Part shown: piece by piece, positions 1 to 64,000 of the stretch
Layout: every line of letters starts with the position of its first letter
Numbering within the stretch: position 1 is the first letter of the stretch
DNA from: Candidatus Xenobia bacterium
GTDB taxonomy: Bacteria > Vulcanimicrobiota > Xenobia > Xenobiales > QWHO01
Direction: 5' to 3'
Assembly (NCBI GenBank): GCA_045863235.1
Contig: BTUM01000022.1
Coordinates: forward strand, 1 to 64,000
DNA: 64,000 nucleotides
Made by a program: the position numbers and the translations under genes
Notes under the pieces: generated by a model
The model's input: the letters and a program-made list of their open reading frames with translations, nothing else
The model's database searches: none
Told to the model about the DNA's origin: nothing

Positions 1-109
1 CCGAGCAACCCGACTTGTCGTCGCTCTTCCCGCCGCAGCCGTCCTTGCCCGAGCAGCCCGACTTGTCGTCGCTCTTCCCACCGCAGCCGTCCTTGCCCGA
101 GCAGCCACT
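1..109. repeat. 48-bp in-frame tandem repeat, at least 2.2 copies
   Basis: cgacttgtcgtcgctcttcc...gtccttgcccgagcagcc repeated with a 48-bp period. Confidence 0.9.
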
Positions 110-211
110 CTTCTCTTTGTCTTGCTGGGCCAGGGTCGGCAGGGTGCTTCCTCCCGCCACCAGCCCCGCCACCGCGGCCGCCACCAGTTGGGTAAACTCC
201 CGTCTCTTCAT
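1..211 (-). CDS. Tat-signal small Cys-rich repeat protein (partial, runs off left edge); putative RiPP or metal-binding precursor
   Basis: Not in ORF track. ATG at 211 preceded by GGAGGA. Reads MKRREFTQLVAAAVAGLVAGGSTLPTLAQQDKEK, then (SGCSGKDGCGGKSDDK)x2 and SGCS; RRxF twin-arginine motif. Confidence 0.85.
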   Translation of the reverse strand, partial: MKRREFTQLVAAAVAGLVAGGSTLPTLAQQDKEKSGCSGKDGCGGKSDDKSGCSGKDGCGGKSDDKSGCS

Positions 212-279
212 GGGTTCCTCCAGTCAGATCGTACGCCCTTACAACGCCAGCAACCCTGGTCTTGTTCCCGAGGATGTTC

Positions 280-295
280 ACCGGACCTGTCCGGT
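280..295. promoter_or_regulatory. Palindrome ACCGGAC-CT-GTCCGGT upstream of the Cys-repeat gene; possible operator
   Basis: Perfect 7-bp inverted repeat about 70 bp upstream of the start codon. Confidence 0.3.
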
Positions 296-629
296 CTGGA
301 CAATGATAGGTCGGGAGCGCCAAGCGTCGGATGATGTTGCGTCCATCCAGCGTTACAAAGGAGGCGCTTTCTTGCGACCCAGATGAACGCACGGATTGGA
401 TCGCATCTTCTCTTCCGATGACACCACCTGTTGCTGGATTCTCGTTCGACCGAGTTTGCAGAGGGTGCGGCGGAGCAACCCGATTCTCGACGGGTCGAGC
501 TTCTGGCCCCCAAAACCACCCCGGTACCAGGCGTAGGCCCAGCTTCTCCGACCTGACCCTATCGTGTCGCCCATACTCGAATCCGCTGAATTTCGGCGGA
601 GACTTCGGCGCCTGCCCGGCCTCCCGGTC

Positions 630-663
630 AAAAGAAAACGCCCGCCCTCGTGGGCGGGCGTTT
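630..663 (-). terminator. Rho-independent terminator
   Basis: Stem aaacgcccgccc/gggcgggcgttt with 4-nt loop; U-tract on minus strand; just after the stop at 680. Confidence 0.85.
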
Positions 664-679
664 CGACTCGAGCGTGAGC

Positions 680-1270
680 CTACAGCCCGAACTCGTTCTT
701 CATCTTGACCCGGAACTTCTGACCTGAGCGCGTGACGGTCAGGCCGCGGTTGTCGATGCTGGCTACCAGGTAGCCGTCCACCGTCTGTCCGTTGGCGACG
801 ATGCGGGTTTCATCGGCCACCGCCAGCAGCGCCTTCATGCCCGAGTCGGAGCGCACGATGCCGCGCAGCTCGAACCTGGGCTCCTCGATCTCGGCCACCT
901 CGGCGTCCTTGGTGGCCGGACCGGCAACCTTGGAGTCCGCCGCCTTGTCAGCGTTGACAGCCTGCGGGTCCTTCTTGCGCTCGCTGGAGATCGGCGGCGG
1001 CAACTTTCCGTCCACGAACGGATTGACGAACGGGTCCTTGGTGATGCCGGTCTGGGCGGGGCGCGCCAGGGGGGCGGGAGCCTTGACCGGCTTCTCGGCC
1101 GGCGTCACCTCGGCCGGGGTGGGAGCGGAGTCGGGCTGGATGGCTACCGTCTCCTGGGGTTTGGGAGTGTTCTGAGCCTCGGTTTCGGTGCTCTGGGGAG
1201 TTCCGCAGCCCGTGCTCAGGAACAGGGAAAATCCGAGCAACGAAGCCGCCAATAGCGGTCGCATGGCCAT
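680..1270 (-). CDS. Lipoprotein with PilP/GspC-HR-like C-terminal domain
   Basis: Lipobox-like LSTGC; Pro-rich linker with DPF motif; C-terminal ELRGIV...ALL...RIVANGQTVDGYLVASIDNRGLTV; AAGGAGG RBS. Confidence 0.65.
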   Translation of the reverse strand: MAMRPLLAASLLGFSLFLSTGCGTPQSTETEAQNTPKPQETVAIQPDSAPTPAEVTPAEKPVKAPAPLARPAQTGITKDPFVNPFVDGKLPPPISSERKKDPQAVNADKAADSKVAGPATKDAEVAEIEEPRFELRGIVRSDSGMKALLAVADETRIVANGQTVDGYLVASIDNRGLTVTRSGQKFRVKMKNEFGL

Positions 1271-1468
1271 GAGTGCCTCCTTGGTGGGAATGGTGTAAGT
1301 TCATGGAGTGCAAACCCGGACTCCCGGTTGTCTGGATTGCCCTCGCCCCCCTTTGTCGCCCTTCTGGCGCACTTCTTCCCGGTCGGGTCAAAAAAAGGTT
1401 GCTCGGGGGCACGAAGCCGAATCTTACAGGTCCAGAACTCTTTAAGGGGCCCGCGAGACAATCCGCTT

Positions 1469-3586
1469 ATGATGAACCCCCTGCGTTCCGACGTCGACGC
1501 CCGCAAGCTGGCCCAGCAGTCGCTGGACGGCTCGAACTCCGAGATCCAGAAGTCGCTTGCCCGGCTCTCGCGTGAGGCGCCCAGCGAAGACGTCCAGGAC
1601 GTGGCCTCGGTCGGCCTGTCGGCCATGCAGGGGGTGCAGGGGGACGACAAGCTGGCCGAGCTCTCGCGCCGTCGGGCCGGTCGAGCCAGCCTCGAGGTGG
1701 TGCGCGACCAGGATTATCGCGGCCTGCATGCGGCCGCCCGCGCCGGCGAGGAGATCACAGACCCCAGCAAGGCTTACGCCCCCCTGCTCGCCTCCACCGA
1801 AGCGGTCATCAAGAACATGCTGAGCTCCTCCATCCCCGGCCCGGTGGGCGCCGCCCTGGCCCTGGCCCTGGACCTGGGTCAGGAGATCAAGAAGCCCGGC
1901 CACACCACCACCGACCACTCCGCCTTCAACGTCGACGCCCCCCATCACAGCATCGGCCCGGGCTGCGGCTACGACTTCGTGGGCCTGTCCGGCGTCTACC
2001 ACGCCGCCTTCAGCTCGGTGGCCATGCAAAGGGATGTCACCACCGCGCCCGAGCTGGCCTCGCTGGGCAGCTCGATGCTGCTCTACGTGGATGAGGGCAA
2101 CCGCCGCTACCAGACCGAGACGGGGGGCTACTCCAGCCCACCCGATACCTCTCAGGTCGTGGCCCGCGAGCTGTTCGGACGCCTCAAGGCCGAGGCCCCG
2201 GTCTGGAGCGACCTGGGCCTGCACCTGGCCAACGCCGGTCCCGACGCCGAGGGCGCCCGGGCGGTGCTGGACGCTATCGCCGAGGAGCGCCCGGCCGACC
2301 CCCTCAATATCCTGGCGCTGGGTCGCCAGGTGCTGTCCCAACTGCCCGAGGAGCGCCGCGAAACATTCGCCACCCGAGTGCTCGACCTGGCCTCGGCCCA
2401 GCCCGACGAGGGGCCCACGAAGGGCCTGGTAGGAGAGCTGATCGAGCGCATCCGCACGGGCCAGTCCAGCGCCGCTCAGGCGGTGAGCGAGGGCCTCGAC
2501 CAGCTCGGCGAGCGCTCCGGCGACAGCTGGGTGGTGCACGGGAAGACCCGCTCCGGGGTGGGTGGTGTGCACGTTGAGGGAGACCGGGTCTCGGTACCCG
2601 GCGCCAACCTCAAGCGCCGCCAGGCGGCCGAGTCTCAGGAGCAATCAGGCGGCCCTCGCCCCGATCCTGAGACCGTGCGCGCCGCCGTGGAGCAGATGCT
2701 GAACGAGCAGCAGGCCCCCAATCCTTCCGCCTCCGAGGCGGCTGGCCGTCGCCCCGACCCTGAGGTCGTGCGCGCCGCCGTCGAGCAGATGCTGAACGAG
2801 CAGCGGGCCGCCGAGGAAAGCGAGCAGGCCCGGCAAGAGGCCCCTGCGCCGCAAACCGAGCCTCCTCCCCAGCCCAGCCAGCAGCGAGCGCCCGAGCCGC
2901 CTCCCCAGCCCGGCCAGCAGCAAGCGTCCGAGCCCCCTCCCGGCCAGCAGCAGCCCCAGGCCAGGCCGCAAGCGCCCCGCCCCACCTCGGGTCCGGCCTA
3001 CGACCCCGCCCTGTTCGGCGCGCCTCAGCAGGTTCAATACAACCCCAACCTCTTCGGAGCTCCTCAGAGCGTCCCGTTCGACCCTCGCCTGTTCGGAGCG
3101 CCCCAGCCCACCGGCTGGCCGGCCGACCCCTCGATGACCATGGACCCGCGCATGATGCAAGACCCCCGCTTCGGCGGGATGGACCCCCGCATGATGGATC
3201 CGCGCATGATGCAGGACCCCCGCTTCGGCGGGATGGACCCCCGCATGATGGACCCGCGCATGATGCAGGACCCCCGCTTCGGCGGGATGGACCCCCGCAT
3301 GCTGGATCCGCGCATGCAAGACCCCCGCTTCGGCGGGATGGATCCCCGCATGATGGACCCTCGCTTCGGCGGGATGGACCCCCGCATGCAGGGCGGCCAG
3401 TGGCCCTACCAGGCCCCGCCCCCCGACCCCTACCCGAGCGGCCGCCCTTACTCCATCAGCGTGAATCACGCCGGGCAGGGCCCGCACAGCTTCGTGCCCC
3501 AACAATCGCGTATGTCGGGCTGGAAGATCGCGGCCCTGGCCGTAGGCGGCCTGGTGGGCGTGCCGCTCTTGCTGTCGATGTTCTAG
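1469..3586 (+). CDS. Large hypothetical protein: flagellin-like N-terminus, Pro/Gln-rich region, MDPR repeats, C-terminal TM helix
   Basis: GC3-biased ORF; start moved to ATGATG at 1469; ends WKIAALAVGGLVGVPLLLSMF. Confidence 0.8.
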   Translation: MMNPLRSDVDARKLAQQSLDGSNSEIQKSLARLSREAPSEDVQDVASVGLSAMQGVQGDDKLAELSRRRAGRASLEVVRDQDYRGLHAAARAGEEITDPSKAYAPLLASTEAVIKNMLSSSIPGPVGAALALALDLGQEIKKPGHTTTDHSAFNVDAPHHSIGPGCGYDFVGLSGVYHAAFSSVAMQRDVTTAPELASLGSSMLLYVDEGNRRYQTETGGYSSPPDTSQVVARELFGRLKAEAPVWSDLGLHLANAGPDAEGARAVLDAIAEERPADPLNILALGRQVLSQLPEERRETFATRVLDLASAQPDEGPTKGLVGELIERIRTGQSSAAQAVSEGLDQLGERSGDSWVVHGKTRSGVGGVHVEGDRVSVPGANLKRRQAAESQEQSGGPRPDPETVRAAVEQMLNEQQAPNPSASEAAGRRPDPEVVRAAVEQMLNEQRAAEESEQARQEAPAPQTEPPPQPSQQRAPEPPPQPGQQQASEPPPGQQQPQARPQAPRPTSGPAYDPALFGAPQQVQYNPNLFGAPQSVPFDPRLFGAPQPTGWPADPSMTMDPRMMQDPRFGGMDPRMMDPRMMQDPRFGGMDPRMMDPRMMQDPRFGGMDPRMLDPRMQDPRFGGMDPRMMDPRFGGMDPRMQGGQWPYQAPPPDPYPSGRPYSISVNHAGQGPHSFVPQQSRMSGWKIAALAVGGLVGVPLLLSMF
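3140..3391 (+). repeat. In-frame MDPRMMQDPRFGGMDPRM repeats (54-bp unit, 14 DPR tripeptides)
   Basis: Directly visible in DNA and protein. Confidence 0.9.
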
Positions 3587-3693
3587 CAGACCGACCAAGC
3601 AGCGGTGCCCCCGGCTCGTGCCGGTCGAACGCCCGTCAGATCCTGATCCCGCCTGGAATTGTGCCCGTCGCCGTTGGCGGGCCGAGAGCGAGC

Positions 3694-4554
3694 TCAGTGC
3701 CCCTGGTAAGCCTTCTCGCCCGCCTCCACCGCGAACGGCAGCGAGTTCTGAGCCGGCGGACGCGGGCAGGTGGCAAAGTGGGTGAAGGCGCACGGCGGGT
3801 TGTAGGCGCGGTTGAAGTCGATCACCACACGCCCTTCCTCGTCGGGCGGCTCCACGGAGAGAAAGCGCCCGCCCGCATAGCTCCCGTGGCCGTTGCTGGC
3901 GTCGGAGAAGATGACGAAGAAGCTGGTTTCGCCTTCTTCTTGCACGGGCTCGAGCTGGTAGGGCTTCCCCGCGTGCTCGAACGTGAGCAATCCGGGCGAG
4001 CGCTCGCGGGTATCCACGCCCAGCACGTTGGGCACCATGATGGTGCGGGGAGCCTTCTGGAATCGCCCCGTCAGGCGCCAGCTCGGGTCCACCGGATAGC
4101 GCTCGATGCCCCGGAATCCGGTCAAGATCGGGCTGGCCGAGTCCACCAGGCGCAGGCCCGGCTGCCCGTTGCGCACGATCAGATACCAGCTCAGCGTGCC
4201 CAGAGAGAACCTCGTCTTGCCCTCGGGCTCTTTCAGGTCCAGCGGTCCGTCCCGGGCGGGCTCCACCCCTGGCCCGGTCTGCAGGCTGACCGAGCCGTCC
4301 TGGCCCACCCGGTAGGTGCCCATGAAGGGGGCGCCCGAAGGGAAGACGAGCTTGTTGGAGTGATCGGTCCCGAAGGTGTTGGCGCCCGGCTCCAGCCAGA
4401 GCAGCCCCACCAGGGCGAGCCAGCCGTCCGGGCGGGTGAGAGATTCAATTCGCTTCTGGTGCCAGGCGTCCACCGATCGCACGTAGCCGTCCTCCTCGGC
4501 CATGGCCGTCAGGATGAGCGTGCAGAGCAGCAGGCAAGAAAGCAGGCGGGGCAT
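3694..4554 (-). CDS. DUF1684 family protein with signal peptide
   Basis: GWLALVGLLWL, SYAGGRFL, DFNRAYNPPCAFTHFATCPRPP, VEAGEK motifs; real start is MPRLLSC. Confidence 0.9.
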   Translation of the reverse strand: MPRLLSCLLLCTLILTAMAEEDGYVRSVDAWHQKRIESLTRPDGWLALVGLLWLEPGANTFGTDHSNKLVFPSGAPFMGTYRVGQDGSVSLQTGPGVEPARDGPLDLKEPEGKTRFSLGTLSWYLIVRNGQPGLRLVDSASPILTGFRGIERYPVDPSWRLTGRFQKAPRTIMVPNVLGVDTRERSPGLLTFEHAGKPYQLEPVQEEGETSFFVIFSDASNGHGSYAGGRFLSVEPPDEEGRVVIDFNRAYNPPCAFTHFATCPRPPAQNSLPFAVEAGEKAYQGH

Positions 4555-4580
4555 GGCGCGCGCCCCTTCTGGCTGTGCCT

Positions 4581-5660
4581 CTACGCCCCCTCCCGAAAGC
4601 GCAGCGCTTGCTCCGGCATCGGCAAGGCAGGGCGGGGCAACCCCGCCGGCGTGCCGGCCAGAATGGGAACGTGGGCAAAGCGCAGTCCCGGGCCCCCGGC
4701 CAGCCAGCCCACCAGCTCCTCGGGCCGCGACAGCCGGGTCACCTCCGGATAGCCGCAGGCCGAGGCCAGAGCGCACCAGTCCATCCCGGCGCTGGCGGTG
4801 GGCTGGCCCCCGGTCGAGTCGTGGCAGCGATTGTCCAGCAGCACGTGCACCAGGTTGGGCGGCCGCAGCATCCCGGCCGTGGCCAGCGAGCCGAGGCGCA
4901 TCAAGAGTGCCCCGTCCCCGTCCAGCACCAGCACGCGCAGCTCCGGCCGGGTCAGCGCCAATCCCAGCCCCAGGCTGAGGGCGCAGCCCATCGAGCCCGC
5001 CATGGAGAACTGGTTGGCCCGATCCTCCAGCGCATAGAGCTCGCGCCCGGTATAGCCCGTGGTGGCGATCAGCCGATCCGACGCGGAGGTGCACGACTGC
5101 ACCGCCGCCAGCATCGCGCGCCGGCTCGCCACCGGCTCCAGCCCCGACCCCGAGCCCGCTGCCCCCGCAAAAGCCGACCCTCCCGAGCCAGCGGCCCCCG
5201 CAAAAGCCGACCCTCCCGAGCCAGCTGCCCCCGCAAAAGCCGACCCCCCCGAGCCGGCTGCCCCCGCAAAAGCCGACCCCCCCGAGCCGGCTGCCCCCGA
5301 AAGCTGCAGCACCGCGAAGCTCCGTCGCGAAGCCAGCACCGGGGCAGCCTCCCCCGAGCACGCGATCCCCATCTGCTCCAGCATAGGCCGTGTCAGCGCC
5401 CCCATCAGCTCGTGCTGGGGCTCGTCCGTGCGCACCGAGACCACCAGCAGCACCGGGATGGCGAACGGTACCACCAGCGAGGTGAGCGGGTTGACGGCGT
5501 TGCCCAGCCCCGAGCTTTGCATCAGCACCCCGCCCTGAGCGCCGCCAAGCCAGGCGCCCGCGGCCATGGCCACCGCATCCCCCTCGTTGGCTGCCATCAG
5601 GTAGCCCGAAGAGGCAAGGCGCGAGCAGGGCACTCCGGCCCACAGGCTGACCCTATCCAT
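4581..5660 (-). CDS. aepY: Phosphonopyruvate/sulfopyruvate decarboxylase-like ThDP enzyme
   Basis: GVPCS, NEGDAVAMAAG, MQSSGLGNAVNPLTSL, DEPQHELMG, TTGYTGREL, GSMG, DGDGALLM, HDSTGGQPT. Confidence 0.8.
   Translation of the reverse strand: MDRVSLWAGVPCSRLASSGYLMAANEGDAVAMAAGAWLGGAQGGVLMQSSGLGNAVNPLTSLVVPFAIPVLLVVSVRTDEPQHELMGALTRPMLEQMGIACSGEAAPVLASRRSFAVLQLSGAAGSGGSAFAGAAGSGGSAFAGAAGSGGSAFAGAAGSGGSAFAGAAGSGSGLEPVASRRAMLAAVQSCTSASDRLIATTGYTGRELYALEDRANQFSMAGSMGCALSLGLGLALTRPELRVLVLDGDGALLMRLGSLATAGMLRPPNLVHVLLDNRCHDSTGGQPTASAGMDWCALASACGYPEVTRLSRPEELVGWLAGGPGLRFAHVPILAGTPAGLPRPALPMPEQALRFREGA
5149..5299. repeat. 33-bp in-frame tandem repeat (GAAGSGGSAFA, about 4.5 copies)
   Basis: cccgagcc..ctgcccccgcaaaagccgacc repeated. 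Confidence 0.9.
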
Positions 5661-5721
5661 CGGCCGACCGCGTTCGCCCAGACGGCGGGGATTCCCGCCC
5701 CGAGCGGAGAAGCGCCCCCCC

Positions 5722-6771
5722 ATGGACACGCGCAACATTCTCATCTTTGTGCACGGCATCATGCTCGAAGAGCACCCTCCCCTGGGCCGGGCCCAGTATC
5801 GCCTGCTCTGGGACGTCATCGAGGAGAGCCACCCCGAGCTCGGCCAGCGTTTCGAGGACGTGGATCGGCTCGAGATCGAGTGGGGCAAGTTCGTGCGCGA
5901 CACCATCGAGCCTGACCAGTGGATCAACCTGGCCGAAGAGCACCTCGCGCGCATCCTCGACCCCGACGAGGTGCGCAAGAACCCCAATCCCAACAACCTG
6001 ATCCTGCCCCAGCGCCGGGCCACGATCCCCACCCGGGCCTGGGACAGCATGGTGGGGCCCCTGCGCCAGATCCTGCTCATCCGCGGGCTGGGGGACATGT
6101 TCTACTACTGTGGCTCTGACGGGCAGATCGCCGTGCAGCTCTCGGTCTTCCACCAGATTCTGGAGGCCATGGAGGCCTATCGCCACCTCGAGCACGTCCA
6201 GCTGCGCCTGCACGTGGTGGCTCACAGCCTGGGCGTGTCCATCGCCAACGACTTCCTCCACGCTCTCTTTTCGCCCCACGGGGCCCGCCTCAGGGGCCAG
6301 GGCGAGGTGCGCCTGCCCCGCTTCTTCCGCACCGACGTCTTGAAGGCTCGTCGCGAGCTGACCCTGGAGCGGCTGGCCTTCTGGCGGAACCATCCCGAGC
6401 GGCTGCAGCTGGGGGCCATCGCCAGCCTGGGCTCCTCGCTGCCGCTGCTGATTTTGCGCAGCCAGCGGGTGGTGGACCTGCTGGCCACCGGCAACACCTT
6501 GCCCGTGGACGAGCTGGGCATCCATCCCGAGGGGCGCGAGATCGTCTGGAAGAACTTCTATGACGACCTGGACCCCCTGTCCTTGCCCGTGCGCCCGCTG
6601 TTTGGCGACCACGCCACCGTGCAGGACATCCAGGTGCGCTCGGGAGAGGATCCGTGGGGCACTCAAGCCTACTGGGGCTGTCCTGACGTGCAGATGCACG
6701 TGGCCGAGCTTCTGGCCCGGCGGGCCGCGGTGCCGGCCCCTCCAGTCGAGCTTTATCCGACTTTTGGATGA
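5722..6771 (+). CDS. Alpha/beta-hydrolase-fold protein
   Basis: IFVHGI, VVAHSLG nucleophile elbow, SLGS, WKNFYDDLDPL. Confidence 0.75.
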   Translation: MDTRNILIFVHGIMLEEHPPLGRAQYRLLWDVIEESHPELGQRFEDVDRLEIEWGKFVRDTIEPDQWINLAEEHLARILDPDEVRKNPNPNNLILPQRRATIPTRAWDSMVGPLRQILLIRGLGDMFYYCGSDGQIAVQLSVFHQILEAMEAYRHLEHVQLRLHVVAHSLGVSIANDFLHALFSPHGARLRGQGEVRLPRFFRTDVLKARRELTLERLAFWRNHPERLQLGAIASLGSSLPLLILRSQRVVDLLATGNTLPVDELGIHPEGREIVWKNFYDDLDPLSLPVRPLFGDHATVQDIQVRSGEDPWGTQAYWGCPDVQMHVAELLARRAAVPAPPVELYPTFG

Positions 6772-6834
6772 AGGACTCTCGCCCCGTAGAGCAAAACCGA
6801 GCGCCTCACGGGGAAACATCCGAGGAGGTTCGAT

Positions 6835-8373
6835 TTGGCGCGCAGGAGAGTGGTGATCGTGGGGGCCGGTCCAGGAGGTCTGGCGGCATCGCTCCTGCTG
6901 GCGCAGGCGGGCCTCGAGGTGCAGGTGATCGAGCGGCTCGACCGCGTGGGTGGACGCAACTCGGCCCTCGAGGCTGACGGATTCCGCTTCGATCGCGGTC
7001 CCACGTTCTTTCTCTACCCTCGCATCCTGCAGGAGATCTTCGCCGCGCTGGGCAGGGACCTGTTCCAGGAAGTGCCCATGGTGCGCCTCGACCCGCAGTA
7101 CAGGCTGGTCTTTGGGGCCGGCGGCGAGCTGCTCTGCACCCCCAACCTGCTTCGCATGCAGTCCGAGATCGCTCGCCTCTGCCCGCAGGACGCCCCCCGC
7201 CTGCACAACTTCATGCACGAGAACCGGGCCAAGTTGAACGGCTTCGCCCCCATCCTGGAGTCGCCCATGGAGGGGTGGCGCGACCTCTTGCGCTGGGAAG
7301 TCCTCCGCCTTCTGCCGATGCTGCGCCCCTGGCTGGCGGTGGATCAAGACCTGCGCCGCTACTTCTCGGATCCTCGCGTGCGGCTCGCTTTCAGCTTCCA
7401 GAGCAAGTACCTGGGCATGTCCCCTTTCCAGTGCCCGAGCCTCTTTACCATCCTCAGCTTTCTCGAGTACGAGCACGGCGTCTTCCACCCCATGGGCGGC
7501 TGCGCAGCGGTGTGCGAGCGCATGGAGCAGATCGCCCGCGAGATGGGCGTGCAGTTCGCGCTGGGTGAAGAGGTGGAGGAGGTCTTGTGCCAGGGACGGC
7601 GGGCGCACGGCGTGCGCACCAGGAACGGCAACTACTGGGCCGATGCGCTGGTCATCAACGCCGACTTCGCCCGGGCCATGACCCGGCTGGTGCCCTCCTC
7701 GCTTCGCAAGCGCTGGTCCGATCACAAGATCGCCAGCAAGAAGTTCAGCTGCTCCACGGTCATGCTCTATCTGGGCGTGCAGGGCAGCTTTCCCGAGCTC
7801 TCCCACCACACCATCTACATCAGCCACGACTACGCCGGCAATCTGCGCGACATCACCCGCGACTACAAGCTCACCGCCGACCCTTCGTTTTACGTGCAGA
7901 ACGCCTCGGTCACCGATCCGAGCCTGGCTCCCGCGGGCCACTCGGCCCTCTACTGCCTCTTCCCGGTGCCCCACCTGCACGAGAACATCGACTGGCGGGC
8001 CCAGAAGGAGAGCTTCCGCAAACTGGCCCTGGAGCAGCTCAAGAAGATCGGCCTTCCCGATCTCACCGAGCGCATCGTGTATGAGCAGGTCTTCACTCCC
8101 CTCGACTGGGAGGCGATGGAGATCTTCCGGGGAGCCACCTTCAGCATGGCCCACAACCTGGGCCAGATGCTCCACCTGCGGCCCCACAACCGCTTCGAGG
8201 AGCTCGACGGGGTCTATCTCGTGGGCGGGGGAACCCACCCTGGCAGCGGCCTGCCGGTCATCTTCAGCTCGGCCCGCATCAGCTCGATGCTGCTGTGCCA
8301 GGACATGGGCCTGAAGGTCGACTGGAACCCTCCGCTGGCCTTCAAGTCACGTCATCAGGAGGTACTCAGATGA
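6835..8373 (+). CDS. crtI: Phytoene desaturase family protein (CrtN/CrtI-like)
   Basis: GAGPGG FAD motif, FDRGPT, FQSKYLGMSP, GGGTHPGSGLPVI. Confidence 0.92.
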   Translation: MARRRVVIVGAGPGGLAASLLLAQAGLEVQVIERLDRVGGRNSALEADGFRFDRGPTFFLYPRILQEIFAALGRDLFQEVPMVRLDPQYRLVFGAGGELLCTPNLLRMQSEIARLCPQDAPRLHNFMHENRAKLNGFAPILESPMEGWRDLLRWEVLRLLPMLRPWLAVDQDLRRYFSDPRVRLAFSFQSKYLGMSPFQCPSLFTILSFLEYEHGVFHPMGGCAAVCERMEQIAREMGVQFALGEEVEEVLCQGRRAHGVRTRNGNYWADALVINADFARAMTRLVPSSLRKRWSDHKIASKKFSCSTVMLYLGVQGSFPELSHHTIYISHDYAGNLRDITRDYKLTADPSFYVQNASVTDPSLAPAGHSALYCLFPVPHLHENIDWRAQKESFRKLALEQLKKIGLPDLTERIVYEQVFTPLDWEAMEIFRGATFSMAHNLGQMLHLRPHNRFEELDGVYLVGGGTHPGSGLPVIFSSARISSMLLCQDMGLKVDWNPPLAFKSRHQEVLR

Positions 8374-9899
8374 AAGTCGGAATCATCGGCTCGGGCCTGG
8401 CGGGCCTGTCGGCCGCCTGCACCCTGGCCGCCCGCGGCCACCAGGTGACCGTTTTCGAGAAAAACGACTGGCTGGGCGGCAAGGCTGCCGTGCTCGAGAA
8501 GGATGGCTTCCGCTTTGACATGGGCCCCACCATCCTGACCCTGCCCGAGGTGATCTTCCGCATCTTCCGGGAGGCCAATCGCAAGGTGGAGTCCTACCTC
8601 GACCTGGTGCGGCTCGATCCTCAGTGGCGATGCTTCTTCGACGACGGCTCGGTGCTCGACCTGGTGGAGGACACCGAGTCCATGGGCCAGCGCATCCAGC
8701 AGTTCAGCGGTCCCCTCGACCAGGCCGGTTTCCGCCGCTTCATGGTGCACGCCCGCGAGCTGCACGACATCTCCCGGCGCTACTTCTTCTACAAGCCCGT
8801 CTCCTCGGTGGGCGACATCATGAAGTCGCGGGGCGTGGGTCTGGGCCCGCTCAAGGACCTGACCCGCATGCGCCCCGGGCAGACCGTGTTCCAGACCGTG
8901 CGCTCCTACATCAAGGACCCCCGGGTGGCCCAGATGCTCGACCACTTCACTCAGTACGTGGGCTCCTCGCCCGACGCCTCCCCGGCCGTGCTGTGCGGCA
9001 TCGCCCACATGCAAACCGGCGAGGGAGTCTGGTACCCGATGGGCGGCACCCGGGCCGTGCCGGTGGCGCTGGAGAAGCTCGGTCGTGAGCTGGGCGTGGA
9101 GTATCGCACCGGCGTGCGCATCGAGCGTTTCGAGGTGAGCGGCAACCAGGTCCAGGCGCTGGTGACCGAGCAGGGCGAGCGGCACGAGTTCGACGCCCTG
9201 GTCTCCAACATGGACGCGGTGCGCACCTACCGCGAGCTGGCCGGCGGCGAGTCGGCCAAGAAGTTCGAGAGGCTGCGCAAGTACGAGCCGGCCTGCTCGG
9301 GGGTGGTCTTCTACTGGGGCCTGAAGAAGCAGTATCCCCAGTTCCTGCACCACGACTTCGTCTTCTCCCGCGACCCCGAGGAAGAGTTCGAAGCCATCTA
9401 CCGCAAGGGCGAGCCGGCCCCCGACCCCAGCCTCTACCTGGCCGTCACCACCCGCACCGAGCCGGCCACCGCCCCGCCTGGCTGCGAGTCGTTCTACTGC
9501 CTGGTGCACACCCCCTACCTGCGCCCCCATCACGACTGGTCCAAGATGCTGCCCGAGTACCGCAAGGTGATCTTGCAGAAGCTGGCCCGTTGCGCCGGAG
9601 CCCGCGATCTCGAGGAGAACATCGTGGTGGAGGAGGTGCTCACCCCTCAGGGCATCCACGATCGCTATGCGGTCCTCAACGGAGCCATCTACGGGCTGGC
9701 CAGCCACGGCCGCCTGAACGGAGCCTTCAAGCCTCACAACCGCTCTCCGTTCCTCAAGAACCTGTATCTTGCGGGCGGAGCAGCCCATCCCGGTCCGGGC
9801 ATGCCGATGGTCATGATGAGCGGCTGGATCGCCGCCGACGTGCTCGACAACGACCGCAAGGGCGCCCGGCAGAGCGCCCGCGAGCTTGTTCCATCCTGA
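8370..9899 (+). CDS. crtI: Second phytoene desaturase family protein (CrtP/CrtNb-like)
   Basis: GSGLAG, FDMGPT, QYVGSSP, GGAAHPGPGMPMV; ATGA overlap with upstream gene and AGGAGG RBS. Confidence 0.92.
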   Translation: MKVGIIGSGLAGLSAACTLAARGHQVTVFEKNDWLGGKAAVLEKDGFRFDMGPTILTLPEVIFRIFREANRKVESYLDLVRLDPQWRCFFDDGSVLDLVEDTESMGQRIQQFSGPLDQAGFRRFMVHARELHDISRRYFFYKPVSSVGDIMKSRGVGLGPLKDLTRMRPGQTVFQTVRSYIKDPRVAQMLDHFTQYVGSSPDASPAVLCGIAHMQTGEGVWYPMGGTRAVPVALEKLGRELGVEYRTGVRIERFEVSGNQVQALVTEQGERHEFDALVSNMDAVRTYRELAGGESAKKFERLRKYEPACSGVVFYWGLKKQYPQFLHHDFVFSRDPEEEFEAIYRKGEPAPDPSLYLAVTTRTEPATAPPGCESFYCLVHTPYLRPHHDWSKMLPEYRKVILQKLARCAGARDLEENIVVEEVLTPQGIHDRYAVLNGAIYGLASHGRLNGAFKPHNRSPFLKNLYLAGGAAHPGPGMPMVMMSGWIAADVLDNDRKGARQSARELVPS

Positions 9900-10560
9900 G
9901 GGACCGTCCCTTCTCGAGCTGATCCGGCAGGCGCTGAGCTCGACCGAGCAAGGCTACGACCTGCTGGCCCCCAAGTTCGAGAAGACCCCCTTCTGCACGC
10001 CCGCCCCCTTGCTCGAGGCAGCCCACGAGCTCTTGCCCCGCGGCCAGAGCGGTCTGGACCTTTGCTGCGGCACCGGGGCCGGCCTTGGCTTGCTGAGCTC
10101 GCTGGGCTGCCAGCGCCTGGTGGGGGTGGATTTCTCTCGCGGCATGCTGGAGCAGGCCCGGCGGACCCACCCCGATGCCGAGCTGGTCCAGGCCGACGTC
10201 CTCCAGGCCCGCTATCACAACGAGTTCGACCTGGTGACCTTCTTCGGGGCCCTGGGCCACATCTTGCCCGAGGACCTGCCGGCCCTGGTGGACGTGGTGG
10301 ATCGGGCCCTGCGCCCGGGGGGCACGTTCATCTTCTTCGTCCTGCCTCGCACCGGCATCCGCAACCTGGCCTACCTGGCCGCCTGCGCCCTGTTCGACCT
10401 GGCCATGCGAGTGCGCAATGTGCTTCTCAAGCCCGAGTTCGTCATGTACTACCTGGCCAGCTCGCGCCGCTGGTTCTATCAGCTGCTGCGCGAGCGCGGA
10501 TTTCAGGTGCAAGAGCAGGCCGTGCAGGGTTGCATTCTGGTGCAGGCCAGGAAGTGCTGA
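9886..10560 (+). CDS. Class I SAM-dependent methyltransferase
   Basis: LDLCCGTG, GVDFS, LRPGG. Confidence 0.88.
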   Translation: MFHPEGPSLLELIRQALSSTEQGYDLLAPKFEKTPFCTPAPLLEAAHELLPRGQSGLDLCCGTGAGLGLLSSLGCQRLVGVDFSRGMLEQARRTHPDAELVQADVLQARYHNEFDLVTFFGALGHILPEDLPALVDVVDRALRPGGTFIFFVLPRTGIRNLAYLAACALFDLAMRVRNVLLKPEFVMYYLASSRRWFYQLLRERGFQVQEQAVQGCILVQARKC

Positions 10561-10582
10561 CCCGGGGAGGGAAGCCCAGGGG

Positions 10583-10957
10583 GTGGAAGAGCGCGAGATC
10601 GAGATCATCAAATCCCTGATCCAGCTTTCCTGGGCCGACGGGCGCTGGTCGCCCGACGAGGAGGCCCTGGTGGGCTTGATTCTGTCGCGTCTGGGACTCT
10701 CGATGAGCCAGATCGAAGAGCTGAAGACCCGCTTTCACAATCAGACCGACATGGCCCGGCTCGAGCGCTACGTGCCCGACAAACCCAGCCGCATGAACGC
10801 GATGCGCCTCTTGCTGGCGGTGGCTTACTCCGACCTGGACATCCCCGACGAGGAAGCGCTTTACCTGGGCACCATGGCCACCCGGCTGGGCATCACCCCG
10901 ACCGAGCTCGACGAGCTGATGGCCGAGACCATCCGCCGCCGCCACGGCCGCGACTGA
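10583..10957 (+). CDS. TerB family protein
   Basis: WADGRWSPDEE and AVAYSD...EE...RLGI duplicated helical motifs; GTG start. Confidence 0.75.
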   Translation: MEEREIEIIKSLIQLSWADGRWSPDEEALVGLILSRLGLSMSQIEELKTRFHNQTDMARLERYVPDKPSRMNAMRLLLAVAYSDLDIPDEEALYLGTMATRLGITPTELDELMAETIRRRHGRD

Positions 10958-11002
10958 TGCGCGCCGGAACCTAGTTCCAGCGCGTTGCAGAGTCCTGGCA
11001 GG

Positions 11003-12931
11003 TTAGATCTCCACCTGGGTGCCCAGCTCCACCACCTTGTCGGGTGGGATGCGATAGAAGGCGGTGGCGTCCTGCGCGTTGCGCGACAGGAAGCAGAACA
11101 GCTTCTCGCGCCAGTGGGCCATGCCGCTCTTGAGCCAGGGACGGGCCCGCACCGTTTCGCGTCCCAGGAAGAAGCTGGCCTTGCTCAGGTTGATCGGCCG
11201 CCCTTCCAGGCGGGTCTCGCCCAGGGCCGTGGGCACGTCCGGCGTCTCCATATAGCCGAAGCGCAGCGCCACGCGGTAGAAGTGCTCGCCCCGGGCAGTC
11301 ACCTGGGCCCGTTCCTCGGAGGGCACATAGGGCTGGTCGAGCGTCTCGACGGCCACGATCAGCACCGTCTCGTGCAGGACCTTGTTGTGGCGAAGGTTGC
11401 TCAGCAGGGCGGGGGGAGTGCCCCTCACGTTGCCGTACATGTAGACCGCCAGCCCGGGAACCCGCGTTGGGGGCTTGCTCTTCATCTGCTCGAGCAAGGC
11501 ATCCAGGGGCATCGTGCGCGCGATGAGCGCCTTGGAGAGCGCCGACCGCCCCGACTTCCAGGTCGCCATCACCAGGTAGATGGCCGCCCCCACGACCAGC
11601 GGGAACCAGCCGCCATGGGCGATCTTCAGCACGTTGGCGGCGAAGAAGGCCAGCTCTACCACCAGGAAGACGGCGCACAGCGAGCCCGCCCGCGCCGTGC
11701 TCCAGCCCCAGGCCGAGCGCAGCAAGGTATAAAACAGCACGGTCGTGATCACCATGGTGGCCGTGACGGCGATGCCGTAGGCCGCCGCCAGGTTGCTCGA
11801 GGAGCGGAATCCCAGCACCAGGGCGATGCAGGCCAGCATGAGCCCCCAGTTGACCAGGGGCACGTAAATCTGGCCCTTCTCGTGGGGCGAGGTGTATTCC
11901 ACCTTCATGCGCGGCAGGTAACCCAGCTGCATGGCCTGCAGAGTCAGTGAGAAGGCGCCCGAGATGAGCGCCTGGGAGGCGATCACGGTGGCCGCCGTGG
12001 CCAGGATCACGGCCGGAATGAGCAACTCGGGGCTGGGAACCATCTTGTAGAAGGGGTGGCTGACCGCGGCGGGGTCGCGCATCAGCAACGCGCCCTGTCC
12101 CAGGTAGTTGATCAACAGGGCCGGGAAGACCAGCGTGAACCAGGCCAGGCGGATGGGACTGCGTCCGAAATGTCCCATGTCGGCATACAAGGCCTCTCCC
12201 CCGGTCACCACCAGGAACACCGAGCCCAGCGCCAGGAAGGCCGCCCAGCCGTTGCGCAGGAAGAACTCCAGCCCGTGGTGAGGCAAGAGGCAAGCCAGCA
12301 CGCCCGGCGCGCGGGCGATGTGATAGAGTCCGAAGGCTGCCAGCATGAAGAACCAGAGCAGGGTGATGGGCCCGAAGACTCGGGCCACCTTCTCGGTGCC
12401 GCCCGACTGCACCCAGAACAGGCCCGTCAGGATGGCCACGGTGATGGGGAGGATGTAGGGATCAAACAGAGGGGTGGCCACGCTCAGGCCTTCCACCGCG
12501 CTGAGCACTGAGATGGACGGGGTGATCATCCCGTCTCCATAGAGCAGAGCGGTGCCAAACAGCCCCAACAGCACGAGGACCGGATAAAATCGCGACCGGC
12601 GCGCGCGCGAGCGCCCCACCAGGGCTCCCAGGGCCATGATGCCGCCCTCGCCGAAGTGATCGGCGCGCACCACGAAGATCAGGTACTTGATGCAGATCAC
12701 CAGGATGAGCGACCAGCTAATCAAGGACAGCACGCCCAGGATGTTCTCGGGGCTGACGGCAATCCCGTGATGGGGAGCGAACGACTCGCGCACCGCGTAG
12801 AGCGGGCTGGTGCCGATGTCGCCGTAGACCACGCCCAGAGCTCCCAGGGCCAGCACCATCAGGCGCGAGGGTTTCTTGAGCGGAGGAGCTTCCTGCTCCA
12901 GCGAGGGGGCCTCGATTGCAGTGTTGATCAC
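11003..12931 (-). CDS. kup: KUP system potassium uptake protein
   Basis: GVVYGDIGTSPLY, GDGMITPSISVLSAVEG, GGEALYADMGHF, VELGTQVEI; start uncertain (GTG 12931). Confidence 0.97.
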   Translation of the reverse strand: MINTAIEAPSLEQEAPPLKKPSRLMVLALGALGVVYGDIGTSPLYAVRESFAPHHGIAVSPENILGVLSLISWSLILVICIKYLIFVVRADHFGEGGIMALGALVGRSRARRSRFYPVLVLLGLFGTALLYGDGMITPSISVLSAVEGLSVATPLFDPYILPITVAILTGLFWVQSGGTEKVARVFGPITLLWFFMLAAFGLYHIARAPGVLACLLPHHGLEFFLRNGWAAFLALGSVFLVVTGGEALYADMGHFGRSPIRLAWFTLVFPALLINYLGQGALLMRDPAAVSHPFYKMVPSPELLIPAVILATAATVIASQALISGAFSLTLQAMQLGYLPRMKVEYTSPHEKGQIYVPLVNWGLMLACIALVLGFRSSSNLAAAYGIAVTATMVITTVLFYTLLRSAWGWSTARAGSLCAVFLVVELAFFAANVLKIAHGGWFPLVVGAAIYLVMATWKSGRSALSKALIARTMPLDALLEQMKSKPPTRVPGLAVYMYGNVRGTPPALLSNLRHNKVLHETVLIVAVETLDQPYVPSEERAQVTARGEHFYRVALRFGYMETPDVPTALGETRLEGRPINLSKASFFLGRETVRARPWLKSGMAHWREKLFCFLSRNAQDATAFYRIPPDKVVELGTQVEI

Positions 12932-13064
12932 GCTACTGCGCGTTAGAGTAGCTTCGGACGACTCAAGGCCGGGGCAAGGCACCCCCACCGCGCATCAAGA
13001 TCATGTCAAGGCCTGGCACTGACTGAGGCAGGCGCCGGTCGGTCCCGGGCAGAACCTGGGGCCG

Positions 13065-13724
13065 GTGGCGCGGCTGATCGAATACTTGCAGAGCGAGCGG
13101 GCCACCCCGGCGCTGCTGGCGGTGGTCGTGGTCGGGCTGTTCGTGATCAGCCCCCTGGCCGACATGGGCTATCTTCACTCGCGCCTGCCCGAGTACGTCT
13201 TCTGGCTCTTCCTGGTGCTGGGCGTGTTCATCATCACCCACCATCCGATACTCCGCTGGACCAACCTGGTGCTGGCCGTGGGAGCGGTCCTGACCAGCAT
13301 CACGAAGGGCGGCCACCATTCCATGCTGGAATCGGTGTTCACGGTGCTTTACGTCTTGCTGCTCACGCTGGTTTACTGGCAGCGTGTCTTCAGCCCCGGG
13401 CGGGTGAATTTCTACCGGATCGTTGGCGCGGTCACCATCTATCTCTTCATCGGAGTCCTGTGGGCCGAGTTCTACAAGATCCTCGAGCTGGGAATGCCGG
13501 GGTCGTTCCGTTTCGGGCCGGACTTTCAGGGAGCGCGCCTGGAGAACAACATGATTTACTTCAGCTTCATCACGCTGACCACGGTGGGCTACGGCGACGC
13601 CACCCCGTGCCAGCCGCTGAGCCACTCGCTGGCGGTGCTGGAGGCACTGGTGGGCCAGGTGTACCTGACCGTGCTGATCGGACGGCTGGTGGCCTCGCTG
13701 CAGTCACCTGCCCTGGCCGAGTAG
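13065..13724 (+). CDS. Potassium channel family protein (Ion_trans_2-like)
   Basis: Multiple TM helices; YFSFITLTTVGYGD selectivity filter. Confidence 0.88.
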   Translation: MARLIEYLQSERATPALLAVVVVGLFVISPLADMGYLHSRLPEYVFWLFLVLGVFIITHHPILRWTNLVLAVGAVLTSITKGGHHSMLESVFTVLYVLLLTLVYWQRVFSPGRVNFYRIVGAVTIYLFIGVLWAEFYKILELGMPGSFRFGPDFQGARLENNMIYFSFITLTTVGYGDATPCQPLSHSLAVLEALVGQVYLTVLIGRLVASLQSPALAE

Positions 13725-14188
13725 GCCCGGTAGCCGCTCAGACGGCGCCACTGGTAGACCGTCTCCTGGGCCGAGACCTCCAGGTTGCGGTCGGCCCGGG
13801 GATGACGATAGAGCACTTTGCGCACCACCCCGCCCTGCAGCTCGACCACTCCGGCGAAGACCAGGTCGGAGTGCTCGATCTTCAGGCTCTGTTCGCAGAA
13901 CTTGCGCTCCTGCGGTCGATCGAAGTGATAGCGCACGGGTTTGACCGAGGTCGCGCCCACCTCGTCGAGCAGCTCGCGGATGCGCACTCCCAGCTCCTTT
14001 TCGTTGGGCACGCTGCGATCAGCGCGATGACCGACGAGCAGGATGGCGACCGAGCCGGCGGCCGATACGGGCACCACGACGGAGAGCAAGAGGCCCAGGA
14101 TCAAGGCCGCCGCACGAAGGGAAAGGGATGAAGGCTTTGCAGAAACCGGCGCCGGGCAACCCCGAAGGACAGCCAAAACCTTCAGCAC
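13589..14188 (-). CDS. Hypothetical exported protein; start uncertain (possibly TTG near 14104)
   Basis: Signal-peptide-like LILGLLLSVVVPVSA; coding-like core YHFDRPQERKFCEQSL; 3' end overlaps the channel gene. Confidence 0.6.
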   Translation of the reverse strand: MLKVLAVLRGCPAPVSAKPSSLSLRAAALILGLLLSVVVPVSAAGSVAILLVGHRADRSVPNEKELGVRIRELLDEVGATSVKPVRYHFDRPQERKFCEQSLKIEHSDLVFAGVVELQGGVVRKVLYRHPRADRNLEVSAQETVYQWRRLSGYRAYSARAGDCSEATSRPISTVRYTWPTSASSTASEWLSGWHGVASP

Positions 14189-14203
14189 GGAACGCTCAAC
14201 CGA

Positions 14204-14824
14204 TCACTTACGGGCCATCTCCAGCGGCGTGCCCCACACCTTTGCCTTCGGCGGGAGGCTCTTGGGCTCGCTGGTCTCGCCCAGCGTCTCGGTGAGCTGG
14301 TTCAGCATCGAGCCCATCGAGGTCGGGGTCTTCTGGTCCAGCAGCGTGGCGGGGGCGCGCCTGGCGAAGGTGCTCTGGGGGGCCAGAGGGGCCGGGGCGG
14401 CAGGAGGGGTCCAGGCGGAGTTGGGACTGCTCATCCAGCTCAGGTCCAGCTCCTCCTCATCGCCGAGCAGGTCGGCCATCGCCGGCAGGGCAGGCGGGGT
14501 GACCAGGCTCTGGAGGAATTCGGCCACGCGCTGGCGGTTGAGGTGGAAAACCAGGCCCCAGGTCAGGCCCCAGGTCAGTCCCATCGACACCAGCAGCACC
14601 GGCGACTCGCCGCCCAGGCAGAACCAGGCCCAGGCTGCGTAGATCAGGCCAACCAGAATTCCATACACGACCATCACGGGAACCACCAGCGCGGGGCGAG
14701 GAGCGGGAGCCGGCCGGGCCGGGGCGGTGTAGCGCTGGGACATCTCCTGGCGCATCCGCGCCCGCTCGATGGCCTCTTCCAGGGCCAGCCGGTTGCGGTA
14801 GTATGTGTGCACGTTGATGGTCAT
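14204..14824 (-). CDS. Hypothetical membrane protein (2 TM)
   Basis: GAGG RBS; two hydrophobic segments; GC3 bias. Confidence 0.7.
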   Translation of the reverse strand: MTINVHTYYRNRLALEEAIERARMRQEMSQRYTAPARPAPAPRPALVVPVMVVYGILVGLIYAAWAWFCLGGESPVLLVSMGLTWGLTWGLVFHLNRQRVAEFLQSLVTPPALPAMADLLGDEEELDLSWMSSPNSAWTPPAAPAPLAPQSTFARRAPATLLDQKTPTSMGSMLNQLTETLGETSEPKSLPPKAKVWGTPLEMARK

Positions 14825-15133
14825 GCTTCCTCTGCGACCATCCTACCGAGACCGCCCTAAAAAAAACTGAACTAAATTGTAAACACACCCCGGGCCGGGG
14901 CAAGTTGCAGCCCCGCCCCACGAAGGGCGAACAGACGATCGTCGTATCCGACGTCGCCAACCGCGCCAGGTCCACTCTGGGCCAGGCGGGCAAACCGGGC
15001 AGTCCGGGTGGAGATCCCCCCCACCCTCAGCCTGAGGCCATTATGGCAAGACAATCTTAAAGAAAACTGAACATTTTCGCCTCCAGACCGGGGCGAGGAG
15101 GAAGAGTTGCCCTCTCTCAGAATCCTCCGGCCC

Positions 15134-16042
15134 ATGCGTAAGACATTCGTACTCCTCTGTCTTTTGATTCTGGCCGTGGGATGCGCCCAGGGCCCCAGCC
15201 TGAAAAAGGGCGCGGTGATCCTGGCTTCGGACGTCCTGGCCCTGCAATTTGCCCCCGATGGGCTGACCCTGGCCATGGGCTCGAACGACAAGTCGCTGCG
15301 CCTCATCGACGTGGACAGCGGCGTGGAGCGCGCCAACCTGCCCGGCCACGAGAAGGGTGTCTGGGCTCTGGCCTACTCGCCCGACAACAAGATGCTGGCC
15401 TCGGCCGCCTCCGATGGTACCGTCCGCATCTGGAACCCGGACCAGAAGCGCCTGCTGCAGGTGCTCAAACCGGGGGGCTACTCGGTGGCCTTCCGCCCCG
15501 ACTCCAAGCGCCTGGCGGTGGGCTCGGACTACAAGATCCGCATCTACAACACCGAGAACTGGACCCTCTTCAAGGAGTGGGCCGAGCCCGACGGCAACGT
15601 GTTCACGGTGGCCTTCTCCGAAGACGGCAAGAAGCTGGCCAGCGGAACCTCCAAGGGCTTGAAGGTCTGGGACGCCGACGCCGGCACCCAGATGTCGGCC
15701 CACGTGGAGAACAACCAGTCGGTGCGGGCCATCTGCTTCCCCACCGAGGAGGAGCTGGCGGCTTATTACCAGGGCTACGGCGTGGTGCTGCTGCGGGCCC
15801 GGGACGGCTCGGCCCGGGCCAGCCACCCCGAGAACGGCACGGTGGCCTTCTCGGGCAACGGCAAGCGGGCCATCGTGGCCAGTGCCAGCCTGTCCACCCT
15901 GCTCAAGGATACCGAGGCCTGGAAGGACCTGGGCTCGATCAAGCTGCCCCTGGGCACGGTCAACGCCGTGACCGTCTCGACCGACGGCAAGCTGGCGGCG
16001 GTGGCGGGCATTCGGGACGTGACGGTGCTCAAGCTGCCCTGA
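15134..16042 (+). CDS. WD40-repeat lipoprotein
   Basis: Lipobox LAVGC; GH...LAYSPD...LASAASDGTVRIW repeats. Confidence 0.9.
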   Translation: MRKTFVLLCLLILAVGCAQGPSLKKGAVILASDVLALQFAPDGLTLAMGSNDKSLRLIDVDSGVERANLPGHEKGVWALAYSPDNKMLASAASDGTVRIWNPDQKRLLQVLKPGGYSVAFRPDSKRLAVGSDYKIRIYNTENWTLFKEWAEPDGNVFTVAFSEDGKKLASGTSKGLKVWDADAGTQMSAHVENNQSVRAICFPTEEELAAYYQGYGVVLLRARDGSARASHPENGTVAFSGNGKRAIVASASLSTLLKDTEAWKDLGSIKLPLGTVNAVTVSTDGKLAAVAGIRDVTVLKLP

Positions 16043-16067
16043 TCGGCATCGACGCGGCCACCTGCCC

Positions 16068-17000
16068 TCAGGCGTAGACCGGCTCGCGGGAGAGGGGCGA
16101 CTCGGGCATGGGGGAGTCGTACTGCTCGGGGAAGTACTTCGAGAGCAGCCGGGCCCGCTCGGGGTAGGCCTCGCGGAACTGCTGCAAAGCCTCCGGACCG
16201 GCCTCCTTCGCCTCCTTGTAGGCTGCGTAGCTCTCGGCGAAGTCGTCGGCTCGCTCGTTGCCGGGCAGCACGAACCAGTCATCCATCTTGTCGTCGTGGC
16301 TGGACTTTCCGTAGGTGCTGATCTCGCGCCCGTCGCGCCGGGCCGCCTCGCTCCAGCCCTCGGGCACCAGCGCGTAGCTCTCCTTGTAGCCCACCGCGTG
16401 GCCGACCTCGTGGTCGAAGTTGGTCTGATCCAGGGTACCCTTGCCAAAGAAGGTCAGTTTCTGGCCCGAGCTGGAGTACTGGGCGTCGGTGTTGGAGCCT
16501 TCCGGGCGGTCGGCGAAGGTCACCGACTTGAAGCTGTCCTGGGCGAACTCGGGCGAGCGGCTGTGGTAGTCGGCCAGCCTGGCCAGCAGCTCGGTCCGAT
16601 CTTGCTCGGAGTAATTCTGGGTGAAGTCGACGTCAACCGGCTTGCCGTTCAGGGTGTAGCGGTAGTTGTCGCCGTCGCGGGTGATCTGCAACTCGGACGA
16701 CTTGCCGCTGGCATCGGTGAACGAGACCGGCTGGTTGCTGCGCAGAGCCTCCTCGACGCTGGCGTTCTGGCGATTGACCAGCTCCGGAGTGCGCTCGGAC
16801 TCGTCCACCGGCGGGTGCCACTCGCTCTCGCTGGGCAGCTGGTAGGGCTTCTTCGTTTCCTGCTTGGCCTGCGTGGAAAGCTCGACCTGATCCTTGGGCT
16901 CCGGGGTCGGGGTGGGCTCAGCCTTCTTGGGAGGGGTCGCTCCCGCCCCCGCGCCCGCTGCCGCCTGGACCGTGCTCGCCTTCAGCTCTTGAATCGCCAT
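16068..17000 (-). CDS. Putative zinc metallopeptidase with low-complexity FlgM-like N-terminus
   Basis: HEVGH, then DDFAES and YPER; AGGAGG RBS; no Sec signal. Confidence 0.75.
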   Translation of the reverse strand: MAIQELKASTVQAAAGAGAGATPPKKAEPTPTPEPKDQVELSTQAKQETKKPYQLPSESEWHPPVDESERTPELVNRQNASVEEALRSNQPVSFTDASGKSSELQITRDGDNYRYTLNGKPVDVDFTQNYSEQDRTELLARLADYHSRSPEFAQDSFKSVTFADRPEGSNTDAQYSSSGQKLTFFGKGTLDQTNFDHEVGHAVGYKESYALVPEGWSEAARRDGREISTYGKSSHDDKMDDWFVLPGNERADDFAESYAAYKEAKEAGPEALQQFREAYPERARLLSKYFPEQYDSPMPESPLSREPVYA

Positions 17001-17019
17001 CGTTCCTCCTGAGTTGTCC

Positions 17020-17037
17020 TGGTGAGCTCAGGATAGG
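17020..17037 (-). promoter_or_regulatory. Upstream motif CCTATCCTGAGCTCACCA (-10-like TATCCT), shared with 34378-34395
   Basis: 15/18 identity with the motif upstream of the 34414 gene, at nearly the same distance from the ATG. Confidence 0.6.
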
Positions 17038-17078
17038 CGGGGGACCGTCCCGGAAGTTGGCCCGGGCGGGCCGGATTC

Positions 17079-17118
17079 TTGAACAGATTGTTACAGGCGC
17101 GTGAACAGCGCGTTAACA
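17079..17118 (-). promoter_or_regulatory. Four direct repeats at 11-bp period (OmpR/PhoP-box-like)
   Basis: Plus strand TTGAAC(17079), GTTACA(17090), GTGAAC(17101), GTTAAC(17112). Confidence 0.55.
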
Positions 17119-17126
17119 TCCTGGCT

Positions 17127-18761
17127 TCAGCGCAGCAGGCGTCGGCTCAAAGCGTGCGGGACGCCCGGGGGCGGATCCAGCTCCACCGACTGGTCCCAGC
17201 GCTCGCTGGTCATGCCCGGGGGCACGCAGTAATCCGCGCGCACGTACCAGGGAGAGCGACCGGTGGCCAGCTGGGAGGGCTCGTTGTCAAGGGTGGCCAT
17301 GGTGCGAAAGTCGAGCCAGCAGGTGCCGCCCACCCGGGCCAGCTCCTGGCCCGTCCAGTCCTCCAGGAAAGCGTACTGGCGCGGCCGCTCGTTGCTGGGC
17401 ACGTAGTAGGGCGAGCCCGGCACCTGGCTGCGCAGCAGGCCCTCGCGTGGCTGCAGGCCCTCCACCACCAGGGCGTTGCACTCGATCGTGTCGGCCGGAT
17501 CGCCGGCAAAGAGGGGGGGATCGGAGGCGGGGGGGTTCACGGTGGAGTAGCTGGCGGCGTCGTTGAAGCCCGAGGAGAGCAGCCACACCGAGTCGCGCGC
17601 GATCAGACCCACCGAGCGCTTGCGCAGCGCTCCGGTGGCATCGCGCTCCTTGTTGAAGTCGCCCTGGATGTAGAGCGAGGCGTTGCACATCACGGTCAGG
17701 TTGGCCGGCAAAAAGTGAGCGTTCTTGAGGCGAAGCGGTCCCTCGCTGTAGAGCATGCCATTGGACGGGAAGCCCCCGGCGCTGATCAGGGCGGCCACAT
17801 CCAGGTCCTTGACGCGCACCTCGCGCCCTTCGGCCTGGTTGAAGAAAGCGGCATCGGCGCTGCCGGCCAGCAGCTGGATCTGAGCCTGGCTCGCGAAATA
17901 GCCCGAGGGCAGCAGGCAGCTGGCCCGGGGCGCCGGCAAACGCCTGGCTCCCAGGCGAGCGTCGCGCACCACGCCCCCGTAGCGGCTGAGGGCCTGGCGG
18001 GTCCACTCGCTCCAGCGCGAGTCGTAGTAGCTGTTGCGCCGGGTCAGCTCGGCAAAGATGCCGTCGGGCCGCAGCACCTGGACGTACGACATGGGACCGC
18101 CCCCGCTGCACTGGATCTCATCGGCGGCCGAAACGGTGGGTCCGTAGAAGGCCACCGGCGCGCCGCTGAAGAGGCGGTGGTAGACGCGCAGATCGCCGTT
18201 GGCGTGGACCGGGCCGTGCACCTGGTAGGGGATCCAGAAGGGGCCCTGGCCCACGATGACCCCGTCGCCGTCGGCGAAGAAAGCATAGCGGGTGAGCGGC
18301 TCCAGGTCGCCCTCCAGGCTGCGCTCGGCGGAGTGGGTCCCCCAGCTTGCCCGGCTCACAATGCGGAAGCTACGGGCGTCCGGCCGGGTCACCCGGATGC
18401 GGAAGCTCTCGCTCTGGCCGGTCCCGGTCAAGGAGAGAGCTGGATCGTCGCCCGGGTCCCAGCGCCACTCCCACCAGCCGTCCGAACGGCGGGTCACTCC
18501 TGGAAACAAGGGCGGCGCCCCGGCCGCCGGGGTGCCGTCGCTCTGGTGGGTCACGGCGTAGCCCCCGCTGTCGCGGAAGGCAGCGAAGGCGGCCTCCAGG
18601 CCTGTCTCGGCGAGATACTGCAGGCGGGTCTGCACCACCCGCATGTGCGCCTCGCGCCGGGTGGCCCCGGCTCGCTCCATGACCAGGGCAAGCGAGAGCA
18701 AGAAGATCGGGATCAGGCTGATGGTCACGAACAGGGTCAGGCCCCGGCGGTCAGGGCGCAT
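17127..18761 (-). CDS. PilX-like large minor pilin
   Basis: RRG|LTLFV class III signal lacking E5; YLAETGLEAA; GPVHANGDL; LYIQGDFN. Confidence 0.75.
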   Translation of the reverse strand: MRPDRRGLTLFVTISLIPIFLLSLALVMERAGATRREAHMRVVQTRLQYLAETGLEAAFAAFRDSGGYAVTHQSDGTPAAGAPPLFPGVTRRSDGWWEWRWDPGDDPALSLTGTGQSESFRIRVTRPDARSFRIVSRASWGTHSAERSLEGDLEPLTRYAFFADGDGVIVGQGPFWIPYQVHGPVHANGDLRVYHRLFSGAPVAFYGPTVSAADEIQCSGGGPMSYVQVLRPDGIFAELTRRNSYYDSRWSEWTRQALSRYGGVVRDARLGARRLPAPRASCLLPSGYFASQAQIQLLAGSADAAFFNQAEGREVRVKDLDVAALISAGGFPSNGMLYSEGPLRLKNAHFLPANLTVMCNASLYIQGDFNKERDATGALRKRSVGLIARDSVWLLSSGFNDAASYSTVNPPASDPPLFAGDPADTIECNALVVEGLQPREGLLRSQVPGSPYYVPSNERPRQYAFLEDWTGQELARVGGTCWLDFRTMATLDNEPSQLATGRSPWYVRADYCVPPGMTSERWDQSVELDPPPGVPHALSRRLLR

Positions 18762-19395
18762 TGCGAAGCTCCGAAAGCAGTTCCAGGCTGCCAGAGGTCA
18801 CCGGCCCGCGCTCGCTCACCTTGCGATAGGTCAGTTCAAAGCTCGCGAGGCGGTCCGTGACCGACCAGCGCACGGTCAGCGAGCCCGGCTCGAGATAGAC
18901 TGCGTAACGCCGCTCGTTGCCGCCGGTGGCCAGGGCCAGGTCGAGCTGATCGGGAGCCAGGCGCGGGCAGGCTACGGCCGGTTTCTCGTAGAGCACCAGG
19001 TCGAGCGCCTGCGGGTTGCGCGGGTCGGGCGGGGTATGCGGCTGTGCTGACAGGGCCACCACCGTGACGGTGCCGCCGCTCGGCTCCGGGATGGCCGCCA
19101 CCAGCGTCTCCCAGCTGGTGGAGGGCAGGCCGGGGAAGCGGTAGAGCTGGCTTCCCAGGGTCACATCGGGGGCGTCCCAGACCACGAAGGCGGCGGCCGA
19201 AAGGAGATCGTCCAGACGGCGCGTCAGCAGGGCCTGCTCGCGAGCCAGCTCCCAACTGCCGGCGCGGGCTCGCTCGACGGTGCGCAGGGTGCTCCAGACG
19301 CCCAGGATGGTGGCCATCATCAGGCCGAACAGACCGGCCACCAGCAGCACCTCGGCCAGGGTGTGAGCGCGCCTCACGGGGGGCGAGGGCCTCAT
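18751..19395 (-). CDS. Minor pilin (PilW/GspJ-like)
   Basis: RRA|HTLAEVLL prepilin motif; ATGA overlap with upstream gene. Confidence 0.75.
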   Translation of the reverse strand: MRPSPPVRRAHTLAEVLLVAGLFGLMMATILGVWSTLRTVERARAGSWELAREQALLTRRLDDLLSAAAFVVWDAPDVTLGSQLYRFPGLPSTSWETLVAAIPEPSGGTVTVVALSAQPHTPPDPRNPQALDLVLYEKPAVACPRLAPDQLDLALATGGNERRYAVYLEPGSLTVRWSVTDRLASFELTYRKVSERGPVTSGSLELLSELRNAP

Positions 19396-19760
19396 CGCCA
19401 CAGGGTGCGCGTCAGGCGCACCAGCGGGGGGCGGCCGGGCCGGGGCACCGCTCCGGCCACGGCCGGGTCGGCCGGCCAGACCACGGCAGTGGCTCGCTTG
19501 CAGCCGAAGGTGAGGGGAGTGACGGAAAGCTCCACCACCAGCTGCCCGTGGCGCTTGCGGGCCTGGCTGGCAGCCGAGGGGTAGTCGGTCAGCGCTTCGA
19601 GCTGGTTGCGGGCCAGGCGGTGGGCCTGGGACAAGAGCCGGCCCTGCTCATCCATGCGCTGAGCCTGCAGGCAGGCGGCCAGGACCGCCAGGGCATAGAC
19701 CAGCAGGACCGCTCCCGAGAGCACCAGCTCGGCCAGGCTGAGTCCGCGCGAACGCCGCAT
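19392..19760 (-). CDS. Minor pilin (PilV/GspI-like)
   Basis: MRRSRG|LSLAELV prepilin motif, hydrophobic helix, AHRLARNQLE. Confidence 0.75.
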   Translation of the reverse strand: MRRSRGLSLAELVLSGAVLLVYALAVLAACLQAQRMDEQGRLLSQAHRLARNQLEALTDYPSAASQARKRHGQLVVELSVTPLTFGCKRATAVVWPADPAVAGAVPRPGRPPLVRLTRTLWR

Positions 19761-19762
19761 TC

Positions 19763-20269
19763 TCAGGTAGATTCGCCGAGAAGGGGGGATTGTCCGGCTG
19801 CCCCCCGCCAGGCGCACAGGCGCTGCACCACGGCGGGTCCGCTGGCAAGGCCCTGCTCGAATGCGATCACGCTCAGCTCGGGGAAGGCGTGCAGCAGCTC
19901 GTCCGGTCGCAGGAGGAAATCGGGATTGGTGGGCCGTCCGTAGGCTTCCTGACCTTCGGCAAAAGTCTCGTAGATCAGCACGCCCCGCGGAGCCAGCGCC
20001 GCGGCCAGCACCGAGAACAGGGGACGGTGCAGGTAGTTGGTCACCACGATGCCGGCGAAGAGCTGACCGGGAAACGGCCAGGGGTCGGCTTCCAGGTCGG
20101 CCCGCACGACCTCGGGCCCGGCGCTCTCCCTGTCGACCGCCACCACCTGGTAGCCGAGAGCGAGCAGATAGAGGGTGTGCCGACCGCGGCCAGAGGCGAC
20201 GTCGAGCACCGGATGCGGGCCCTTCTCGATGAGAGGCACCCAGCGCGCGACCCAGGGCGAAACGGTCAA
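19763..20269 (-). CDS. SAM-dependent methyltransferase (TehB-like)
   Basis: VLDVASGRGRH, VVTNYLHRPLF, GVLIYETF, GRPTNPDFLL; TTG start overlapping the upstream stop. Confidence 0.85.
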   Translation of the reverse strand: MTVSPWVARWVPLIEKGPHPVLDVASGRGRHTLYLLALGYQVVAVDRESAGPEVVRADLEADPWPFPGQLFAGIVVTNYLHRPLFSVLAAALAPRGVLIYETFAEGQEAYGRPTNPDFLLRPDELLHAFPELSVIAFEQGLASGPAVVQRLCAWRGAAGQSPLLGEST

Positions 20270-20652
20270 CGAGGACGCTTGCCGGAGTTGCCCAGCACGT
20301 TGCCGCGCAGGTCCATGCTGATGCGTTGCCTGAACTCGGGTGTGAGCGTATCCAAGATGACGTCCCCGTCGCGGCGAATGAAGGCCAGGCGCTGGAGCGG
20401 GCGCTGGCCGTCCGGGCCCCCCAGCTCGAACACCCAGACCACGCTGTCGGGCTTGCTCACGAACTGCCAGCCATGCTCGCGGGCGAACTCCTGGCCTTGA
20501 GAATAGGACTGCACCTGGGTGCGAACGTCGCGCACCAGGTCCTGCTCGCACAGGCCGCTTTCGACCAGCGACGCGAGCAGGCTCGCGTCCACCTGCGAGG
20601 ACGCGTTGTGCGGGGAGCGGAGCGAGGCGAGGGGCATGACGGGGGAGAGCAC
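20266..20652 (-). CDS. Hypothetical protein (start GTG 20652 or ATG 20637)
   Basis: Fills the gap; TACCCT 6 nt before the GTG; TTGA coupling to the next gene. Confidence 0.6.
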   Translation of the reverse strand: MLSPVMPLASLRSPHNASSQVDASLLASLVESGLCEQDLVRDVRTQVQSYSQGQEFAREHGWQFVSKPDSVVWVFELGGPDGQRPLQRLAFIRRDGDVILDTLTPEFRQRISMDLRGNVLGNSGKRPR

Positions 20653-20727
20653 GGTTGCAGGGTAGTCGGCGCGGGCGGCAGGCGGGTTAGCAATCTGTTG
20701 CCAGTTCGTCGTATACTCAACCTGCTC

Positions 20728-22863
20728 GTGAAGTTGAACCTTATCTGCGGTCTGCTGGCAGCGATCCTGGCGGTCGGGGCGGTGCTCTCGGGAGTGTTGT
20801 CGCAGCCCGAGGTGGTGCTGGCCCTGGCGGTGCTGGCCGCCCTGGTCTCCTCGGGAGTCTTTCGGCTGGCTCCGGCGGTGGTGGCGGGGGCCTGCTGGAG
20901 CATGGGCCCGGCCGGGGGCGCTCTGGTGGCCGGGGCGGCCGCCCTCAGCGCCGCCCTGCGCGGTGGAGCGGCTCAGCTGGGGCGCGACGCCCTGGAGGGG
21001 CTGGGGGCGGGAGTGGGCGGAGCCGTGCTGGCGGGAACCATGGCCCGGCCCGAGCTGGCCCCCTGGCTGGGAGCTCTGCTCTTCGTGTCCCTGCAGCTGG
21101 TGCGTTACGCCGGGCAACCGCTGGCGGCTCAGCAGGTGCTGGGGCAGCCCCTGCTGGCGATGCTGCTGGCTCTCGCTCCCCTCTCCCTGTTGCCGGTGAT
21201 CGCCGCGCTGGCTCTGCTCTGGCGCCAGGCGGTGGTGCAGAGCCAGGAGCCCCTGGAGCCGGCCGACCGGCGCAAGCTGGAGTGGCAGCTGGGCAAGCTC
21301 GAGTCCAGCCTGGACCGCCAGGGGCAGGCCCGCGACCGGGCCCGCCGCGACCTGGCCAGCGCCCGGACGGCCTACAACCAGCTCGAGGTGCTGATCGGGC
21401 TGGTCAGCGTGGGCACCGACCTCGCGGCCACCCGCGAGCGCGTGCTGGAGCTGGCCGGCCCCTACGACACGCTGGTGCTGTTCGAGGGCTCCGAGCTCGC
21501 GCCCACGGCCTTTCGCGGCGGTCCGGCCGAGCGGCTGGCCTCGGCCGAGCTGCTGCGGTTGGGTGAGCCCTGTGTGCAGGCCTGCTTTGAGAGCAAGCGG
21601 GCGGTCGCCGCCTTCGGCAGCGAGCGCTTGCTGGAGGACCGCCACGGCCTGGCCCTGCCGGTGGAGCCCGAGGCGGTGCTCTACGTGGGCTCGCGCCAAC
21701 CGATCAGCTCCGAGCAGCAAGACGCCCTCTCCACCCTGGCCGGCCAGGCCGGCCTGGCTCTGGAGGCGGCCCGTCGGCTCGACCGCCAGCACCAGGCCCT
21801 GGAGCGCGAAGAGCAGGCCCGCCGTTCTCGCGACGAGCAGGCCCGGGCCCTGGAGCAGCTGCTGGTCTTCACCACGGCCCTCTCCCAGCGGCTCGACATC
21901 GATGATCTTCCCGAGCAGCTCGGTGGGCTGATCCCCCACCAGAGGGGCTGGCTGGAGGCCAGCGACCGGCACCTGAGCTGGCCCGACCCGGCTCCGCTCC
22001 CGAATCTCGAGGTGAGCGCCCCCCTCATCTTGCCCGAGCTGATCGCCGTTCCGCTGGAGGAAGGGGGAGCCCTGCTGTTACAGGCTCCCTCCTTCAAGCG
22101 CAAGCACCTGTACCTGCTGCAGTTCGCGGGGCTGGCCGTGACGGCCGCCCTGGCCCGCAGCCGCCTGCACGAGGAAGTGCGCCAGGCCTACGCCCACCTG
22201 AGCGAGTCGCGCCGCCTGGCGGCGGTCGGCGAGCTGGCGGCCGGAGTGGCCCACGAGATCAACAATCCCATGGCCGCCCTGGCCCTGGCCCTGGAAGGGG
22301 CGCTGCTCAAGCTGCGCAGCCAGCCCGAGCTGGCCGAGCGCAAGCTGGAGCGGGCCTTCGAGGTGGTGGAGAGGGTCAAGGCCATCACCGGCAAGTTGCT
22401 CTTTTATGCCCGCGACGCCCACCTGGCCCGGCCCACTCAGGTCAACCAGGTGGTGCAGGACACGCTCGAGTTCCTCGAGCCCGGCCTGACCCGTGAGTCG
22501 ATCGGGCTCGAGCGCGAGCTCTCCGAGCTGCCGCTGGTGCAGACCGACCCCCACGGGCTGCACCAGGTGCTGACCAACCTGGTGCTCAACGCCAGAAACG
22601 CCCTGGGCCAGGTACCGGAGGACCGGCGCCAGCTCAAGGTGGCCACCCGGTTGGAAGGGGAGCGCCTGCTGGTGCAGGTTTCCGATACCGGTCCCGGAAT
22701 CGAGCCGGCCATGCAGGAGAAGATCTTCCAGCCCTTCTTCACCACCCGCCCCGACGGCACGGGCCTGGGCCTGTCGACCAGCCGCGAGATCGCCCGCTCG
22801 CAGGGTGGCGAGCTGAGGCTGGAGCCGCCCTCCACCTTCGTGCTGGAGCTACCCCTGAGATGA
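20728..22863 (+). CDS. Membrane sensor histidine kinase with GAF-like domains
   Basis: N-terminal TMs; AHEINNP H-box; NLVLNA, DTGPGI, FQPFFTT, GTGLGL. Confidence 0.92.
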   Translation: MKLNLICGLLAAILAVGAVLSGVLSQPEVVLALAVLAALVSSGVFRLAPAVVAGACWSMGPAGGALVAGAAALSAALRGGAAQLGRDALEGLGAGVGGAVLAGTMARPELAPWLGALLFVSLQLVRYAGQPLAAQQVLGQPLLAMLLALAPLSLLPVIAALALLWRQAVVQSQEPLEPADRRKLEWQLGKLESSLDRQGQARDRARRDLASARTAYNQLEVLIGLVSVGTDLAATRERVLELAGPYDTLVLFEGSELAPTAFRGGPAERLASAELLRLGEPCVQACFESKRAVAAFGSERLLEDRHGLALPVEPEAVLYVGSRQPISSEQQDALSTLAGQAGLALEAARRLDRQHQALEREEQARRSRDEQARALEQLLVFTTALSQRLDIDDLPEQLGGLIPHQRGWLEASDRHLSWPDPAPLPNLEVSAPLILPELIAVPLEEGGALLLQAPSFKRKHLYLLQFAGLAVTAALARSRLHEEVRQAYAHLSESRRLAAVGELAAGVAHEINNPMAALALALEGALLKLRSQPELAERKLERAFEVVERVKAITGKLLFYARDAHLARPTQVNQVVQDTLEFLEPGLTRESIGLERELSELPLVQTDPHGLHQVLTNLVLNARNALGQVPEDRRQLKVATRLEGERLLVQVSDTGPGIEPAMQEKIFQPFFTTRPDGTGLGLSTSREIARSQGGELRLEPPSTFVLELPLR

Positions 22864-25046
22864 GCCGCATTCTCCTCTTGGAGGACGATGAGCAGGTGCG
22901 CGTCGAGCTCGAGGAGCTGCTCGACTCGGAGGGATACCAGGTGCACGCCGCCGCCACCGGGGCGGCAGCCATCGAGCTGGCCGGCGAGCACCGCTTCGAC
23001 CTCATCGTAGCCGACGTCAAGATGGAGGGGATGGATGGGCTGACGGCTCTCTCGCAGCTGCGCCAGGCCGACCCGGGGCTGGCGGCGCTCGTGATCAGCG
23101 GCTACTCCGACGAGGCCGACACGCTGCGGGCGCTGCGGCTGGGGGCGGGCGACTTTCTCAAGAAACCGTTCCGCGTGGCCGAGCTCTTGAGCGCGGTGGA
23201 AACACTGCTGGAGCGGCGCCGCCGCCAGCTGGCTCAAGACGAGCGAGACCGGGCCGCCCGCCAGCTGGCCCGCTGGGCGGTCACCTCGCTGGCCCGCTCC
23301 AGCGAGCTGGGCAGCTCTCGGACGGGTCTGCTGGAGGCGGCCGCCCTGGCCGGCAAGGCGGCCCGCCTGCAGGGTCTGGAGCCGTCCGAGGACGTCGAGT
23401 TGTTGACGCTGGTCTGGGGCCTGGAGGGCGACTACCCCGAGTTTTTCCTGGCCGGGTTGTCCGACCCGGTGCGCGACTGGCTGATCGAGCTGAGCCAGGA
23501 GCGGCCCGCCTCGCTGGCCGCCGGGCTGGCCCTGGCGGCCCTGGGACAGAGCGCTCCGAATGAAGCCGTGGAGGCCCTGGAGCAGGCCCGGCGCGAGGCC
23601 GAGCCGCCCCGATCCTCGGGCCGACAGCGACGCGACCTGCTCTCGCTGGGACAGACCCTTGAGCTGGCCGGCGACCTGGCCGGAGCCAGCCAGGCTTACG
23701 CCGAGCTGGTGGCCCACGCGCCCGGCAGCCTGGAGGCGCCCGAGGCCTCGCTTCGCTGCGCCACGCTCTTGATGCGCCAGGGTCAGCTCGAGCCGGCTCG
23801 CCGCCAGCTGGCCCAGGCCTGGCAGGCGGCTCGCCGCATCGGGCCCTCGTGGACTGCCCGGGTGGGCTTCGAGGTCGCCGTGCTGCTTCACCACCTGGGC
23901 GATCCGGAGGCGGTGGCGGTGCTGGAGGAAGCCAGCGGGAAGACCCAGGAGCCAGGCATTTCCCTGCGCTCGCGCCTGTTCGCCAGCGTCTGCCTGCAGC
24001 CTGAGCCCTCCCGGGCTCTCGAGCTGCTGGGCCAGCTCGCCCAGCACCCCCAGGAGCTTTACTCTTGTGCCGGCTGGCTCTTTCCCTGGCTGCTGCAGGC
24101 CGCTCCCGAGCATCCCCTGCTCGAGCGGCTGGCCCGCAACTGCCCGGGCGCCTTGTTGCGCCTCTTGCGGGCCGGCAAGCTGCCGCTTCAAGCGCGTCGC
24201 CGGGCTGGCGAGCTGCTCGAGCGGTTGGGCGGGGACAGTTTCCAGGAGGCCCAGAAGATTCTGCTGGCCGATCCCGAGCTTTCCGGCTGGGCGGCCGGGC
24301 TGGCCTCGGTCGCGGCGGCCGGCCCGACGCTGCGGCTCTTGACGCTGGGACGCTTCGAGCTGGCCCTGGGAGATCGGCCCGTGCCGCCCAATGCCTTCCG
24401 CAGCCAGAAGGTGCGTTTTCTGCTGGCCTGCCTGGCGGCCAACCGGGGCCGTCCGTTGAGCGAGGACATGCTGATCGAGACGTTCTGGGGAGACTTCGCC
24501 GAGACCGGCAAACAGCGGATCTACGCCGCCACCACCAACCTGCGGGCCATCCTGCGAGCGGCCCACCCCGAGCCGATCGTGCGCGAGCGAAACGGGATTC
24601 AGCTGGCTCCAGAGCTGGTCCTGTGGCACGATCTGGAGGAGGTGGAGCAGGCCCTGGCCGAGCCCGAGTCGGTGGAATCGCTGGGCCGGGTTGCCCGTCT
24701 CTACGCCGGCCCCTACCTCGAGTCGTGCTATTCCGATTGGGCGGTGATGCGGCGGGAGCGGCTGGAGCAGCGGGTGGGCCAGGCCCTGACCCGACTGGCC
24801 GAGTTGCTGCTGGCCCGGGGCCAGGTCGAGGAGGCCCTGGAGCAAGCCCACCACAGCCTGGAGCTGGATCGATGCCACCAGGAGGCCCACCTGCTGATCA
24901 TGCAGGCGCACCTGTCGGCCCGGCGGCCTGAGGAGGCCATCCGGCAGTATGAGAGCTGCTGCCAGACCCTGCGCAAAGAGCTGGCCATGGAGCCTTCCAT
25001 CGCCCTGATGGAGGCCTACCAGCGTGCCCGGCTGAGCCTGACCTGA
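22860..25046 (+). CDS. Response regulator: receiver + TPR-like region + SARP/BTAD activator domain
   Basis: ILLLEDD, DVKMEGMDG, KPF; LRLLTLGRFEL, LYAGPYL..YSDW, HQEAHLLIMQAH, LAMEPS. Confidence 0.88.
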   Translation: MSRILLLEDDEQVRVELEELLDSEGYQVHAAATGAAAIELAGEHRFDLIVADVKMEGMDGLTALSQLRQADPGLAALVISGYSDEADTLRALRLGAGDFLKKPFRVAELLSAVETLLERRRRQLAQDERDRAARQLARWAVTSLARSSELGSSRTGLLEAAALAGKAARLQGLEPSEDVELLTLVWGLEGDYPEFFLAGLSDPVRDWLIELSQERPASLAAGLALAALGQSAPNEAVEALEQARREAEPPRSSGRQRRDLLSLGQTLELAGDLAGASQAYAELVAHAPGSLEAPEASLRCATLLMRQGQLEPARRQLAQAWQAARRIGPSWTARVGFEVAVLLHHLGDPEAVAVLEEASGKTQEPGISLRSRLFASVCLQPEPSRALELLGQLAQHPQELYSCAGWLFPWLLQAAPEHPLLERLARNCPGALLRLLRAGKLPLQARRRAGELLERLGGDSFQEAQKILLADPELSGWAAGLASVAAAGPTLRLLTLGRFELALGDRPVPPNAFRSQKVRFLLACLAANRGRPLSEDMLIETFWGDFAETGKQRIYAATTNLRAILRAAHPEPIVRERNGIQLAPELVLWHDLEEVEQALAEPESVESLGRVARLYAGPYLESCYSDWAVMRRERLEQRVGQALTRLAELLLARGQVEEALEQAHHSLELDRCHQEAHLLIMQAHLSARRPEEAIRQYESCCQTLRKELAMEPSIALMEAYQRARLSLT

Positions 25047-25047
25047 G

Positions 25048-26064
25048 TTGGGACGAACGCTGGCGCTCTTCACCCGGGGCCTGGCCACGCTGGTGAGCAG
25101 CGGGGTGCCCCTGGGCCGAGCGCTGCAGGTGATGGCCGCTACCCGGGTGCTACCCGAGGAGGTGGCGGACGGCCTGATCGGGACGCTGCTCCGAGGGCAC
25201 TCGTTATCGGACGGTTTCAAGGCCTACCCCGCGCACTTCCCCACCTCCTACGTGGCGGCCGTGCGAGCCGCCGAGGGCACGGGCGCACTGGTGGAGGTGC
25301 TGCTGCGCCTGGCCGATCAGACCGAGAAATCGGCACGGCTGCGCCACCGGCTCCTGAGTCAGCTCAGCTATCCGGTGGTGCTGCTCATCTCGTGCGGGCT
25401 GGGGTTAGCGGTGCTGGTGCTGGGGTTTGTGCCCATGATGCTGCCGATGCTGGAGCAGTGGAATGCGCCCGCGCCCTGGCTGCTGGTCACTTTGACGGGC
25501 CTGGCCCGCAGCCCGGTGACCTGGGTGATGCTGGGATTGGGGCTGGTCAACCTGTTGCTGGCCGTCCTTTTGCTGCAACGCCGACCGGCGCTGCGATCGG
25601 CCCTGGAGCGCTCGTCGGCGAGCTGGCCACTGGTGGGAGGGGTGCGCCTGCGCCTGGCCCGGCTGCAGGCGCTGGACACGCTGATCTTGCTCCAGGAGGC
25701 GGGGGTGCCAGCCCGCACGTGCCTTCTGGAGGCGGCCCGAGGGCAGAGTCACGCCGAGCTGGCCGCCCGGCTGCGCGAGGCCGACGCGGCCCTGCTGGAA
25801 GGGGCTGAGCTGACTGCGGCCTTGCGCCAGGCGCGGGTCTTTAGCCCGCCCGCACTGCAGCTCTTGCTGGCGGGTGAGGCCGCCGGACGCCTGGCGCGGC
25901 TGATGCGCTGCGCGCGCAAGCTGGAGGAGGATGCCCTGGAGGCTCGCATCGAGCTGCTGGTCACCTTGAGCGAGCCCCTGGTACTGAGCGTGATGGGGCT
26001 GGCGGTCGGGCTGGTGACGCTGATCACCCTGATGCCGATGCTCACCTTGTTGGCCCGGCTCTGA
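25048..26064 (+). CDS. pilC: Type II secretion system F / PilC platform protein
   Basis: FTRGLATLVSSGVPL, AAEGTGAL, LSYP, AGEAAGRL, EPLV; three TMs. Confidence 0.88.
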   Translation: MGRTLALFTRGLATLVSSGVPLGRALQVMAATRVLPEEVADGLIGTLLRGHSLSDGFKAYPAHFPTSYVAAVRAAEGTGALVEVLLRLADQTEKSARLRHRLLSQLSYPVVLLISCGLGLAVLVLGFVPMMLPMLEQWNAPAPWLLVTLTGLARSPVTWVMLGLGLVNLLLAVLLLQRRPALRSALERSSASWPLVGGVRLRLARLQALDTLILLQEAGVPARTCLLEAARGQSHAELAARLREADAALLEGAELTAALRQARVFSPPALQLLLAGEAAGRLARLMRCARKLEEDALEARIELLVTLSEPLVLSVMGLAVGLVTLITLMPMLTLLARL

Positions 26065-26118
26065 ACCAGACCCTCTCATTCAAGACGCGCCGCCACCAGA
26101 GGGCCGAGTGCGAGCGCA

Positions 26119-29082
26119 TCAGATGGTCTTGCAGACGCGCTGCACCTCTTCCAGCGTCACCTTGCCCTCGGCCACCTTCAGCAGCCCGTCCTGGTAGAGG
26201 GGACGGAAGCCCTGGGCCATGGCCACCTGGCGGATCTCCTCCTCGCTGGCGGCGCGGTTGACCAGGGCCCGCACCTCGGGGGTGATCTCCAGCATCTCGT
26301 ACAGGCCCAACCGGCCGCGGTGGCCCGTGTTGTGGCACTTCTGGCAGCCGGCGCCGCGAAAGACGCGGGGCTGGCGGAAGCCTTCCCGGGCCAGCAGCTC
26401 GGCCACCTCGGAGGTGGGGCGCTCCTCCACCCGGCACTCGGTGCAGATGCGCCGGGCCAGGCGCTGGGCCACTCCGCCGAGCAGGGTGGAGCCGATCAGG
26501 AACGGCTCGATGCCCATGTCGCGCAGGCGGGCGATGATGCCCACCGAGTCGTTGGTGTGGATGGTGCTCAGCAGCAAGTGTCCGGTCAGGGCCGCCTGGA
26601 CGGCGATCTGGGCCGTCTCCACGTCGCGGATCTCGCCCACCAGGATGACGTCCGGATCCTGACGCAAGAACTCGCGCAGCACGCGGGCGAAGGTGACGCG
26701 CTTCTCCTCCTCGCGGGGGGCGGTGTTGACCTGCACCTGGCAGATGCCGGGCATCTGGTACTCGATGGGATCCTCCACCGTCAACAGCTTGCGGTCGGGG
26801 CGCTGGATCTGCTTGAGGCTGGCATAGAGCGTGGTGCTCTTGCCCGAGCCGGTGGGCCCGCACACCAGGATCATCCCGTAAGGCTGCGAGAGAATGTGGT
26901 CGTAGCGGCCCCGGGTGTGGGGGGAGAAGCCCAGGTCGGCCAGCGTGAGGTTGAAAGCGCCCTTCTTGAGCAGGCGCATGACCACGCTCTCGCCGGCGGG
27001 CACGGGCACCACGCTCACGCGCAGGTCCAGCTCTTGCCCGGCCACCTTGAGCGAGATGCGGCCGCCCTGAGGGATGCGCTCCTGGGCGATGTCCATGTTG
27101 GCCATGACCTTGATGCGCTTGACCATGGCCGAGGCCTCGCGAGCCGGGAAGCTGTTGATGGGGTGCAGCACGCCGTCCACGCGATAGCGAAGCTCCGCCC
27201 CCTTCTCGTAGGTCTCCATGTGGATGTCGGAGGCGCCCGCCGAGATGGCTTCCTTGATGAGCCGATCGACCGCGTCCACGATGGGGCTGGTGATGTCCTC
27301 GGCACCGAAGGCCACGTCGGCCATCGGGTTGGCGACCTCCAGCGATTCGGTCTCCAGCTTCTTGCGCTCGAGCCACTCCAGCCAGGTTTGCCCGCCGGGG
27401 TAGCGGTAGCAGTATTCCAGGGCCAGGTCGATGAGCAGCGCGTCGGCGCGCAGCAACTGGGGACGGAACTGGCCCTGGCTGGCCAGGGAGATGTGGTCGT
27501 AGATGTGGATCTGGGTGGGATCCTTCACCGCCACCACCACCTCCTGGGGCGAGGGGCGGCCGATGCAGACGCCCTGGATCGAGCGCGAAACGGTCTCGGG
27601 CAGCACCCGGGCCACCTCGGGGTCGAGCTGAACCTGGGCCAGGTCGACGCTGGGGAGATCCACCTCGCTCACGAACTGGCCCGACTCGGGCGTGGCCCGC
27701 ACGACGGCCTCCTTCTTGTGGCTCAGCAGGATGTGCCAGGCCCCCAGCTTGCTCGCCACCATGCCAAAAAAGCCCTTCTTGCCGGGCGCGGCGGGGGCGG
27801 GCAGGCCCTCGCTGCTCTCGGTCATCGGCCCCTCGACGGGCTTGCTCAAAGCTTCGTAGATCTGGGCCACCGAAGCAGGCCGACGGCTCATCTCGGGCTC
27901 GTGCAGCCAGGCCACCACCGAGGCGAGGCGGGGGCCGAGCTGTTCGAGGCGAGGCATGTCCACGGCCCCGAACAGCCGGTCCACGGCCCGGGGCGGAGCC
28001 TGACCGGTGGTCAGGAAGTGGAGGATGGAGGCCACCGCGTAGAGGTCGTTGCCGGGGTGGCTGGGCTCGCCCAGGAGCTGCTCGGGGGCGGCGAAGTTGG
28101 GCGAGCCTTGCGAGCGGAAAGCGGTGCCGCTCTTGTCTGCCGACGATTCGCGCATGCGGGCCAGGCCAAACTCGACCAGCTTGAGCACTCCGTGGGGGGT
28201 CACCAGAACCGTTTCGGGGCGAAGGTCACGGTGGACGATGGGGGGATCTTGTCCGTGCAGATACTCGAGCACCGACAGGAACTGCTCGAGGTAGCGCTGG
28301 ATCAGCTCGGGGGGCTGGGGCCCATCGGACTTGACCACCTCGGCCAGGGTGCGGCCGGAGAACTCCTCGAGCACCAGGTAGATGCCGGTGCGGTCTTCGA
28401 TGACCTCCATCACCCGGGGCAGGTTGCGGTGCTGCAGCCGAGCGAGCAGGCGCCCCTCGCGCAGGGTCTGCATGCGGGCCTCGCGGGTGGCCGACTCGGG
28501 GTCGAGTCGCCGCAGGCGCAGGGGGGTGCCGTTCGAGCGGTCCTCGGCTTCGTAGAGGGTGGAGAAGCGGCCCAGCATCATCTGGCGGTGGACGACAAAG
28601 CGCCCGCCGACCAGCTTGGGCACCTCGACCGGCTGGGCCTCGAAGCTCTCCTGCGCGGCAGCCTCGGGGGGAGGGGCCATGCGCAGCAGGGCGGGGGTCA
28701 TCTTCTGGGCGTAGAGATGGGTGCGCTCGAGCGCCTCGATGTCAAAAGCCTGCTGGGGTTTGGAGCGATGGGCGTAGAGCAGGCCCAGCACCCGTCCTTC
28801 GTGGAGAATGGGCACGCACAGGGCGGTGTGCTCGAGGTTGCTGGGGGTGCGCACGTCGGGAGCCTTCTTCTTGCACACCGAGCGCACCAGCACCAGGTCC
28901 AGCGCCGCTCCGCTCCACACCTCGTCGGGATGCACGCCGCGCACGTCGGCCACGGCATACTCGCCGTCCCACAGCTCGTCGTGCAAGATCACGCCGCGGT
29001 CGGCTTGCAAGGTGCTGGTCATGTAGTCCAGGGCACCCTGCCACAGCTGCTTGAGGTCGGTGGCGTTGGAAAGGGTATCCAT
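26119..29082 (-). CDS. GAF-like + Ser/Thr pseudokinase + PilB/GspE assembly ATPase fusion (987 aa)
   Basis: ALCVPI...LGLLY (GAF-like); HRDLRPET/EFG/APE kinase fold; ASDIH, GPTGSGKST, VEDPIE, LRQDPDVILVGEIRD, STIHTND, CxxC...CxxC. Confidence 0.92.
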   Translation of the reverse strand: MDTLSNATDLKQLWQGALDYMTSTLQADRGVILHDELWDGEYAVADVRGVHPDEVWSGAALDLVLVRSVCKKKAPDVRTPSNLEHTALCVPILHEGRVLGLLYAHRSKPQQAFDIEALERTHLYAQKMTPALLRMAPPPEAAAQESFEAQPVEVPKLVGGRFVVHRQMMLGRFSTLYEAEDRSNGTPLRLRRLDPESATREARMQTLREGRLLARLQHRNLPRVMEVIEDRTGIYLVLEEFSGRTLAEVVKSDGPQPPELIQRYLEQFLSVLEYLHGQDPPIVHRDLRPETVLVTPHGVLKLVEFGLARMRESSADKSGTAFRSQGSPNFAAPEQLLGEPSHPGNDLYAVASILHFLTTGQAPPRAVDRLFGAVDMPRLEQLGPRLASVVAWLHEPEMSRRPASVAQIYEALSKPVEGPMTESSEGLPAPAAPGKKGFFGMVASKLGAWHILLSHKKEAVVRATPESGQFVSEVDLPSVDLAQVQLDPEVARVLPETVSRSIQGVCIGRPSPQEVVVAVKDPTQIHIYDHISLASQGQFRPQLLRADALLIDLALEYCYRYPGGQTWLEWLERKKLETESLEVANPMADVAFGAEDITSPIVDAVDRLIKEAISAGASDIHMETYEKGAELRYRVDGVLHPINSFPAREASAMVKRIKVMANMDIAQERIPQGGRISLKVAGQELDLRVSVVPVPAGESVVMRLLKKGAFNLTLADLGFSPHTRGRYDHILSQPYGMILVCGPTGSGKSTTLYASLKQIQRPDRKLLTVEDPIEYQMPGICQVQVNTAPREEEKRVTFARVLREFLRQDPDVILVGEIRDVETAQIAVQAALTGHLLLSTIHTNDSVGIIARLRDMGIEPFLIGSTLLGGVAQRLARRICTECRVEERPTSEVAELLAREGFRQPRVFRGAGCQKCHNTGHRGRLGLYEMLEITPEVRALVNRAASEEEIRQVAMAQGFRPLYQDGLLKVAEGKVTLEEVQRVCKTI

Positions 29083-29148
29083 GCTCGAGCGGTTCCCCGA
29101 AAGTCGGGGGGGAACCTTTCTGGGGGACCAGAAACTGACTTCGAGCCG

Positions 29149-31227
29149 ATGGACAGGAAGAAGCTGCGCTTCGACGAGGATTCCCCGCTGCCCGACCGCT
29201 TCGAGCTGCTCTCGGAGGTGGGTCGGGGAGGCATGAGCGTCGTCTACCGCGCTTTCGACCGCGAGCTCGAGCGGGAGGTGGCCGTCAAGCTCTTGCCCGA
29301 GGGGGCCCGGGGCGGGCCGCTCAGCGAGCGCTATCGGCGCGAGGCGCGCGAGCTGGCGCGCTTGAGGCACCCCAACGTGGTGGGGCTGCTGGGGGAAGGG
29401 GTGCACCGGGGGCGCGACTACCTGGTGCTGGAGTATGTATCGGGAGGCGACTTGCGCCGCTTCCTGCAGCGCCCCCGGCCCCGGGCCGAGCTGCTGAGGC
29501 TGTTCGAGGGGGTGAGCCGGGGACTGGCCGAGCTGCACGCACTGGGCCTGGTGCACCGGGACATCAAGCCGGAGAACGTGCTGATCGGAGCGGACGGAGA
29601 GGCCCGGCTGAGCGACCTGGGGCTGGTGCGCTCGTTGGACTCCAAGACCCACCTGACCACCGAGGGGGCGCTGGTGGGAACGATGTGCTACCTGGCACCC
29701 GAGCAGATCGTGTCGGGCGAGCTGTCGGCCGCGGCCGATCTCTATGCGCTGGGGGCCTGCCTGTATGAGGCGCTGGTCGGTGCGCCGCTGTTCGAGGGGC
29801 GCACCGAGTTCGAGATCATGCAGCACCACGTGCGCGACGAGCCGGTGGCACCGGGCGACCGGTTGAACGGTCTGGACGGGCGGCTGAACGAGCTCGTGCT
29901 TCGGCTCGTCAGCAAGGACCCGGCGCTGCGGCCGAGCGCCGAGGAGACCGCGGACATCCTGGGCGAGTGCCTGCGAACCCCCGCTCCGACCGCGCCGGAG
30001 CCGGACGCGGCCGTGGGCGCGGTCGAAGTGCGGTCGGCGGTCGAGCCGGGGCCGGTCTTGGTGGACGCGGTCGAGGCTCTGGCGGAGTCGGAGGCGGCGC
30101 CGGTCGAGCCGGGGCCGGTCGTGGTGGGCGCGGTCGAAGTGCGGTCGGCGGTCGAGCCGGGGCCGGAGTTGGTCGGCGCGGTCGAGGCTCGGGCGGAGTC
30201 GGAGGCGGCGCCGGTCGAGCCGGCGCGACGCAGCCTGGTGGCTCCGCTGGTGGCTCTCTTCGTGGTGGTCTCGCTGCTGGTCGGTTACGGAGCCACGGGG
30301 CGCTACAAGCGGCTGGCGCTCGACTCGGAGCCGCACGGGGCGGCCGTCAGCCTGGATGGCCGGCCGGTCGGGCACACGCCGGTGAGGCTAGACGGCCTGG
30401 CGCTGGGGCGCCACCAGCTACGGCTGGAGAAAGCCGGCTACATGCCCTACTCCGAGTCGGTGGAGCTGGCCGTGGGGCAGATCCACCCCCCTCGCACCAT
30501 CGCCCTGCAGCCAGCGGCTCGTCTGCCGCTGGAGCTCACTCCCTCCGACACTCAGGTGCTGGTGAACGGCAAGAGCGTCTCCCTGACCGATGGGGCCCTG
30601 GAACTGGCGCCCGGAAGCTATCGGCTGGAGCTTCGGCGGGCCGACCATCTGCCTCAGACCCGTCAGGTGAGCCTCGTTGCGGGCGACAACCCGGCCCTGG
30701 CGATCGCCTTGAAGAGCAGCCAGGAGTCGCGACTCAAGGTGCTGGCCCCGGCCGGGGCGAGGATACTGCTCGACGGCCAGCCGCTCAAATCAGAGACGGT
30801 GCGTCCGGGGAAGCACGAGCTGGTGGTGCGAAAGAGCGGCCATCGCGAGCACCGCCGGAGCCTGGAGCTCGATCCCGGGGCAGAGCTCGAGGTCAGGGTT
30901 GCTCTCGAGCCTGCCGCCCCCAGCCTGAAGGTCACCGCTCGACCCGCAGCCACGGTCTATCTCAACGGGGTCGAGCGAGGGCGGACGCCGGTCAGCCTGA
31001 CCGGGCTCACGCCGGGAGCCTGTGAGCTGAAGCTGACCGCGCCCGGCTACCAGACCGCCCGTAAGAAGCTCAACCTGAGCCCTGGAGCCACCCGCAACCT
31101 GGCCTTTCAGCTCGAGCCTCTGCCTCCCCCGGAGCCGGTGTACGAGGCTCCGGCCGGACCGGCCTGGTATCCGCCCCCGGCACAGGACCCTCCAGCCCCC
31201 GGCCCGGTGGCCACGCCCGACGAGTGA
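29149..31227 (+). CDS. Membrane Ser/Thr protein kinase with PEGA domains
   Basis: GRGGMS, VAVK, HRDIKPEN, DLG, YLAPE; one TM; SEPHGAAVSLDG..GHTP and VYLNG..RGRTP PEGA repeats. Confidence 0.92.
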   Translation: MDRKKLRFDEDSPLPDRFELLSEVGRGGMSVVYRAFDRELEREVAVKLLPEGARGGPLSERYRREARELARLRHPNVVGLLGEGVHRGRDYLVLEYVSGGDLRRFLQRPRPRAELLRLFEGVSRGLAELHALGLVHRDIKPENVLIGADGEARLSDLGLVRSLDSKTHLTTEGALVGTMCYLAPEQIVSGELSAAADLYALGACLYEALVGAPLFEGRTEFEIMQHHVRDEPVAPGDRLNGLDGRLNELVLRLVSKDPALRPSAEETADILGECLRTPAPTAPEPDAAVGAVEVRSAVEPGPVLVDAVEALAESEAAPVEPGPVVVGAVEVRSAVEPGPELVGAVEARAESEAAPVEPARRSLVAPLVALFVVVSLLVGYGATGRYKRLALDSEPHGAAVSLDGRPVGHTPVRLDGLALGRHQLRLEKAGYMPYSESVELAVGQIHPPRTIALQPAARLPLELTPSDTQVLVNGKSVSLTDGALELAPGSYRLELRRADHLPQTRQVSLVAGDNPALAIALKSSQESRLKVLAPAGARILLDGQPLKSETVRPGKHELVVRKSGHREHRRSLELDPGAELEVRVALEPAAPSLKVTARPAATVYLNGVERGRTPVSLTGLTPGACELKLTAPGYQTARKKLNLSPGATRNLAFQLEPLPPPEPVYEAPAGPAWYPPPAQDPPAPGPVATPDE
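30013..30222 (+). repeat. 111-bp in-frame duplication in the kinase juxtamembrane linker
   Basis: VGAVEVRSAVEPGP.LV.AVEA.AESEAAPVEP occurs twice. Confidence 0.9.
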
Positions 31228-31340
31228 GGCCAGAGGCAGGCTGGTGCAAAGGGGACTCCGGGGTTTCCTTCGATCCCTTGCAGGGGGAGCTCTCACTGCC
31301 CAGCTCCAGCGACCGGGAAGCAGGCCCGTCTGACGCTTCG

Positions 31341-33116
31341 CTAATGAGAATCCCACCATCCCAGCCCTTCGGGAACCTCGATCGACAGGCTCTTCTGGTC
31401 CACCCCGTGGGCCAGCAGCACCCGGTCGAGCCGCTCGTCGCTCATGGCTCGTGAAAACCATAGCAGGGCTTCCTCACGGGGGCTAGCCCCCCGCTCCAAG
31501 AGCGCCTCGATGGCGGAGATTCGCGCCTGGTCCAGGGCTGCGGAGCGCAGGGTCGTTCGCAGGGCCAGGTGGCAGAGCTGGGAGAGCACCTCGCTGGGGT
31601 CCGGCCCCTCCTCCAGCAGCGCCTCCAGGACGGACCGGTCGAGCTTCCAGTAGCTGGCGGCATGCAGGGCCGCGCTGTGTCCGTCCCGGTCGCGGGCCAG
31701 TCGGTCGGCTCCGGCCGAGAGCAAGAAGGGGACGCTGCGAGCCGCGGCTGGCGTCCCGGCGGCCAGCATCAAAGCGGTGAGCCCCGCTCCATCGGCCGCT
31801 TCCAGCCTGGCCCCAGCCCGCAGCAACTCCTCGGCCGTCTCCAACTGGCCACAGCAGACCGCCAGGGCCAGGGCGGTTCGACCCTGGTCGTCTCGAGTCT
31901 CCAGGTCGGCTCCCCGGGCGACCAGCCACCGGAGGGTGTCCCGCTGGCCCGCCACGGCCGCGGCCATCAGGGGTGTCTGGCCGGCCCAGCGCTCCTCGGG
32001 GCCCAGGCCGGCCCCGCGCTGCTCGGCGCCCAGGCCGGCCTCGCGCTGCTCGGGGCCCAGGCTGGCCCCGCGCTCCTCGGCGCCCAGGCCGGCCCCGCGC
32101 TCCTCGGGGCCCGGGCCGGCCCCGAGCAGGGCCTCCAGGATAGCCGTCCGCCCCAGAGAGGCCGCCAGCGACAGGGCCAGGGCTCCGCCCACCGGCGGAC
32201 GGGAGAGCGCCTCCAGCAGCCGCCGCACGGCAGCCAGATTGTCTCGACTGACCGCCTTGTGCAGCGCGCTGTGCCCGTTCACGTCCACCGCTTCTGGATC
32301 GGCCCCCAGCTCGAGCATACGGCTCACCAGCTCGACCTCTCCCACCGCGCCCATCAGGGGGGTTTCTCCCGCCCCGTTGCGTCCGTCCAGACGGGCCCCG
32401 TTCTCGAGCAGCCACTCCACCGCCTCGGTCCAGCCGCCACGCGCGGCCGCCAGCAGGGCCGCGCCGGTGGGCTCGGCGCCCCGCTCCACCAGCTCCTTCA
32501 TCAGGTCCATCCGGCCTTTACTGGCAGCCATTTCCAGCAGTGTGGGCCAGGTCGTGGAGCGGGCCCGCTTGACCTGAATCTCGGATCCCCCCTGGACCAG
32601 GGCCAGGACGCAGTCGCAGCAGTCGGTATCCGCGACGGCCGTCGCCCCGTCGGCCGTCGCGAGATTCGGATCAGCGCCCGCTGCGAGCAGGGCCCGCACC
32701 GCCTGGCAGTGGCCCAGGTAGGCCGCCTCCATCAGGGCGGTTCGCCCACGGGCGTCGCGGGCGTTTACCGGTGCCCCCTCTTTGACCAGCAGCTTGATGG
32801 TCTTGCTCTGATCGCCCACCGCTGCCGCCCGGAGGGCCGTCCAGCCGTCTTCGTCAGAAAAGTCGACCGGCGCTCCCGCTTCCAGCAAGCGAATCACGGC
32901 CGGGACCTGCCCCCTGCGACTTGCTTCCAGCAGCGCCTTACCCAGCTCTTCGCGCGACCAGTCCCGTTGCGCCAGGACAGCGGGCAGGTCGGACGGGATC
33001 GCTTCCACCAGCTCCAACGGGTAGCCGGCCGACTGCAGGGCGCGGCGGAGGGCGGCCGGGTCCGGCTCCGGGCCGAGCTCCTGGGCCATCTTCACCAGCC
33101 GGGCGATGCTCTTCAC
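31341..33116 (-). CDS. Ankyrin repeat protein
   Basis: Multiple GxTALxxAA...LLxxGAD repeats. Confidence 0.9.
   Translation of the reverse strand: MKSIARLVKMAQELGPEPDPAALRRALQSAGYPLELVEAIPSDLPAVLAQRDWSREELGKALLEASRRGQVPAVIRLLEAGAPVDFSDEDGWTALRAAAVGDQSKTIKLLVKEGAPVNARDARGRTALMEAAYLGHCQAVRALLAAGADPNLATADGATAVADTDCCDCVLALVQGGSEIQVKRARSTTWPTLLEMAASKGRMDLMKELVERGAEPTGAALLAAARGGWTEAVEWLLENGARLDGRNGAGETPLMGAVGEVELVSRMLELGADPEAVDVNGHSALHKAVSRDNLAAVRRLLEALSRPPVGGALALSLAASLGRTAILEALLGAGPGPEERGAGLGAEERGASLGPEQREAGLGAEQRGAGLGPEERWAGQTPLMAAAVAGQRDTLRWLVARGADLETRDDQGRTALALAVCCGQLETAEELLRAGARLEAADGAGLTALMLAAGTPAAARSVPFLLSAGADRLARDRDGHSAALHAASYWKLDRSVLEALLEEGPDPSEVLSQLCHLALRTTLRSAALDQARISAIEALLERGASPREEALLWFSRAMSDERLDRVLLAHGVDQKSLSIEVPEGLGWWDSH
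31981..32122. repeat. 27-bp in-frame tandem repeat x5 inserted in an ankyrin repeat
   Basis: G(P/A)E(E/Q)RGAGL units. Confidence 0.88.
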
Positions 33117-33245
33117 TGGCTCATGGTAGCACGATTGAAGGGTCCGCGCAGGCAGCCGCCAGAGACGATGTGCCGGAGGAAGCCCGACCGCCCGGCACCG
33201 TCGAAGGCCCGGTAGCTACCCGCGTCGCGCAGCCGGACGACCTTC

Positions 33246-33968
33246 TCAGGGGTGCCTGGGGCTCGGCTCGCAGGAATCGGCCCACGCGAGAAAGACCTCG
33301 AGCCTGATGCCCTCCCCCGTGGGGTCTGGGATCGCGGCCACGGAGTATCCCCCTTCGGCCAGGAGATCGAGCCAGGTCTGGCGGGGGAACAGCCCCACCT
33401 GGTGGCGGTCGACCACCGTGCGCAGCTCCCCGTTCTCTTTCATGACGAGGATGTAGTCACAGTCCACTACGGTGTCGTCGGGATCCGGATCGTGGGTCCA
33501 CTCCAAGTAGCGGATCTGACGCTCGGGGCCGTCTTCGCCCCCATGATCGGTGCTGGGCCGGAAGTTCTCCTTGAGATGGTCCGGAGCCACCACGATCCGC
33601 CTGGCGTGGCGCTTGGCGGTCGTCAGGGCTTTCCGCAGATCCTCCAGGGTCGTCATATACATAATGGCGTCGTGAATCAGCACCGCGTCGAACTCGCGCC
33701 CCAGATCCAGCGTGCGCATATCCCCCACTACGTGCTCGCACTCGGGGTTCTGGGCCAAACTCATGGCCAGCATCCGGGGGCTGAGGTCGGCCAGGGTCAG
33801 CTCGAACTCCCCTTTGATCCACCAGGCGACATTGCCCCCCCCACATCCCAGCTCAAGCACGGTACGAGCGGGCCTCAGCAAGGTGGCCAGGAAAGCCGCC
33901 TCCTCCTCGTACTCGCTGGTGGGGGAAACCAGCTGCCACCATTCTGCCAGGTCGGAGTAGAGCATCAT
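33246..33968 (-). CDS. Class I SAM-dependent methyltransferase
   Basis: VLELGCGGG, DLSPRML, GDMRTL, FDAVLIHDAIMY. Confidence 0.9.
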   Translation of the reverse strand: MMLYSDLAEWWQLVSPTSEYEEEAAFLATLLRPARTVLELGCGGGNVAWWIKGEFELTLADLSPRMLAMSLAQNPECEHVVGDMRTLDLGREFDAVLIHDAIMYMTTLEDLRKALTTAKRHARRIVVAPDHLKENFRPSTDHGGEDGPERQIRYLEWTHDPDPDDTVVDCDYILVMKENGELRTVVDRHQVGLFPRQTWLDLLAEGGYSVAAIPDPTGEGIRLEVFLAWADSCEPSPRHP

Positions 33969-34377
33969 CGATCGGGCAAGTCGCCAATCTGCATCAGGGG
34001 ATGCGCACGGCGGGAGCTCCCAGGAAGGCGCTCAGCTGGTTTCGCAAGGCCCAACTCGCGCAGCCTTCGGGTCTGATCCACGACCCCGTTCGGAATCCAT
34101 CGGCTCTCCGGTATCAGGAAGGTCGCTCCCACGCCGTAACCTGAGGGACATGACCTCAATTTCGGGCGCCGCGCTGGAATCTCCCCTTTCGGACTTCTTC
34201 GACCTGCCCAGGCCCGGTCGCCCTGTCCCCTCCCGGCATACGGCTCACGAAGCTGCGCAACTCTTCCTGGGTCATCAGGCCGGGTCTGGCGAGTCTTTGT
34301 GAACCACTTATGAACGATTTGTGGCTTTCTGTTCATCTTTCAGCCCTGCCCGGGACCACCCCGGGGAAGTTGCCTGT

Positions 34378-34395
34378 CCTACTCTGAGGTCACCA
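34378..34395 (+). promoter_or_regulatory. Upstream motif CCTACTCTGAGGTCACCA (-10-like TACTCT)
   Basis: Matches 17020-17037 at 15/18 positions. Confidence 0.6.
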
Positions 34396-34413
34396 ACACG
34401 ATGGAGGTGCCCG

Positions 34414-35169
34414 ATGGGAGCCAGTGCGATTGAGGGAAAAGCGGCGGCCAGCATCCAGAGCCCGAAAGTGACTCCGAAGAAAGAGCAGCAGGCTGCCGTG
34501 GCCCGGGCGGAGGCCGAGCCGAAGGACACGGTGGAGCTCTCTCGACAGGCTCAGCTGAGCCAGAATCGCACCGAGGGCCAGGGTCCCGGCTGGAAGCGCT
34601 CGGACGACAAGGTCCAGCTCGATGAGCAGCAGACTCGCGTGCTCGACGAGATGGGGGAGGAGTATACCCGCTCCACCGATGGCCAGGAGCTGCGTGTGAC
34701 CAGCGGCAAGCGTACCCCCGAGCAGACTTCCAAGCAGCTCTATGACGACATCCGCGACGGCAAGGCCGATAGCCTTTACGGCGACAAGCCCGAGTATCAG
34801 GAGCTCAAGCAGATCTATCAGAGCTCAAACGACGAGGAGGCTGTGCGCCAGCAGATGCTGGAGAAGGTGCAGCAACAGGAGAGCGAGGGCCGCTACCTGA
34901 GCAATCATCAGGTCAGCAAGTCGTTCGACATCAGCACCCGGGGGATGACCGCCGATGAAATCGAGACGGCCCGGCGTATCGCCACGGAGAAGGGTCTCAC
35001 CGTGAAGGATGAGGGGGACCACCTGCACATGGACTTCCCCGACGCTCCGGTCGAGACGTCGCCCAATTCGCCGGAGGACATCACGCGCCAGGAGCAAGAG
35101 GACCGCGATTACAACTCGACCTATCGAGGCCAGTGGCACAACTGGTGGAACGGCTATCGCAAGTGGTAG
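34414..35169 (+). CDS. Putative M15/LAS-type Zn peptidase with FlgM-like N-terminus
   Basis: GGAGG RBS; VTSGKRT, SNHQVSKSFD (H-x6-D), DHLH (HxH). Confidence 0.7.
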   Translation: MGASAIEGKAAASIQSPKVTPKKEQQAAVARAEAEPKDTVELSRQAQLSQNRTEGQGPGWKRSDDKVQLDEQQTRVLDEMGEEYTRSTDGQELRVTSGKRTPEQTSKQLYDDIRDGKADSLYGDKPEYQELKQIYQSSNDEEAVRQQMLEKVQQQESEGRYLSNHQVSKSFDISTRGMTADEIETARRIATEKGLTVKDEGDHLHMDFPDAPVETSPNSPEDITRQEQEDRDYNSTYRGQWHNWWNGYRKW

Positions 35170-35302
35170 CAACGCGCAGACGGGCACCGCTACTTCAAAC
35201 GCTCCGCTCGAAGGTATCATCGCATTGCACGGTTGTCGAAATCACGCCTCCCTTGTGGCTGGGGCGTTCCGCGCCCTTGTTGCTGAGGCGTTCCGCGCCG
35301 CC

Positions 35303-36811
35303 TTAGCGACGACCCGCGGTTTGGCCAGAGGTCTCTTGAGCCGTGGCCAGGTCCTGGAGCAGTTGGGTCAGTGCCCGCCGCGCATAGCCCCTCATGGCTT
35401 CGGGGGGCGCCACCACGCGCACTCGGAGCCGTTTCTTGCCGAGATAGGAGAGCAGAACGCGGACCGCGCGGTCTGCCCGAAAGGCGCGCAAGAAGGCCTT
35501 GGATTCCTCGCTCCACAAAGCTCCGAAGCACTCCCAGTAGTCCGGGTCGGGTGGGTTCATCCTGGGCCCACCCTTGAGGCGGGGAGGAAGCGTGCAGGAG
35601 GGCCAGTCATTGCGCGCCAGCCCGCGCAGGAGCGGTGGCAAGGCCGACATCACGGCTCCCTGCTCGAGCCAACTGGCGGCTTCGTTGTAGTGTCGTCTCC
35701 AGTCCCTGTCCGGAAGCTTGCGAAACTGCTCCCGGGCCTCCGAATACCTGCCGGCTCGATGGAGCGCCGAGCCGAGCGCTTCCCGCGCGTGAGTCTCGCT
35801 GCAACGTCTGACCCTTTCAGTAAGCCAGATGCTGGCATCCTCCCAGCGCCCCTGCTCGGCCAACGCTCGGGCCAGTCCGTCCAGAGCGCGCAGGTATCCT
35901 TCGGCGTCCGGATCGCCTGGATGGAAAACCCGCCGACCCATTGGCAGTCGGTGAGAGTCCAGCATACAGGCTTGTCGATAGGCCTTCTCGGCTCCCTTCC
36001 AGCGCGAGTGCCTCGACAACAGGTCGCCTTCCAGTCTCCAGAGGCCTCCATCCCATGGTCTGAGCCGTTGCGCCCGCCGCAAGTGGCTGCGAGCCGACTT
36101 CCAGCTCTGTTCCTCCAATTCCATCGCCAGAGTAAGCTCGCGCTCAACTCCCGCGGATTCTGACGGAGCAATTTCGCCCAGACTCGTCATCAACTCGTTC
36201 AGGTCATTGCCGGCCAGCCGGAGCACTTCCGGGTTGCTCTCCCGGTTGATCAAGCGGCGCACCCTTCCCAACGCGCGTCGAAGAACCGCCACACGAGCGC
36301 CGACTTCTTCGGCGCCTTCCCCCGAGCCAAGATTCGGCGTCGCCCCCAGTTGGTGCCCCCGAGTCCTGACTCTGGTCCCTTCCCTGCTGCTCGGGCTCGA
36401 GCTCGAAATCGACCGCGCACTCGGCTGCGCGCTCGACTTCGCACTCGCACTCGAACTCGCACTCGAACTCGAACTCGCACTCGCACTCGCACTCGCACTC
36501 GAACTCGAACTCGAACTCGAACTCGAACTCGCACTCGCACTCGAACTCGAACTCGAACTCGAACTCGGGATTTGCGTTCTGGATTCTCGTTCCAGCGCTG
36601 TCAGGAACTTCGCGCGCAGGTCTGCCCAGTTGACCTGTACGTTCGAGAATCGAGTCTCGACGCTTTGTCGCAGCTCGTCCCACTGGTTGAGACAGGCCTG
36701 AAGGCCCCCCACTCCGAGGAATCGTTGGACGGTAACGTGACGGACCCGAGTCGAGCCCTCGCGATAGCTGTGCAGTAACAAGAACTGCCGACCGATCTTC
36801 CTCAAGAACAT
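35303..36811 (-). CDS. TPR-containing protein with poly-Ser linker and IS1634-transposase-like N-terminus
   Basis: Start MFLRKIGRQFLLLHSYREG; TPR-like YLRALDGLARALAEQGRWEDA and LGSALHRAGRYSEA; weaker GC3 bias than neighbours. Confidence 0.7.
   Translation of the reverse strand: MFLRKIGRQFLLLHSYREGSTRVRHVTVQRFLGVGGLQACLNQWDELRQSVETRFSNVQVNWADLRAKFLTALERESRTQIPSSSSSSSSSASASSSSSSSSSSSASASASASSSSSASSSASAKSSAQPSARSISSSSPSSREGTRVRTRGHQLGATPNLGSGEGAEEVGARVAVLRRALGRVRRLINRESNPEVLRLAGNDLNELMTSLGEIAPSESAGVERELTLAMELEEQSWKSARSHLRRAQRLRPWDGGLWRLEGDLLSRHSRWKGAEKAYRQACMLDSHRLPMGRRVFHPGDPDAEGYLRALDGLARALAEQGRWEDASIWLTERVRRCSETHAREALGSALHRAGRYSEAREQFRKLPDRDWRRHYNEAASWLEQGAVMSALPPLLRGLARNDWPSCTLPPRLKGGPRMNPPDPDYWECFGALWSEESKAFLRAFRADRAVRVLLSYLGKKRLRVRVVAPPEAMRGYARRALTQLLQDLATAQETSGQTAGRR
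36439..36567. repeat. Hexamer microsatellite (TCGMAC)n, about 21 copies
   Basis: tcgcac/tcgaac units; encodes Ser/Ala on the minus strand. Confidence 0.95.
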
Positions 36812-36820
36812 GCGACAGAG

Positions 36821-36855
36821 TGAGTAGTGATAAGATAGATAATTTTCACTACACA
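36821..36855. promoter_or_regulatory. AT-rich inverted repeat directly upstream of the TPR gene
   Basis: TGAGTAGTGATAA-N9-TTTTCACTACACA; 11/13 arm match. Confidence 0.55.
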
Positions 36856-36891
36856 TTGTTCTGTCCGGGACGATAGTTGACCTCCCGCCGA

Positions 36892-37223
36892 CTGGTAACG
36901 GCCAGCGGGCCCAGATAGGAGCACGGAGGGGCCCAGTGGTCGGTGCACGTTCAAGTTCGGGCCGCCTGGTAACGGCCCGCGGTTCCAGATAGAGGGCACA
37001 GAGAGGCGCAGTGGTCGGTGCAAGTTCAAGATCGGGCCGCCTGGTAGCGGCCAGCGGGTCCAGATAGAGGGCACGGAGAGGGCGCAGTGGTGGGTGCAAG
37101 TTCAAGATCGGGCCGCCTGGTAGCGGCCAGCGGGTCCAGATAGATGACACGGGGAGGACGCAGTGGTGGGTGCAAGTTCAAGATCGGGCCTCCTGGTAGC
37201 GGCCAGCGGGTCCAGATAGAGGG
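36892..37223. repeat. Tandem array of 74-76-bp units (about 4.4 copies), probably non-coding
   Basis: Units start CTGGTA at 36892, 36966, 37041, 37117, 37193. Confidence 0.93.
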
Positions 37224-37328
37224 CTCCGTCGTTCCGAGAGCTCGGCTGGCAAGGTTGTGCTCTGGTGAGAATCCCGTTCGGGACTGGCCTGGAGGTCTTT
37301 CCCCGCCCTGCCAGGAAGCGCCCCTCCC

Positions 37329-38531
37329 ATGATCACCGAAGCCATCATCCGGGCCCTGCCCAAGACCGACCTTCATCTTCACCTCGACGGCTCGCTGCGC
37401 GAGCAAACCCTGATCGAGCTGGCCCGCGAGCGCAAGGTCGCATTGCCCTCCGAGACCGTGGAAGGCCTCAACGAGCTGGTCTTCCGCTCGAGCTACGCCA
37501 ATCTGGCCGAGTACCTGCACGGCTTTCAGTACACCTGCGCCGTGCTGCAGGACAAGGAATCCCTCGAGCGGGTGGCCTGTGAGCTGGCCTGGGACAACAT
37601 CCACGAGGGCGTACGCTACATCGAGGTCCGTTTCGCACCCCAGCTCCACCTCCACGGAGGCCTTTCCTTCCGCGAAGTGCTCGCGGCCGTCGACCGCGGC
37701 CTTCGTCGGGCAAAAGACGAGTATGCAGCCTCTCCCGAGGTAAAAGACCAGGGCCAGCCCCCCTTTCACTACGGCATCATCGTCTGCGCCCTGCGCTTTT
37801 TTACGGCCGGCTTCTCGCGCTGGTACAGCGGACTGTTCGACCTCTTCCCGGGGGCGCCCGAGGAGCATCTCTTTGGACTGGCCTCGCTCGAGCTGGCCCG
37901 CGCCTCGGTGCGGGTGCGAGACGAAGAGGGCCTGCCTATCGTGGCTTTCGATCTGGCGGGGCGCGAGGACGGCTATCCCGCCAGCGACCACCAGCAGGCC
38001 TATGACTACGCCCATCGCCACTTCATGAAGAAGACCGTGCACGCCGGCGAGGCCTATGGCCCGGAGTCCATCTTCCAGGCCATCACCGACCTTCACGCCG
38101 ACCGAATCGGCCACGGCTACCACCTGTTCTCGCCCCAGCTGTGCGGCCCCGCCGTCAGCGACCCGGCTGACTACGTGGCCCGGCTCTCTCGCTACATCGC
38201 CGACCAGCGCATCACCATCGAAGTCTGCATCACTTCCAACCTGCAGACCATGCCCGCCGTCAAGACTGCGCGCGACCACGTCTTCGGGCGCATGCTCAAG
38301 GAGAAGCTGTCGGCCACCCTGTGCACCGACAACCGGCTGGTCAGCCACACCAGCGTGACCCGCGAGGTGCTGACCGCGGTGGAGGCCTTCGGCATGAGCC
38401 TGGACGAGCTCCGCCAGACCATCATCTACGGCTTCAAGCGCAGCTTCTTCCCCGGTCCTTACACCGAACGGCGCCGCTACGTGCGCCAGATTATCGACTA
38501 CTACGACAAGGTGATCGCCCAGGCAAAGTAG
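37329..38531 (+). CDS. add: Adenosine deaminase family protein
   Basis: LPKTDLHLHLDGS, YIEVRFAPQ, FDLAG, TVHAGE, RIGHG, EVCITSN, CTDN. Confidence 0.93.
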   Translation: MITEAIIRALPKTDLHLHLDGSLREQTLIELARERKVALPSETVEGLNELVFRSSYANLAEYLHGFQYTCAVLQDKESLERVACELAWDNIHEGVRYIEVRFAPQLHLHGGLSFREVLAAVDRGLRRAKDEYAASPEVKDQGQPPFHYGIIVCALRFFTAGFSRWYSGLFDLFPGAPEEHLFGLASLELARASVRVRDEEGLPIVAFDLAGREDGYPASDHQQAYDYAHRHFMKKTVHAGEAYGPESIFQAITDLHADRIGHGYHLFSPQLCGPAVSDPADYVARLSRYIADQRITIEVCITSNLQTMPAVKTARDHVFGRMLKEKLSATLCTDNRLVSHTSVTREVLTAVEAFGMSLDELRQTIIYGFKRSFFPGPYTERRRYVRQIIDYYDKVIAQAK

Positions 38532-38763
38532 CCCTCCCCGTGGTTCAGGCCCGTTTCTGACCAGCCTGATCTCCCTGACGCCTGTGCCAGTTCTTCGAGC
38601 CATGCCGAGGATGCAAGCCCGCCCTGCCGATCCGCTGCTGCTGCGTGTCCAACATTTGCCCGCTTCGCTCGGGAATAGGACCCACCACTCCCGGCGCGAA
38701 GGCTGGGGTCGAGTTGTGCGCCAGCACACTTTCTGACCGGCCCGCCCGGGCTATAAAGGGGGC

Positions 38764-39186
38764 ATGAGCATGCGGCGAGGCATCACGCTGATGGAGACCA
38801 TCCTGGCCTTCTTCATCATGGCCGTGGCCTTCGTGGTGCTCTTTGCGGTCTTCTCGGGAGGCTATCGAGCGGCCGTCCAGAGCCGCAACCGGACCGTGGC
38901 CATCCTGTATGCTCAGAGCTTGCTCGAGGAGATTCGGGCTCACCCTTACGGCCAGCCCGCCCCTCAGTCCTGGACGACGCCCGCGGCCCGCCCGGTGGAC
39001 GTGATCGTGGAGGGCCGAAAGCAGCATTACGAGTTCGCCCAGCAGCTCAGCTACGCCAACTCGAGCTTCATCGGGCTGTCGGATCACGACGCCGACGAGG
39101 TGACCATCACCCTGAAGTGGCGCGAGGGCGTGGGCAACAATCCCACTCAGAAAGAGCTCGTCATCAAGACGGCGGTGTGGCGATGA
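38764..39186 (+). CDS. Prepilin-type minor pilin (PilV/GspI-like)
   Basis: MRRG|ITLMETIL; AILYAQSLLEEIR. Confidence 0.82.
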   Translation: MSMRRGITLMETILAFFIMAVAFVVLFAVFSGGYRAAVQSRNRTVAILYAQSLLEEIRAHPYGQPAPQSWTTPAARPVDVIVEGRKQHYEFAQQLSYANSSFIGLSDHDADEVTITLKWREGVGNNPTQKELVIKTAVWR

Positions 39187-39935
39187 AGCGGGGATTCACC
39201 CTGTATGAGCTGCTGGTCGGCTCGGGCATCGCTTTCGCCGCCCTGGCTCTGATCGTCTCGCTCTTCATCATCGGTCGGCGAACCTCAGAGGCTGCCTACT
39301 CCAACTACCTGGTCAGCCGCGACACCGAGAATGGCATCGCCTGGCTGCGCCGCGATCTGCAGAACGCCTCGCTGGCCAGCATCCGGGTCTATCCCGGCCC
39401 GGCCGCCCCCGGGGAACGTCCGGGCCTCTCCCTGGCCAGTTGCGCCCCGCCTGACCAGCCCACCCGGGTGAGTCTCAATCCGCACGGAGTGCCCCGCTGG
39501 TCTTCTCAGGTCTACTACACCCTCGACCCGGTGGACGACAAGACGGGCCGCCTGATGCGCTGGAGCGCCCCCACCCCCGCCGACCAGCTGTTGCCGCTGC
39601 CCTCCGGCACGATGCCCTCCGCGGTCAATGACCCGCGGGTGCTGTTGCACAACGTCCTCTTGCCCAACGTGAGCGTGTTTCAGGGCGGGGATCCGGGCAC
39701 CACCGACGCCCGTGGCGGCTTCCGCGCCCAGTTCGTGCGCAGGGCCGGCGGCGAGGCGGGAGCCGAGTCGCTCTCGGACACCAATCCCTCCCAGGTCTCC
39801 CTGAGCCCCGCGGGTGGTCTGCAGCCCTCCGGCAACACCCGGCTCGTGGAAGTGGAGCTGCGCTTGCTGCACCGCTCCACCACCGGCAAGCCCAGCGTCT
39901 ACGCCATCCGCTTCCGCGTCTGCCCGCGTTACTGA
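39183..39935 (+). CDS. Prepilin-type minor pilin (PilW/GspJ-like)
   Basis: MKRG|FTLYELLV; LRRDL; ATGA overlap. Confidence 0.82.
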   Translation: MKRGFTLYELLVGSGIAFAALALIVSLFIIGRRTSEAAYSNYLVSRDTENGIAWLRRDLQNASLASIRVYPGPAAPGERPGLSLASCAPPDQPTRVSLNPHGVPRWSSQVYYTLDPVDDKTGRLMRWSAPTPADQLLPLPSGTMPSAVNDPRVLLHNVLLPNVSVFQGGDPGTTDARGGFRAQFVRRAGGEAGAESLSDTNPSQVSLSPAGGLQPSGNTRLVEVELRLLHRSTTGKPSVYAIRFRVCPRY

Positions 39936-40101
39936 AAGCGCAGTTCCCGCCGACCGCCTCATGGCAGAACACTCGCGTGGAAGGCGCGACCCTGCTCTTT
40001 TGCGCCGGCATGGGGCGCAGGGTCTAGCCCCCGGTGGGCTTGACCATTTCCGCCAGTCAGGCTATGGATCTTCTTGTCTGACTCTCTGCCGGCACTCAAC
40101 G

Positions 40102-40998
40102 ATGGAACAGTTTCTCTGCGATCTCAAGGGGCCGTCTCCCGCCCACGCGGCGGGACTTGCCGGCATGATGTCGGGGGCGGCGGGAGCGGCTCTGTTCGTC
40201 AAATGCCGATACCGGCCGGCAGAGGATTTCCTGACCGCCCTGAAGGAGCTGGCCGCCAGCGACGGCCCGCTCTTCGCTGAATACCTCCGGGCCCGCCGGG
40301 CCGGGGAGCCCTTCGAGGCGTCGCTCCGAGCGACCGTCGAGAGCCCTCTGCGGGGGGGTGAGATGTGCCTGGAGCTGGCCTCCCGCTTTGGCGCAGCCCG
40401 CCGGGGCTGCCCCAGGTCGATGCTCGGCGACCTCTTCGTCGGTAAACGCCTTTTGCAGGCCTGCGCGGACTGCTGCCATCACCTGGCCGGCATCAACCTC
40501 GAGCTTTGCTCCGAGCCATGGCAAGCTGGCCGCGAGCGGCTCGAGGCTCTGGAGATGGGCCTGAAACGACTCCAAGAGCAGGAGGCTTACGACCGCATTT
40601 TCCAGACCGCCCGCACCGTGGCCGTCGTGGGTATCAGCGACAAGCCGGAGCGGGCCGGCTTCTACGTCCCGCGCTACCTGCGCGGGCGTGGATTCCGCGT
40701 GCTGGGCGTCAATCCCCGGGGGAGCAGTTCCGTGGCTGAGAAAACCGCCCCGACGCTCGGTGGGCTGGGGGAGCCCCTCGACCTGGTGATTTTCTTTCGC
40801 CGCAGCGAGGCGCTGGGTGAGCACCTGGAGGATATCCTCGGCCTGACCCCGTTGCCGCGCACCGCCTGGCTGCAAGAAGGCATCCGCAACGACGATTTCG
40901 CCGGCGCTCTGCGGGCGGTCGGCATGCAGGTGGTGAGCGACCGGTGCGCCATGCTCGAGCACCAGGGCCTTTACCCCGAATCTGACGATATCCCGTGA
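40102..40998 (+). CDS. Cyclodeaminase/cyclohydrolase-like domain fused to CoA-binding (YccU-like) domain
   Basis: N-terminal EQFL..L...SPA..AG....GA.GAAL, D...F, GD..VG, INL; C-terminal VAVVGISDKPER, VNP, FRRSE, WLQEGI, DRC. Confidence 0.75.
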   Translation: MEQFLCDLKGPSPAHAAGLAGMMSGAAGAALFVKCRYRPAEDFLTALKELAASDGPLFAEYLRARRAGEPFEASLRATVESPLRGGEMCLELASRFGAARRGCPRSMLGDLFVGKRLLQACADCCHHLAGINLELCSEPWQAGRERLEALEMGLKRLQEQEAYDRIFQTARTVAVVGISDKPERAGFYVPRYLRGRGFRVLGVNPRGSSSVAEKTAPTLGGLGEPLDLVIFFRRSEALGEHLEDILGLTPLPRTAWLQEGIRNDDFAGALRAVGMQVVSDRCAMLEHQGLYPESDDIP

Positions 40999-41010
40999 AC
41001 GGTTGCGGTC

Positions 41011-41110
41011 TGCCCGGAGTTGCCCGCACATGTGCCTGCAGGTCCGTGCACGTTCCGGGATGTGCCCGGAGTTGCCCGCACATGTGCCTGCATGTCCGTG
41101 CACATTCCCG
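41011..41110. repeat. 52-bp intergenic direct repeat x2 with internal palindromes
   Basis: tgcccggagttgcccgcacatgtgcctgca.gtccgtgcac at 41011 and 41063. Confidence 0.9.
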
Positions 41111-41186
41111 GGGCCGAGCCGATGTCCACGGAGTCCCGGTCCACCGCGCGCGGGAGCCCCGAGCGCCCGGCGCGAAGCCCTGGACC

Positions 41187-42008
41187 ATGCGTTACGCCGT
41201 CGTGGGTCACGTCGAGTGGATCGAGTTCCTGCGCGTCCGGGCAGTGCCGCGCCCGGGTGAGATCGTGCATGCCAGCGCGAGCTGGCAAGAGCCCGGCGGC
41301 GGAGGTGGGGTGGCCGCTGTGCAGATGGCCCGCATGGCCGGGGAGGCCGTCTTCTTTACCGCTCTGGGCGACGACGAGCTGGGCCGGCGCGCTTGCCGCG
41401 AGCTGGAGGCGCTGGGCGTGACCATGCAGGTGGCCTGGCGTCCCGAGCCCCAGCGGCGCGGGGTGACCTACGTGGACGACCAGGGCGAGCGAACCATCAC
41501 CGTGATCGGCCCGCGCCTGGGCCCGAAAGGGGAGGACCCGCTCGACTGGTCCTTGCTGGAAAGCTGTCAGGCCGTCTACTTCACGGCCGGCGACCGGGAC
41601 GCCCTGCTGCACGCCCGCAAAGCACGGGTGCTGGCCTCCACCCCGCGCGTTCTCTCGCAGCTGAGCGGGGTCGAGCTCGACGCCTTGATCGGCAGCGCCA
41701 ACGATGACGGGGAGCGCTTCCAGCCCGAGGCCCTTGACCCCCGCCCGCGCCTGGCGGTGCTGACCGAGGGCGGCGCGGGCGGAAGCTGGTCCACCTCCGA
41801 CGGCCGCAGGGGCCGCTTCGCCGCCTGTCCGCTGCCCGGCCCAGTGGCTGATGCTTACGGCTGCGGAGATACCTTCGCCGCCGCCCTCACCTTTGCTCTG
41901 GGCCAGGGCCTCACGCTGGAAAGAGCCCTGGAGCACGCCGCCCGCCAGGGAGCCATCTGCCTCACCGGCAAGGGCCCCTATTCCGCCCGGGTCACCGGCC
42001 TGAACTGA
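41187..42008 (+). CDS. PfkB family carbohydrate kinase
   Basis: GGGGGVAA, LGDD, GERTI, DAYGCGDTFAA. Confidence 0.9.
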   Translation: MRYAVVGHVEWIEFLRVRAVPRPGEIVHASASWQEPGGGGGVAAVQMARMAGEAVFFTALGDDELGRRACRELEALGVTMQVAWRPEPQRRGVTYVDDQGERTITVIGPRLGPKGEDPLDWSLLESCQAVYFTAGDRDALLHARKARVLASTPRVLSQLSGVELDALIGSANDDGERFQPEALDPRPRLAVLTEGGAGGSWSTSDGRRGRFAACPLPGPVADAYGCGDTFAAALTFALGQGLTLERALEHAARQGAICLTGKGPYSARVTGLN

Positions 42009-42025
42009 CGCCCCTCAAGCAAACC

Positions 42026-42586
42026 TTACCCCTTGAATGGCCGCAGATACTCCAGCGGCACGCTGTCCACCAGCCAGACCCCGTTCTCCGAGCAGTACAG
42101 CTCCATCCCGGCCCCAACCATCGCGCCAGCATCCACCACCAGCACCAGCGGCGTCTCCCGGCGGTGGCGTCGTCCCGTCTCCAGGGCCACTTCGAAGCTG
42201 GCCGACAGGTGCACGAAGTGCCGGTTCATCCTGGAGAGCCCGCCCGTTCGCTGGATGCGCGCCCAGCGTTCTTCGGTGGTGCCGTGGAACAACCGCTCGG
42301 GGGGCGTGCGAGGCGTGCGCTCCACCGCCTCCACAGCCTCGACCGAGTGGCCCTGGTTGGCGCGGATGCGCCCCTCGCGCAGGCTGTAGCGCCCCTTGGC
42401 GTCGGAGGCCACCAGCTCTTGCAACTGTGCGACCGACAGGCAGACCCCACGCCGCTCGGACAGCCGCGCCAGCAAGAGGTCCACCTCCACCCAGCCCTCC
42501 CGGCTGAGCTCGAGCCCCAGCTCCTGGGGTCGGTGGCGGAGAACGTAAGCGAGCAATCGACTGACTCTATCCTTGTTGAGTGTCAT
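42026..42586 (-). CDS. kptA: RNA 2'-phosphotransferase
   Basis: SRLLAYVLRH, KGRY, IRANQGHS, FHGT, VHLS, NGVWL. Confidence 0.95.
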   Translation of the reverse strand: MTLNKDRVSRLLAYVLRHRPQELGLELSREGWVEVDLLLARLSERRGVCLSVAQLQELVASDAKGRYSLREGRIRANQGHSVEAVEAVERTPRTPPERLFHGTTEERWARIQRTGGLSRMNRHFVHLSASFEVALETGRRHRRETPLVLVVDAGAMVGAGMELYCSENGVWLVDSVPLEYLRPFKG

Positions 42587-42678
42587 GTATACACTATAGC
42601 AGGGAGGTCAACTGTAGCCCCGCCCTGGGAGGATCAGAGGGCAGGGGGTTCTGTGCTCGAACTCGTTCCCCGATTGGC

Positions 42679-44496
42679 ATGAACAGTGCCCTGCTCAGGT
42701 CCCAACTGGCTCCGCGCTTCTTGCGCCTGAAGGCAGCTCGCGAGCTCGCTTCTCAGGGGACCCTGGCGTCCCTCAAGCTGGTCGAGGAGGTCTTGCCCCA
42801 GCTTGACGACGAGCTGGTCGATTGCCTGCTCGAGCACTGGCCGGCCTCGGGTCGACACGAGCTCTGCGCCCTTTTGCTCGCCACTCGGCGCGGTCGAGCG
42901 CGGTTGGGACGCCGCTGGGGGGACCCGGTCTGGGTTCTGGCGGGTGCTCGCTCGCTGCTGGAGAGGCCGGCGGAGGGGCTGGCCGAGCAGCTGCTCTCCA
43001 AATCTCTGGATGATCCAGCGCTGAAGGGGCTGGTCCTTCTCGCTGCCGGTCGTCTGGAGGCCTATTGTGAGCTCGACTTCGACGGCACCCTTTTGAAAGG
43101 TCTTCTCGCTCGCGCCTCCCCGGCCTCGCGCTCCTGGCTGCTGCAGATTCTGGCCGGTGCCGGTCGAGGAGAGCTGGTGGCCCGGGCAACCCGCGAAGCT
43201 GACACTCCTCTGGCTTTCCTGAGCGACGAGGACTTCGAACAGCGCATGGACATCCTGGGGGACGGCGAATTGGGCTCGCTCCTGGCGCGCCTCAAAGACT
43301 TGAGGCCGGTGCAGGCCGCCCGGCTGGTCGAGCGCCTCCGTCAGCAAGGCTTCCAGCCCCCACCGGAGCGCGCTGAAGCCTGGGGCACCCTCAGCGTCGT
43401 CCCCATTCCCTCCGTCCGGGTGCTGCGAGGGAGGCTGTCACGACCCACATGGCTGGACATCTTTCCGGACGAGCCGGCCCGGCTGTTGGGCTGCTCGCCG
43501 GACGGGCGCCACCGAGCCTGGGTCAGGGGGTACACGCTGACTTGTCTTGCGAGCGACGGCGAGTGGCAGGTCGACGCCGGCCAGGCAAGCCAGTTGGAGG
43601 TATCCAGGGATGGGGTGATCTGCCTGTGCGATGGTGTGCGAGCCAGGGCCTGGTCGAGAGCGACCCTGCTCTGGGAGTGCTGGGCGAACCGTCTGCTGGC
43701 AGGCCCGGGAGGCGAGCTTGCCCTCTGGACCGACGACGAGCTGTGGCTCTCGAAGTCCGGGGAGCCCCCGACTTTCCGTTGCCAGTTGCCCGATTACGCC
43801 TTGCCAGGAATCTGGTCCTTCTATGCTGACAGCCCCTGGCTTGGGGTAGGACTGAGCACCGGTCAGGTTCTGTGCATCCGAGTCGATGGTGAGGAACGGC
43901 CCCAGGCCGTGGCAGCTCACACGCGACCGGTGCGCCACCTGGAAGGCACTCGGGAGCGGCTGGTGACAGCCTGCGACTTGGAGGTGACCGCCTGGGAATG
44001 CCGAGACGGCGTTCCTGGAGGACTGGAGTTCCTTCAGACCCTGCGCTGCTCGGCTGGTTCGCTGTCCAGCGCTGGGTCCACACTGGCCCTGAGCCAACCG
44101 GGCCGCCTGCTGGTCGTTCGGTCGGGTCGTGAATGGCAGTGCGCGGTCGATGCACGCGCTATCCAGGTCACACGCCTGGGGGTGCTGGGGGCTGACCCAT
44201 CCGGACACCCATTTCTGTGGGACTATCAGCGGGACCGAATGGGCGATCTGGGGGACCCAGGCTTTGCCGTCGAGGCCTGGAGCCCCGGGGGCTGGGCCAT
44301 GGGTGGGGGCCGGGCGGCGCGCATTTCTCCTGTTCCCCTGGCCGATCAGCCGCTGTCTCGTATCCCGATGAAAGCGGTGGAGATGGTGGGGCCCGAGTGC
44401 CTTCCGTTCATGAGCGCAGTGCTGGGCTGGCTGCATCAGTTCAGCATCGAGCTCGGGGAAGCCGAAACGAGCCCCTTCGACATCCTGCTCGACTGA
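42679..44496 (+). CDS. Hypothetical protein: helical N-terminus plus degenerate WD40-like propeller
   Basis: SPDG, AHTRPVRHL, beta-rich middle; C-terminal SIELG...FDILLD. Confidence 0.65.
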   Translation: MNSALLRSQLAPRFLRLKAARELASQGTLASLKLVEEVLPQLDDELVDCLLEHWPASGRHELCALLLATRRGRARLGRRWGDPVWVLAGARSLLERPAEGLAEQLLSKSLDDPALKGLVLLAAGRLEAYCELDFDGTLLKGLLARASPASRSWLLQILAGAGRGELVARATREADTPLAFLSDEDFEQRMDILGDGELGSLLARLKDLRPVQAARLVERLRQQGFQPPPERAEAWGTLSVVPIPSVRVLRGRLSRPTWLDIFPDEPARLLGCSPDGRHRAWVRGYTLTCLASDGEWQVDAGQASQLEVSRDGVICLCDGVRARAWSRATLLWECWANRLLAGPGGELALWTDDELWLSKSGEPPTFRCQLPDYALPGIWSFYADSPWLGVGLSTGQVLCIRVDGEERPQAVAAHTRPVRHLEGTRERLVTACDLEVTAWECRDGVPGGLEFLQTLRCSAGSLSSAGSTLALSQPGRLLVVRSGREWQCAVDARAIQVTRLGVLGADPSGHPFLWDYQRDRMGDLGDPGFAVEAWSPGGWAMGGGRAARISPVPLADQPLSRIPMKAVEMVGPECLPFMSAVLGWLHQFSIELGEAETSPFDILLD

Positions 44497-44697
44497 TCAG
44501 GTCGCGCTTACGGCTTGCGTTGGGGCTCTCGTGACACAAACGTTTCGCAGCCATTGGCGGCGAAGGAGCCTTCCTGGCCTGCTGCTGCAAGCTACGCTGG
44601 AAGTCCGGCCGCAAATCCCCTGTGGTGAGTTAGAGCTACAGCAACCGGAAACCGTGTCAAGTCCCGGCCGTCTACAGGGCTTTCAGCCGAGTCCAGG

Positions 44698-45177
44698 TCA
44701 ATAACAGGTGCCCGGGCTCCAGTACGTCATCGGCGTGCAGATGGGAGCCCGCGGGTAAACCGGGTAGTTGTAGTTGGGGTAGTGCTGGTTCCCGTAGTAA
44801 ACCCCGCCGGGACCGATGACGGTGGTCTCCGACTGCGTGCCCCACGGCGTGGTGCGGGTCCCGTGGCTGTAAACCGAGCCGTCGATGCCCACTCCGGTGG
44901 TCTGGGTGCGGTAACCGCCCCAGGCGTCATAACCGCCGGTCGTGACGGCGCAGCCGGTGGTGCCCAGCAGGGCTCCGCACATCGCCAGCACCGCGGCCGC
45001 TTTGCCGATCCGGCCCAGGCCCTTCTTGGAGGGCTTCTCGTCCGAGCCCGCGCTGATGGAAACCTCATCGCCCGCGGCCACCGGGGCGTTCTCGCCAGTC
45101 GCCTCGGCCGGCTTCTTGCCAGCGGCGCTGGAAACGTAGGCGTTGCTGCTCAGGGCTACGGGGGTCAGGGTATTCAT
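44698..45177 (-). CDS. Small protein: low-complexity leader, internal lipoprotein-like signal, Tyr/Gly/Pro-rich tail
   Basis: GGAGGA RBS; GDEVSIS; KKGLGRIGKAAAVLAMCGALLGTTGC. Confidence 0.75.
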   Translation of the reverse strand: MNTLTPVALSSNAYVSSAAGKKPAEATGENAPVAAGDEVSISAGSDEKPSKKGLGRIGKAAAVLAMCGALLGTTGCAVTTGGYDAWGGYRTQTTGVGIDGSVYSHGTRTTPWGTQSETTVIGPGGVYYGNQHYPNYNYPVYPRAPICTPMTYWSPGTCY

Positions 45178-45276
45178 CGGATATTCCTCCACCAGAACCA
45201 GGATGTCTTCTCTTTGCCCGCAGTGTAGATCCAGATCCTGAAGGGAAGCTGAAAGGCGCGGTCCAATGAGCAGATT

Positions 45277-47103
45277 ATGCAGGAAGCCGACCCCGGGCAG
45301 TACATCGAACGCGTCAGTCTGGCCACGGGCGAGGTGCTCGAAGGCCCTATCGAGCCAGACGAGCTGTTGGTGCGCAAGCACCGCGACTACCATATCGTGG
45401 ACGTCTACGCCCGCTCTTTGATGAGCTGGCTGGTCAAGACGGGAGACGAGGAGCACGCTCGCTCTACCATGAAGCGCGTGCGCAGCTTCGGCAAGAAGAC
45501 TGCCGAGATGCTGGCCAGGGCGGTGGGGGCCAAGGACCCCAAGAAGATTGGGGAGGCCCTCTTTGGCCTCAAGCGGCGCGAGTTCTACTTCCGCTACAAG
45601 CGCCAGCGCCTCAAGAAGCAGGAGATCGAAGCGCGACTCGAGCGTCTGCGCCAGGAGGCCCGTGAGCAGCTTGAGAAATCGAGCGGGCTGAGGGTCTTGC
45701 TCACGGGCGGCACCGGATTCGTCGGCAAGGAAGTCATGTGCCAGGCCGCTCGCGACGACCAGGTCAGTGAGATGGTGGTGCTGATCCGTCCCAAGGTCAT
45801 CAAGAATCGCCGCACCGGCGAGGTGGAGCAGGTGCTGACCCCCACAGACCGGGGACGAGAGCTCCTGCGCGAGCTGTGGCTCGACGACCCGAAGCTGGCC
45901 CGCAAGTTCCGCTTCATCGACGGCGACATCGAGAAGCCCGGCCTGGGGATCAGCCCCGAGGACCTGAAGGTGCTCGAGCGCACCCTCACCCACGTCATTC
46001 ACTGTGCCGCCAGCGTGGCCTTCGACGATCCTTACCTCGAGTCGTATCGGGCCAACGTGCTGGGCAGCCTGAACGCCCTCAACTTCTCGCTGGGCCTTCA
46101 GTACGCCCAGGACAGCCCCTTCGTGGCTCACCTTTCCATCGAGACCGCCTACATCCACGGGCGCCAGGTGCGCCAGGAGGCGCGCGAGGAGGACGTGGTC
46201 TTCCCGCGCAACTTCTACAACAACTTCTACGAGCTCACCAAGGCCTTCGGCTCGATTGAGACCGAGCGCTTCATGCTCGATGAGGGCCTGCGGGTGGTGC
46301 AGCTTTGTCCCGCCATCGTGATCGGAGACAGCCGCACGGGCAACAACCGGGGGGACCAGAAGGTGGTCAACGCTCCCGTCAATGCCTTCGGTCGCGCCAA
46401 GGAGGCGCTGCGTGAGAGCCAGGGCGACTTCCTCAAGTTCGGCAAGACCTGGGTTCTCTACAAGATGGCCAGCATTTTCCCGGGCGACCCTTCCGCCCAG
46501 CTCAACCTGATCCCGGTCGACTGGGTGGCCCGCGGCATCGTGGCCGCCCTCAAGCGCCCCGAGGCGGTGGGCGAGCGCATTCACCTGGCCACCGACAACC
46601 GCATCACCGCTCAGGACATGCAAGACATCCTGCGCGACGAGCTGCGCGTGGACGTCAAGTTGACCGAGCCCACCATGCACCGGGCCGTGCAACTGCCAAT
46701 GTTCACCAAGTTCCTGGAGACCATCCGTCAGCGCAACCTGGCTCGCGCCTTGAGAAAGCTGGGAACCATCTTCGGGGGCTACTCCGAGTGGGGCCAGCCC
46801 ATCCACGCCGTGGGCCATGACGTCAGGGTGCTGGGGTTGCCCGAGCAACGCCCCAACACCGAGGCCGCCTTCCGTATGCTGTGCCGGCACAACAAGTACG
46901 TCCAGCAGTTCGGCAAGCTGCGCGACCCCCTCGAGCTTGCCCGCCGCGAGAAGCTTTGGAGCGAGTTCATCCAGTCCCTGGAAGAGCGCACCGGCCAGCC
47001 GGCCAGCTCGCTCTCCTCCACCGAGTTCCGCAAAGCCCTCAAAGCCGAGCTCGATCTTGAGCTGTTTCAGCCCCTGACCAGGGAGAGCCCTGCAGGGTGT
47101 TGA
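45277..47103 (+). CDS. Fatty acyl-CoA reductase-like extended SDR (NAD_binding_4)
   Basis: TGGTGFVG, GDI, HCAASVAF, ETAY, YELTK, PAIVIG, IPVDWV. Confidence 0.85.
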   Translation: MQEADPGQYIERVSLATGEVLEGPIEPDELLVRKHRDYHIVDVYARSLMSWLVKTGDEEHARSTMKRVRSFGKKTAEMLARAVGAKDPKKIGEALFGLKRREFYFRYKRQRLKKQEIEARLERLRQEAREQLEKSSGLRVLLTGGTGFVGKEVMCQAARDDQVSEMVVLIRPKVIKNRRTGEVEQVLTPTDRGRELLRELWLDDPKLARKFRFIDGDIEKPGLGISPEDLKVLERTLTHVIHCAASVAFDDPYLESYRANVLGSLNALNFSLGLQYAQDSPFVAHLSIETAYIHGRQVRQEAREEDVVFPRNFYNNFYELTKAFGSIETERFMLDEGLRVVQLCPAIVIGDSRTGNNRGDQKVVNAPVNAFGRAKEALRESQGDFLKFGKTWVLYKMASIFPGDPSAQLNLIPVDWVARGIVAALKRPEAVGERIHLATDNRITAQDMQDILRDELRVDVKLTEPTMHRAVQLPMFTKFLETIRQRNLARALRKLGTIFGGYSEWGQPIHAVGHDVRVLGLPEQRPNTEAAFRMLCRHNKYVQQFGKLRDPLELARREKLWSEFIQSLEERTGQPASSLSSTEFRKALKAELDLELFQPLTRESPAGC

Positions 47104-47116
47104 ATTTTCAAGGAGC

Positions 47117-48028
47117 ATGTTGACGCGCCGGGTGAGCCCCCAGTGCACCATGATGAGCTTTGTCATCCGCCGGCTGGTGAAGGCCCGCTCGCGCGGCCAC
47201 ATTGACGTTCCCTACGTGCGCCGCTGGATCCGCTTCCTCATGGGGGTGCACAACCTCAGCCTGTTCAACGTCAGCTTCGCGCCCGTTCACGAGCAGGGTA
47301 TCCGAGCCGAATGGGCCCTGCCACCCAAAGGCTCCTCCTGCCGGGCGATCCTCTACTTTCACGGCGGGGGCTACTTCTTCTGCTCGCCCGAGACCCATCG
47401 CCCCATCACCGCCGGTCTGGCCCACTTCAGCGGGGCGCAGACGCTGGCCGTGCGCTACCGGCTGGCGCCCGAGCACCCCTATCCGGCCGCCCTGGAAGAC
47501 GGGCTGAACGCCTATCGCTGGTTGCGCGACAGGGGCTTTCGGCCCGATCAGATCGCCCTGGCCGGCGACTCGGCCGGGGGCGGCCTGGCCCTGGCGATCC
47601 TGATCGCCTTGCGCGACCAGGGCGAGCCCCTGCCGGCCGCGGCCACCGTCTTCTCGCCCTGGACCGACCTGGCTTGCACCGGTCATTCCCTCGACCACAA
47701 CGACCGCCACTGCATCATGTTCAGTGGCGAAGGCATCCGCCGCGCCGTCAACCTCTACGTCGGTCAGGAAGACCCCCGCCATCCTACCCTCTCGCCCCTC
47801 TACGCCGATCTTTCCGGGCTTCCCCCGCTCTTGCTGCACGTGAGCGACAACGAGGTGCTGCTCGACGACTCCACCCGCTTTGCCCGCAAGGCCCAGCAGC
47901 ACGGGGTGACCACCCGGCTCAAGGTGTGGCAGGGCCAGCCCCACGTCTGGCAGCTCTTTGCCCCCGTCATGCCCGAGGGGCGCCAGTCGCTGGCCGAGGC
48001 CGGCGAGTTCATCCGGCGCTTCGTGTAG
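47117..48028 (+). CDS. HSL/Aes-family esterase
   Basis: HGGGY, YRLAPEHP, GDSAGG, HVW. Confidence 0.93.
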   Translation: MLTRRVSPQCTMMSFVIRRLVKARSRGHIDVPYVRRWIRFLMGVHNLSLFNVSFAPVHEQGIRAEWALPPKGSSCRAILYFHGGGYFFCSPETHRPITAGLAHFSGAQTLAVRYRLAPEHPYPAALEDGLNAYRWLRDRGFRPDQIALAGDSAGGGLALAILIALRDQGEPLPAAATVFSPWTDLACTGHSLDHNDRHCIMFSGEGIRRAVNLYVGQEDPRHPTLSPLYADLSGLPPLLLHVSDNEVLLDDSTRFARKAQQHGVTTRLKVWQGQPHVWQLFAPVMPEGRQSLAEAGEFIRRFV

Positions 48029-48035
48029 GCGCAAG

Positions 48036-49376
48036 GTGGCCAGCAAGCCCCGCACCATTCCGCTGACCAACGCCGACGCCGCCTGGCTGCACATGGAGGA
48101 GCCCAACAACCCCATGATGGTCACCGGCATGTTCTTGTTCGACCGGCCGGTCGACCACGAGTGGTTGCGCTTCACGCTGGAGAGGCGTTTGCTGCGCTAT
48201 GAGCGATTTCGCATGAAGGTCGAGTTTCCCGTGCTCGGCCGTCCCCGCTGGACGCTGGACAAACAGTTCGACATCGACCGGCACCTGGTATCCTGGCGTT
48301 TGCCCCCTCAGTCCGGCGAGAGCGACCTGCTCGAGTTCGTCAGCGACCTGATGAGCAGCCCGTTGGACCAGAGCGTTCCCCTGTGGCAGCTCCACCTGGT
48401 GCAAGACTTCCAGGGCGGCTCGGCTCTCATCGCCCGCCTGCATCATTGCATTGCCGACGGCATCGCCCTCATGCGGGTGCTGCTCGATCTTACCGACCCC
48501 GAGCCCTCCCCTCCGGTCGAGCGCGACGAGCAGCCCGAGGTGCGCGAGTCGCCCCGCCGCCGCAAGGGCCCCAAGATGCACGCCAGCCGCGAGATCACGG
48601 TGCGCCCCATGGAGATGATCGACGTGGCCCGAAAGCACCTGGCCGCGGCCGGCAACCTGGGCAAGATGCTGCTGCTCGAGGGTGAGCCCGTGACGCCCCT
48701 GCGAGGTCCGCTCGGGCCCCGCAAGCGGGCCGCCGTCTCGCGGGCCATACCGCTGGAAGAGGTCAAGGCGGCCCGGCGCCGCATCGGCGGCACCGTCAAC
48801 GACATCCTGGTGGCCGCCCTGACGGGAGGGCTCAAGCGCTACCTGGGCCGGCGAGGCTTCGAGCCCGGTCCCGAGGTTTCGGTGCGGGCCGTGGTTCCGG
48901 TCGACCTGCGCCAGCCCCATCACGCCGACCTGGGCAACCGCTTCGGCATGGTCTTCCTGGCCCTGCCGGTGGGCCTGGAGACCCCCGCCGAGCAGTTCGC
49001 CGAGGTCAAGCGCCGCATGGACGCCCTCAAGAGCGGTCCCCAGGCGGTGGTAGTCTTCGGCCTGCTCAGCGCCGTGGGCACCATTCCGGCCGAGCTTCAG
49101 ACCCGGGTGGTGGAGTTCTTCGGCTCCAAGTCGACCCTGGTGGTGACCAACGTGCCCGGTCCCGACAAGCAGCTCTACCTGGCCGGCCAGGCCATTACCG
49201 GCTTGATGTTCTGGGTGCCCCAGTCGGGCCGCCTGGGGCTGGGGGTGAGCATCTTGAGCTACGGAGGCCAGGTGCGGGTGGGGGTGGCCTGCGACGACCG
49301 CCTGGTGACCGACCCGGAGACACTGGTGGAGGATTTCCACGCCGCCTTCGACCAGCTTGTTGATCGGGATCACTGA
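48036..49376 (+). CDS. Wax ester synthase/diacylglycerol acyltransferase
   Basis: DAAWLHME, PLWQ, HHCIADG, TVND, TNVPGP. Confidence 0.94.
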   Translation: MASKPRTIPLTNADAAWLHMEEPNNPMMVTGMFLFDRPVDHEWLRFTLERRLLRYERFRMKVEFPVLGRPRWTLDKQFDIDRHLVSWRLPPQSGESDLLEFVSDLMSSPLDQSVPLWQLHLVQDFQGGSALIARLHHCIADGIALMRVLLDLTDPEPSPPVERDEQPEVRESPRRRKGPKMHASREITVRPMEMIDVARKHLAAAGNLGKMLLLEGEPVTPLRGPLGPRKRAAVSRAIPLEEVKAARRRIGGTVNDILVAALTGGLKRYLGRRGFEPGPEVSVRAVVPVDLRQPHHADLGNRFGMVFLALPVGLETPAEQFAEVKRRMDALKSGPQAVVVFGLLSAVGTIPAELQTRVVEFFGSKSTLVVTNVPGPDKQLYLAGQAITGLMFWVPQSGRLGLGVSILSYGGQVRVGVACDDRLVTDPETLVEDFHAAFDQLVDRDH

Positions 49377-49431
49377 ACAGACTGGTCAGATGGGTCTAAG
49401 CTGAGGTATCATCAGCTGAGGAGGTCGTCCC

Positions 49432-49854
49432 GTGAGCATGGCATTCTTGAACCGCAGGCTGGACGAGCTGGCCGAAGTGCAATCGCACGAGTTTCGCCTG
49501 ATCATGGGCGCTCTGGCCCAGCATAAACGCCAGTTTGGGACGATGCAGCAGTCCATGGGAGAGATGCAGCAGACTGTCGGCCAACTCCAGCAGACCGTCG
49601 GCCAACTCCAGCAGACTGTCGGCCAACTCCAGCAGACTGTCGGCCAGCTCCAGCAGACTGTCGGCCAACTCCAGCAGACCGTCGGCAATGTGCAAGATTC
49701 CATCGGCGAGATCAACGAAACCCTCGAGCAGCTCAGCTCGTCCTCCGATCTGCAGGCCCAGGCCATGGAACGCTACAATGCCGTCGCCGAAGAGCGCTTT
49801 GCCCTTCTGCGCCGGGTCCTGGCCGAGCACGAGCACGACGACCCGGCCGCCTGA
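49432..49854 (+). CDS. Coiled-coil heptad-repeat protein
   Basis: GAGGAGG RBS; QQTVGQL heptads. Confidence 0.75.
   Translation: MSMAFLNRRLDELAEVQSHEFRLIMGALAQHKRQFGTMQQSMGEMQQTVGQLQQTVGQLQQTVGQLQQTVGQLQQTVGQLQQTVGNVQDSIGEINETLEQLSSSSDLQAQAMERYNAVAEERFALLRRVLAEHEHDDPAA
49567..49686 (+). repeat. 21-bp tandem repeat, about 5.7 copies
   Basis: cagcagactgtcggccaactc units. Confidence 0.92.
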
Positions 49855-49894
49855 TTTCAGCTTTTTTTCAGCCCCCCGGTCTACCAAGACGGGT

Positions 49895-50287
49895 ATGAAC
49901 GTCTGCTGCCGCCCCGCCCCGAGCTACGGGCCCTACTATCCCCCGCCCTACTATCCACCGCCCTGTCCCCCCCCGTGGCAGGAGCCTCCCCGGGAGCACT
50001 CCGCGCTCTCGCGAGCCGGTGGCGCCCTGTGGGGCGGCGCGGTGGGCTGGGAGGCTGGCTGCACCGCCGGCCAGATCGTCTTCGGACCTCCCGGCGCGCT
50101 GGTCTTCGGCGTGACCGGCGCGGCCTACGGGGCCATTCGCGGCTGCCAGGAGGGCTTCGCCACCACCTTCTGCACCACCGTGGGAGCTGGCCTGGGAGCC
50201 CAGGTGGGCATGCAATGCGCCGGCCTGTTTGGCGGCGTAGCCGGCCTCATCGTGGGCGGCTACGTGGGCTACAAGCTCGCCAACTGA
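49895..50287 (+). CDS. Glycine-zipper membrane protein with Cys/Pro/Tyr-rich N-terminus
   Basis: MNVCCRPAPSYGPYYPPP; repeated GxxxGxxxG. Confidence 0.7.
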   Translation: MNVCCRPAPSYGPYYPPPYYPPPCPPPWQEPPREHSALSRAGGALWGGAVGWEAGCTAGQIVFGPPGALVFGVTGAAYGAIRGCQEGFATTFCTTVGAGLGAQVGMQCAGLFGGVAGLIVGGYVGYKLAN

Positions 50288-50366
50288 CCGTCAGCGGGCA
50301 CGAGATCTGCACTCATTCCCGGACGAGCTGCGCCCGCTCTGCGCGCAACCCGCCGGTTCTGCTACC

Positions 50367-53057
50367 CTAAGAACGAGTGCGCAAACGCACCCCGCCCACT
50401 GTGACCCCACCCCGGCTGACCTGAACCCCGCCCGCGACCTGACCCTCGTCGGCCGGGCCCCGCGTCAGCGCCTTCAAAGCGTCGCTCAGGCTGCTGCTGG
50501 ATAGATAGCTCTTGAGGAAGCTGTCGGTGGCCTGACCCAGCTCGCGGCCGGTCCAGGCTCCATCTCGCACGCTGCCCACCAGGGCCTGGTAAGCCTGACG
50601 GCTGGCCTCGACCCCCTCGCTCGGCTCCAGGGCGTGCCGCAGCCGTGACAGAGCCTCCAGGCGCTCATCCAGGCTCGAGCCGGGCAGACTTTCCCCGGTG
50701 AGCAGCTGGTAGTCGGGAGCCACCGGGCCATCCCCCAGCGCGGCGTGCAGGCGAGCGGCCATCAGCTGACGTTGTTCGAACGGCTCGGGAGGCTGGCGCA
50801 GGCTCTCGAGGGCCCGCTTTGGATCGCCCTGCAGGTCAAGCTCCACCTGCAACCGCTGCACCAGCTCCGAGCCTCCAATCTTGCCGAGCTGGCCGCTCTT
50901 CAGCTCGGTCAGAAGGGCCCGGGCATCCTTGCTGCTCAGCTTGCGATTGAGGTCGGCCAGAGTTTGGGCGTCCTCCAGCAGCTTGCGGTCGCTCAGCCCG
51001 AGCAGGAAGCGATAGTCGCTCAGCGAGGACTCCACGCCGGTCCCGAAGTTGACGGTGCCCTGCTGGGGATCGAAGAAGGCGTTCAGGTTGATCCCGCTGA
51101 CCGGCTCGTGCTCCGGCCGCCACAACATCTGCTCGGCCTTCTCGCGAAGCTCGAGCGGCTCGGGCAGCTCGGGGCATCCGCCCGGCTGCAGGCACTTGAG
51201 AGCCGTTTCGGTATCCCCCGCCAGGCGCTCCTCGCGCAGGAACCGGTCGGTCACCGTGGCGGGATCACCGGGGTGGGCCAGCAGCCTGGGGAAGAGCTCC
51301 AGGGCCGTCTTGTCGTCCAGGCGCTTGATCAGAGCGCCCAGAGCTTCCCCCGCCCGGGCCAGGTCCCTCTCGGGAGGATGCAGCTCGAGCAGGCGAGCGA
51401 AGATCTGAGTCGGGCGCTGGGGCCTGGGGACCCACTTCTGCCGGTCCTCAAAGAGGCGGCCCATGGGGCCGGCCATGCTCGTCCCCGACATGCTCGCCAC
51501 CCGATCCTGGGCCGTCACCGCCCCGGCCACGGCCTGGTAGGCCTTCAGCGCCTCGGGATAGGGTGCCCCGCAGCCTCTCAGAAGCTGGTCGGCCTCCAGG
51601 GAGTCCTGAAAGCGCCCTCCCAGACGGCCCAGCACAAGCAGCCGCTCGCGATCTTCCGAGCCGTGCCCGTGGAAGTGGGCCACTGCGGGGGCCAGCCACT
51701 CGGGTTTCAAACCCTGCTCGGCTCGCAGCTCGAGGAAAGGCTCCACCAGGGCCTCCATCGGGCAGGTGGGAGAAGCGGCTGCGGCCAGTCGCCGCATGTC
51801 GGCCAGGGCCTCGGTCTCCTCCGGCTCGCCCATACCCCACAGCCTCAGGCCCAACCTCGCGGTCTCGTCCGGGTGATCCTTATGAAAAGCCTTGAGGCGC
51901 TCGTAAAGAGCCAGCTTGCCCTCCACGCTCTGGCCACTGGGGACGGCCAGGATGTCCAGCGTGGTCTTGCGCTCGGCCACCGGAAGCTCGAGCAGGTGCT
52001 CGCGGCGGTACTCCCTGGCCTGCTCGAAATCGGGTCCCAGCTGGAGCAGTCCGTCCGGTCCCAGCGGGGCCGGGGTCCAGGCCACACCGTCCAGAGCCAC
52101 CTGGAAGACCGCTTTCGGATTCGAGCGCAGGCCGGCGTGGACGGCCATCGCGTCCTCGGACTGGGCCACCGTCCCGATGAGGCTGAAGGTCGGGTCGGAG
52201 GGCAGGAACTGCACCCCCGAGCGAGCCAGCTCGCGCAACTGGCAGGCCAGCGGGTCGCGGTCCAGCTCCGGATGAGGCTCGCCCAGGTAGAAGAAGCAGG
52301 CTGCCTCCAGCGATTTCAGCTGACACGGGCGAGTGGCGTGGGGGCCCTGCACCCACACGTTGGTCAGCGTTCCCCGGGCAGCCTCGCGGTGAGCCCCGTA
52401 GACTCCGGCCGGGCGGGGGGGGTCGTGGGGCTTGATCCGCCCATCATCGAGGGGCCAGATGTCCTTGAGCGAATCCGGGTCCGCCGTGTCGATGACCACG
52501 ATCTTGGCGTGCAGCAGGCCCTTCTGGGCTTCGGGTACCCGGTAGTTGGACCCGGCCAGCAGCAGCTTGACGCCCCCTTCCTTCTCCAGCCGGGCGAACG
52601 TCGCGGCCGCCCGCGGGTCGGTCATGGCCGAGAACTCCTCGCGGGCCGCGTGCGAGAGGTCCTTGAGGTCCTGGAAGCTGGAGACGGGAATGCGCTCGAC
52701 GTTCATGGCCGGCAGGAGGGAGAACGGCTTCTCCGTGGGCTCGGAGCTGCGCTGGCTCACCTGCAGCTCGCCCTCCGGCCATGAGCTGAGCGCTTCGAGG
52801 CTGACCTCTTTCTTGCCATCACTGAGGACGTAGCCGCCTGCCTTGAGGTCGGTTGCCAGGGCGCAGAGCTCGGCCCCCAGTGGAGGGGGACAGAGAGCCC
52901 AGGCGACCGCCGCCTCGATCCCGGTGCGCGGCGCCGGCGAGAAGTTCAGGTTGCCGCCCAGGATGACCTGGTCCGGGGAGGCGCTCTCGGGAGTGCTGGC
53001 AGCCCGCGCGGGAGCCGTCCAGGGAGTGAGCGGGGAGCCAAGGGAGGGAACCTGCAT
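50367..53057 (-). CDS. Large hypothetical protein (896 aa)
   Basis: Long GC3-biased ORF; start MQVPSLG; PDQVILG leader motif; C-terminal GGVTVGGVRLRTRS. Confidence 0.8.
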   Translation of the reverse strand: MQVPSLGSPLTPWTAPARAASTPESASPDQVILGGNLNFSPAPRTGIEAAVAWALCPPPLGAELCALATDLKAGGYVLSDGKKEVSLEALSSWPEGELQVSQRSSEPTEKPFSLLPAMNVERIPVSSFQDLKDLSHAAREEFSAMTDPRAAATFARLEKEGGVKLLLAGSNYRVPEAQKGLLHAKIVVIDTADPDSLKDIWPLDDGRIKPHDPPRPAGVYGAHREAARGTLTNVWVQGPHATRPCQLKSLEAACFFYLGEPHPELDRDPLACQLRELARSGVQFLPSDPTFSLIGTVAQSEDAMAVHAGLRSNPKAVFQVALDGVAWTPAPLGPDGLLQLGPDFEQAREYRREHLLELPVAERKTTLDILAVPSGQSVEGKLALYERLKAFHKDHPDETARLGLRLWGMGEPEETEALADMRRLAAAASPTCPMEALVEPFLELRAEQGLKPEWLAPAVAHFHGHGSEDRERLLVLGRLGGRFQDSLEADQLLRGCGAPYPEALKAYQAVAGAVTAQDRVASMSGTSMAGPMGRLFEDRQKWVPRPQRPTQIFARLLELHPPERDLARAGEALGALIKRLDDKTALELFPRLLAHPGDPATVTDRFLREERLAGDTETALKCLQPGGCPELPEPLELREKAEQMLWRPEHEPVSGINLNAFFDPQQGTVNFGTGVESSLSDYRFLLGLSDRKLLEDAQTLADLNRKLSSKDARALLTELKSGQLGKIGGSELVQRLQVELDLQGDPKRALESLRQPPEPFEQRQLMAARLHAALGDGPVAPDYQLLTGESLPGSSLDERLEALSRLRHALEPSEGVEASRQAYQALVGSVRDGAWTGRELGQATDSFLKSYLSSSSLSDALKALTRGPADEGQVAGGVQVSRGGVTVGGVRLRTRS

Positions 53058-53252
53058 CGAGACCCTTATTCGTTTGGAGCCCGCTCGCCCCCTGTCCCGC
53101 CTGATTTGGACCCGCACGCCGGCAGGCTCCAACTCGAAGAAGGATCATGTCCGCTTCCGAGCCGGATCACGACGAACGTGCGTTCCGGGCTCCAACTCGA
53201 GGACGGATCATGATCCATGGACAGACCCGGGCCCGCCGGCTACAATGCCGCA

Positions 53253-54524
53253 ATGGACCAGCCGCCCTATCGGCAGCGCGAGATCTACCTCCAGGGGGCT
53301 GGCGGCCGCAAGCCCCTGGTGCCGCTCGATTTCGAGGCCATGGAGCGGGCCTGCCAGAAGCGCCTCAGCCCCGAAGCCTTCGGCTACCTGGCCGGGGGGG
53401 CCGGGCGCGAGTCCACCATGCAGGTTAACCGTCAGGCCTTCGAGCGCTGGTGCATCCTGCCCACCATGCTCAAAGACGTCTCCCAGCGCGATCTCTCCGT
53501 GGAGTTGCTGGGCCGCAAGCTGCCGGCTCCCGTGCTGCTCTGCCCGGTCGGAGCGCTCGAGCTGGCTCACCCCCACGCCGACGCGGCCGTGGCCCGAGCC
53601 GCCCGCGGGTTGGGCCTGCCGATGATCTTCTCCAACCAGGCCTCGGTGCCCATGGAGGTGTGCGCCGCCGCCATGGGCGACAGCCCGCGCTGGTTCCAGC
53701 TTTACTGGAGCAAGTCCAACGAGCTGGTCGAGAGCCTGGTGCGCCGGGCCGAGCGCTGCGGCTGCGAGGCCATCGTGGTCTCGGTGGATACCCCTCTACT
53801 GGGCTGGCGCACCCGCGACCTGGAGAACGGCTACCTCCCCTTCCTGCGCGGCCGGGGGTTGTCGCAGTACTTCACCGATCCCGTTTTCCAGCGCCTGCTC
53901 GACGAGCCCGGGGCAGGTGCCCCCGACCCCGATTCACCCCGCCCGAAGGGCCTGGGCGTGCTCGAGCTGCTCTACCAGATCAACCGCAGCTACCCCGGCA
54001 GCTTCCTGCAGAACCTGCGCACGGACCGCCCGCTGCGGGCCGTACGCCAGTTCATCCGCATCTACTCGCGCACCACCTTGACCTGGAAAGACCTCGACTT
54101 CTTGCGGGGCATCACCAGGCTGCCCGTGCTGCTCAAGGGCATCCTGACGGTGGAGGACGCCCGGCGCGCCCTGGATCAGGGCCTGGATGGCATCATCGTA
54201 TCCAACCACGGAGGCCGTCAGGTAGACGGCTCCATCACCGCCCTGGACGCCCTCGACTCCATCTCGCAGGCCGTGGGCGACAAGCTCTTGCTGCTTTTCG
54301 ACAGCGGCATCCGCCACGGCGCCGACGTCTTCAAGGCCCTCTGCCTGGGGGCCCGGGCCGTCTGCCTGGGCCGTCCCTTCGTCTACGGGCTGGCCCTGGC
54401 GGGGGAGGAGGGGGTGCGCGAGGTGCTGGCCAACCTGCTGGCCGACTTCGAGCTGACCATGGCTTTATCGGGTTGCTGCAGCCCGGCCGAGCTGGGCCGT
54501 CAGCACCTGGTGGCCGCGCCCTGA
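53253..54524 (+). CDS. FMN alpha-hydroxy-acid oxidase (lactate 2-monooxygenase-like)
   Basis: YLAGGAG, WFQLY, LKGI, SNHGGRQ, DSGIR, GRP. Confidence 0.92.
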   Translation: MDQPPYRQREIYLQGAGGRKPLVPLDFEAMERACQKRLSPEAFGYLAGGAGRESTMQVNRQAFERWCILPTMLKDVSQRDLSVELLGRKLPAPVLLCPVGALELAHPHADAAVARAARGLGLPMIFSNQASVPMEVCAAAMGDSPRWFQLYWSKSNELVESLVRRAERCGCEAIVVSVDTPLLGWRTRDLENGYLPFLRGRGLSQYFTDPVFQRLLDEPGAGAPDPDSPRPKGLGVLELLYQINRSYPGSFLQNLRTDRPLRAVRQFIRIYSRTTLTWKDLDFLRGITRLPVLLKGILTVEDARRALDQGLDGIIVSNHGGRQVDGSITALDALDSISQAVGDKLLLLFDSGIRHGADVFKALCLGARAVCLGRPFVYGLALAGEEGVREVLANLLADFELTMALSGCCSPAELGRQHLVAAP

Positions 54525-55183
54525 ATCCGCTGGTCTGTCAGCCCATCGGCTTTCTGCGCAGTTGCTACTCGAGCAAGTACCAGGCGCCCAGCCAGCCCGA
54601 CGGGGGCGAGCAGGGCGTGGTGGAGCTGCGCCAGGACGACCCCCGTCTGCTGCTCGCGCTGCAAGACCTGGACGGCTTCAGCCGCATCTGGCTGATCTGG
54701 TGGTTTCACAAGAACCAGAGCTGGCGCGCCCGGGTGCTGCCCCCGCGGGGGCGAGGCGGCCGCAAGGGGCTGTTCGCCACCCGCTCGCCCCACCGTCCCT
54801 GCCCACTGGGACTGAGTGCCGTCCCCCTGCTCGGCATCGAGGGTCACCGCCTCTACCTGGGCGAGCACGACCTGCTCGAAGGCACTCCCATTCTCGACAT
54901 CAAGCCCTACATCCCGCGCTTTGACGCCTTTCCGGACGAGTCGAGCGGCTGGTTCGGAAGCTTGGACCTGACTCCCCGCTACCAGGTGCTCGCCTGCCCG
55001 GAGCTCGATCCAGAACTCTTCGAGCGGGCTCGGGCCATCCTGGAGGTGGACCCGATGCCTCACCGCACCCGGCGCATCCTGGCCCTGAAGGATGGTCGCT
55101 ACCGCCTTAGCTGCGGGGATCACCGGCTCTACTACCGGATCGAGGGGGAAACCGTGCGCATCCAGGAGGCCCGCCTCCGCTAA
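54521..55183 (+). CDS. tsaA: tRNA m6t6A37 methyltransferase TrmO/TsaA
   Basis: PIG, LDGFSRIWLIWWFH, GLFATRSPHRP, GTPILDIKPY; start appears to be CTG. Confidence 0.9.
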   Translation: MNPLVCQPIGFLRSCYSSKYQAPSQPDGGEQGVVELRQDDPRLLLALQDLDGFSRIWLIWWFHKNQSWRARVLPPRGRGGRKGLFATRSPHRPCPLGLSAVPLLGIEGHRLYLGEHDLLEGTPILDIKPYIPRFDAFPDESSGWFGSLDLTPRYQVLACPELDPELFERARAILEVDPMPHRTRRILALKDGRYRLSCGDHRLYYRIEGETVRIQEARLR

Positions 55184-55821
55184 GGCGAAGCCGCCACCGC
55201 CACCTCTTTGCCGGCCAGCGGCATGTAGCTGCGCGAGCTGGCGTCGAAGGCCAGCACCGTTCCGTCCTTGATGCGGTAGACCCAGGCGTGCAGGCGCAGA
55301 TCGCCCTTCTCCAGCCGCGAGGCCACCGCCGGGTGGGTGCGCAGATTGTCGAGCTGGCGCAGCACGTTGAGGCCGATGGTCTTGTCCAGCATCTCCTCTT
55401 TGGGCAGATCGCCATGGTTTTCGACGACCACGCGTCGCGTCGACTCGGCCTGGCTCAGCCAGCTGGCCACCGCCGGCAGGCTGGTCACGCTCTCGGGGGA
55501 GAGCAGGGCCTTCATGGCGCCGCAGTCGGAGTGCCCCAGCACCACGATGTCCTTCACCTTGAGCACGGCCACGGCGTATTCCAGCGTGGCCGCCTCCCCA
55601 CCGCCCTGACCGTAGGGGGGGATGATGTTGCCCGCGTTGCGCATCACGAAGAGCTCGCCAGGCCGGGCCTGCAAAAGCATGTCCGGGCTGATGCGCGAGT
55701 CCGAGCAGGTGATCAGCAGGGTGTCCGGGCTCTGGCCCGTGGCCAGGCGCGAGAACAGCTCGCGCTCGTTCTCGAAGACGCTGTTCTGGAAAGCAACCAG
55801 ACCGTTGAGAAGCTTCTGCAT
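55180..55821 (-). CDS. can: Beta-class carbonic anhydrase
   Basis: GQSP, CSDSR, RNAGN, GHSDCGAM. Confidence 0.95.
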   Translation of the reverse strand: MQKLLNGLVAFQNSVFENERELFSRLATGQSPDTLLITCSDSRISPDMLLQARPGELFVMRNAGNIIPPYGQGGGEAATLEYAVAVLKVKDIVVLGHSDCGAMKALLSPESVTSLPAVASWLSQAESTRRVVVENHGDLPKEEMLDKTIGLNVLRQLDNLRTHPAVASRLEKGDLRLHAWVYRIKDGTVLAFDASSRSYMPLAGKEVAVAASP

Positions 55822-55893
55822 GGTGTCCTGCCTTTAACTGATTGTATTCTGGTTCATCCTGACCGCCCCCGATGGCGGGAGCGTGACGAAGGG

Positions 55894-55910
55894 ATGAAGG
55901 TTTCGTGAAG
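55894..55910 (-). promoter_or_regulatory. OmpR-type direct repeat CTTCAC-N5-CTTCAT upstream of the carbonic anhydrase
   Basis: Plus strand ATGAAG 55894 and GTGAAG 55905. Confidence 0.45.
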
Positions 55911-55919
55911 AACCTGCCA

Positions 55920-55963
55920 GGCCCGGCCGAAAAGGGAGGTCCCATTCGCTTTTCGACCGGGCC
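55920..55963 (-). terminator. 15-bp stem-loop between sulP and can
   Basis: ggcccggccgaaaag/cttttcgaccgggcc; the single mismatch is a G-U pair on the minus strand; no U-tract. Confidence 0.55.
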
Positions 55964-56007
55964 GGGAGGTCTGAAGAGGTTTCCCGCGCCCTGACGGTGC
56001 TATGAAG

Positions 56008-57531
56008 TCAACTGGCCACCTGCAGGACGGGGCGCTTGAGGCGTGCCCGCGTTTCCAGCTCGGGCCATTCCACCACCAGGTTGCCGCCCAGCGAGCGCTG
56101 GCGGTCGTCCCACGAGCGCATCAGCTGGAGGCAGGCGTGGTCGAGGGTGGTGAGCTGGTCGAGGTAGACGTGCACGGTGGCCCCGTCGGGAATCTGGTCC
56201 AGCGCTTCAGCCAGGCGCGGCAGGGTCACGAAGGTGGCCGAGCCGGTCAAACGCAGCTCATACAGGTTGTGACTGAGCCGATTGAGCTCGGTCTCGAGGT
56301 AGCTCGAGCGGGCCAGCAGCTTGATGAGCGAGCAACCCATGCCGATCAGCACGCCGTGCAACAGGTCGGTGAACACGATGGAGATCAGGGTGATGAAGTA
56401 GATGGCCACCTCGCTCTTGCCGAAGCGGGCCAGGGCTTTGATGTTCTTGGGATTGACCAGCTTGTAGCCGGTGTAGACCAGGATAGCTGCCAGGGCGGCG
56501 GTGGGGATCAGGCGCAGCACGCCGGGAAAGACCGCTACCAGGGCCAGCATCCACACGCCGTGCAGAATGGCCGACCAGCGGGTGCGAGCTCCGGCCAGCA
56601 CGTTGGCCGAGCTGCGCACGATCACGCCGGTCATGGGCAGCCCGCCCACCAGTCCACACAGGGTGTTGCCCACTCCCTGAGCCATCAGCTCGCGGTCGTA
56701 GCGGGTTCGAGGGCCACTGTGCATCTGGTCCACCGCGGCCGCGCACAGCAGCGTCTCGGCGCTGGCGATGAAGGCCAGAGCCAGCGCTTCCAACCAGATC
56801 TCTTGACTGGTCAACAGGGTCCAGTGGGGGAAGACGAAGCTCTGGGTGAGGTTCGCAGGCACCTCCACGGTGCGCACGTCCAGTCCCAGGAGCGCGGCGG
56901 CCAGGGTGGCGACCACCACGGCGGCCAGGGGAGCGGGCACCGACCGGGAGAGGCCCTGGAATCGGTTCCAGACAACCAGAACCGCCAGCGTCAGCAGGCC
57001 GAGCATGGCGGCCAGGTGGTGGCTGGTCCCGTCCATGGGGAAGACCCCCTTGGAGATGGCTTCGGGGATGGAGGCCAGGTTGGCGAGTCCCGAGCCGCGC
57101 GGCTTGTCGTCCACCATGACGTGGAACTGGCTGGCGAAGATCAGCACTCCGATTCCCCCCAGCATTCCCCCGATCACCGAGGGTGAGACCGCCTGGAACC
57201 AGCGGCCCAGCTTCAGCAAGCCAGCCACCAGCTGGATCAGGCCAGCCAGCAAGACGATGAGAGCCAGGGCTCCGGTCCCGTGGCGATGGACCAGCTCCCA
57301 CACGATGACGGCGAGGCCAGCAGCCGGTCCGCTGACCTGCAGGGGGGAGCCGGCCAGGAATCCGACCACCAGTCCTCCGATGATGCCGGTAATCAGGCCG
57401 GCGGCCGGCGGGAGGCCGCTGGCGATGGCGATACCCAGACAGAGAGGCAGCGCCACCAGGAAGACGACCAGCGAGGCCAGATAGTCCTTGGGGTGCGGCC
57501 CTCGGGGGGCAGAAGAGCTCGAAAGTTGCAT
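56008..57531 (-). CDS. sulP: SulP family anion (bicarbonate) transporter
   Basis: VFLVALPLCLGIAIASG, QVSGPAAG, ELMAQGVGN, GVIVRSSAN, STAS-like tail. Confidence 0.95.
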   Translation of the reverse strand: MQLSSSSAPRGPHPKDYLASLVVFLVALPLCLGIAIASGLPPAAGLITGIIGGLVVGFLAGSPLQVSGPAAGLAVIVWELVHRHGTGALALIVLLAGLIQLVAGLLKLGRWFQAVSPSVIGGMLGGIGVLIFASQFHVMVDDKPRGSGLANLASIPEAISKGVFPMDGTSHHLAAMLGLLTLAVLVVWNRFQGLSRSVPAPLAAVVVATLAAALLGLDVRTVEVPANLTQSFVFPHWTLLTSQEIWLEALALAFIASAETLLCAAAVDQMHSGPRTRYDRELMAQGVGNTLCGLVGGLPMTGVIVRSSANVLAGARTRWSAILHGVWMLALVAVFPGVLRLIPTAALAAILVYTGYKLVNPKNIKALARFGKSEVAIYFITLISIVFTDLLHGVLIGMGCSLIKLLARSSYLETELNRLSHNLYELRLTGSATFVTLPRLAEALDQIPDGATVHVYLDQLTTLDHACLQLMRSWDDRQRSLGGNLVVEWPELETRARLKRPVLQVAS

Positions 57532-57581
57532 TGGTTCCGTCCTATATATCTTAATCTGTGCATACATCCTTACATATCGTC

Positions 57582-57620
57582 ATGAAAATGTTCTTCCGGG
57601 GAGATGAGAATCCGATGAAG
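57582..57620 (-). promoter_or_regulatory. OmpR-type direct repeats in 11-bp phase upstream of sulP
   Basis: Plus strand ATGAAA 57582, ATGAGA 57604, ATGAAG 57615. Confidence 0.5.
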
Positions 57621-57817
57621 AGCAAGGGAGAGGTTTGCCGGGGCGGCCGGAGCGTTGACGGGACGGCGCCGCTCCAGGTTCTGGCGGCCGGGTCGAGGGC
57701 CCGCAAGGCCTGCACCCGGCACGCCGGCGCCCCCCTGAAGCGCGCCGCGCCTTGACTCGAGCTCGGCCGGGCCGGCTCGACAAGGAACCTCCCGGGGGGA
57801 GTCAGAACACCTGAGCC

Positions 57818-58519
57818 GTGCCTGAACGTGACCGTGACCTGATCCTGCTGATCGAAGACGACCCCGCTGTGCTCTCCTCGGTGCGGCGCCGCCTGGCCTT
57901 CGAGGGCTACGGAGTGGAAACGGCCAGCGACGGTCTGGCGGGTTGCGAGCAGTTCGAGGCTTTGCAACCCGATCTGGTCATTCTCGACGTCGGGTTGCCG
58001 GGGATGGACGGCCTGCAAGTGGCCGAGTGGATCCGCGAGCGCTCCCAGGTCCCGATGCTGATGCTGACGGCCCGCGATCGGGTAGAGGACCGGGTGGCCG
58101 GGCTGCAGAGCGGGGCCGACGACTACCTGATCAAGCCCTTCGCCATCGAGGAGCTGCTGGCCCGGATGCGGGCCCTGTTGCGGCGGGCCTCCTGGGCTCC
58201 CTCGCAAGACCCCGAGGCGGTGCTCCGTTTCGAGGATCTGGTGCTCAACCAGGGGGCCATGACGGTGACTCGCAACGGCCAGCCCATCGCGCTCACGCCC
58301 CGAGAGTATCAGCTGCTCGAGCACTTCATGCGCCACCCGCGCCAGGTGCTCAGCCGCGAGGCTCTTTTCGAAGCGGTGTGGGGATTCGACCACATGGGCG
58401 AATCCAACATCGTGGATGTCAATGTCAAGAAGATCCGAGAGAAGACCGAGGCCGGGGGGGCCAGCCGTCTGATCCAGACAGTGCGAGGCTTCGGTTACGC
58501 CCTGCGCGAGCACCCGTGA
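57818..58519 (+). CDS. OmpR-family response regulator (MprA-like)
   Basis: IEDD, LDVGLPGMDG, GADDYLIKPF, LTPREYQLL, IQTVRGFGY. Confidence 0.95.
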   Translation: MPERDRDLILLIEDDPAVLSSVRRRLAFEGYGVETASDGLAGCEQFEALQPDLVILDVGLPGMDGLQVAEWIRERSQVPMLMLTARDRVEDRVAGLQSGADDYLIKPFAIEELLARMRALLRRASWAPSQDPEAVLRFEDLVLNQGAMTVTRNGQPIALTPREYQLLEHFMRHPRQVLSREALFEAVWGFDHMGESNIVDVNVKKIREKTEAGGASRLIQTVRGFGYALREHP

Positions 58520-59859
58520 CCCTGAGGCAGCGCCTCACCCTGGTGCTGGGACTGGTCTTGACGCTGGCCTTCGCGCTGGTCACCCTGGCCCACTACCGGG
58601 CTTTGCGCCAGGCTGTCGAGGCCGAGGTGGACGAGACGCTCGACCTGCGCGCTCAAGCGCTGGCCCGTGAAATTGGCTCTTTTGAGACGCCCCCGGGAAG
58701 TTACGACCCGGAGGTGTTCTTCCAGCTTGTGGACGCTCAGGGTCGGGTGCGGCTGGCCTCCTCCGGGCTCGAGCTCGAGCCCTTGCCTGCCGAGCCGGTC
58801 GGCACACCCTTCACCAGCCAGTTTCGAGGCACCCCGGTGCGGATGCTGGTGCGTCCCATCACCGTGCACGAAGGGCCAGGCTTCCTGAAGGTCGGCGAGT
58901 CGCTGCACCTGGCTCACGAAGGCTTGAAACGCTCGGTCACCGGGCTGCTCCTGGCCAGTCTGGTCGGGCTGATGCTGGCCCTGGCCTCCACCTGGGCGGT
59001 GCTGCGGCAGGGTCTGCGTCCTTTGAAGCGACTGGCCCAGGTGGCCCGGGAGATCCTGGACACGGGCGACTTCTCGCGCCGCGTGCCGGAGTCGAGCCCC
59101 CAGCAAGACGCGGTCGGTTCGGTGGCCCGCCTGCTCAATCGCCTTCTGGCCCGAGTTCAGGGCCTGCTCGAGAGCCAGCAGCGCCTGCTGGCCGACACCT
59201 CGCACGAGCTGCGAAATCCCCTCACGGTGATCCGCACCGACATCGACCTTCTGGCCCGAGAGCTCCCGAGCGACGTGCGCCAGGAGGTGGCCGAGGAGAT
59301 GGCCCGGGAGGTGGAGCGCATGACCCGCCTGGTGGAGGACCTGCTGGCTCTCAGCTGGGCCGACCAGAAGCTGCCCATGCGATCCGAGCCCGTACGGCTG
59401 GACGTGCTGGCTCAGGAGCTGGTGGAGCGCAGCCGGCGAAGCCATCCCGAGCGCAAGCTGGAGTTTCACAGCACGAGCGCGGTCTGTCTTCAGGGCGACC
59501 GTGAGCGCTTGCTGCAAGCTGCCTCCAACCTGGTCGAGAACGCCCTGCGCTATTCCCGGGGCGCAGTGCGCGTGCGCGTCTACGAGAAGCCTGGCTGGGC
59601 AGTCCTGGAGGTGGAGGACGAGGGTCCCGGCATTCCGCCCGAGCAGCAGGAGGCCATCTTCGAGCGCTTCGTGCGGCTCGACTCGAGTCGCAGTCGGGCC
59701 ACGGGCGGCACAGGGCTGGGCCTACCCATCGTGAAGGCACTGGTGGAGGCGCATGGGGGCAAAGTGCAACTCCACAGCAGCCCGGGCAAGGGCTCGCGCT
59801 TCAGCTTCCGGGTGCCGCTGGACGGAGTCTCCCCTCCGCGGAAGGAAAGTCATGCATAA
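58516..59859 (+). CDS. HAMP sensor histidine kinase
   Basis: Two TMs, SHELRNPL, NLVENA, DEGPGI, GTGLGL; GTGA overlap. Confidence 0.95.
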   Translation: MTLRQRLTLVLGLVLTLAFALVTLAHYRALRQAVEAEVDETLDLRAQALAREIGSFETPPGSYDPEVFFQLVDAQGRVRLASSGLELEPLPAEPVGTPFTSQFRGTPVRMLVRPITVHEGPGFLKVGESLHLAHEGLKRSVTGLLLASLVGLMLALASTWAVLRQGLRPLKRLAQVAREILDTGDFSRRVPESSPQQDAVGSVARLLNRLLARVQGLLESQQRLLADTSHELRNPLTVIRTDIDLLARELPSDVRQEVAEEMAREVERMTRLVEDLLALSWADQKLPMRSEPVRLDVLAQELVERSRRSHPERKLEFHSTSAVCLQGDRERLLQAASNLVENALRYSRGAVRVRVYEKPGWAVLEVEDEGPGIPPEQQEAIFERFVRLDSSRSRATGGTGLGLPIVKALVEAHGGKVQLHSSPGKGSRFSFRVPLDGVSPPRKESHA

Positions 59860-59877
59860 GTGCGAAATTAACTACTT

Positions 59878-60243
59878 ATGCCAGCCAGGAGGGTCGCGGC
59901 TCGCGAGCTTGCCAACCTGTTCGGGGTGCTCTCCAACCCCGACCGAATCCGTATCGTGGAAGAGCTGCGCCACGGCGAGAAGGATGTGGGCACCCTGCAG
60001 GCGCTGGTCGGCATCAGCCGCCCCCGCGTCTCCCAGCACCTGAGCCTGATGCGTGCCCACCGCCTGGTGGAGGAGCGACGCGACGGGCGCCACGTCTACT
60101 ACCATCTGTGCGTCGGGCGACTGGCCACGTGGGTGCTGGACGGGCTCGGTTTCGTGGAGAGCGAGCTGAAGGGCGGGCTGCGCGAGACTCTGGTCGAGGC
60201 GGCCCGTCAGTGGCGCGAGGAGGGTTCCGAGCGCCTCACTTGA
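59878..60243 (+). CDS. ArsR/SmtB family transcriptional regulator
   Basis: LFGVLSNPDRIRI, VSQHL, LVEERRDGRHVYY. Confidence 0.9.
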   Translation: MPARRVAARELANLFGVLSNPDRIRIVEELRHGEKDVGTLQALVGISRPRVSQHLSLMRAHRLVEERRDGRHVYYHLCVGRLATWVLDGLGFVESELKGGLRETLVEAARQWREEGSERLT

Positions 60244-61225
60244 GGACCACGATCTCGACCCGCCGGTTCAGCTGCCGTCCGGCCGGATCATCGCGTCCGT
60301 CCGCTCGCTGATTCTGAGCCACCGGATGGGTTTCTCCCAGGCCCACCACCTGGGCCTGCTCGGAGTCCCATCCCCCTTCGCTCTCCAGCCACTCGCGCAC
60401 CGCCTCGGCGCGGCGCTTGGACAGCTTCAGGTTGTAGGAGTCGCTGCCCTTGTCATCGGTGTGGCCTTCGATGCGGATTCTCTTGCCCGGATAGCGCTCG
60501 CTCAGTGACTCGGCGATCTGCGCCAGAGCCTGCTCGGCGCTGGGACGGATCTCTGCGCTGTCGAAGTCGAACAACACGTCCCCCGACACCGCGTAGACCA
60601 CCTTCTTGGGGCCCTCTTTCACCACCACGCCGGGGACATCGATCTCGGGCAACTCGATGGCGATCAGATCGGTATCCACCAGCACGGCCGCTCCCTGGAC
60701 GTCCACATCGACTCCCGGAACGTCGACGTCCACCCCGAGGTTTCCCTGCCCCAGGTCGACCCGGGCCCCGGGGACGTTCACCCCGATCCCGCCCTCGCCC
60801 AGGTTGACGCTGGTGCCGCCGGCATTGATGGACACGCCGCCCGGACCCGTTCGTACCCGGGCCGAGCCGCCCTGCACCTGCACCCCGTCCTGGTTGACCT
60901 GCACCCGGGCGCTATCGGCCCCGTCCCGGGCCCGGACCGAAACTCCGTCGGAGCCGGTGCGGACGTCGACCCGGTCGCCATCGGCGCCATCCTGGGCCCG
61001 GACGGAGACCCCGTCGGAGCCGGTTCGGACGTCGACCCGGTCGCCATCGGCGCCATCCCGAGCCTGGACGGAGACCCCGTCGGAGCCGGTTCGGACGTCG
61101 ACCCGGTCGCCATCGGCGCCATCCTGAGCCTGGACGGAGACCCCGTCAGAGCCGGTGGAGGCGGGCTGGGAGGCGCATCCTGTCGTCAGCAAGATGAGAG
61201 CCAGGAGGGCAGAGAGTGTCTTCAT
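60236..61225 (-). CDS. OmpA-family lipoprotein with N-terminal 22-aa repeats
   Basis: Lipobox LTTGC; VLFDFDS, IEGHTD, NLKLSKRRAEAV, NRRVEI. Confidence 0.92.
   Translation of the reverse strand: MKTLSALLALILLTTGCASQPASTGSDGVSVQAQDGADGDRVDVRTGSDGVSVQARDGADGDRVDVRTGSDGVSVRAQDGADGDRVDVRTGSDGVSVRARDGADSARVQVNQDGVQVQGGSARVRTGPGGVSINAGGTSVNLGEGGIGVNVPGARVDLGQGNLGVDVDVPGVDVDVQGAAVLVDTDLIAIELPEIDVPGVVVKEGPKKVVYAVSGDVLFDFDSAEIRPSAEQALAQIAESLSERYPGKRIRIEGHTDDKGSDSYNLKLSKRRAEAVREWLESEGGWDSEQAQVVGLGETHPVAQNQRADGRDDPAGRQLNRRVEIVVLK
60914..61156. repeat. 66-bp in-frame repeat, about 3.7 copies
   Basis: TGSDGVSVxAxDGADGDRVDVR units. Confidence 0.9.
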
Positions 61226-61281
61226 CCCGGAGAGTTACTCGCAGAACGGGCCCTGTCCTCTTGGGAAAGCTCCCCGCCCCT

Positions 61282-62436
61282 TCACCGGGCGGGAGGGCCG
61301 CAAAGCCCCGCCAGGCACTCCTCGAAGTCGCGCTGGAAGCGCTCCACCCCCAGCTCGCGCCCGGCCAGCTGAGCCTGTAGCTCTCGCTGCAGCTCCTGGC
61401 TGCGCAGCACCCGATCGATCTTCTCCACCGCCTCCCCCTCGTGGGCGTAGAGCAGGCGCTCATCGCGCAGAATCTCCACCTGGCCCCCGTCAGCCGGAGC
61501 AAAGGTGAGGCAGCCGGCCGAGACCAGCTCGGCCACCGCCATCCCGTAGTGCTCCTCGGTCATGCCGTGCAGGCCGTAGCGATGCTCGGTGGCCAGGGCC
61601 ACCAGCTCATCGCGGCTCAAGTCCTCAGCCAGCCGCACCCAGGGACCCTCCTGGCCGATTCTCTCCAGGATGCGCTCGCGGTAGGGGGCGTTGTCACGCG
61701 AGCCGGCCAGGGTCAGCTCCACCTCGTGGCCGCGCGCGCGCAGCCCGGCCACGATGGTGATCAGCTTCTCCCACTCTTTGGTGGGGCACTGGCGACCGAT
61801 GCTGAGAAAGGCGTTGCGGCGAGGTTGCCAGGGCACCTGCGGGAACTGGCCCAGGGCCGGGGGGTGCAGCACCCGGTAAGGATGAGGACCGTAGGTGCGC
61901 TGGAATAGCCTTCCGGTCCACTGCGAATTGACCAGGGTCAGGTTGCTCAGCATGCCCTCGCGACGATAGCCCGACATGCGCGTGCAAAGGAAATAATACA
62001 CGCGCAGCACGGCCCTCAGGGTTCGGCGGCTGTACCAGTCGGGATGACAGTCGGGGCGCGGGTGCGAGTTCCAGGGATAGTGCACGTACTGCACCGCCCG
62101 ACTGCCCAGATCCAGCTCGTTGTTGGCCGAGCAGACCAGGTCGTAGCCTGGTCCCAGGCGCCGGGCCAGAGCCATCAGGTAGTGCAACTTGAACAGCTCG
62201 TGGGGTACGCCCAGCCGCTCCATCCAGTAGGAGACCAGCGGCCGCCGGCACAGGCTCTTCAGCCCCGCCCCGGCCAGGCTGGTGCCGTAATAGGCGTCCA
62301 CCGCCCCCAGCTCGAGCGGCACCCAGCTCAGCACCGTGACTTCGGCCCGCTTGACCAGGCTCTGGATCATCCAGACCGCTACCCCGTTGCCACCCCCCGG
62401 TGGTTGCAGGGAGGGCTGCACGAACAGAACCCTCAC
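61282..62436 (-). CDS. Glycosyltransferase family 4
   Basis: GGG N-terminal motif, NSQWT, EHYGMAVAE, GGQVEI. Confidence 0.85.
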   Translation of the reverse strand: MRVLFVQPSLQPPGGGNGVAVWMIQSLVKRAEVTVLSWVPLELGAVDAYYGTSLAGAGLKSLCRRPLVSYWMERLGVPHELFKLHYLMALARRLGPGYDLVCSANNELDLGSRAVQYVHYPWNSHPRPDCHPDWYSRRTLRAVLRVYYFLCTRMSGYRREGMLSNLTLVNSQWTGRLFQRTYGPHPYRVLHPPALGQFPQVPWQPRRNAFLSIGRQCPTKEWEKLITIVAGLRARGHEVELTLAGSRDNAPYRERILERIGQEGPWVRLAEDLSRDELVALATEHRYGLHGMTEEHYGMAVAELVSAGCLTFAPADGGQVEILRDERLLYAHEGEAVEKIDRVLRSQELQRELQAQLAGRELGVERFQRDFEECLAGLCGPPAR

Positions 62437-62558
62437 AGTTCCCCGACCAGCTTCCCTCTTGACACGGGCGCCGAGCAGAGCCTCACCAGCAGCACGCTTT
62501 TGCGCATGGCGAGGAGTTCTGATTCGCGCTGCAGGTTCCTACGCCAGGAGCGCTTGCA

Positions 62559-63518
62559 TCACTCTGCTGGAGAATCCAGCCTCGAGCTGGCCGCCCGCAC
62601 CAGGATGCCCGCCCCGTAGCAGAGCGGGATCAGCGCCGAGGTGATGGGCGCTACCAGCAGCGCGCGAAGATCCCGCAGCCGCCAGGCGGCCATCACTCCG
62701 TCCGCCAGGAGTGCCGGCGCCCCCAGCAGCAAGAACCGGGGCGCGCTCACGGCCATCAGGCCGAGCCCCGCGCACAGCGCGGCCGGGGCCAGGTGGGGCC
62801 ACTCGAACGAATCCGGCCAGCAACGCCAGATGTCCACCCGTCGCACCCCGTAGGCAAAGATCTTGCGCGCGTGGGTCAGTACCGAGGTGGCCCGGTGGTG
62901 CCACACCGGCGCTTCGGGAAGATACAGCATGCGGGCCCCCGCCCGGGCCACCCGAAACAGCCACTCCTTGTCCTCGCCGGCGTCGTGGAAGCGCTCGTCG
63001 AACCCGCCCACCCGCTGGTAGAAGGTCCGCGCCAGGGCCATGTTGCCCGTGCCCGGCAGGTAGCGCACCAGTCGAGTCGAGCCCCAGCGCAGGCCTCCGG
63101 TGGCCAGGGGCGAGTCCACCGACCAGCCCACGCAACGGCTGACCAGCGGGTCGTCGGCCGGCACCAGGTCGGGCCCGCCCACGCAGTCGGCTTGCCCGGC
63201 CTCCAGCGGGGCAAGCAAGCGCTCCAGCCAGTCCGGCTCGGCCCAGGAGTCGGCATCGATGAAGGCCAGCCATTCCCCCCGGGAATGGGCCAGGGCCGTG
63301 TTGCGGGCGGCTGCCGCCCCGCCCCGGCGCGGCCGCGAAAGCACCGCGAAGCGCGGGTCCCCCGCCACCGCGTGGCGGGCCGCCTCCAGCGTGCCGTCGG
63401 GCGAGCCGTCGTCCACCACGATCACCTCGAAGTCGCTTCGGCTCTGGGCCGCCAGCGACCTGAGGCAGCGGCCGACCAGTTGCTGGCTGCGGTAAGCGGG
63501 TACGATGATCGAGATCAC
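62559..63518 (-). CDS. Glycosyltransferase family 2
   Basis: SIIVPAY, VVDDGS, ARN, FIDAD, GGFDE, ED. Confidence 0.92.
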   Translation of the reverse strand: MISIIVPAYRSQQLVGRCLRSLAAQSRSDFEVIVVDDGSPDGTLEAARHAVAGDPRFAVLSRPRRGGAAAARNTALAHSRGEWLAFIDADSWAEPDWLERLLAPLEAGQADCVGGPDLVPADDPLVSRCVGWSVDSPLATGGLRWGSTRLVRYLPGTGNMALARTFYQRVGGFDERFHDAGEDKEWLFRVARAGARMLYLPEAPVWHHRATSVLTHARKIFAYGVRRVDIWRCWPDSFEWPHLAPAALCAGLGLMAVSAPRFLLLGAPALLADGVMAAWRLRDLRALLVAPITSALIPLCYGAGILVRAASSRLDSPAE

Positions 63519-64000
63519 AGCGCCTCCACGATGCGTTCCCAGCGGTAGCGCTCGGGCAGCTCCGGCGGCGAAGCCCCCGGAGCCGTTCGCACGGCCTCAG
63601 CAAAGGCATCCCAATCGTCTTCCACGCGCACTCCTGAGACTTCCAGCCCGGCCACGCCCAGCGAGGTCGAGACCACCGGCCTCCCGGCCGCCAGGGCCTC
63701 CAGTACCTTCAGGCGGGTACCGCTGCCGGTCCGCAGGGGCACGATCACCACGTCGCACGCCGCCAGGAGGACCGAGAGGTCGTCCACGAAGCCCAGCAGC
63801 CGCACGTTGGCACGCTCCTGAAACTGCTCGCAGCCCACCCCGGCCACCAGGAACTCAAAGTCAGGCAGGCGCGGAGCCAGTTCGCTCAATACCAGCTCCA
63901 CCGCTTCGCGGTTGGCGGCGTAACGCAGTACGCCGAAGAAGAGAGCCACCGGTCGCTCCCTGGGCAGCCCCAGCCGCTGGCGAGCTCGAGAGCGGTCACC
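63515..64000 (-). CDS. Glycosyltransferase family 4, C-terminal part (partial)
   Basis: GFVDD, PLRTGSGTRLKVLEALAAGRPVVST. Confidence 0.88.
   Translation of the reverse strand, partial: GDRSRARQRLGLPRERPVALFFGVLRYAANREAVELVLSELAPRLPDFEFLVAGVGCEQFQERANVRLLGFVDDLSVLLAACDVVIVPLRTGSGTRLKVLEALAAGRPVVSTSLGVAGLEVSGVRVEDDWDAFAEAVRTAPGASPPELPERYRWERIVEAL

Follow-up and report, generated by a model that had tools for sequence, protein, structure and literature searches.

Two unrelated peptidases sharing a putative promoter and an N-terminal leader as candidate cargo of a flagellum-derived export apparatus

In this work we found that two distant peptidase genes in the window (the whole 64,000-nt stretch of DNA analysed) share an upstream block and a disordered N-terminal leader, followed by unrelated catalytic domains, and that this leader is a tag found across the lineage, mostly on hydrolases and orphan proteins. 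We propose, with a probability of about 0.6, that the leader is the export signal of a flagellum-derived machine encoded in the same genome (G000), that of an uncultured, Xenobia-like member of the Eremiobacterota. The picture drawn from the sequences is that of a general, putative export tag, a regulon and one recent cassette duplication.

Results

Two peptidases with one leader

Gene 1 (16068..17000, minus strand) encodes P0001, 310 amino acids (aa) composed of the leader, a small beta domain and a zincin domain, while gene 2 (34414..35169, plus strand) encodes P0002, 251 aa, in which the leader is followed by a zinc peptidase domain of the M15/LAS fold (H165, D172, H203, H205). The initial annotation had called P0001 an HExxH...DFAES zincin, and the motifs are indeed present: HEVGH at residues 197–201 and DFAES at residues 253–257 provide HExxH and a glutamate as third ligand, and H197, E198 and E256 are invariant in the six rows of the alignment. 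The fold match is weak, as the best hits of the model (pLDDT 67.6) are ATLF/PPEP metallopeptidases at E 3e-3, with none at E<=1e-3. Like P0001, ATLF and Pro-Pro endopeptidases have HExxH and a downstream E in [DE]FAE, but identity is 10–17%, TM by query is at most 0.39, and their toxin delivery domains are absent from P0001. The description of P0002 as M15/LAS-like was also correct, its H...D...H zinc ligands lying on a hedgehog/DD-peptidase fold. As in the M15/LAS fold (VanY, M15_3, DUF5715), S-x-H...D...H-x-H is (nearly) invariant among 62 homologues, and the Atlas structure neighbours of P0002 within this fold have TM 0.45–0.67, but P0002 has no Pfam match, and in its relatives the place of the leader is taken by LysM, by peptidoglycan-binding domains or by signal peptides. 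The M15 fold suggests peptidoglycan as a possible target of P0002. Pfam, NCBIfam and PDB sequence searches returned no family for either peptidase.

Both proteins contain the predicted leader sequences TP(P)KK and EPKD(Q/T)VELS(T/R)QA and, as anticipated, lack a Sec signal, their top 10-residue hydropathy being just 0.89 and 0.76. The leader core is D-Q-V-E-L-S in gene 1 (16875..16892, minus strand; residues 37–42) and D-T-V-E-L-S in gene 2 (34525..34542, plus strand; residues 38–43), and the two leaders rank 5 and 8 of 148. Residues 1–64 of P0001 are predicted to be disordered; its nearest homologues, P0004–P0006 (41–43%), have disordered N-termini from which the motif is absent. Past the leader the two peptidases are unrelated (score 37).

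A shared upstream block

The 18-mers noticed initially, at 17037-17020 on the minus strand and 34378-34395 on the plus strand, are identical at 15 of 18 positions. The distance from their ends to the start codons, at 17000(-) and 34414(+), is 19 nt for gene 1 and 18 nt for gene 2 (ATG in both), and each is followed by a GGAGG Shine–Dalgarno sequence (17009-17005, minus strand; 34403-34407, plus strand). The gene 1 18-mer would function as a promoter, comprising a -10-like hexamer, TATCCT (17035-17030), and the 5' UTR start; that of gene 2 contains TACTCT (34380-34385). The likeness extends past the 18-mer, with 36/60 positions identical directly 5' of it and no gaps, and drops to 14/50 farther upstream. 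This defines homologous blocks of 78 nt, 17020..17097 (minus strand) for gene 1 and 34318..34395 (plus strand) for gene 2, identical at 51/78 positions, ungapped. Among 7,145 called genes the two upstream regions are reciprocal best matches (Smith-Waterman 52; runners-up 40 and 36), and among 10,878 pairs of leader genes the pair is joint 5th for upstream likeness and 39th for leader likeness.

The proposal that a promoter-plus-leader cassette has been shuffled is thus supported for the pair, in which one putative promoter, 5' UTR and leader block precedes two unrelated peptidase domains. It is not supported as a unit of general use, since no further copy of the exact 18-mer exists: in 8.36 Mb the strict pattern has 2 matches, with 5 at <=2 mismatches and 53 at <=3. 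A scan for P-x-D-x-V-E-L-S in the first 60 aa found four proteins, of which the two other than the pair lack the 18-mer, and the 18-mer core CCTA-nn-CTGAG (<=1 mismatch) lies upstream of 88 genes, only 5 of which have the leader. Two candidate lines were dropped: CCCGGG at a fixed distance from the -10 box as a genome-wide element (53 matches, mostly coding by inspection), and the RNA-library contigs X1–X4 as evidence of expression or start sites, as they cover both genes and the intervening DNA at similar depth and may be DNA.

A repeat box upstream of candidate cargo and machine genes

A GTT(A/C)AC repeat with 11-nt spacing precedes the common -10-like box held in the 18-mer. Gene 1 has four such half-sites (17080..17117, minus strand) spaced by 10–12 nt, whose three tandem pairs are joint top of the genome, and this array is probably an activator box. 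Gene 2 has one half-site (34331-34336, plus strand) in the same register as gene 1, but the coding strand holds no tandem pair; the opposite strand carries two half-sites with 11-nt spacing (34299..34315, minus strand). Half-site pairs at spacing 11 number 95 upstream of genes versus 5 in the coding control, and two or more pairs precede 39 genes versus 1 of 5,228 coding controls. These genes include gene 1, a FlgE-like apparatus gene, before which the box is kept in 6/11 orthologous regions versus a background of 1–3%, and a pilin paralogue. The leader is found on 27 of 231 box genes. Co-occurrence of DNA and peptide motifs elsewhere in the genome therefore fails for the exact motifs and is seen for the generalised ones (11-nt repeat box on 27/148 leader genes, odds ratio 7.4).

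The leader family

With gene calls and starts predicted in this analysis and a profile trained on N-termini, a P-x-D-x-V-x-L-S leader near residue 30 was found on 148 of 7,145 proteins, versus 11 expected, in 89 of them at residues 25–34. Cross-validation on held-out halves gave 59 and 57 leaders versus 8 and 1.7 expected, and the plain pattern D.V.[LI]S occurs 31.5 times per 100,000 at residues 20–40 versus 3–7 beyond residue 100. The carriers are mainly hydrolases and orphans that lack a signal peptide: the N-terminus is hydrophobic in 4/148 leader proteins versus 1,914/6,997 others, and in none of 16 close S8 subtilase paralogues. Pfam matches, mostly to degradative enzymes, were obtained for 31 of the 62 leader proteins scanned (families S8 five times, C11 three times, C39, M14, S9, GHL10 twice, trehalase, patatin, lipase and GDPD). 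The earlier suggestion that the leader sits on varied hydrolases is therefore borne out, on the scale of a lineage-wide tag. Part of the candidate cargo resembles cytoplasmic proteins (P450, FAD oxidoreductases, AAA, desaturase), and in 29/148 proteins the motif is followed by a transmembrane-like segment. The window holds a third and a fourth leader gene, both on the minus strand and without a Pfam match (44698..45177, 159 aa; 50367..53057, 896 aa).

The leader is also found in genomes G056, G002, G042 and G206 and on P0008 and P0009. G010 and G075, picked as machine-negative controls yet carrying a diverged copy of the cluster, gave leader scores of 0/388 and 2/355, the two being unconvincing. 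A cross-genome count by DNA pattern was dropped, only 13–25 of 34–110 matches being true leaders. Residues 4–56 of P0001 weakly match the N-terminal half of FlgM (TIGR03824 positions 4–60, E 0.021); this was the only match among 30 leaders tested, the sigma-binding C-terminal half of FlgM is absent from the leader, and no FlgM passed the cut-off in G000. No description of the leader was found in the literature searched.

A flagellum-derived apparatus lacking filament and motor

The apparatus cluster (C27:60720-79252 and C74:407-2313 in G000) encodes the export gate FlhA/FlhB/FliPQR, the ATPase complex FliHIJ, the MS-ring and the C-ring. FlhA, FlhB, FliP, FliI and FliF score above flagellar cut-offs, while the core proteins do not pass those of SctV/SctU/SctR; FlhA scores 814.6 with TIGR01398, over its cut-off, and 616.5 with the SctV-type TIGR01399, under its cut-off. 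The rod genes FlgB, FlgC, FliE and FlgF/G are kept, as are FliK, FliG, FliM and FliN. Flagellin, MotB, FlgD and FlgI were not detected in G000, which is 97.6% complete, and tblastn with the FliC, FliD, FliS, FlgK, FlgL, FlgD and MotA of relatives gave no match there; besides flagellin, the missing parts are the hook cap, the junction, the filament cap and the stator. Nor did G000 yield a contractile sheath, T6SS VipB or WXG100; the cluster has no secretin, the secretins of the genome belonging to clusters for T2SS and for type IV pili, and CesT-type chaperones gave no match, in control genomes either. The genome has one chemosensory cluster.

Downstream of the cluster lie tandem genes for 81-aa HrpA-pilin-like proteins, a family with nine matches in G000. 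They have no Pfam or NCBIfam match; the closest Atlas families are HrpA pilin (feature score 0.90–0.91 to clusters with HrpA_pilin on 23–24% of members) and HrpE (0.88 to HrpE-like). The model, from an alignment of eight rows, is a single long helix without a needle hairpin. A long pilin-domain protein at the cluster end carries the leader motif in G000 and G002, and the motif occurs on 10/30 long pilin-domain proteins versus 219/7,145 in the background; it was not seen on FlgB, FlgC, FliE or the 81-aa pilin, which are core machine substrates. A predicted complex of the FlhA C-domain with P0001 residues 15–60 scored 0.48 against 0.38 for the control and was set aside.

The FlhA type of the apparatus is present in 36/36 genomes of the class and forms its own clade (99/97), outside both SctV and flagellar FlhA. 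Flagellin, FlgD, a strong MotB and a second FlhA (43–51%) all occur in the same nine genomes, which have a separate true flagellum besides the apparatus; flagellin and FlgD are absent from the other 27. The pilin-like family is found in 31 of the 36, and the five genomes of genus g5, which have the FlhA type, gave no pilin match with the query used.

Discussion

These observations lead us to a model in which both peptidases would be exported by a system common to the lineage. A Pro/Ala/Ser/Thr-rich disordered N-terminus of 25–50 residues, ending in P-x-D-x-V-x-L-S and resembling the N-terminal half of FlgM, would replace the Sec signal and would be recognised by a type III apparatus of flagellar origin without filament, hook cap or stator, for which 81-aa HrpA-like pilins probably build the conduit. 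The 11-nt-repeat box would co-regulate some machine genes with some of the cargo genes, the pair would have arisen by duplication of a promoter-plus-leader block joined to two different peptidase domains, and the cargo may act on prey cells or polymers.

The leader family could be spurious, produced by low-complexity sequence, wrongly called starts or overfitting of the profile, given that starts come from our own gene calls, that the profile was trained on N-termini and that about 11 of 148 are expected to be false; the enrichment of D.V.[LI]S at residues 20–40, the cross-validation and the recurrence of the tag in four other genomes and on P0008 and P0009 largely refute this, and we consider it very improbable. 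A more serious alternative, which we nevertheless hold to be unlikely, is that the leader does target proteins, but to a different route or destination (vesicles, a scaffold on the surface, a compartment inside the cell or a translocon that was not recognised), the machine building only a short pilus or a sensor. Tag and machine are tied together through guilt by association, G000 has secretins of T2SS and type IV pili, the cargo includes cofactor-dependent enzymes and membrane-like helices, and genomes in which the G000-type tag was not observed still hold diverged copies of the machine. However, the substrates of T2SS and type IV pili arrive through Sec/Tat and the cargo has no hydrophobic signals, no sheath, VipB or WXG100 was detected in G000, and both tag and repeat box mark genes that belong to the machine's cluster or to the pilin family.

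The machine might also be a divergent motility or adhesion organelle with an unrecognised filament and stator, the leader marking ordinary late substrates and enzyme export being a side activity, as in Campylobacter and Yersinia flagella. Passage of flagellar rather than SctV/SctU/SctR cut-offs, the retained rod, FliE, FliK, FliG, FliM and FliN, and the chemosensory cluster agree with this, but a complete second flagellum stands beside the machine in nine genomes of the class, MotA, MotB, FlgD, FlgK, FlgL, FliD and FliC were not found in G000, and more than 100 tagged enzymes are too many for a side activity, so that we regard it as quite improbable. As for the pair, both genes could have acquired the same activator box and -10 element convergently, which would account for their upstream likeness without any cassette duplication: the shared anchors GTTCA and TAnnCT are both genome-wide elements, and a G+C content of 66% raises chance identity. 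Yet the ungapped match spans 78 nt including the spacer and is reciprocal best, the likeness runs on into the leader, and many unrelated regulon members scoring as high were not seen; duplication is the reading we prefer, convergence being a minority possibility.

Under the export model, standard annotation, which makes these cells flagellated and the enzymes cytoplasmic, would be wrong on both counts, and such a load of enzymes suggests a predator or polymer degrader living in sludge, soil and gut. Type III export signals are not known to share a consensus; a motif at a set position in over 100 natural, putatively exported substrates would make recognition by the export gate testable by point mutation. 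Tentatively, at a little under even odds, we propose that Eremiobacterota made a second, independent conversion of a flagellum into a protein delivery device, keeping rod and C-ring, exchanging filament and motor for an Hrp-like pilus, and serving at least 130 enzymes through a type III signal that is defined by its sequence and either descends from FlgM or is common to both, new cargo being recruited by promoter-plus-leader copying. A class-wide motor-less, filament-less flagellar machine beside a separate true flagellum bears on the origin of injectisomes, and the converted machine may resemble a flagellum–injectisome intermediate.

This motor-less, filament-less flagellum-derived secretion apparatus appears to be undescribed, no account of it having been found in the literature searched. 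The closest precedent is Buchnera, whose filament-less flagellar basal body is presented as a proposed secretion system in two reports (PMC8109811, PMC3459982). Both keep the flagellar export gate and basal body without flagellin; the apparatus described here differs in being vertically inherited across a free-living class, with a separate complete flagellum in 9/36 genomes, and in having HrpA-like pilin genes alongside over 100 tagged candidate cargo proteins. With non-flagellar T3SS (Hrp and Myxococcales types) it shares the absence of a motor and, putatively, disordered N-terminal signals on diverse enzymes and a small helical subunit that is a candidate pilin. In contrast with these systems it keeps FlgB, FlgC, FliE and FliG, which Abby and Rocha (2012; PMC3459982) treat as flagellum-specific and which are missing from Myxo systems, its FlhA falls outside the SctV clade, its cluster has no secretin, and its putative signal has a fixed sequence motif.

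A shared upstream block on two unrelated enzyme genes

Gene 1 (16068..17000, minus strand; protein P0001, 310 aa) and gene 2 (34414..35169, plus strand; protein P0002, 251 aa) were reported in the initial annotation to share an upstream motif and an N-terminal leader, and all of its sequence details (the 18-mers at 17037-17020 (-) and 34378-34395 (+), their spacing and the leader motifs) were confirmed in the sequence. In the whole 8.36-Mb genome (G000) the strict 18-mer is found upstream of these two genes only. The likeness is longer than the 18-mer: in an ungapped comparison anchored on it, 36 of the 60 bases immediately 5' are identical, and identity falls to 14/50 farther upstream. The 110-nt upstream regions are reciprocal best local matches (score 52; next 40 and 36) among the 7,145 genes of G000, which are our own gene calls. 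As a leader pair, the two rank 39th of 10,878; beyond the leader the proteins are unrelated. We conclude that the observation on the pair is real.

The core of the 18-mer, CCTA-nn-CTGAG with one mismatch allowed, lies at most 60 nt upstream of 88 gene starts, just five of them leader genes; we infer that this core is the organism's -10 box plus flanks. GTT(A/C)AC-like half-sites spaced by 11 nt form 95 upstream pairs versus 5 in coding windows, and at least two tandem pairs precede 39 genes versus 1/5,228 coding controls. OmpR/PhoB-type regulators typically bind direct repeats with this 11-nt period. The top ten genes by tandem pairs include gene 1, the FlgE-like gene from the candidate export cluster described below and a pilin paralogue. 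Gene 2 has one half-site in the register of gene 1 plus a tandem on the opposite strand. The leader is present on 27 of the 231 genes with a half-site pair (odds ratio 7.4, p 1e-13), and the repeat box recurs upstream of the FlgE-like gene in 6/11 orthologous regions, compared with 1-3% of sampled genes. Leader genes are also enriched in another type of promoter, with TTTCA some 25 nt 5' of a leaderless ATG (28/148 versus 151/6,997 others); it reads TTTCA, then TAnnnT, then ATG, and its -10 part is found at 34/148 leader genes versus 389/6,997 others.

The leader family

Between residues 20 and 40 the D.V.[LI]S motif was counted 45 times (31.5 per 100,000 residues), versus 3-7 per 100,000 past residue 100. 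A leader profile, with the consensus P-x-D-x-V-x-L-S preceded by a Pro/Ala/Ser/Thr-rich stretch, matches 148 of the 7,145 proteins at a score of at least 12, compared with an expectation of 11 derived from internal windows; it lies at residues 25-34 in 89 of them, and P0001 and P0002 rank 5th and 8th by score. Profiles trained on half the contigs gave 59 and 57 matches in the other half (8 and 1.7 expected). Only 4/148 leader proteins have a hydrophobic N-terminus, versus 27% of the remaining proteins. Among the genes of 400-kb samples, 7/333 in G000, 6/329 and 3/306 in the related genomes G056 and G002, and 0/388 and 2/355 in G010 and G075 attain this score, with none in any internal control; one match in G056 and both in G075 are apparently false.

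A Pfam scan took in 62 of the 148 proteins (57 at or near the top of the ranking, P0001's paralogue and others picked by rank, and two encoded in the window); 31 had no match, and those that matched are mostly proteases, glycosidases, lipases and phosphoesterases, with a few oxidoreductases. G000 also encodes 16 close subtilase (S8) paralogues and 16 clostripain-like (C11) proteins, all but one without a hydrophobic N-terminus, many of which begin M-[QKNR]-[IV]; motif-bearing proteins may make up just part of what is exported.

The two enzymes and their surroundings

Neither P0001 nor P0002 gave a match in Pfam, NCBIfam or PDB sequence searches. In P0001 the HExxH and DFAES motifs are kept throughout its alignment; its model (pLDDT 67.6, residues 1-64 disordered) has ATLF/PPEP zincins as top, weak fold matches (E 3e-3). 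For P0002, 215 relatives were found at E<=0.001, and across 62 aligned ones H165 and D172 are invariant and S163, E200, H203 and H205 are conserved at 95% or more; its Atlas model is similar to M15, DUF5715 and LysM-linked domains (TM 0.45-0.67). It shares its leader core with its nearest relatives, P0008 and P0009, while inspection shows a close variant in P0010, P0011 and P0014; more remote relatives bear different N-termini, 31/137 of them hydrophobic. P0002 was not found among 43 other genomes of the class, P0001 has relatives in 20 of these 43 at just 27-45% identity, and where gene 1 would follow the WD40 gene, the congeners G042 and G206 instead have a different enzyme with a leader, an oppositely oriented protein glutaminase. 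This distribution marks both genes as accessory and as recent arrivals.

Directly upstream of gene 2, positions 34068-34281 hold remnants of two genes intact elsewhere (G000:C139:9661-10284, whose product presumably resembles a Uma2-type nuclease, and G000:C77:2258-2428). The window also contains several pilin/pseudopilin-like gene groups plus a PilC-like gene, recognized by inspection, at 17127-19760 (-), 38791-39935 (+) and 25048-26064 (+), the first of these regions being missing from the corresponding position of G042 and G206; an intergenic repeat of 40-90 nt at 14123-14210, of which G000 and congeners have dozens of copies; and, at 4581-5762 (-), an ORF that looks like an enzyme interrupted midway by a tandem Gly/Ala/Ser-rich peptide repeat.

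A candidate export machine

The cluster at G000:C27:60720-79252 comprises flgB, flgC, fliE, fliF, two fliG-like genes, fliH, fliI, fliJ, a lytic transglycosylase gene, fliK, a 271-aa FlgE/G-like gene, fliM, two fliN, fliO, fliP, two fliQ, fliR (named from position and weak profile likeness), flhB and flhA; contig C74 adds flgF, flgG and, by inspection, a FlgJ-like gene. The cluster is followed downstream by a 104-aa gene, which is conserved, by three copies of one 81-aa gene and by a 473-aa gene, whose product has an N-terminal D-E-V-T-L-S leader (low profile score, 2.9) and a C-terminal domain resembling the 81-aa protein. The latter is predicted to be a single helix, and language-model features place it closest to clusters of HrpA pilin and HrpE, which we take as a lead only. 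Flagellin, MotB, FlgD, FlgI and FlgM were not found in G000 (97.6% complete), nor were FliC, FliD, FliS, FlgK, FlgL, FlgD or MotA with the proteins of close relatives as tblastn queries, nor a contractile sheath, VipB or WXG100; its secretins are part of T2SS and type IV pilus clusters. Six stand-alone FlhA cytoplasmic-domain matches (G000:C80:28012-29436, C3:26973-28175, C1:377631-378872, C106:14866-16857, C107:13658-15829 and C24:20419-20700), some fused to other parts (one with a FliG-like start and one FlhB-C-like, by eye) and numbering up to 10 in some relatives, are possible substrate adaptors.

All 36 of 36 class genomes have the C27-type FlhA. One and the same set of nine also has flagellin, FlgD, a strong MotB match and another, near-full-length FlhA (43-51%), and two more genomes have weak MotB matches. 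The 81-aa family is found in 31/36 class and 44/201 phylum genomes, with no match in any of the five genus g5 genomes with the query used, and named records that contain it are mostly Eremiobacterota/Vulcanimicrobiota, Xenobia and Bruticola; a lone homologue (47%) lies in a Firmicute, a Desulfitobacterium (L178:9983-10249), with no export genes nearby. In an unrooted 27-sequence tree in which long branches meet, C27-type FlhAs cluster together (99/97), and the diverged G010 and G075 copies join them (100/98); the four SctV (100/100) and the eight flagellar FlhA, relatives' own included (88/89), fall elsewhere. Strongly diverged clusters are seen in the other large class (G010:C1:2786001-2820000, G033:C1:1360001-1395000, G075:C2:915001-950000), in genomes some with and some without a true flagellum. 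By these comparisons the machine belongs neither with flagella nor with SctV-type injectisomes, and most plausibly works like a type III secretion system.

Proposed mechanism and comparison with known systems

Type III-type export machines read N-terminal disordered signals. We give a probability of about 0.6 to a joint reading in which the leader would be such a signal, the pilin would form the conduit, and new cargo would be gained by copying promoter and leader together, as in the gene 1/gene 2 pair. This reading is suggested by a positioned motif on enzymes without signal peptides in a genome with one non-Sec export machine, by the leader motif and promoter box also on genes of the machine's cluster and of the pilin family (the motif is in 10/30 long pilin-domain proteins, a number that includes many near-identical orthologues), and by a weak match between the P0001 leader and FlgM's exported half. 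Counting against this reading, the motif is absent from the rod proteins and the pilin, part of the cargo looks cytoplasmic or membrane-bound, the diverged machines of G010 and G075 lack a G000-type motif, and five genomes have no pilin match.

In a literature search covering papers outside subscription, neither the leader nor the machine was found described. In the parts covered of Paoli et al. (PMC9259500), predation is proposed for marine Eremiobacterota and flagellar and T3SS profile matches are listed, without a filament-less secretion reading; in those of Yabe et al. (PMC9758169), neither flagella nor a flagellin gene was seen in Vulcanimicrobium. The Buchnera filament-less basal body is cited as a proposed secretion system (PMC3459982; also PMC8109811, both in part). 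FlgB, FlgC and FliE are flagellum-specific according to the sections covered of Abby and Rocha (PMC3459982), where a Myxococcales intermediate is described without them; the C27 machine differs from that intermediate in keeping all three.

Follow-up and report, generated by a model that had tools for sequence, protein, structure and literature searches.

In this study, we show that a Hanks-fold pseudokinase is built into a PilB/GspE-type motor ATPase of the poorly known phylum Vulcanimicrobiota. A single open reading frame (ORF) of the window, which is the whole stretch of 64,000 nucleotides analysed here, joins a GAF domain, the pseudokinase and the ATPase. Switching of PilB/GspE motors is known mainly to proceed via c-di-GMP, through MshEN or FimX-PilZ. 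The fusion family puts a pseudokinase into the c-di-GMP regulatory slot of the motor, a form of motor control of which we found no description. On balance, we consider it probable that the pseudokinase and a tryptophan-bearing helix form a built-in docking adaptor which, in place of MshEN_N, recruits a GAF-HD-GYP-like partner, and that the bound partner sets the motor.

The ORF (P0001; 26119..29082, reverse strand) encodes 987 aa from its ATG. A sequence-only reading of this DNA had proposed that GAF domain, kinase fold and PilB/GspE ATPase share one ORF, and both the fusion and its motifs were confirmed. All on the reverse strand, the protein comprises a GAF domain (residues 9-121, 28720..29058; Pfam match at 9-119 with 30.4 bits, cut-off 22.4), the pseudokinase (residues 156-415, 27838..28617; Pfam Pkinase at 168-402), an amphipathic linker helix containing Trp449 (residues 442-453, 27724..27759), an N1E or MshEN_C alpha-beta domain (residues 475-561, 27400..27660) and the PilB/GspE-type ATPase core (residues 598-982, 26137..27291; Pfam T2SSE at 598-982). 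The N1E domain, unmentioned in the sequence-only reading, lies just above the Pfam cut-off for MshEN (23.5 vs 23.1) and comes without the MshEN_N helices. No misassembly was found. One contig of run X1, possibly the source sample, covers 26892-29948 free of gaps, and the GAF/kinase and kinase/N1E/ATPase junctions are bridged by contigs of run X2 from a separate study. The intact ORF is also present in genomes of the same genus, at 98% and 82% identity. In an AlphaFold model of the full-length fusion the domains fold, but their packing is not confident (pTM 0.37) and part of the ATPase is poorly modelled.

The ATPase half of the window protein scores 436 bits with PF00437 and carries Walker A (GPTGSGKS, residue 742), the Asp box (768), Walker B (GEIRD, 816), the His box (840) and the tetracysteine motif (CxxC at 880 and 913). 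Walker A GPTGSGKST is found in 97/103 family members. ATPase core and N1E/MshEN_C align to Geobacter PilB with an E-value of about 1e-117, the alignment beginning at Geobacter residue 76. The protein stays below the cut-offs of both TIGR02533 (GspE; 523.7 vs 630.25) and TIGR02538 (PilB; 491 vs 675.65), and in a quick tree the fusion ATPases and their unfused sisters form a clade of their own, apart from the other PilB/GspE genes of the genome. Judged by sequence, we read the fusion as the ATPase that would assemble the filament of a type IV module specific to this lineage. It has the ATPase core and N1E in common with Geobacter PilB (5ZFR/5TSG), Vibrio GspE (4PHT) and V. cholerae MshE; these proteins have an N-terminal MshEN, whereas the fusion has the pseudokinase in the place of MshEN_N. 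The MshE-type c-di-GMP receptor motif is RLGxx(L/V/I)(L/V/I)xxG...LxxxLxxQ (PMC5013675). In the window protein the RLGxx pattern is absent and only the MshEN_C part is matched; in 31/103 relatives a degenerate helix resembling MshEN_N lies ahead of the pseudokinase. The MshEN N-terminus is reported to inhibit PilB of C. thermophilum (PMC6957770). Supplementary Table 4 of PMC5013675 lists GAF-MshEN-T2SSE and REC-MshEN-T2SSE, i.e. N-terminal regulatory extensions, as well as Pkinase-MshEN-UNK-REC of Myxococcales, and no Pkinase-T2SSE.

Pseudokinases are defined as kinase folds which have lost at least one of the Lys, the HRD Asp and the DFG Asp (PMC12599244). The window protein has the fold and lacks two of these three residues. 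Its motifs are MLGRFS (169), LRLR (188), HRDLRPET (284), EFG (304), SGTAFRSQGS (318) and APE (332). At the positions that define an active Hanks kinase, the beta3 Lys is replaced by Arg191, the catalytic-loop Asn by Thr291 and the DFG Asp by Glu304; Asp286 of HRD is kept, the Gly loop is of the xRFS type (MLGRFS), and alphaC Glu209 and an activation segment TxFR are present. The model of the domain (pLDDT 90, pTM 0.89) superimposes on PknB 1mru with Z 27.5 and an rmsd of 2.0 over 240 aligned residues. Fold searches with this model returned generic kinases only, and the ESM Atlas generic kinase clusters only. K, D, N and D occur together in 0/103 collected fusions, and dN/dS is 0.03 and 0.18 for the pseudokinase vs 0.03 and 0.13 for the ATPase, which indicates purifying selection. 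The pseudokinase claim of the sequence-only reading is thereby borne out, for a conserved pseudokinase and not a decayed kinase; the domain is predicted from its residues to be catalytically inactive.

An atypical yet active kinase, or another nucleotidyl-transferase, modifying its own ATPase ring or PilC appears very unlikely to us. The HRD Asp is found in 98/100 aligned fusions and DFG in 6/101, the alphaC Glu, APE and Asp346/Arg401 are retained, and pseudokinases with new chemistry such as SidJ and SelO are known (PMC12599244). However, the beta3 Lys and the catalytic-loop Asn are each present in 1/100 aligned fusions, the four residues are never combined and the P+1 Thr is unconserved. The retention of the HRD Asp noted before holds for the window protein; across a deep clade which still carries an intact ATPase (7/66 non-redundant domains) it has turned into Gly.

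In the family the lost catalytic residues have been replaced by fixed basic ones: Arg172 of the Gly loop is found in 100/100 aligned rows, Arg191 in 97/100 and Arg288 in 92/100, alongside Glu209 (98/100). Docking alone does not account for these arginines, which are invariant and sit in the ATP cleft, away from the predicted interface. They might line a nucleotide sensor in which the former ATP cleft takes up ATP or a second messenger independently of Mg2+ and replaces MshEN_N as ligand input, the GAF-HD protein making, holding or destroying the ligand locally. We regard this as quite unlikely, albeit compatible with docking. Metal-independent ATP binding has been predicted for the arginine-lined pseudokinases DLHK and ActPs2 (PMC12599244), and in our model the partner would dock on the hinge side and leave the cleft free. 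On the other hand, Phe173 (95/100) could fill the pocket, as described for MviN (PMC12599244), and the partner lacks residues which PmGH needs for c-di-GMP hydrolysis.

The 103 fusions collected make up a Vulcanimicrobiota protein family, span several families of the phylum and form one clade (100/99); 26/61 related genomes carry a pseudokinase fusion. In pattern scans of genomes and metagenomes, which are no census, 70/80 and 74/80 of the loci listed were ordinary kinases of 30-39% identity, and multi-kinase proteins dominate among the 150 matches listed in a search of 50% representatives. The N1E-ATPase of some relatives lacks the pseudokinase (L047, L049-L054), and in some fusions the ATPase has decayed (P0037, P0041, P0180, P0174), as might be expected if a decaying kinase had been fused by chance as a passenger. 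Given the single clade, the low dN/dS and junctions bridged in two studies, such a chance fusion, or an assembly artefact, is largely refuted and highly improbable. The GAF domain is optional (38/103 fusions), its nearest relatives in this genome being PilC-fused GAF domains, and a GAF ligand as general input, as suggested by the sequence-only reading, is not supported in that form.

Throughout the order, the class and the phylum we repeatedly find the genes arranged as PilC, GAF-HD, fusion and minor pilins. Counted over 29 fusion loci, several of them with short flanks, PilC is present at 22, pilin-like V/W genes within 6.3 kb at 15 and a GAF-HD gene at 13. The cluster of pilC, ATPase and minor pilins is the ancestral arrangement, and it is dispersed in this genome. 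By homology to genes flanking the fusion in relatives, two minor-pilin-like genes of 140 and 250 aa (38764..39935, forward strand) are read as a remnant of the dispersed cluster; N_methyl matches were obtained on their homologues and on neither of the two window genes. A PilC/GspF paralogue identified by Pfam (25048..26064, forward strand) converges on the fusion. It was considered as cognate platform and rejected, being one of 42 pilC genes and only 23-27% identical to the cluster PilCs, and its position is probably incidental. In this genome the PilC that belongs to the cluster is instead encoded on contig C66, beside a GAF-HD gene, and is 40-51% identical to the cluster PilCs.

The GAF-HD-GYP-like protein is the better-supported partner of the fusion, as compared to the PEGA kinase next to it. 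A GAF-HD gene is present at 4/4 loci of an ATPase-less GAF-pseudokinase-N1E paralogue vs 0/7 loci of unfused sister ATPases. Cluster-type GAF-HD proteins (at least 282 bits, the next tier reaching at most 202) were found in 21 genomes, 20 of which also carry the pseudokinase, the exception being 64% complete. Conversely, 6/26 pseudokinase genomes (one 78%, one 61% complete) gave no cluster-type match, so the fusion can exist without GAF-HD. This genome has three such GAF-HD genes, none adjoining the fusion; they sit on other contigs (one on C66, two on C8) and could not be seen by the earlier reader. A canonical GAF-HD-GYP gene lies next to a different pilB on C53.

Modelling of fusion residues 156-580 with the C66 GAF-HD protein gave a score of 0.61 vs 0.08 for the best of three controls. 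This mark was reached by 116/157 solved complexes and 2/215 mismatched pairs, a rough calibration with our own alignments that close cousins of the genuine partner pass too. The model runs share at least 49% of contacts, with a partner pLDDT of at least 81. The predicted interface is centred on the TPHGV loop (residues 295-299, 28186..28200, reverse strand), with the Trp449 helix as its second part, and places the partner at the hinge side. His297 of the loop occurs in 22/25 loci of partner-bearing genomes vs 0/7 loci of partner-less genomes (five genomes of families f4, f11 and f17), and its equivalent in 1/78 active kinases of this genome; the Trp helix is present in 24/25 loci with partner and matched in 0/7 without. 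About two lineages (f4; f11 and f17) of non-independent kin underlie this co-variation, and both profiles used were built from the genomes tested. On the partner side Asp195 (17/18), Ser197 (18/18) and Ala313 (18/18) are conserved. The basal locus L043 has an adjoining GAF-HD gene, yet neither His297 nor the Trp helix. Moreover, PilC could be the main partner of GAF-HD, since GAF-HD always lies beside pilC and has moved with it in the genus.

The partner has the GAF and HD-GYP architecture of PmGH (PDB 4MCW; E 1.2e-21), whose activity is reported to be abolished by D183A or K225A (PMC4159591). Equivalents of PmGH H189, H221, D222, H250 and H277 are present in 18/18 and of H276 in 17/18 partners. 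D305 is replaced by Glu in 18/18, K225 is found in 3/18, D183/E185 are missing, the GYP Tyr is present in 0/18 with the loop deleted in 10/18, and no R314/K317 motif was seen. The protein has kept the metal-binding histidines and lost the hydrolysis residues of an active c-di-GMP phosphodiesterase.

In the module that we envisage, PilC, the fusion ATPase and three minor-pilin-like proteins would act together, and the slot held by the MshEN_N bundle in many PilB/MshE proteins would have passed to a catalytically dead Hanks pseudokinase. Pseudokinase and Trp helix would bring the co-inherited GAF-HD-GYP-like protein to the motor. Once bound, this partner could set ATPase activity or assembly at PilC according to signals at its GAF or its metal/nucleotide site. 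From the fusion and its motifs, the family, the cluster, the co-occurrence and the selection, combined with a predicted complex and interface, we infer that docking may regulate the ATPase in response to such a signal. In Xanthomonas FimX-PilZ-PilB, an inactive c-di-GMP-turnover protein is reported to reach PilB via an adaptor (PMC8042644). The working principle is alike, without homology; there the partner is GGDEF-EAL, whereas here a kinase fold that is part of the motor protein would serve as adaptor, for a partner of HD-GYP descent.

Only 66 bp from the fusion, the divergent gene P0002 (29149..31227, forward strand) encodes, as described in the sequence-only reading, a Ser/Thr kinase of 692 aa with canonical motifs, a TM helix and PEGA repeats (Pfam Pkinase at 19-267, three PEGA stretches, one hydrophobic helix at 363-381). 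Conservation of this linkage did not hold: the head-to-head pair occurs at 3/29 loci within one genus, and the kinase is cleanly missing at the corresponding position of G002 (65% complete), where the fusion is 98% identical. PEGA kinases near other fusion loci belong to other paralogue subclades, and no orthologous active kinase is co-inherited with the fusion. As dedicated partner or duplication source of the pseudokinase, the PEGA kinase was rejected; in the tree, the pseudokinase is placed closest to an active-type kinase of Vulcanimicrobiota (81/85). Of the role originally suggested, docking or phospho-switch, docking has become the best reading, and the coupling to PEGA kinase and GAF is unsupported as proposed.

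Phospho-control of the fusion is nevertheless possible, since fusion loci are indeed linked, if more loosely, to active kinases. At 11/29 loci an active-type kinase is encoded no farther than about 9 kb away, and at 8 loci one of the PEGA clade; in this genome 19% (active-type) and 0.9% (PEGA-clade) of random positions have one within 10 kb. An active kinase is also encoded head-to-head at three loci of other pseudokinase paralogues (L223, L238, L239), and 10/42 pilC genes of the genome lie at most 600 bp from a kinase domain, against a background of 3% at 1.5 kb. In such a switch, Thr320 (99/101 aligned fusions) might be phosphorylated by an active Hanks kinase, at this locus the PEGA kinase; the HRD Arg (98/100) in cis or an FHA protein in trans would then recognise the phosphate, which would gate the motor. 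An FHA-GAF-pseudokinase protein (P0188) exists, and there are 27 FHA matches. Apart from the rarity of the head-to-head pair and its loss in G002, 18/29 loci have no kinase in the covered flanks, several of which are short, and the adjoining kinases stem from different clades. TxFR may be structural, since the active-type sister kinase L240 already has it and it persists in domains that have lost the HRD Arg. We rate this switch, which is compatible with docking, as rather unlikely though to be taken seriously. Unlikely as a whole is a two-input module, combining hinge-side docking of the HD-GYP-derived sensor with a metal-free nucleotide in the arginine cleft and a Thr320 phosphorylation switch. 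If true, it would be new to type IV filament motors, with signals from Ser/Thr kinases converging with a second messenger on the motor itself, and this in a lineage where tens of PilC paralogues have become wired to kinases.

Pseudokinase scaffolds on envelope machines are known from EssB/YukC of type VIIb secretion and from MviN (ActPs3; PknB, FhaA), the latter being phosphorylated by a neighbouring kinase and recruiting an inhibitor (PMC12599244). These are membrane proteins with all motifs degraded and shortened activation loops, whereas the fusion pseudokinase is soluble, retains HRD and APE together with an activation loop of full length, and descends from a Vulcanimicrobiota kinase lineage. 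The fusion shares the beta3 Lys to Arg exchange with ActPs2 and DYD, the arginine-rich cleft and kept HRD Asp with DLHK, and the linkage to an ATPase domain and GAF with CP1 (PMC12599244), but these are from other phyla with other partner domains (helicase, COG3899, TM). Compared by eye with the descriptions in the review, it appears to differ from all seven families (ActPs1-3, GLW, CP1, DYD, DLHK): it has no GLW/DYD motif, keeps the alphaC Glu and has no COG3899, helicase or TM. These descriptions would set it apart as a further bacterial pseudokinase family, one with fixed basic substitutions. No T2SSE-linked pseudokinase appears in the text of the review (PMC12599244) or of the bioRxiv atlas preprint, whose supplements could list such an architecture, and no kinase-T2SSE fusion was found in the literature searched. 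The predicted interface of kinase fold and HD domain, with named residues, is concrete and testable. Pseudokinase and partner domains are soluble and small, so that assays of binding, ligands and ATPase activity are possible without culturing the organism, and natural variants without GAF, partner, ATPase or pseudokinase offer built-in controls.

No sigma-70-like promoter was found in the region of the 66-bp gap. Short contigs of RNA run X6 lie over the locus, which is no proof of transcription. The gap contains an inverted repeat of 8 bp with a variable 10-base loop (29091..29116). As operator of a regulon it was rejected, with two matches in the genome vs 0.56 expected and none before the pilC, GAF-HD or pilin genes. 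The repeat lies 8 bases before the fusion ATG and is kept genus-wide, even where the PEGA kinase is gone.

The sequence-only reading had described a long fusion ORF with a divergent kinase gene 66 bp away. Both were borne out, and all motifs quoted for them were located in their places. The ORF (29082-26119, minus strand, 987 aa) joins, by Pfam, GAF (residues 9-119), Pkinase (168-402), MshEN (475-561) and T2SSE (598-982) domains, and the neighbouring gene, starting at 29149, encodes Pkinase, three PEGA stretches and one hydrophobic helix at 363-381. The MshEN match comprises the alpha-beta MshEN_C part (N1E) only, the alignment with Geobacter PilB begins at PilB residue 76, and a motif check found no c-di-GMP motif of MshEN_N, as defined in the parts of PMC5013675 covered, in the fusion protein. 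Misassembly was refuted by independent assembly: a single contig of sequencing run X1, which may be the source sample, covers 26892-29948 gap-free, and contigs of run X2, from a different study, span the internal junctions. The fusion scores below both curated cut-offs, TIGR02538 (PilB) and TIGR02533 (GspE), and the genome holds three secretin and three full-length PilM matches; the filament served may be a pilus or a secretion pseudopilus. The full-length model reached a pTM of 0.37 and showed no confident arrangement of its domains. Family-specific features of the ATPase are PQGGR in place of PQDGR (residues 671-675) and a five-residue charged insertion after the QVQVN strand (787-795). Just 5' of the fusion start, an 8-bp inverted repeat with variable loop (29091-29116), its stems invariant in four genomes, might form a hairpin that affects translation.

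Three protein searches yielded at least 351 proteins, at least 103 of them with both kinase fold and T2SSE (counted as clusters at 90% or 50% identity and including that of the window protein; three rows gapped in the N-lobe). Ahead of the pseudokinase a GAF domain was matched in 38/103 and a degenerate MshEN_N-like helix in 31 (the classes overlap), while 32 begin directly with the pseudokinase, some possibly being fragments. Since GAF or helix occurs only in part of the fusions, the core is pseudokinase-N1E-ATPase. Walker A is intact in 97/103. The non-canonical motif state is common to the homologues: in none of the 103 are the catalytic Lys, Asp, Asn and Asp all present. The substitutions themselves are fixed, with Arg172 (100/100), Phe173 (95/100) and Ser174 (96/100) in the Gly loop, beta3 Arg191 (97/100), Arg288 (92/100), EFG (93/101) and Thr320 (99/101). 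The domain model is a Hanks fold (pLDDT 90) matching PknB with Z 27.5 and rmsd 2.0 over 240 residues. Going by established kinase chemistry, which relies on beta3 Lys, catalytic-loop Asn and DFG Asp, the domain would be catalytically dead; atypical catalysis, with alphaC Glu209 (98/100) and HRD Asp (98/100) retained, seems very unlikely. Nucleotide sensing in the arginine-lined cleft, which can coexist with docking of a partner, is a rather improbable alternative. A mere relic is scarcely credible: in comparisons with two same-genus genomes the pseudokinase gave dN/dS values of 0.03 and 0.18, the ATPase 0.03 and 0.13.

A 25-sequence profile, applied to no more than 42 candidates in each genome, found the pseudokinase in 26/61 genomes: 4/5 in the window's own family, 15/16 in family f2, 0/19 in f3 and 2/3 in f4, besides f5, f7, f11 and f17. 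Four further matches (three at 214-221 bits, one at 249) were rejected as active-type kinases. Among ten close records listed, titles read Vulcanimicrobiota or Eremiobacterota in six, only 'bacterium' in three and Burkholderiales in one; relatives' protein names agree, save one Armatimonadetes and one Proteobacteria label. In a tree of 38 rows the pseudokinases form a single clade (100/99), weakly sister (81/85) to an active-type kinase already carrying RDLRP, the TLFR activation segment and the alphaG Arg. In a quick tree, ATPase domains of the fusions and their unfused sisters (N1E-ATPases lacking the pseudokinase) group separately from the remaining PilB/GspE genes of the genome. The module is portable: ATPase-less GAF-pseudokinase-N1E, stand-alone and FHA-GAF forms occur, as do fusions with decayed ATPases. 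In six of the latter (P0034, P0037, P0041, P0174, P0180, P0183) the pseudokinase is intact, and several carry an extra MshEN domain N-terminal to it. An ATPase-less paralogue, followed by two GAF-HD genes and conserved in the genus, lies on another contig of the window's genome (G000:C8:126257-129841; L236:8258-11842), 2.5 kb from a pilM-pilB-pilC operon; it might serve as a decoy or as a trans-acting regulator of the PilB encoded there. At L047:3355-5034 (G043) a same-cluster N1E-ATPase, preceded by a GNAT gene, keeps a linker remnant without the pseudokinase, which looks like secondary loss.

A role of the divergent PEGA kinase as dedicated partner found no support. Across 29 fusion loci in 26 genomes it stands head-to-head at three, all from the window's genus, and in G002 (65% complete), where the fusion is 98% identical, this place lacks the kinase and retains the intergenic hairpin. 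PEGA-clade kinases lie ~3 kb upstream at two loci and ~8 kb downstream at three, in one other genus and from other subclades than the window's; one also adjoins an unfused sister ATPase (L049). Their clade (100/99; the 38-row tree) is far from the pseudokinases. Unrelated kinases occur within 5 kb at 3/29 loci, and at 18/29 no kinase was found in the flanks covered, several of them short. Some association with kinases is real, given that within 10 kb the background in the window's genome is 19% for kinases of any type and 0.9% for PEGA kinases. Three loci of other pseudokinase paralogues are head-to-head with active kinases. GAF-pseudokinase and FHA-GAF-pseudokinase forms that lack N1E and ATPase (L238:7220-10000; L239:5171-7909; protein P0188) show this arrangement with an active-type kinase. 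Phospho-control by some kinase may occur. Thermus PilF phosphorylation is known, as cited in the parts of PMC10145908 covered. A phospho-switch of the pseudokinase, also compatible with docking, appears possible but doubtful. The genome has 42 PilC/GspF genes versus nine PilB/GspE-type ATPases; ten of the 42 have a neighbouring Ser/Thr kinase of active type. Five of these ten are recent paralogues sharing one operon type, and five are GAF-PilC fusions, whose GAF ranks within the genome among the closest relatives of the GAF in the window's fusion.

The fusion shares a cluster with pilC, three minor-pilin-like genes and a gene for a GAF-HD protein of 310-340 aa, and this grouping recurs across order, class and phylum: PilC is found at 22/29 loci (at two it may not be the orthologue), GAF-HD at 13/29 and V/W-like pilins at 15/29. 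In the window's genome the cluster is dispersed: contig C66 carries pilC and GAF-HD, C15 the large pilin-like gene, and the window the two small ones (38764-39935). GAF-HD accompanies the ATPase-less paralogue at 4/4 loci and unfused ATPases at 0/7. Cluster-type GAF-HD (at least 282 bits; next tier at most 202) occurs in 21/61 genomes, and 20 of these also carry the pseudokinase; a genome-wide profile search did not find it in six pseudokinase genomes. By sequence comparison the protein is HD-GYP-derived. It keeps the histidine ligands of PmGH, the reference GAF-HD-GYP phosphodiesterase (parts of PMC4159591 covered), and lacks D183, the R314/K317 motif, the GYP Tyr and mostly K225; it is therefore unlikely to act as a standard c-di-GMP phosphodiesterase. 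A more canonical GAF-HD-GYP gene directly adjoins another pilB (G000:C53:25795-28453), a pairing seen in many relatives across the phylum and possibly the ancestral arrangement.

Modelling fusion residues 156-580 with the C66 GAF-HD protein supports binding between the two. The complex scored 0.61, the best of three controls 0.08; the score mark was reached by 116/157 solved complexes versus 2/215 mismatched pairs (rough counts, because our own alignments were used), and cousins of a true partner also pass it, three GAF-HD genes being present in the genome. Runs share at least 49% of contacts, and the partner is modelled with a pLDDT of 81 or more. Five PDB relatives of the partner are named phosphodiesterases or sensor proteins, and we know of no solved kinase/HD-GYP complex. 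The predicted interface joins the kinase hinge side (186-188, 219-225, 239-242, 295-299) and a Trp449 helix to partner residues 192-200 and 296-320, and excludes the ATP cleft. His297 occurs at 22/25 loci of partner-bearing genomes, 0/7 loci of five partner-less f4/f11/f17 genomes (both omitting two FHA/GAF-type paralogues, G029 and one metagenome locus, reading Gln, Gln, His and Arg) and in 1/78 active kinases. The Trp helix splits likewise, the co-variation amounting to about two lineage contrasts, and partner residues Asp195, Ser197 and Ala313 hardly vary. Partner, His297, Trp helix and HRD motif are all missing in the f11/f17 clade, which branches from within partner-bearing lineages. However, locus L043 has the partner without His297 or Trp helix, and GAF-HD tracks pilC just as tightly. 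On balance we lean towards a built-in adaptor: the pseudokinase would occupy the slot held elsewhere by MshEN_N and, by docking, would recruit the HD-GYP-derived sensor to a lineage-specific filament motor.

Such an adaptor would work like FimX-PilZ-PilB (PMC8042644, in part) and the scaffolding pseudokinases EssB/YukC and MviN (PMC12599244), although the fusion belongs to neither. The main text of that review, up to its conclusions, describes seven pseudokinase families, none of them motor-fused. Supplementary Table 4 of PMC5013675 lists GAF-MshEN-T2SSE, REC-MshEN-T2SSE and Pkinase-MshEN-UNK-REC, and no kinase-T2SSE architecture. A text-term search of the main text of a pseudokinase atlas preprint gave no mention of pilus, secretion, GspE or T2SS, the portions of PMC9259500 and PMC11484240 covered hold nothing on such a fusion, and titles and abstract openings in the literature searched named no such protein. 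The fusion is real and conserved and, as far as searched, undescribed: a variant of regulated PilB/GspE motors with a new pseudokinase family and a testable predicted partner.

Elsewhere in the window, a second set of three pilin-like genes (17127-19760, minus strand; 544, 214 and 122 aa; no Pfam match), not beside the fusion in same-genus relatives, precedes a histidine kinase, a REC-TPR-BTAD regulator and a pilC paralogue. The ORF at 35303-37150 (minus strand), whose G+C is lower (0.63) and which includes a long low-complexity stretch of Ser and Ala, has no counterpart at the equivalent position in relatives. An ankyrin-repeat protein (31341-33116, minus strand), converging on the PEGA kinase, contains a 9-residue tandem repeat whose copy number varies between runs.
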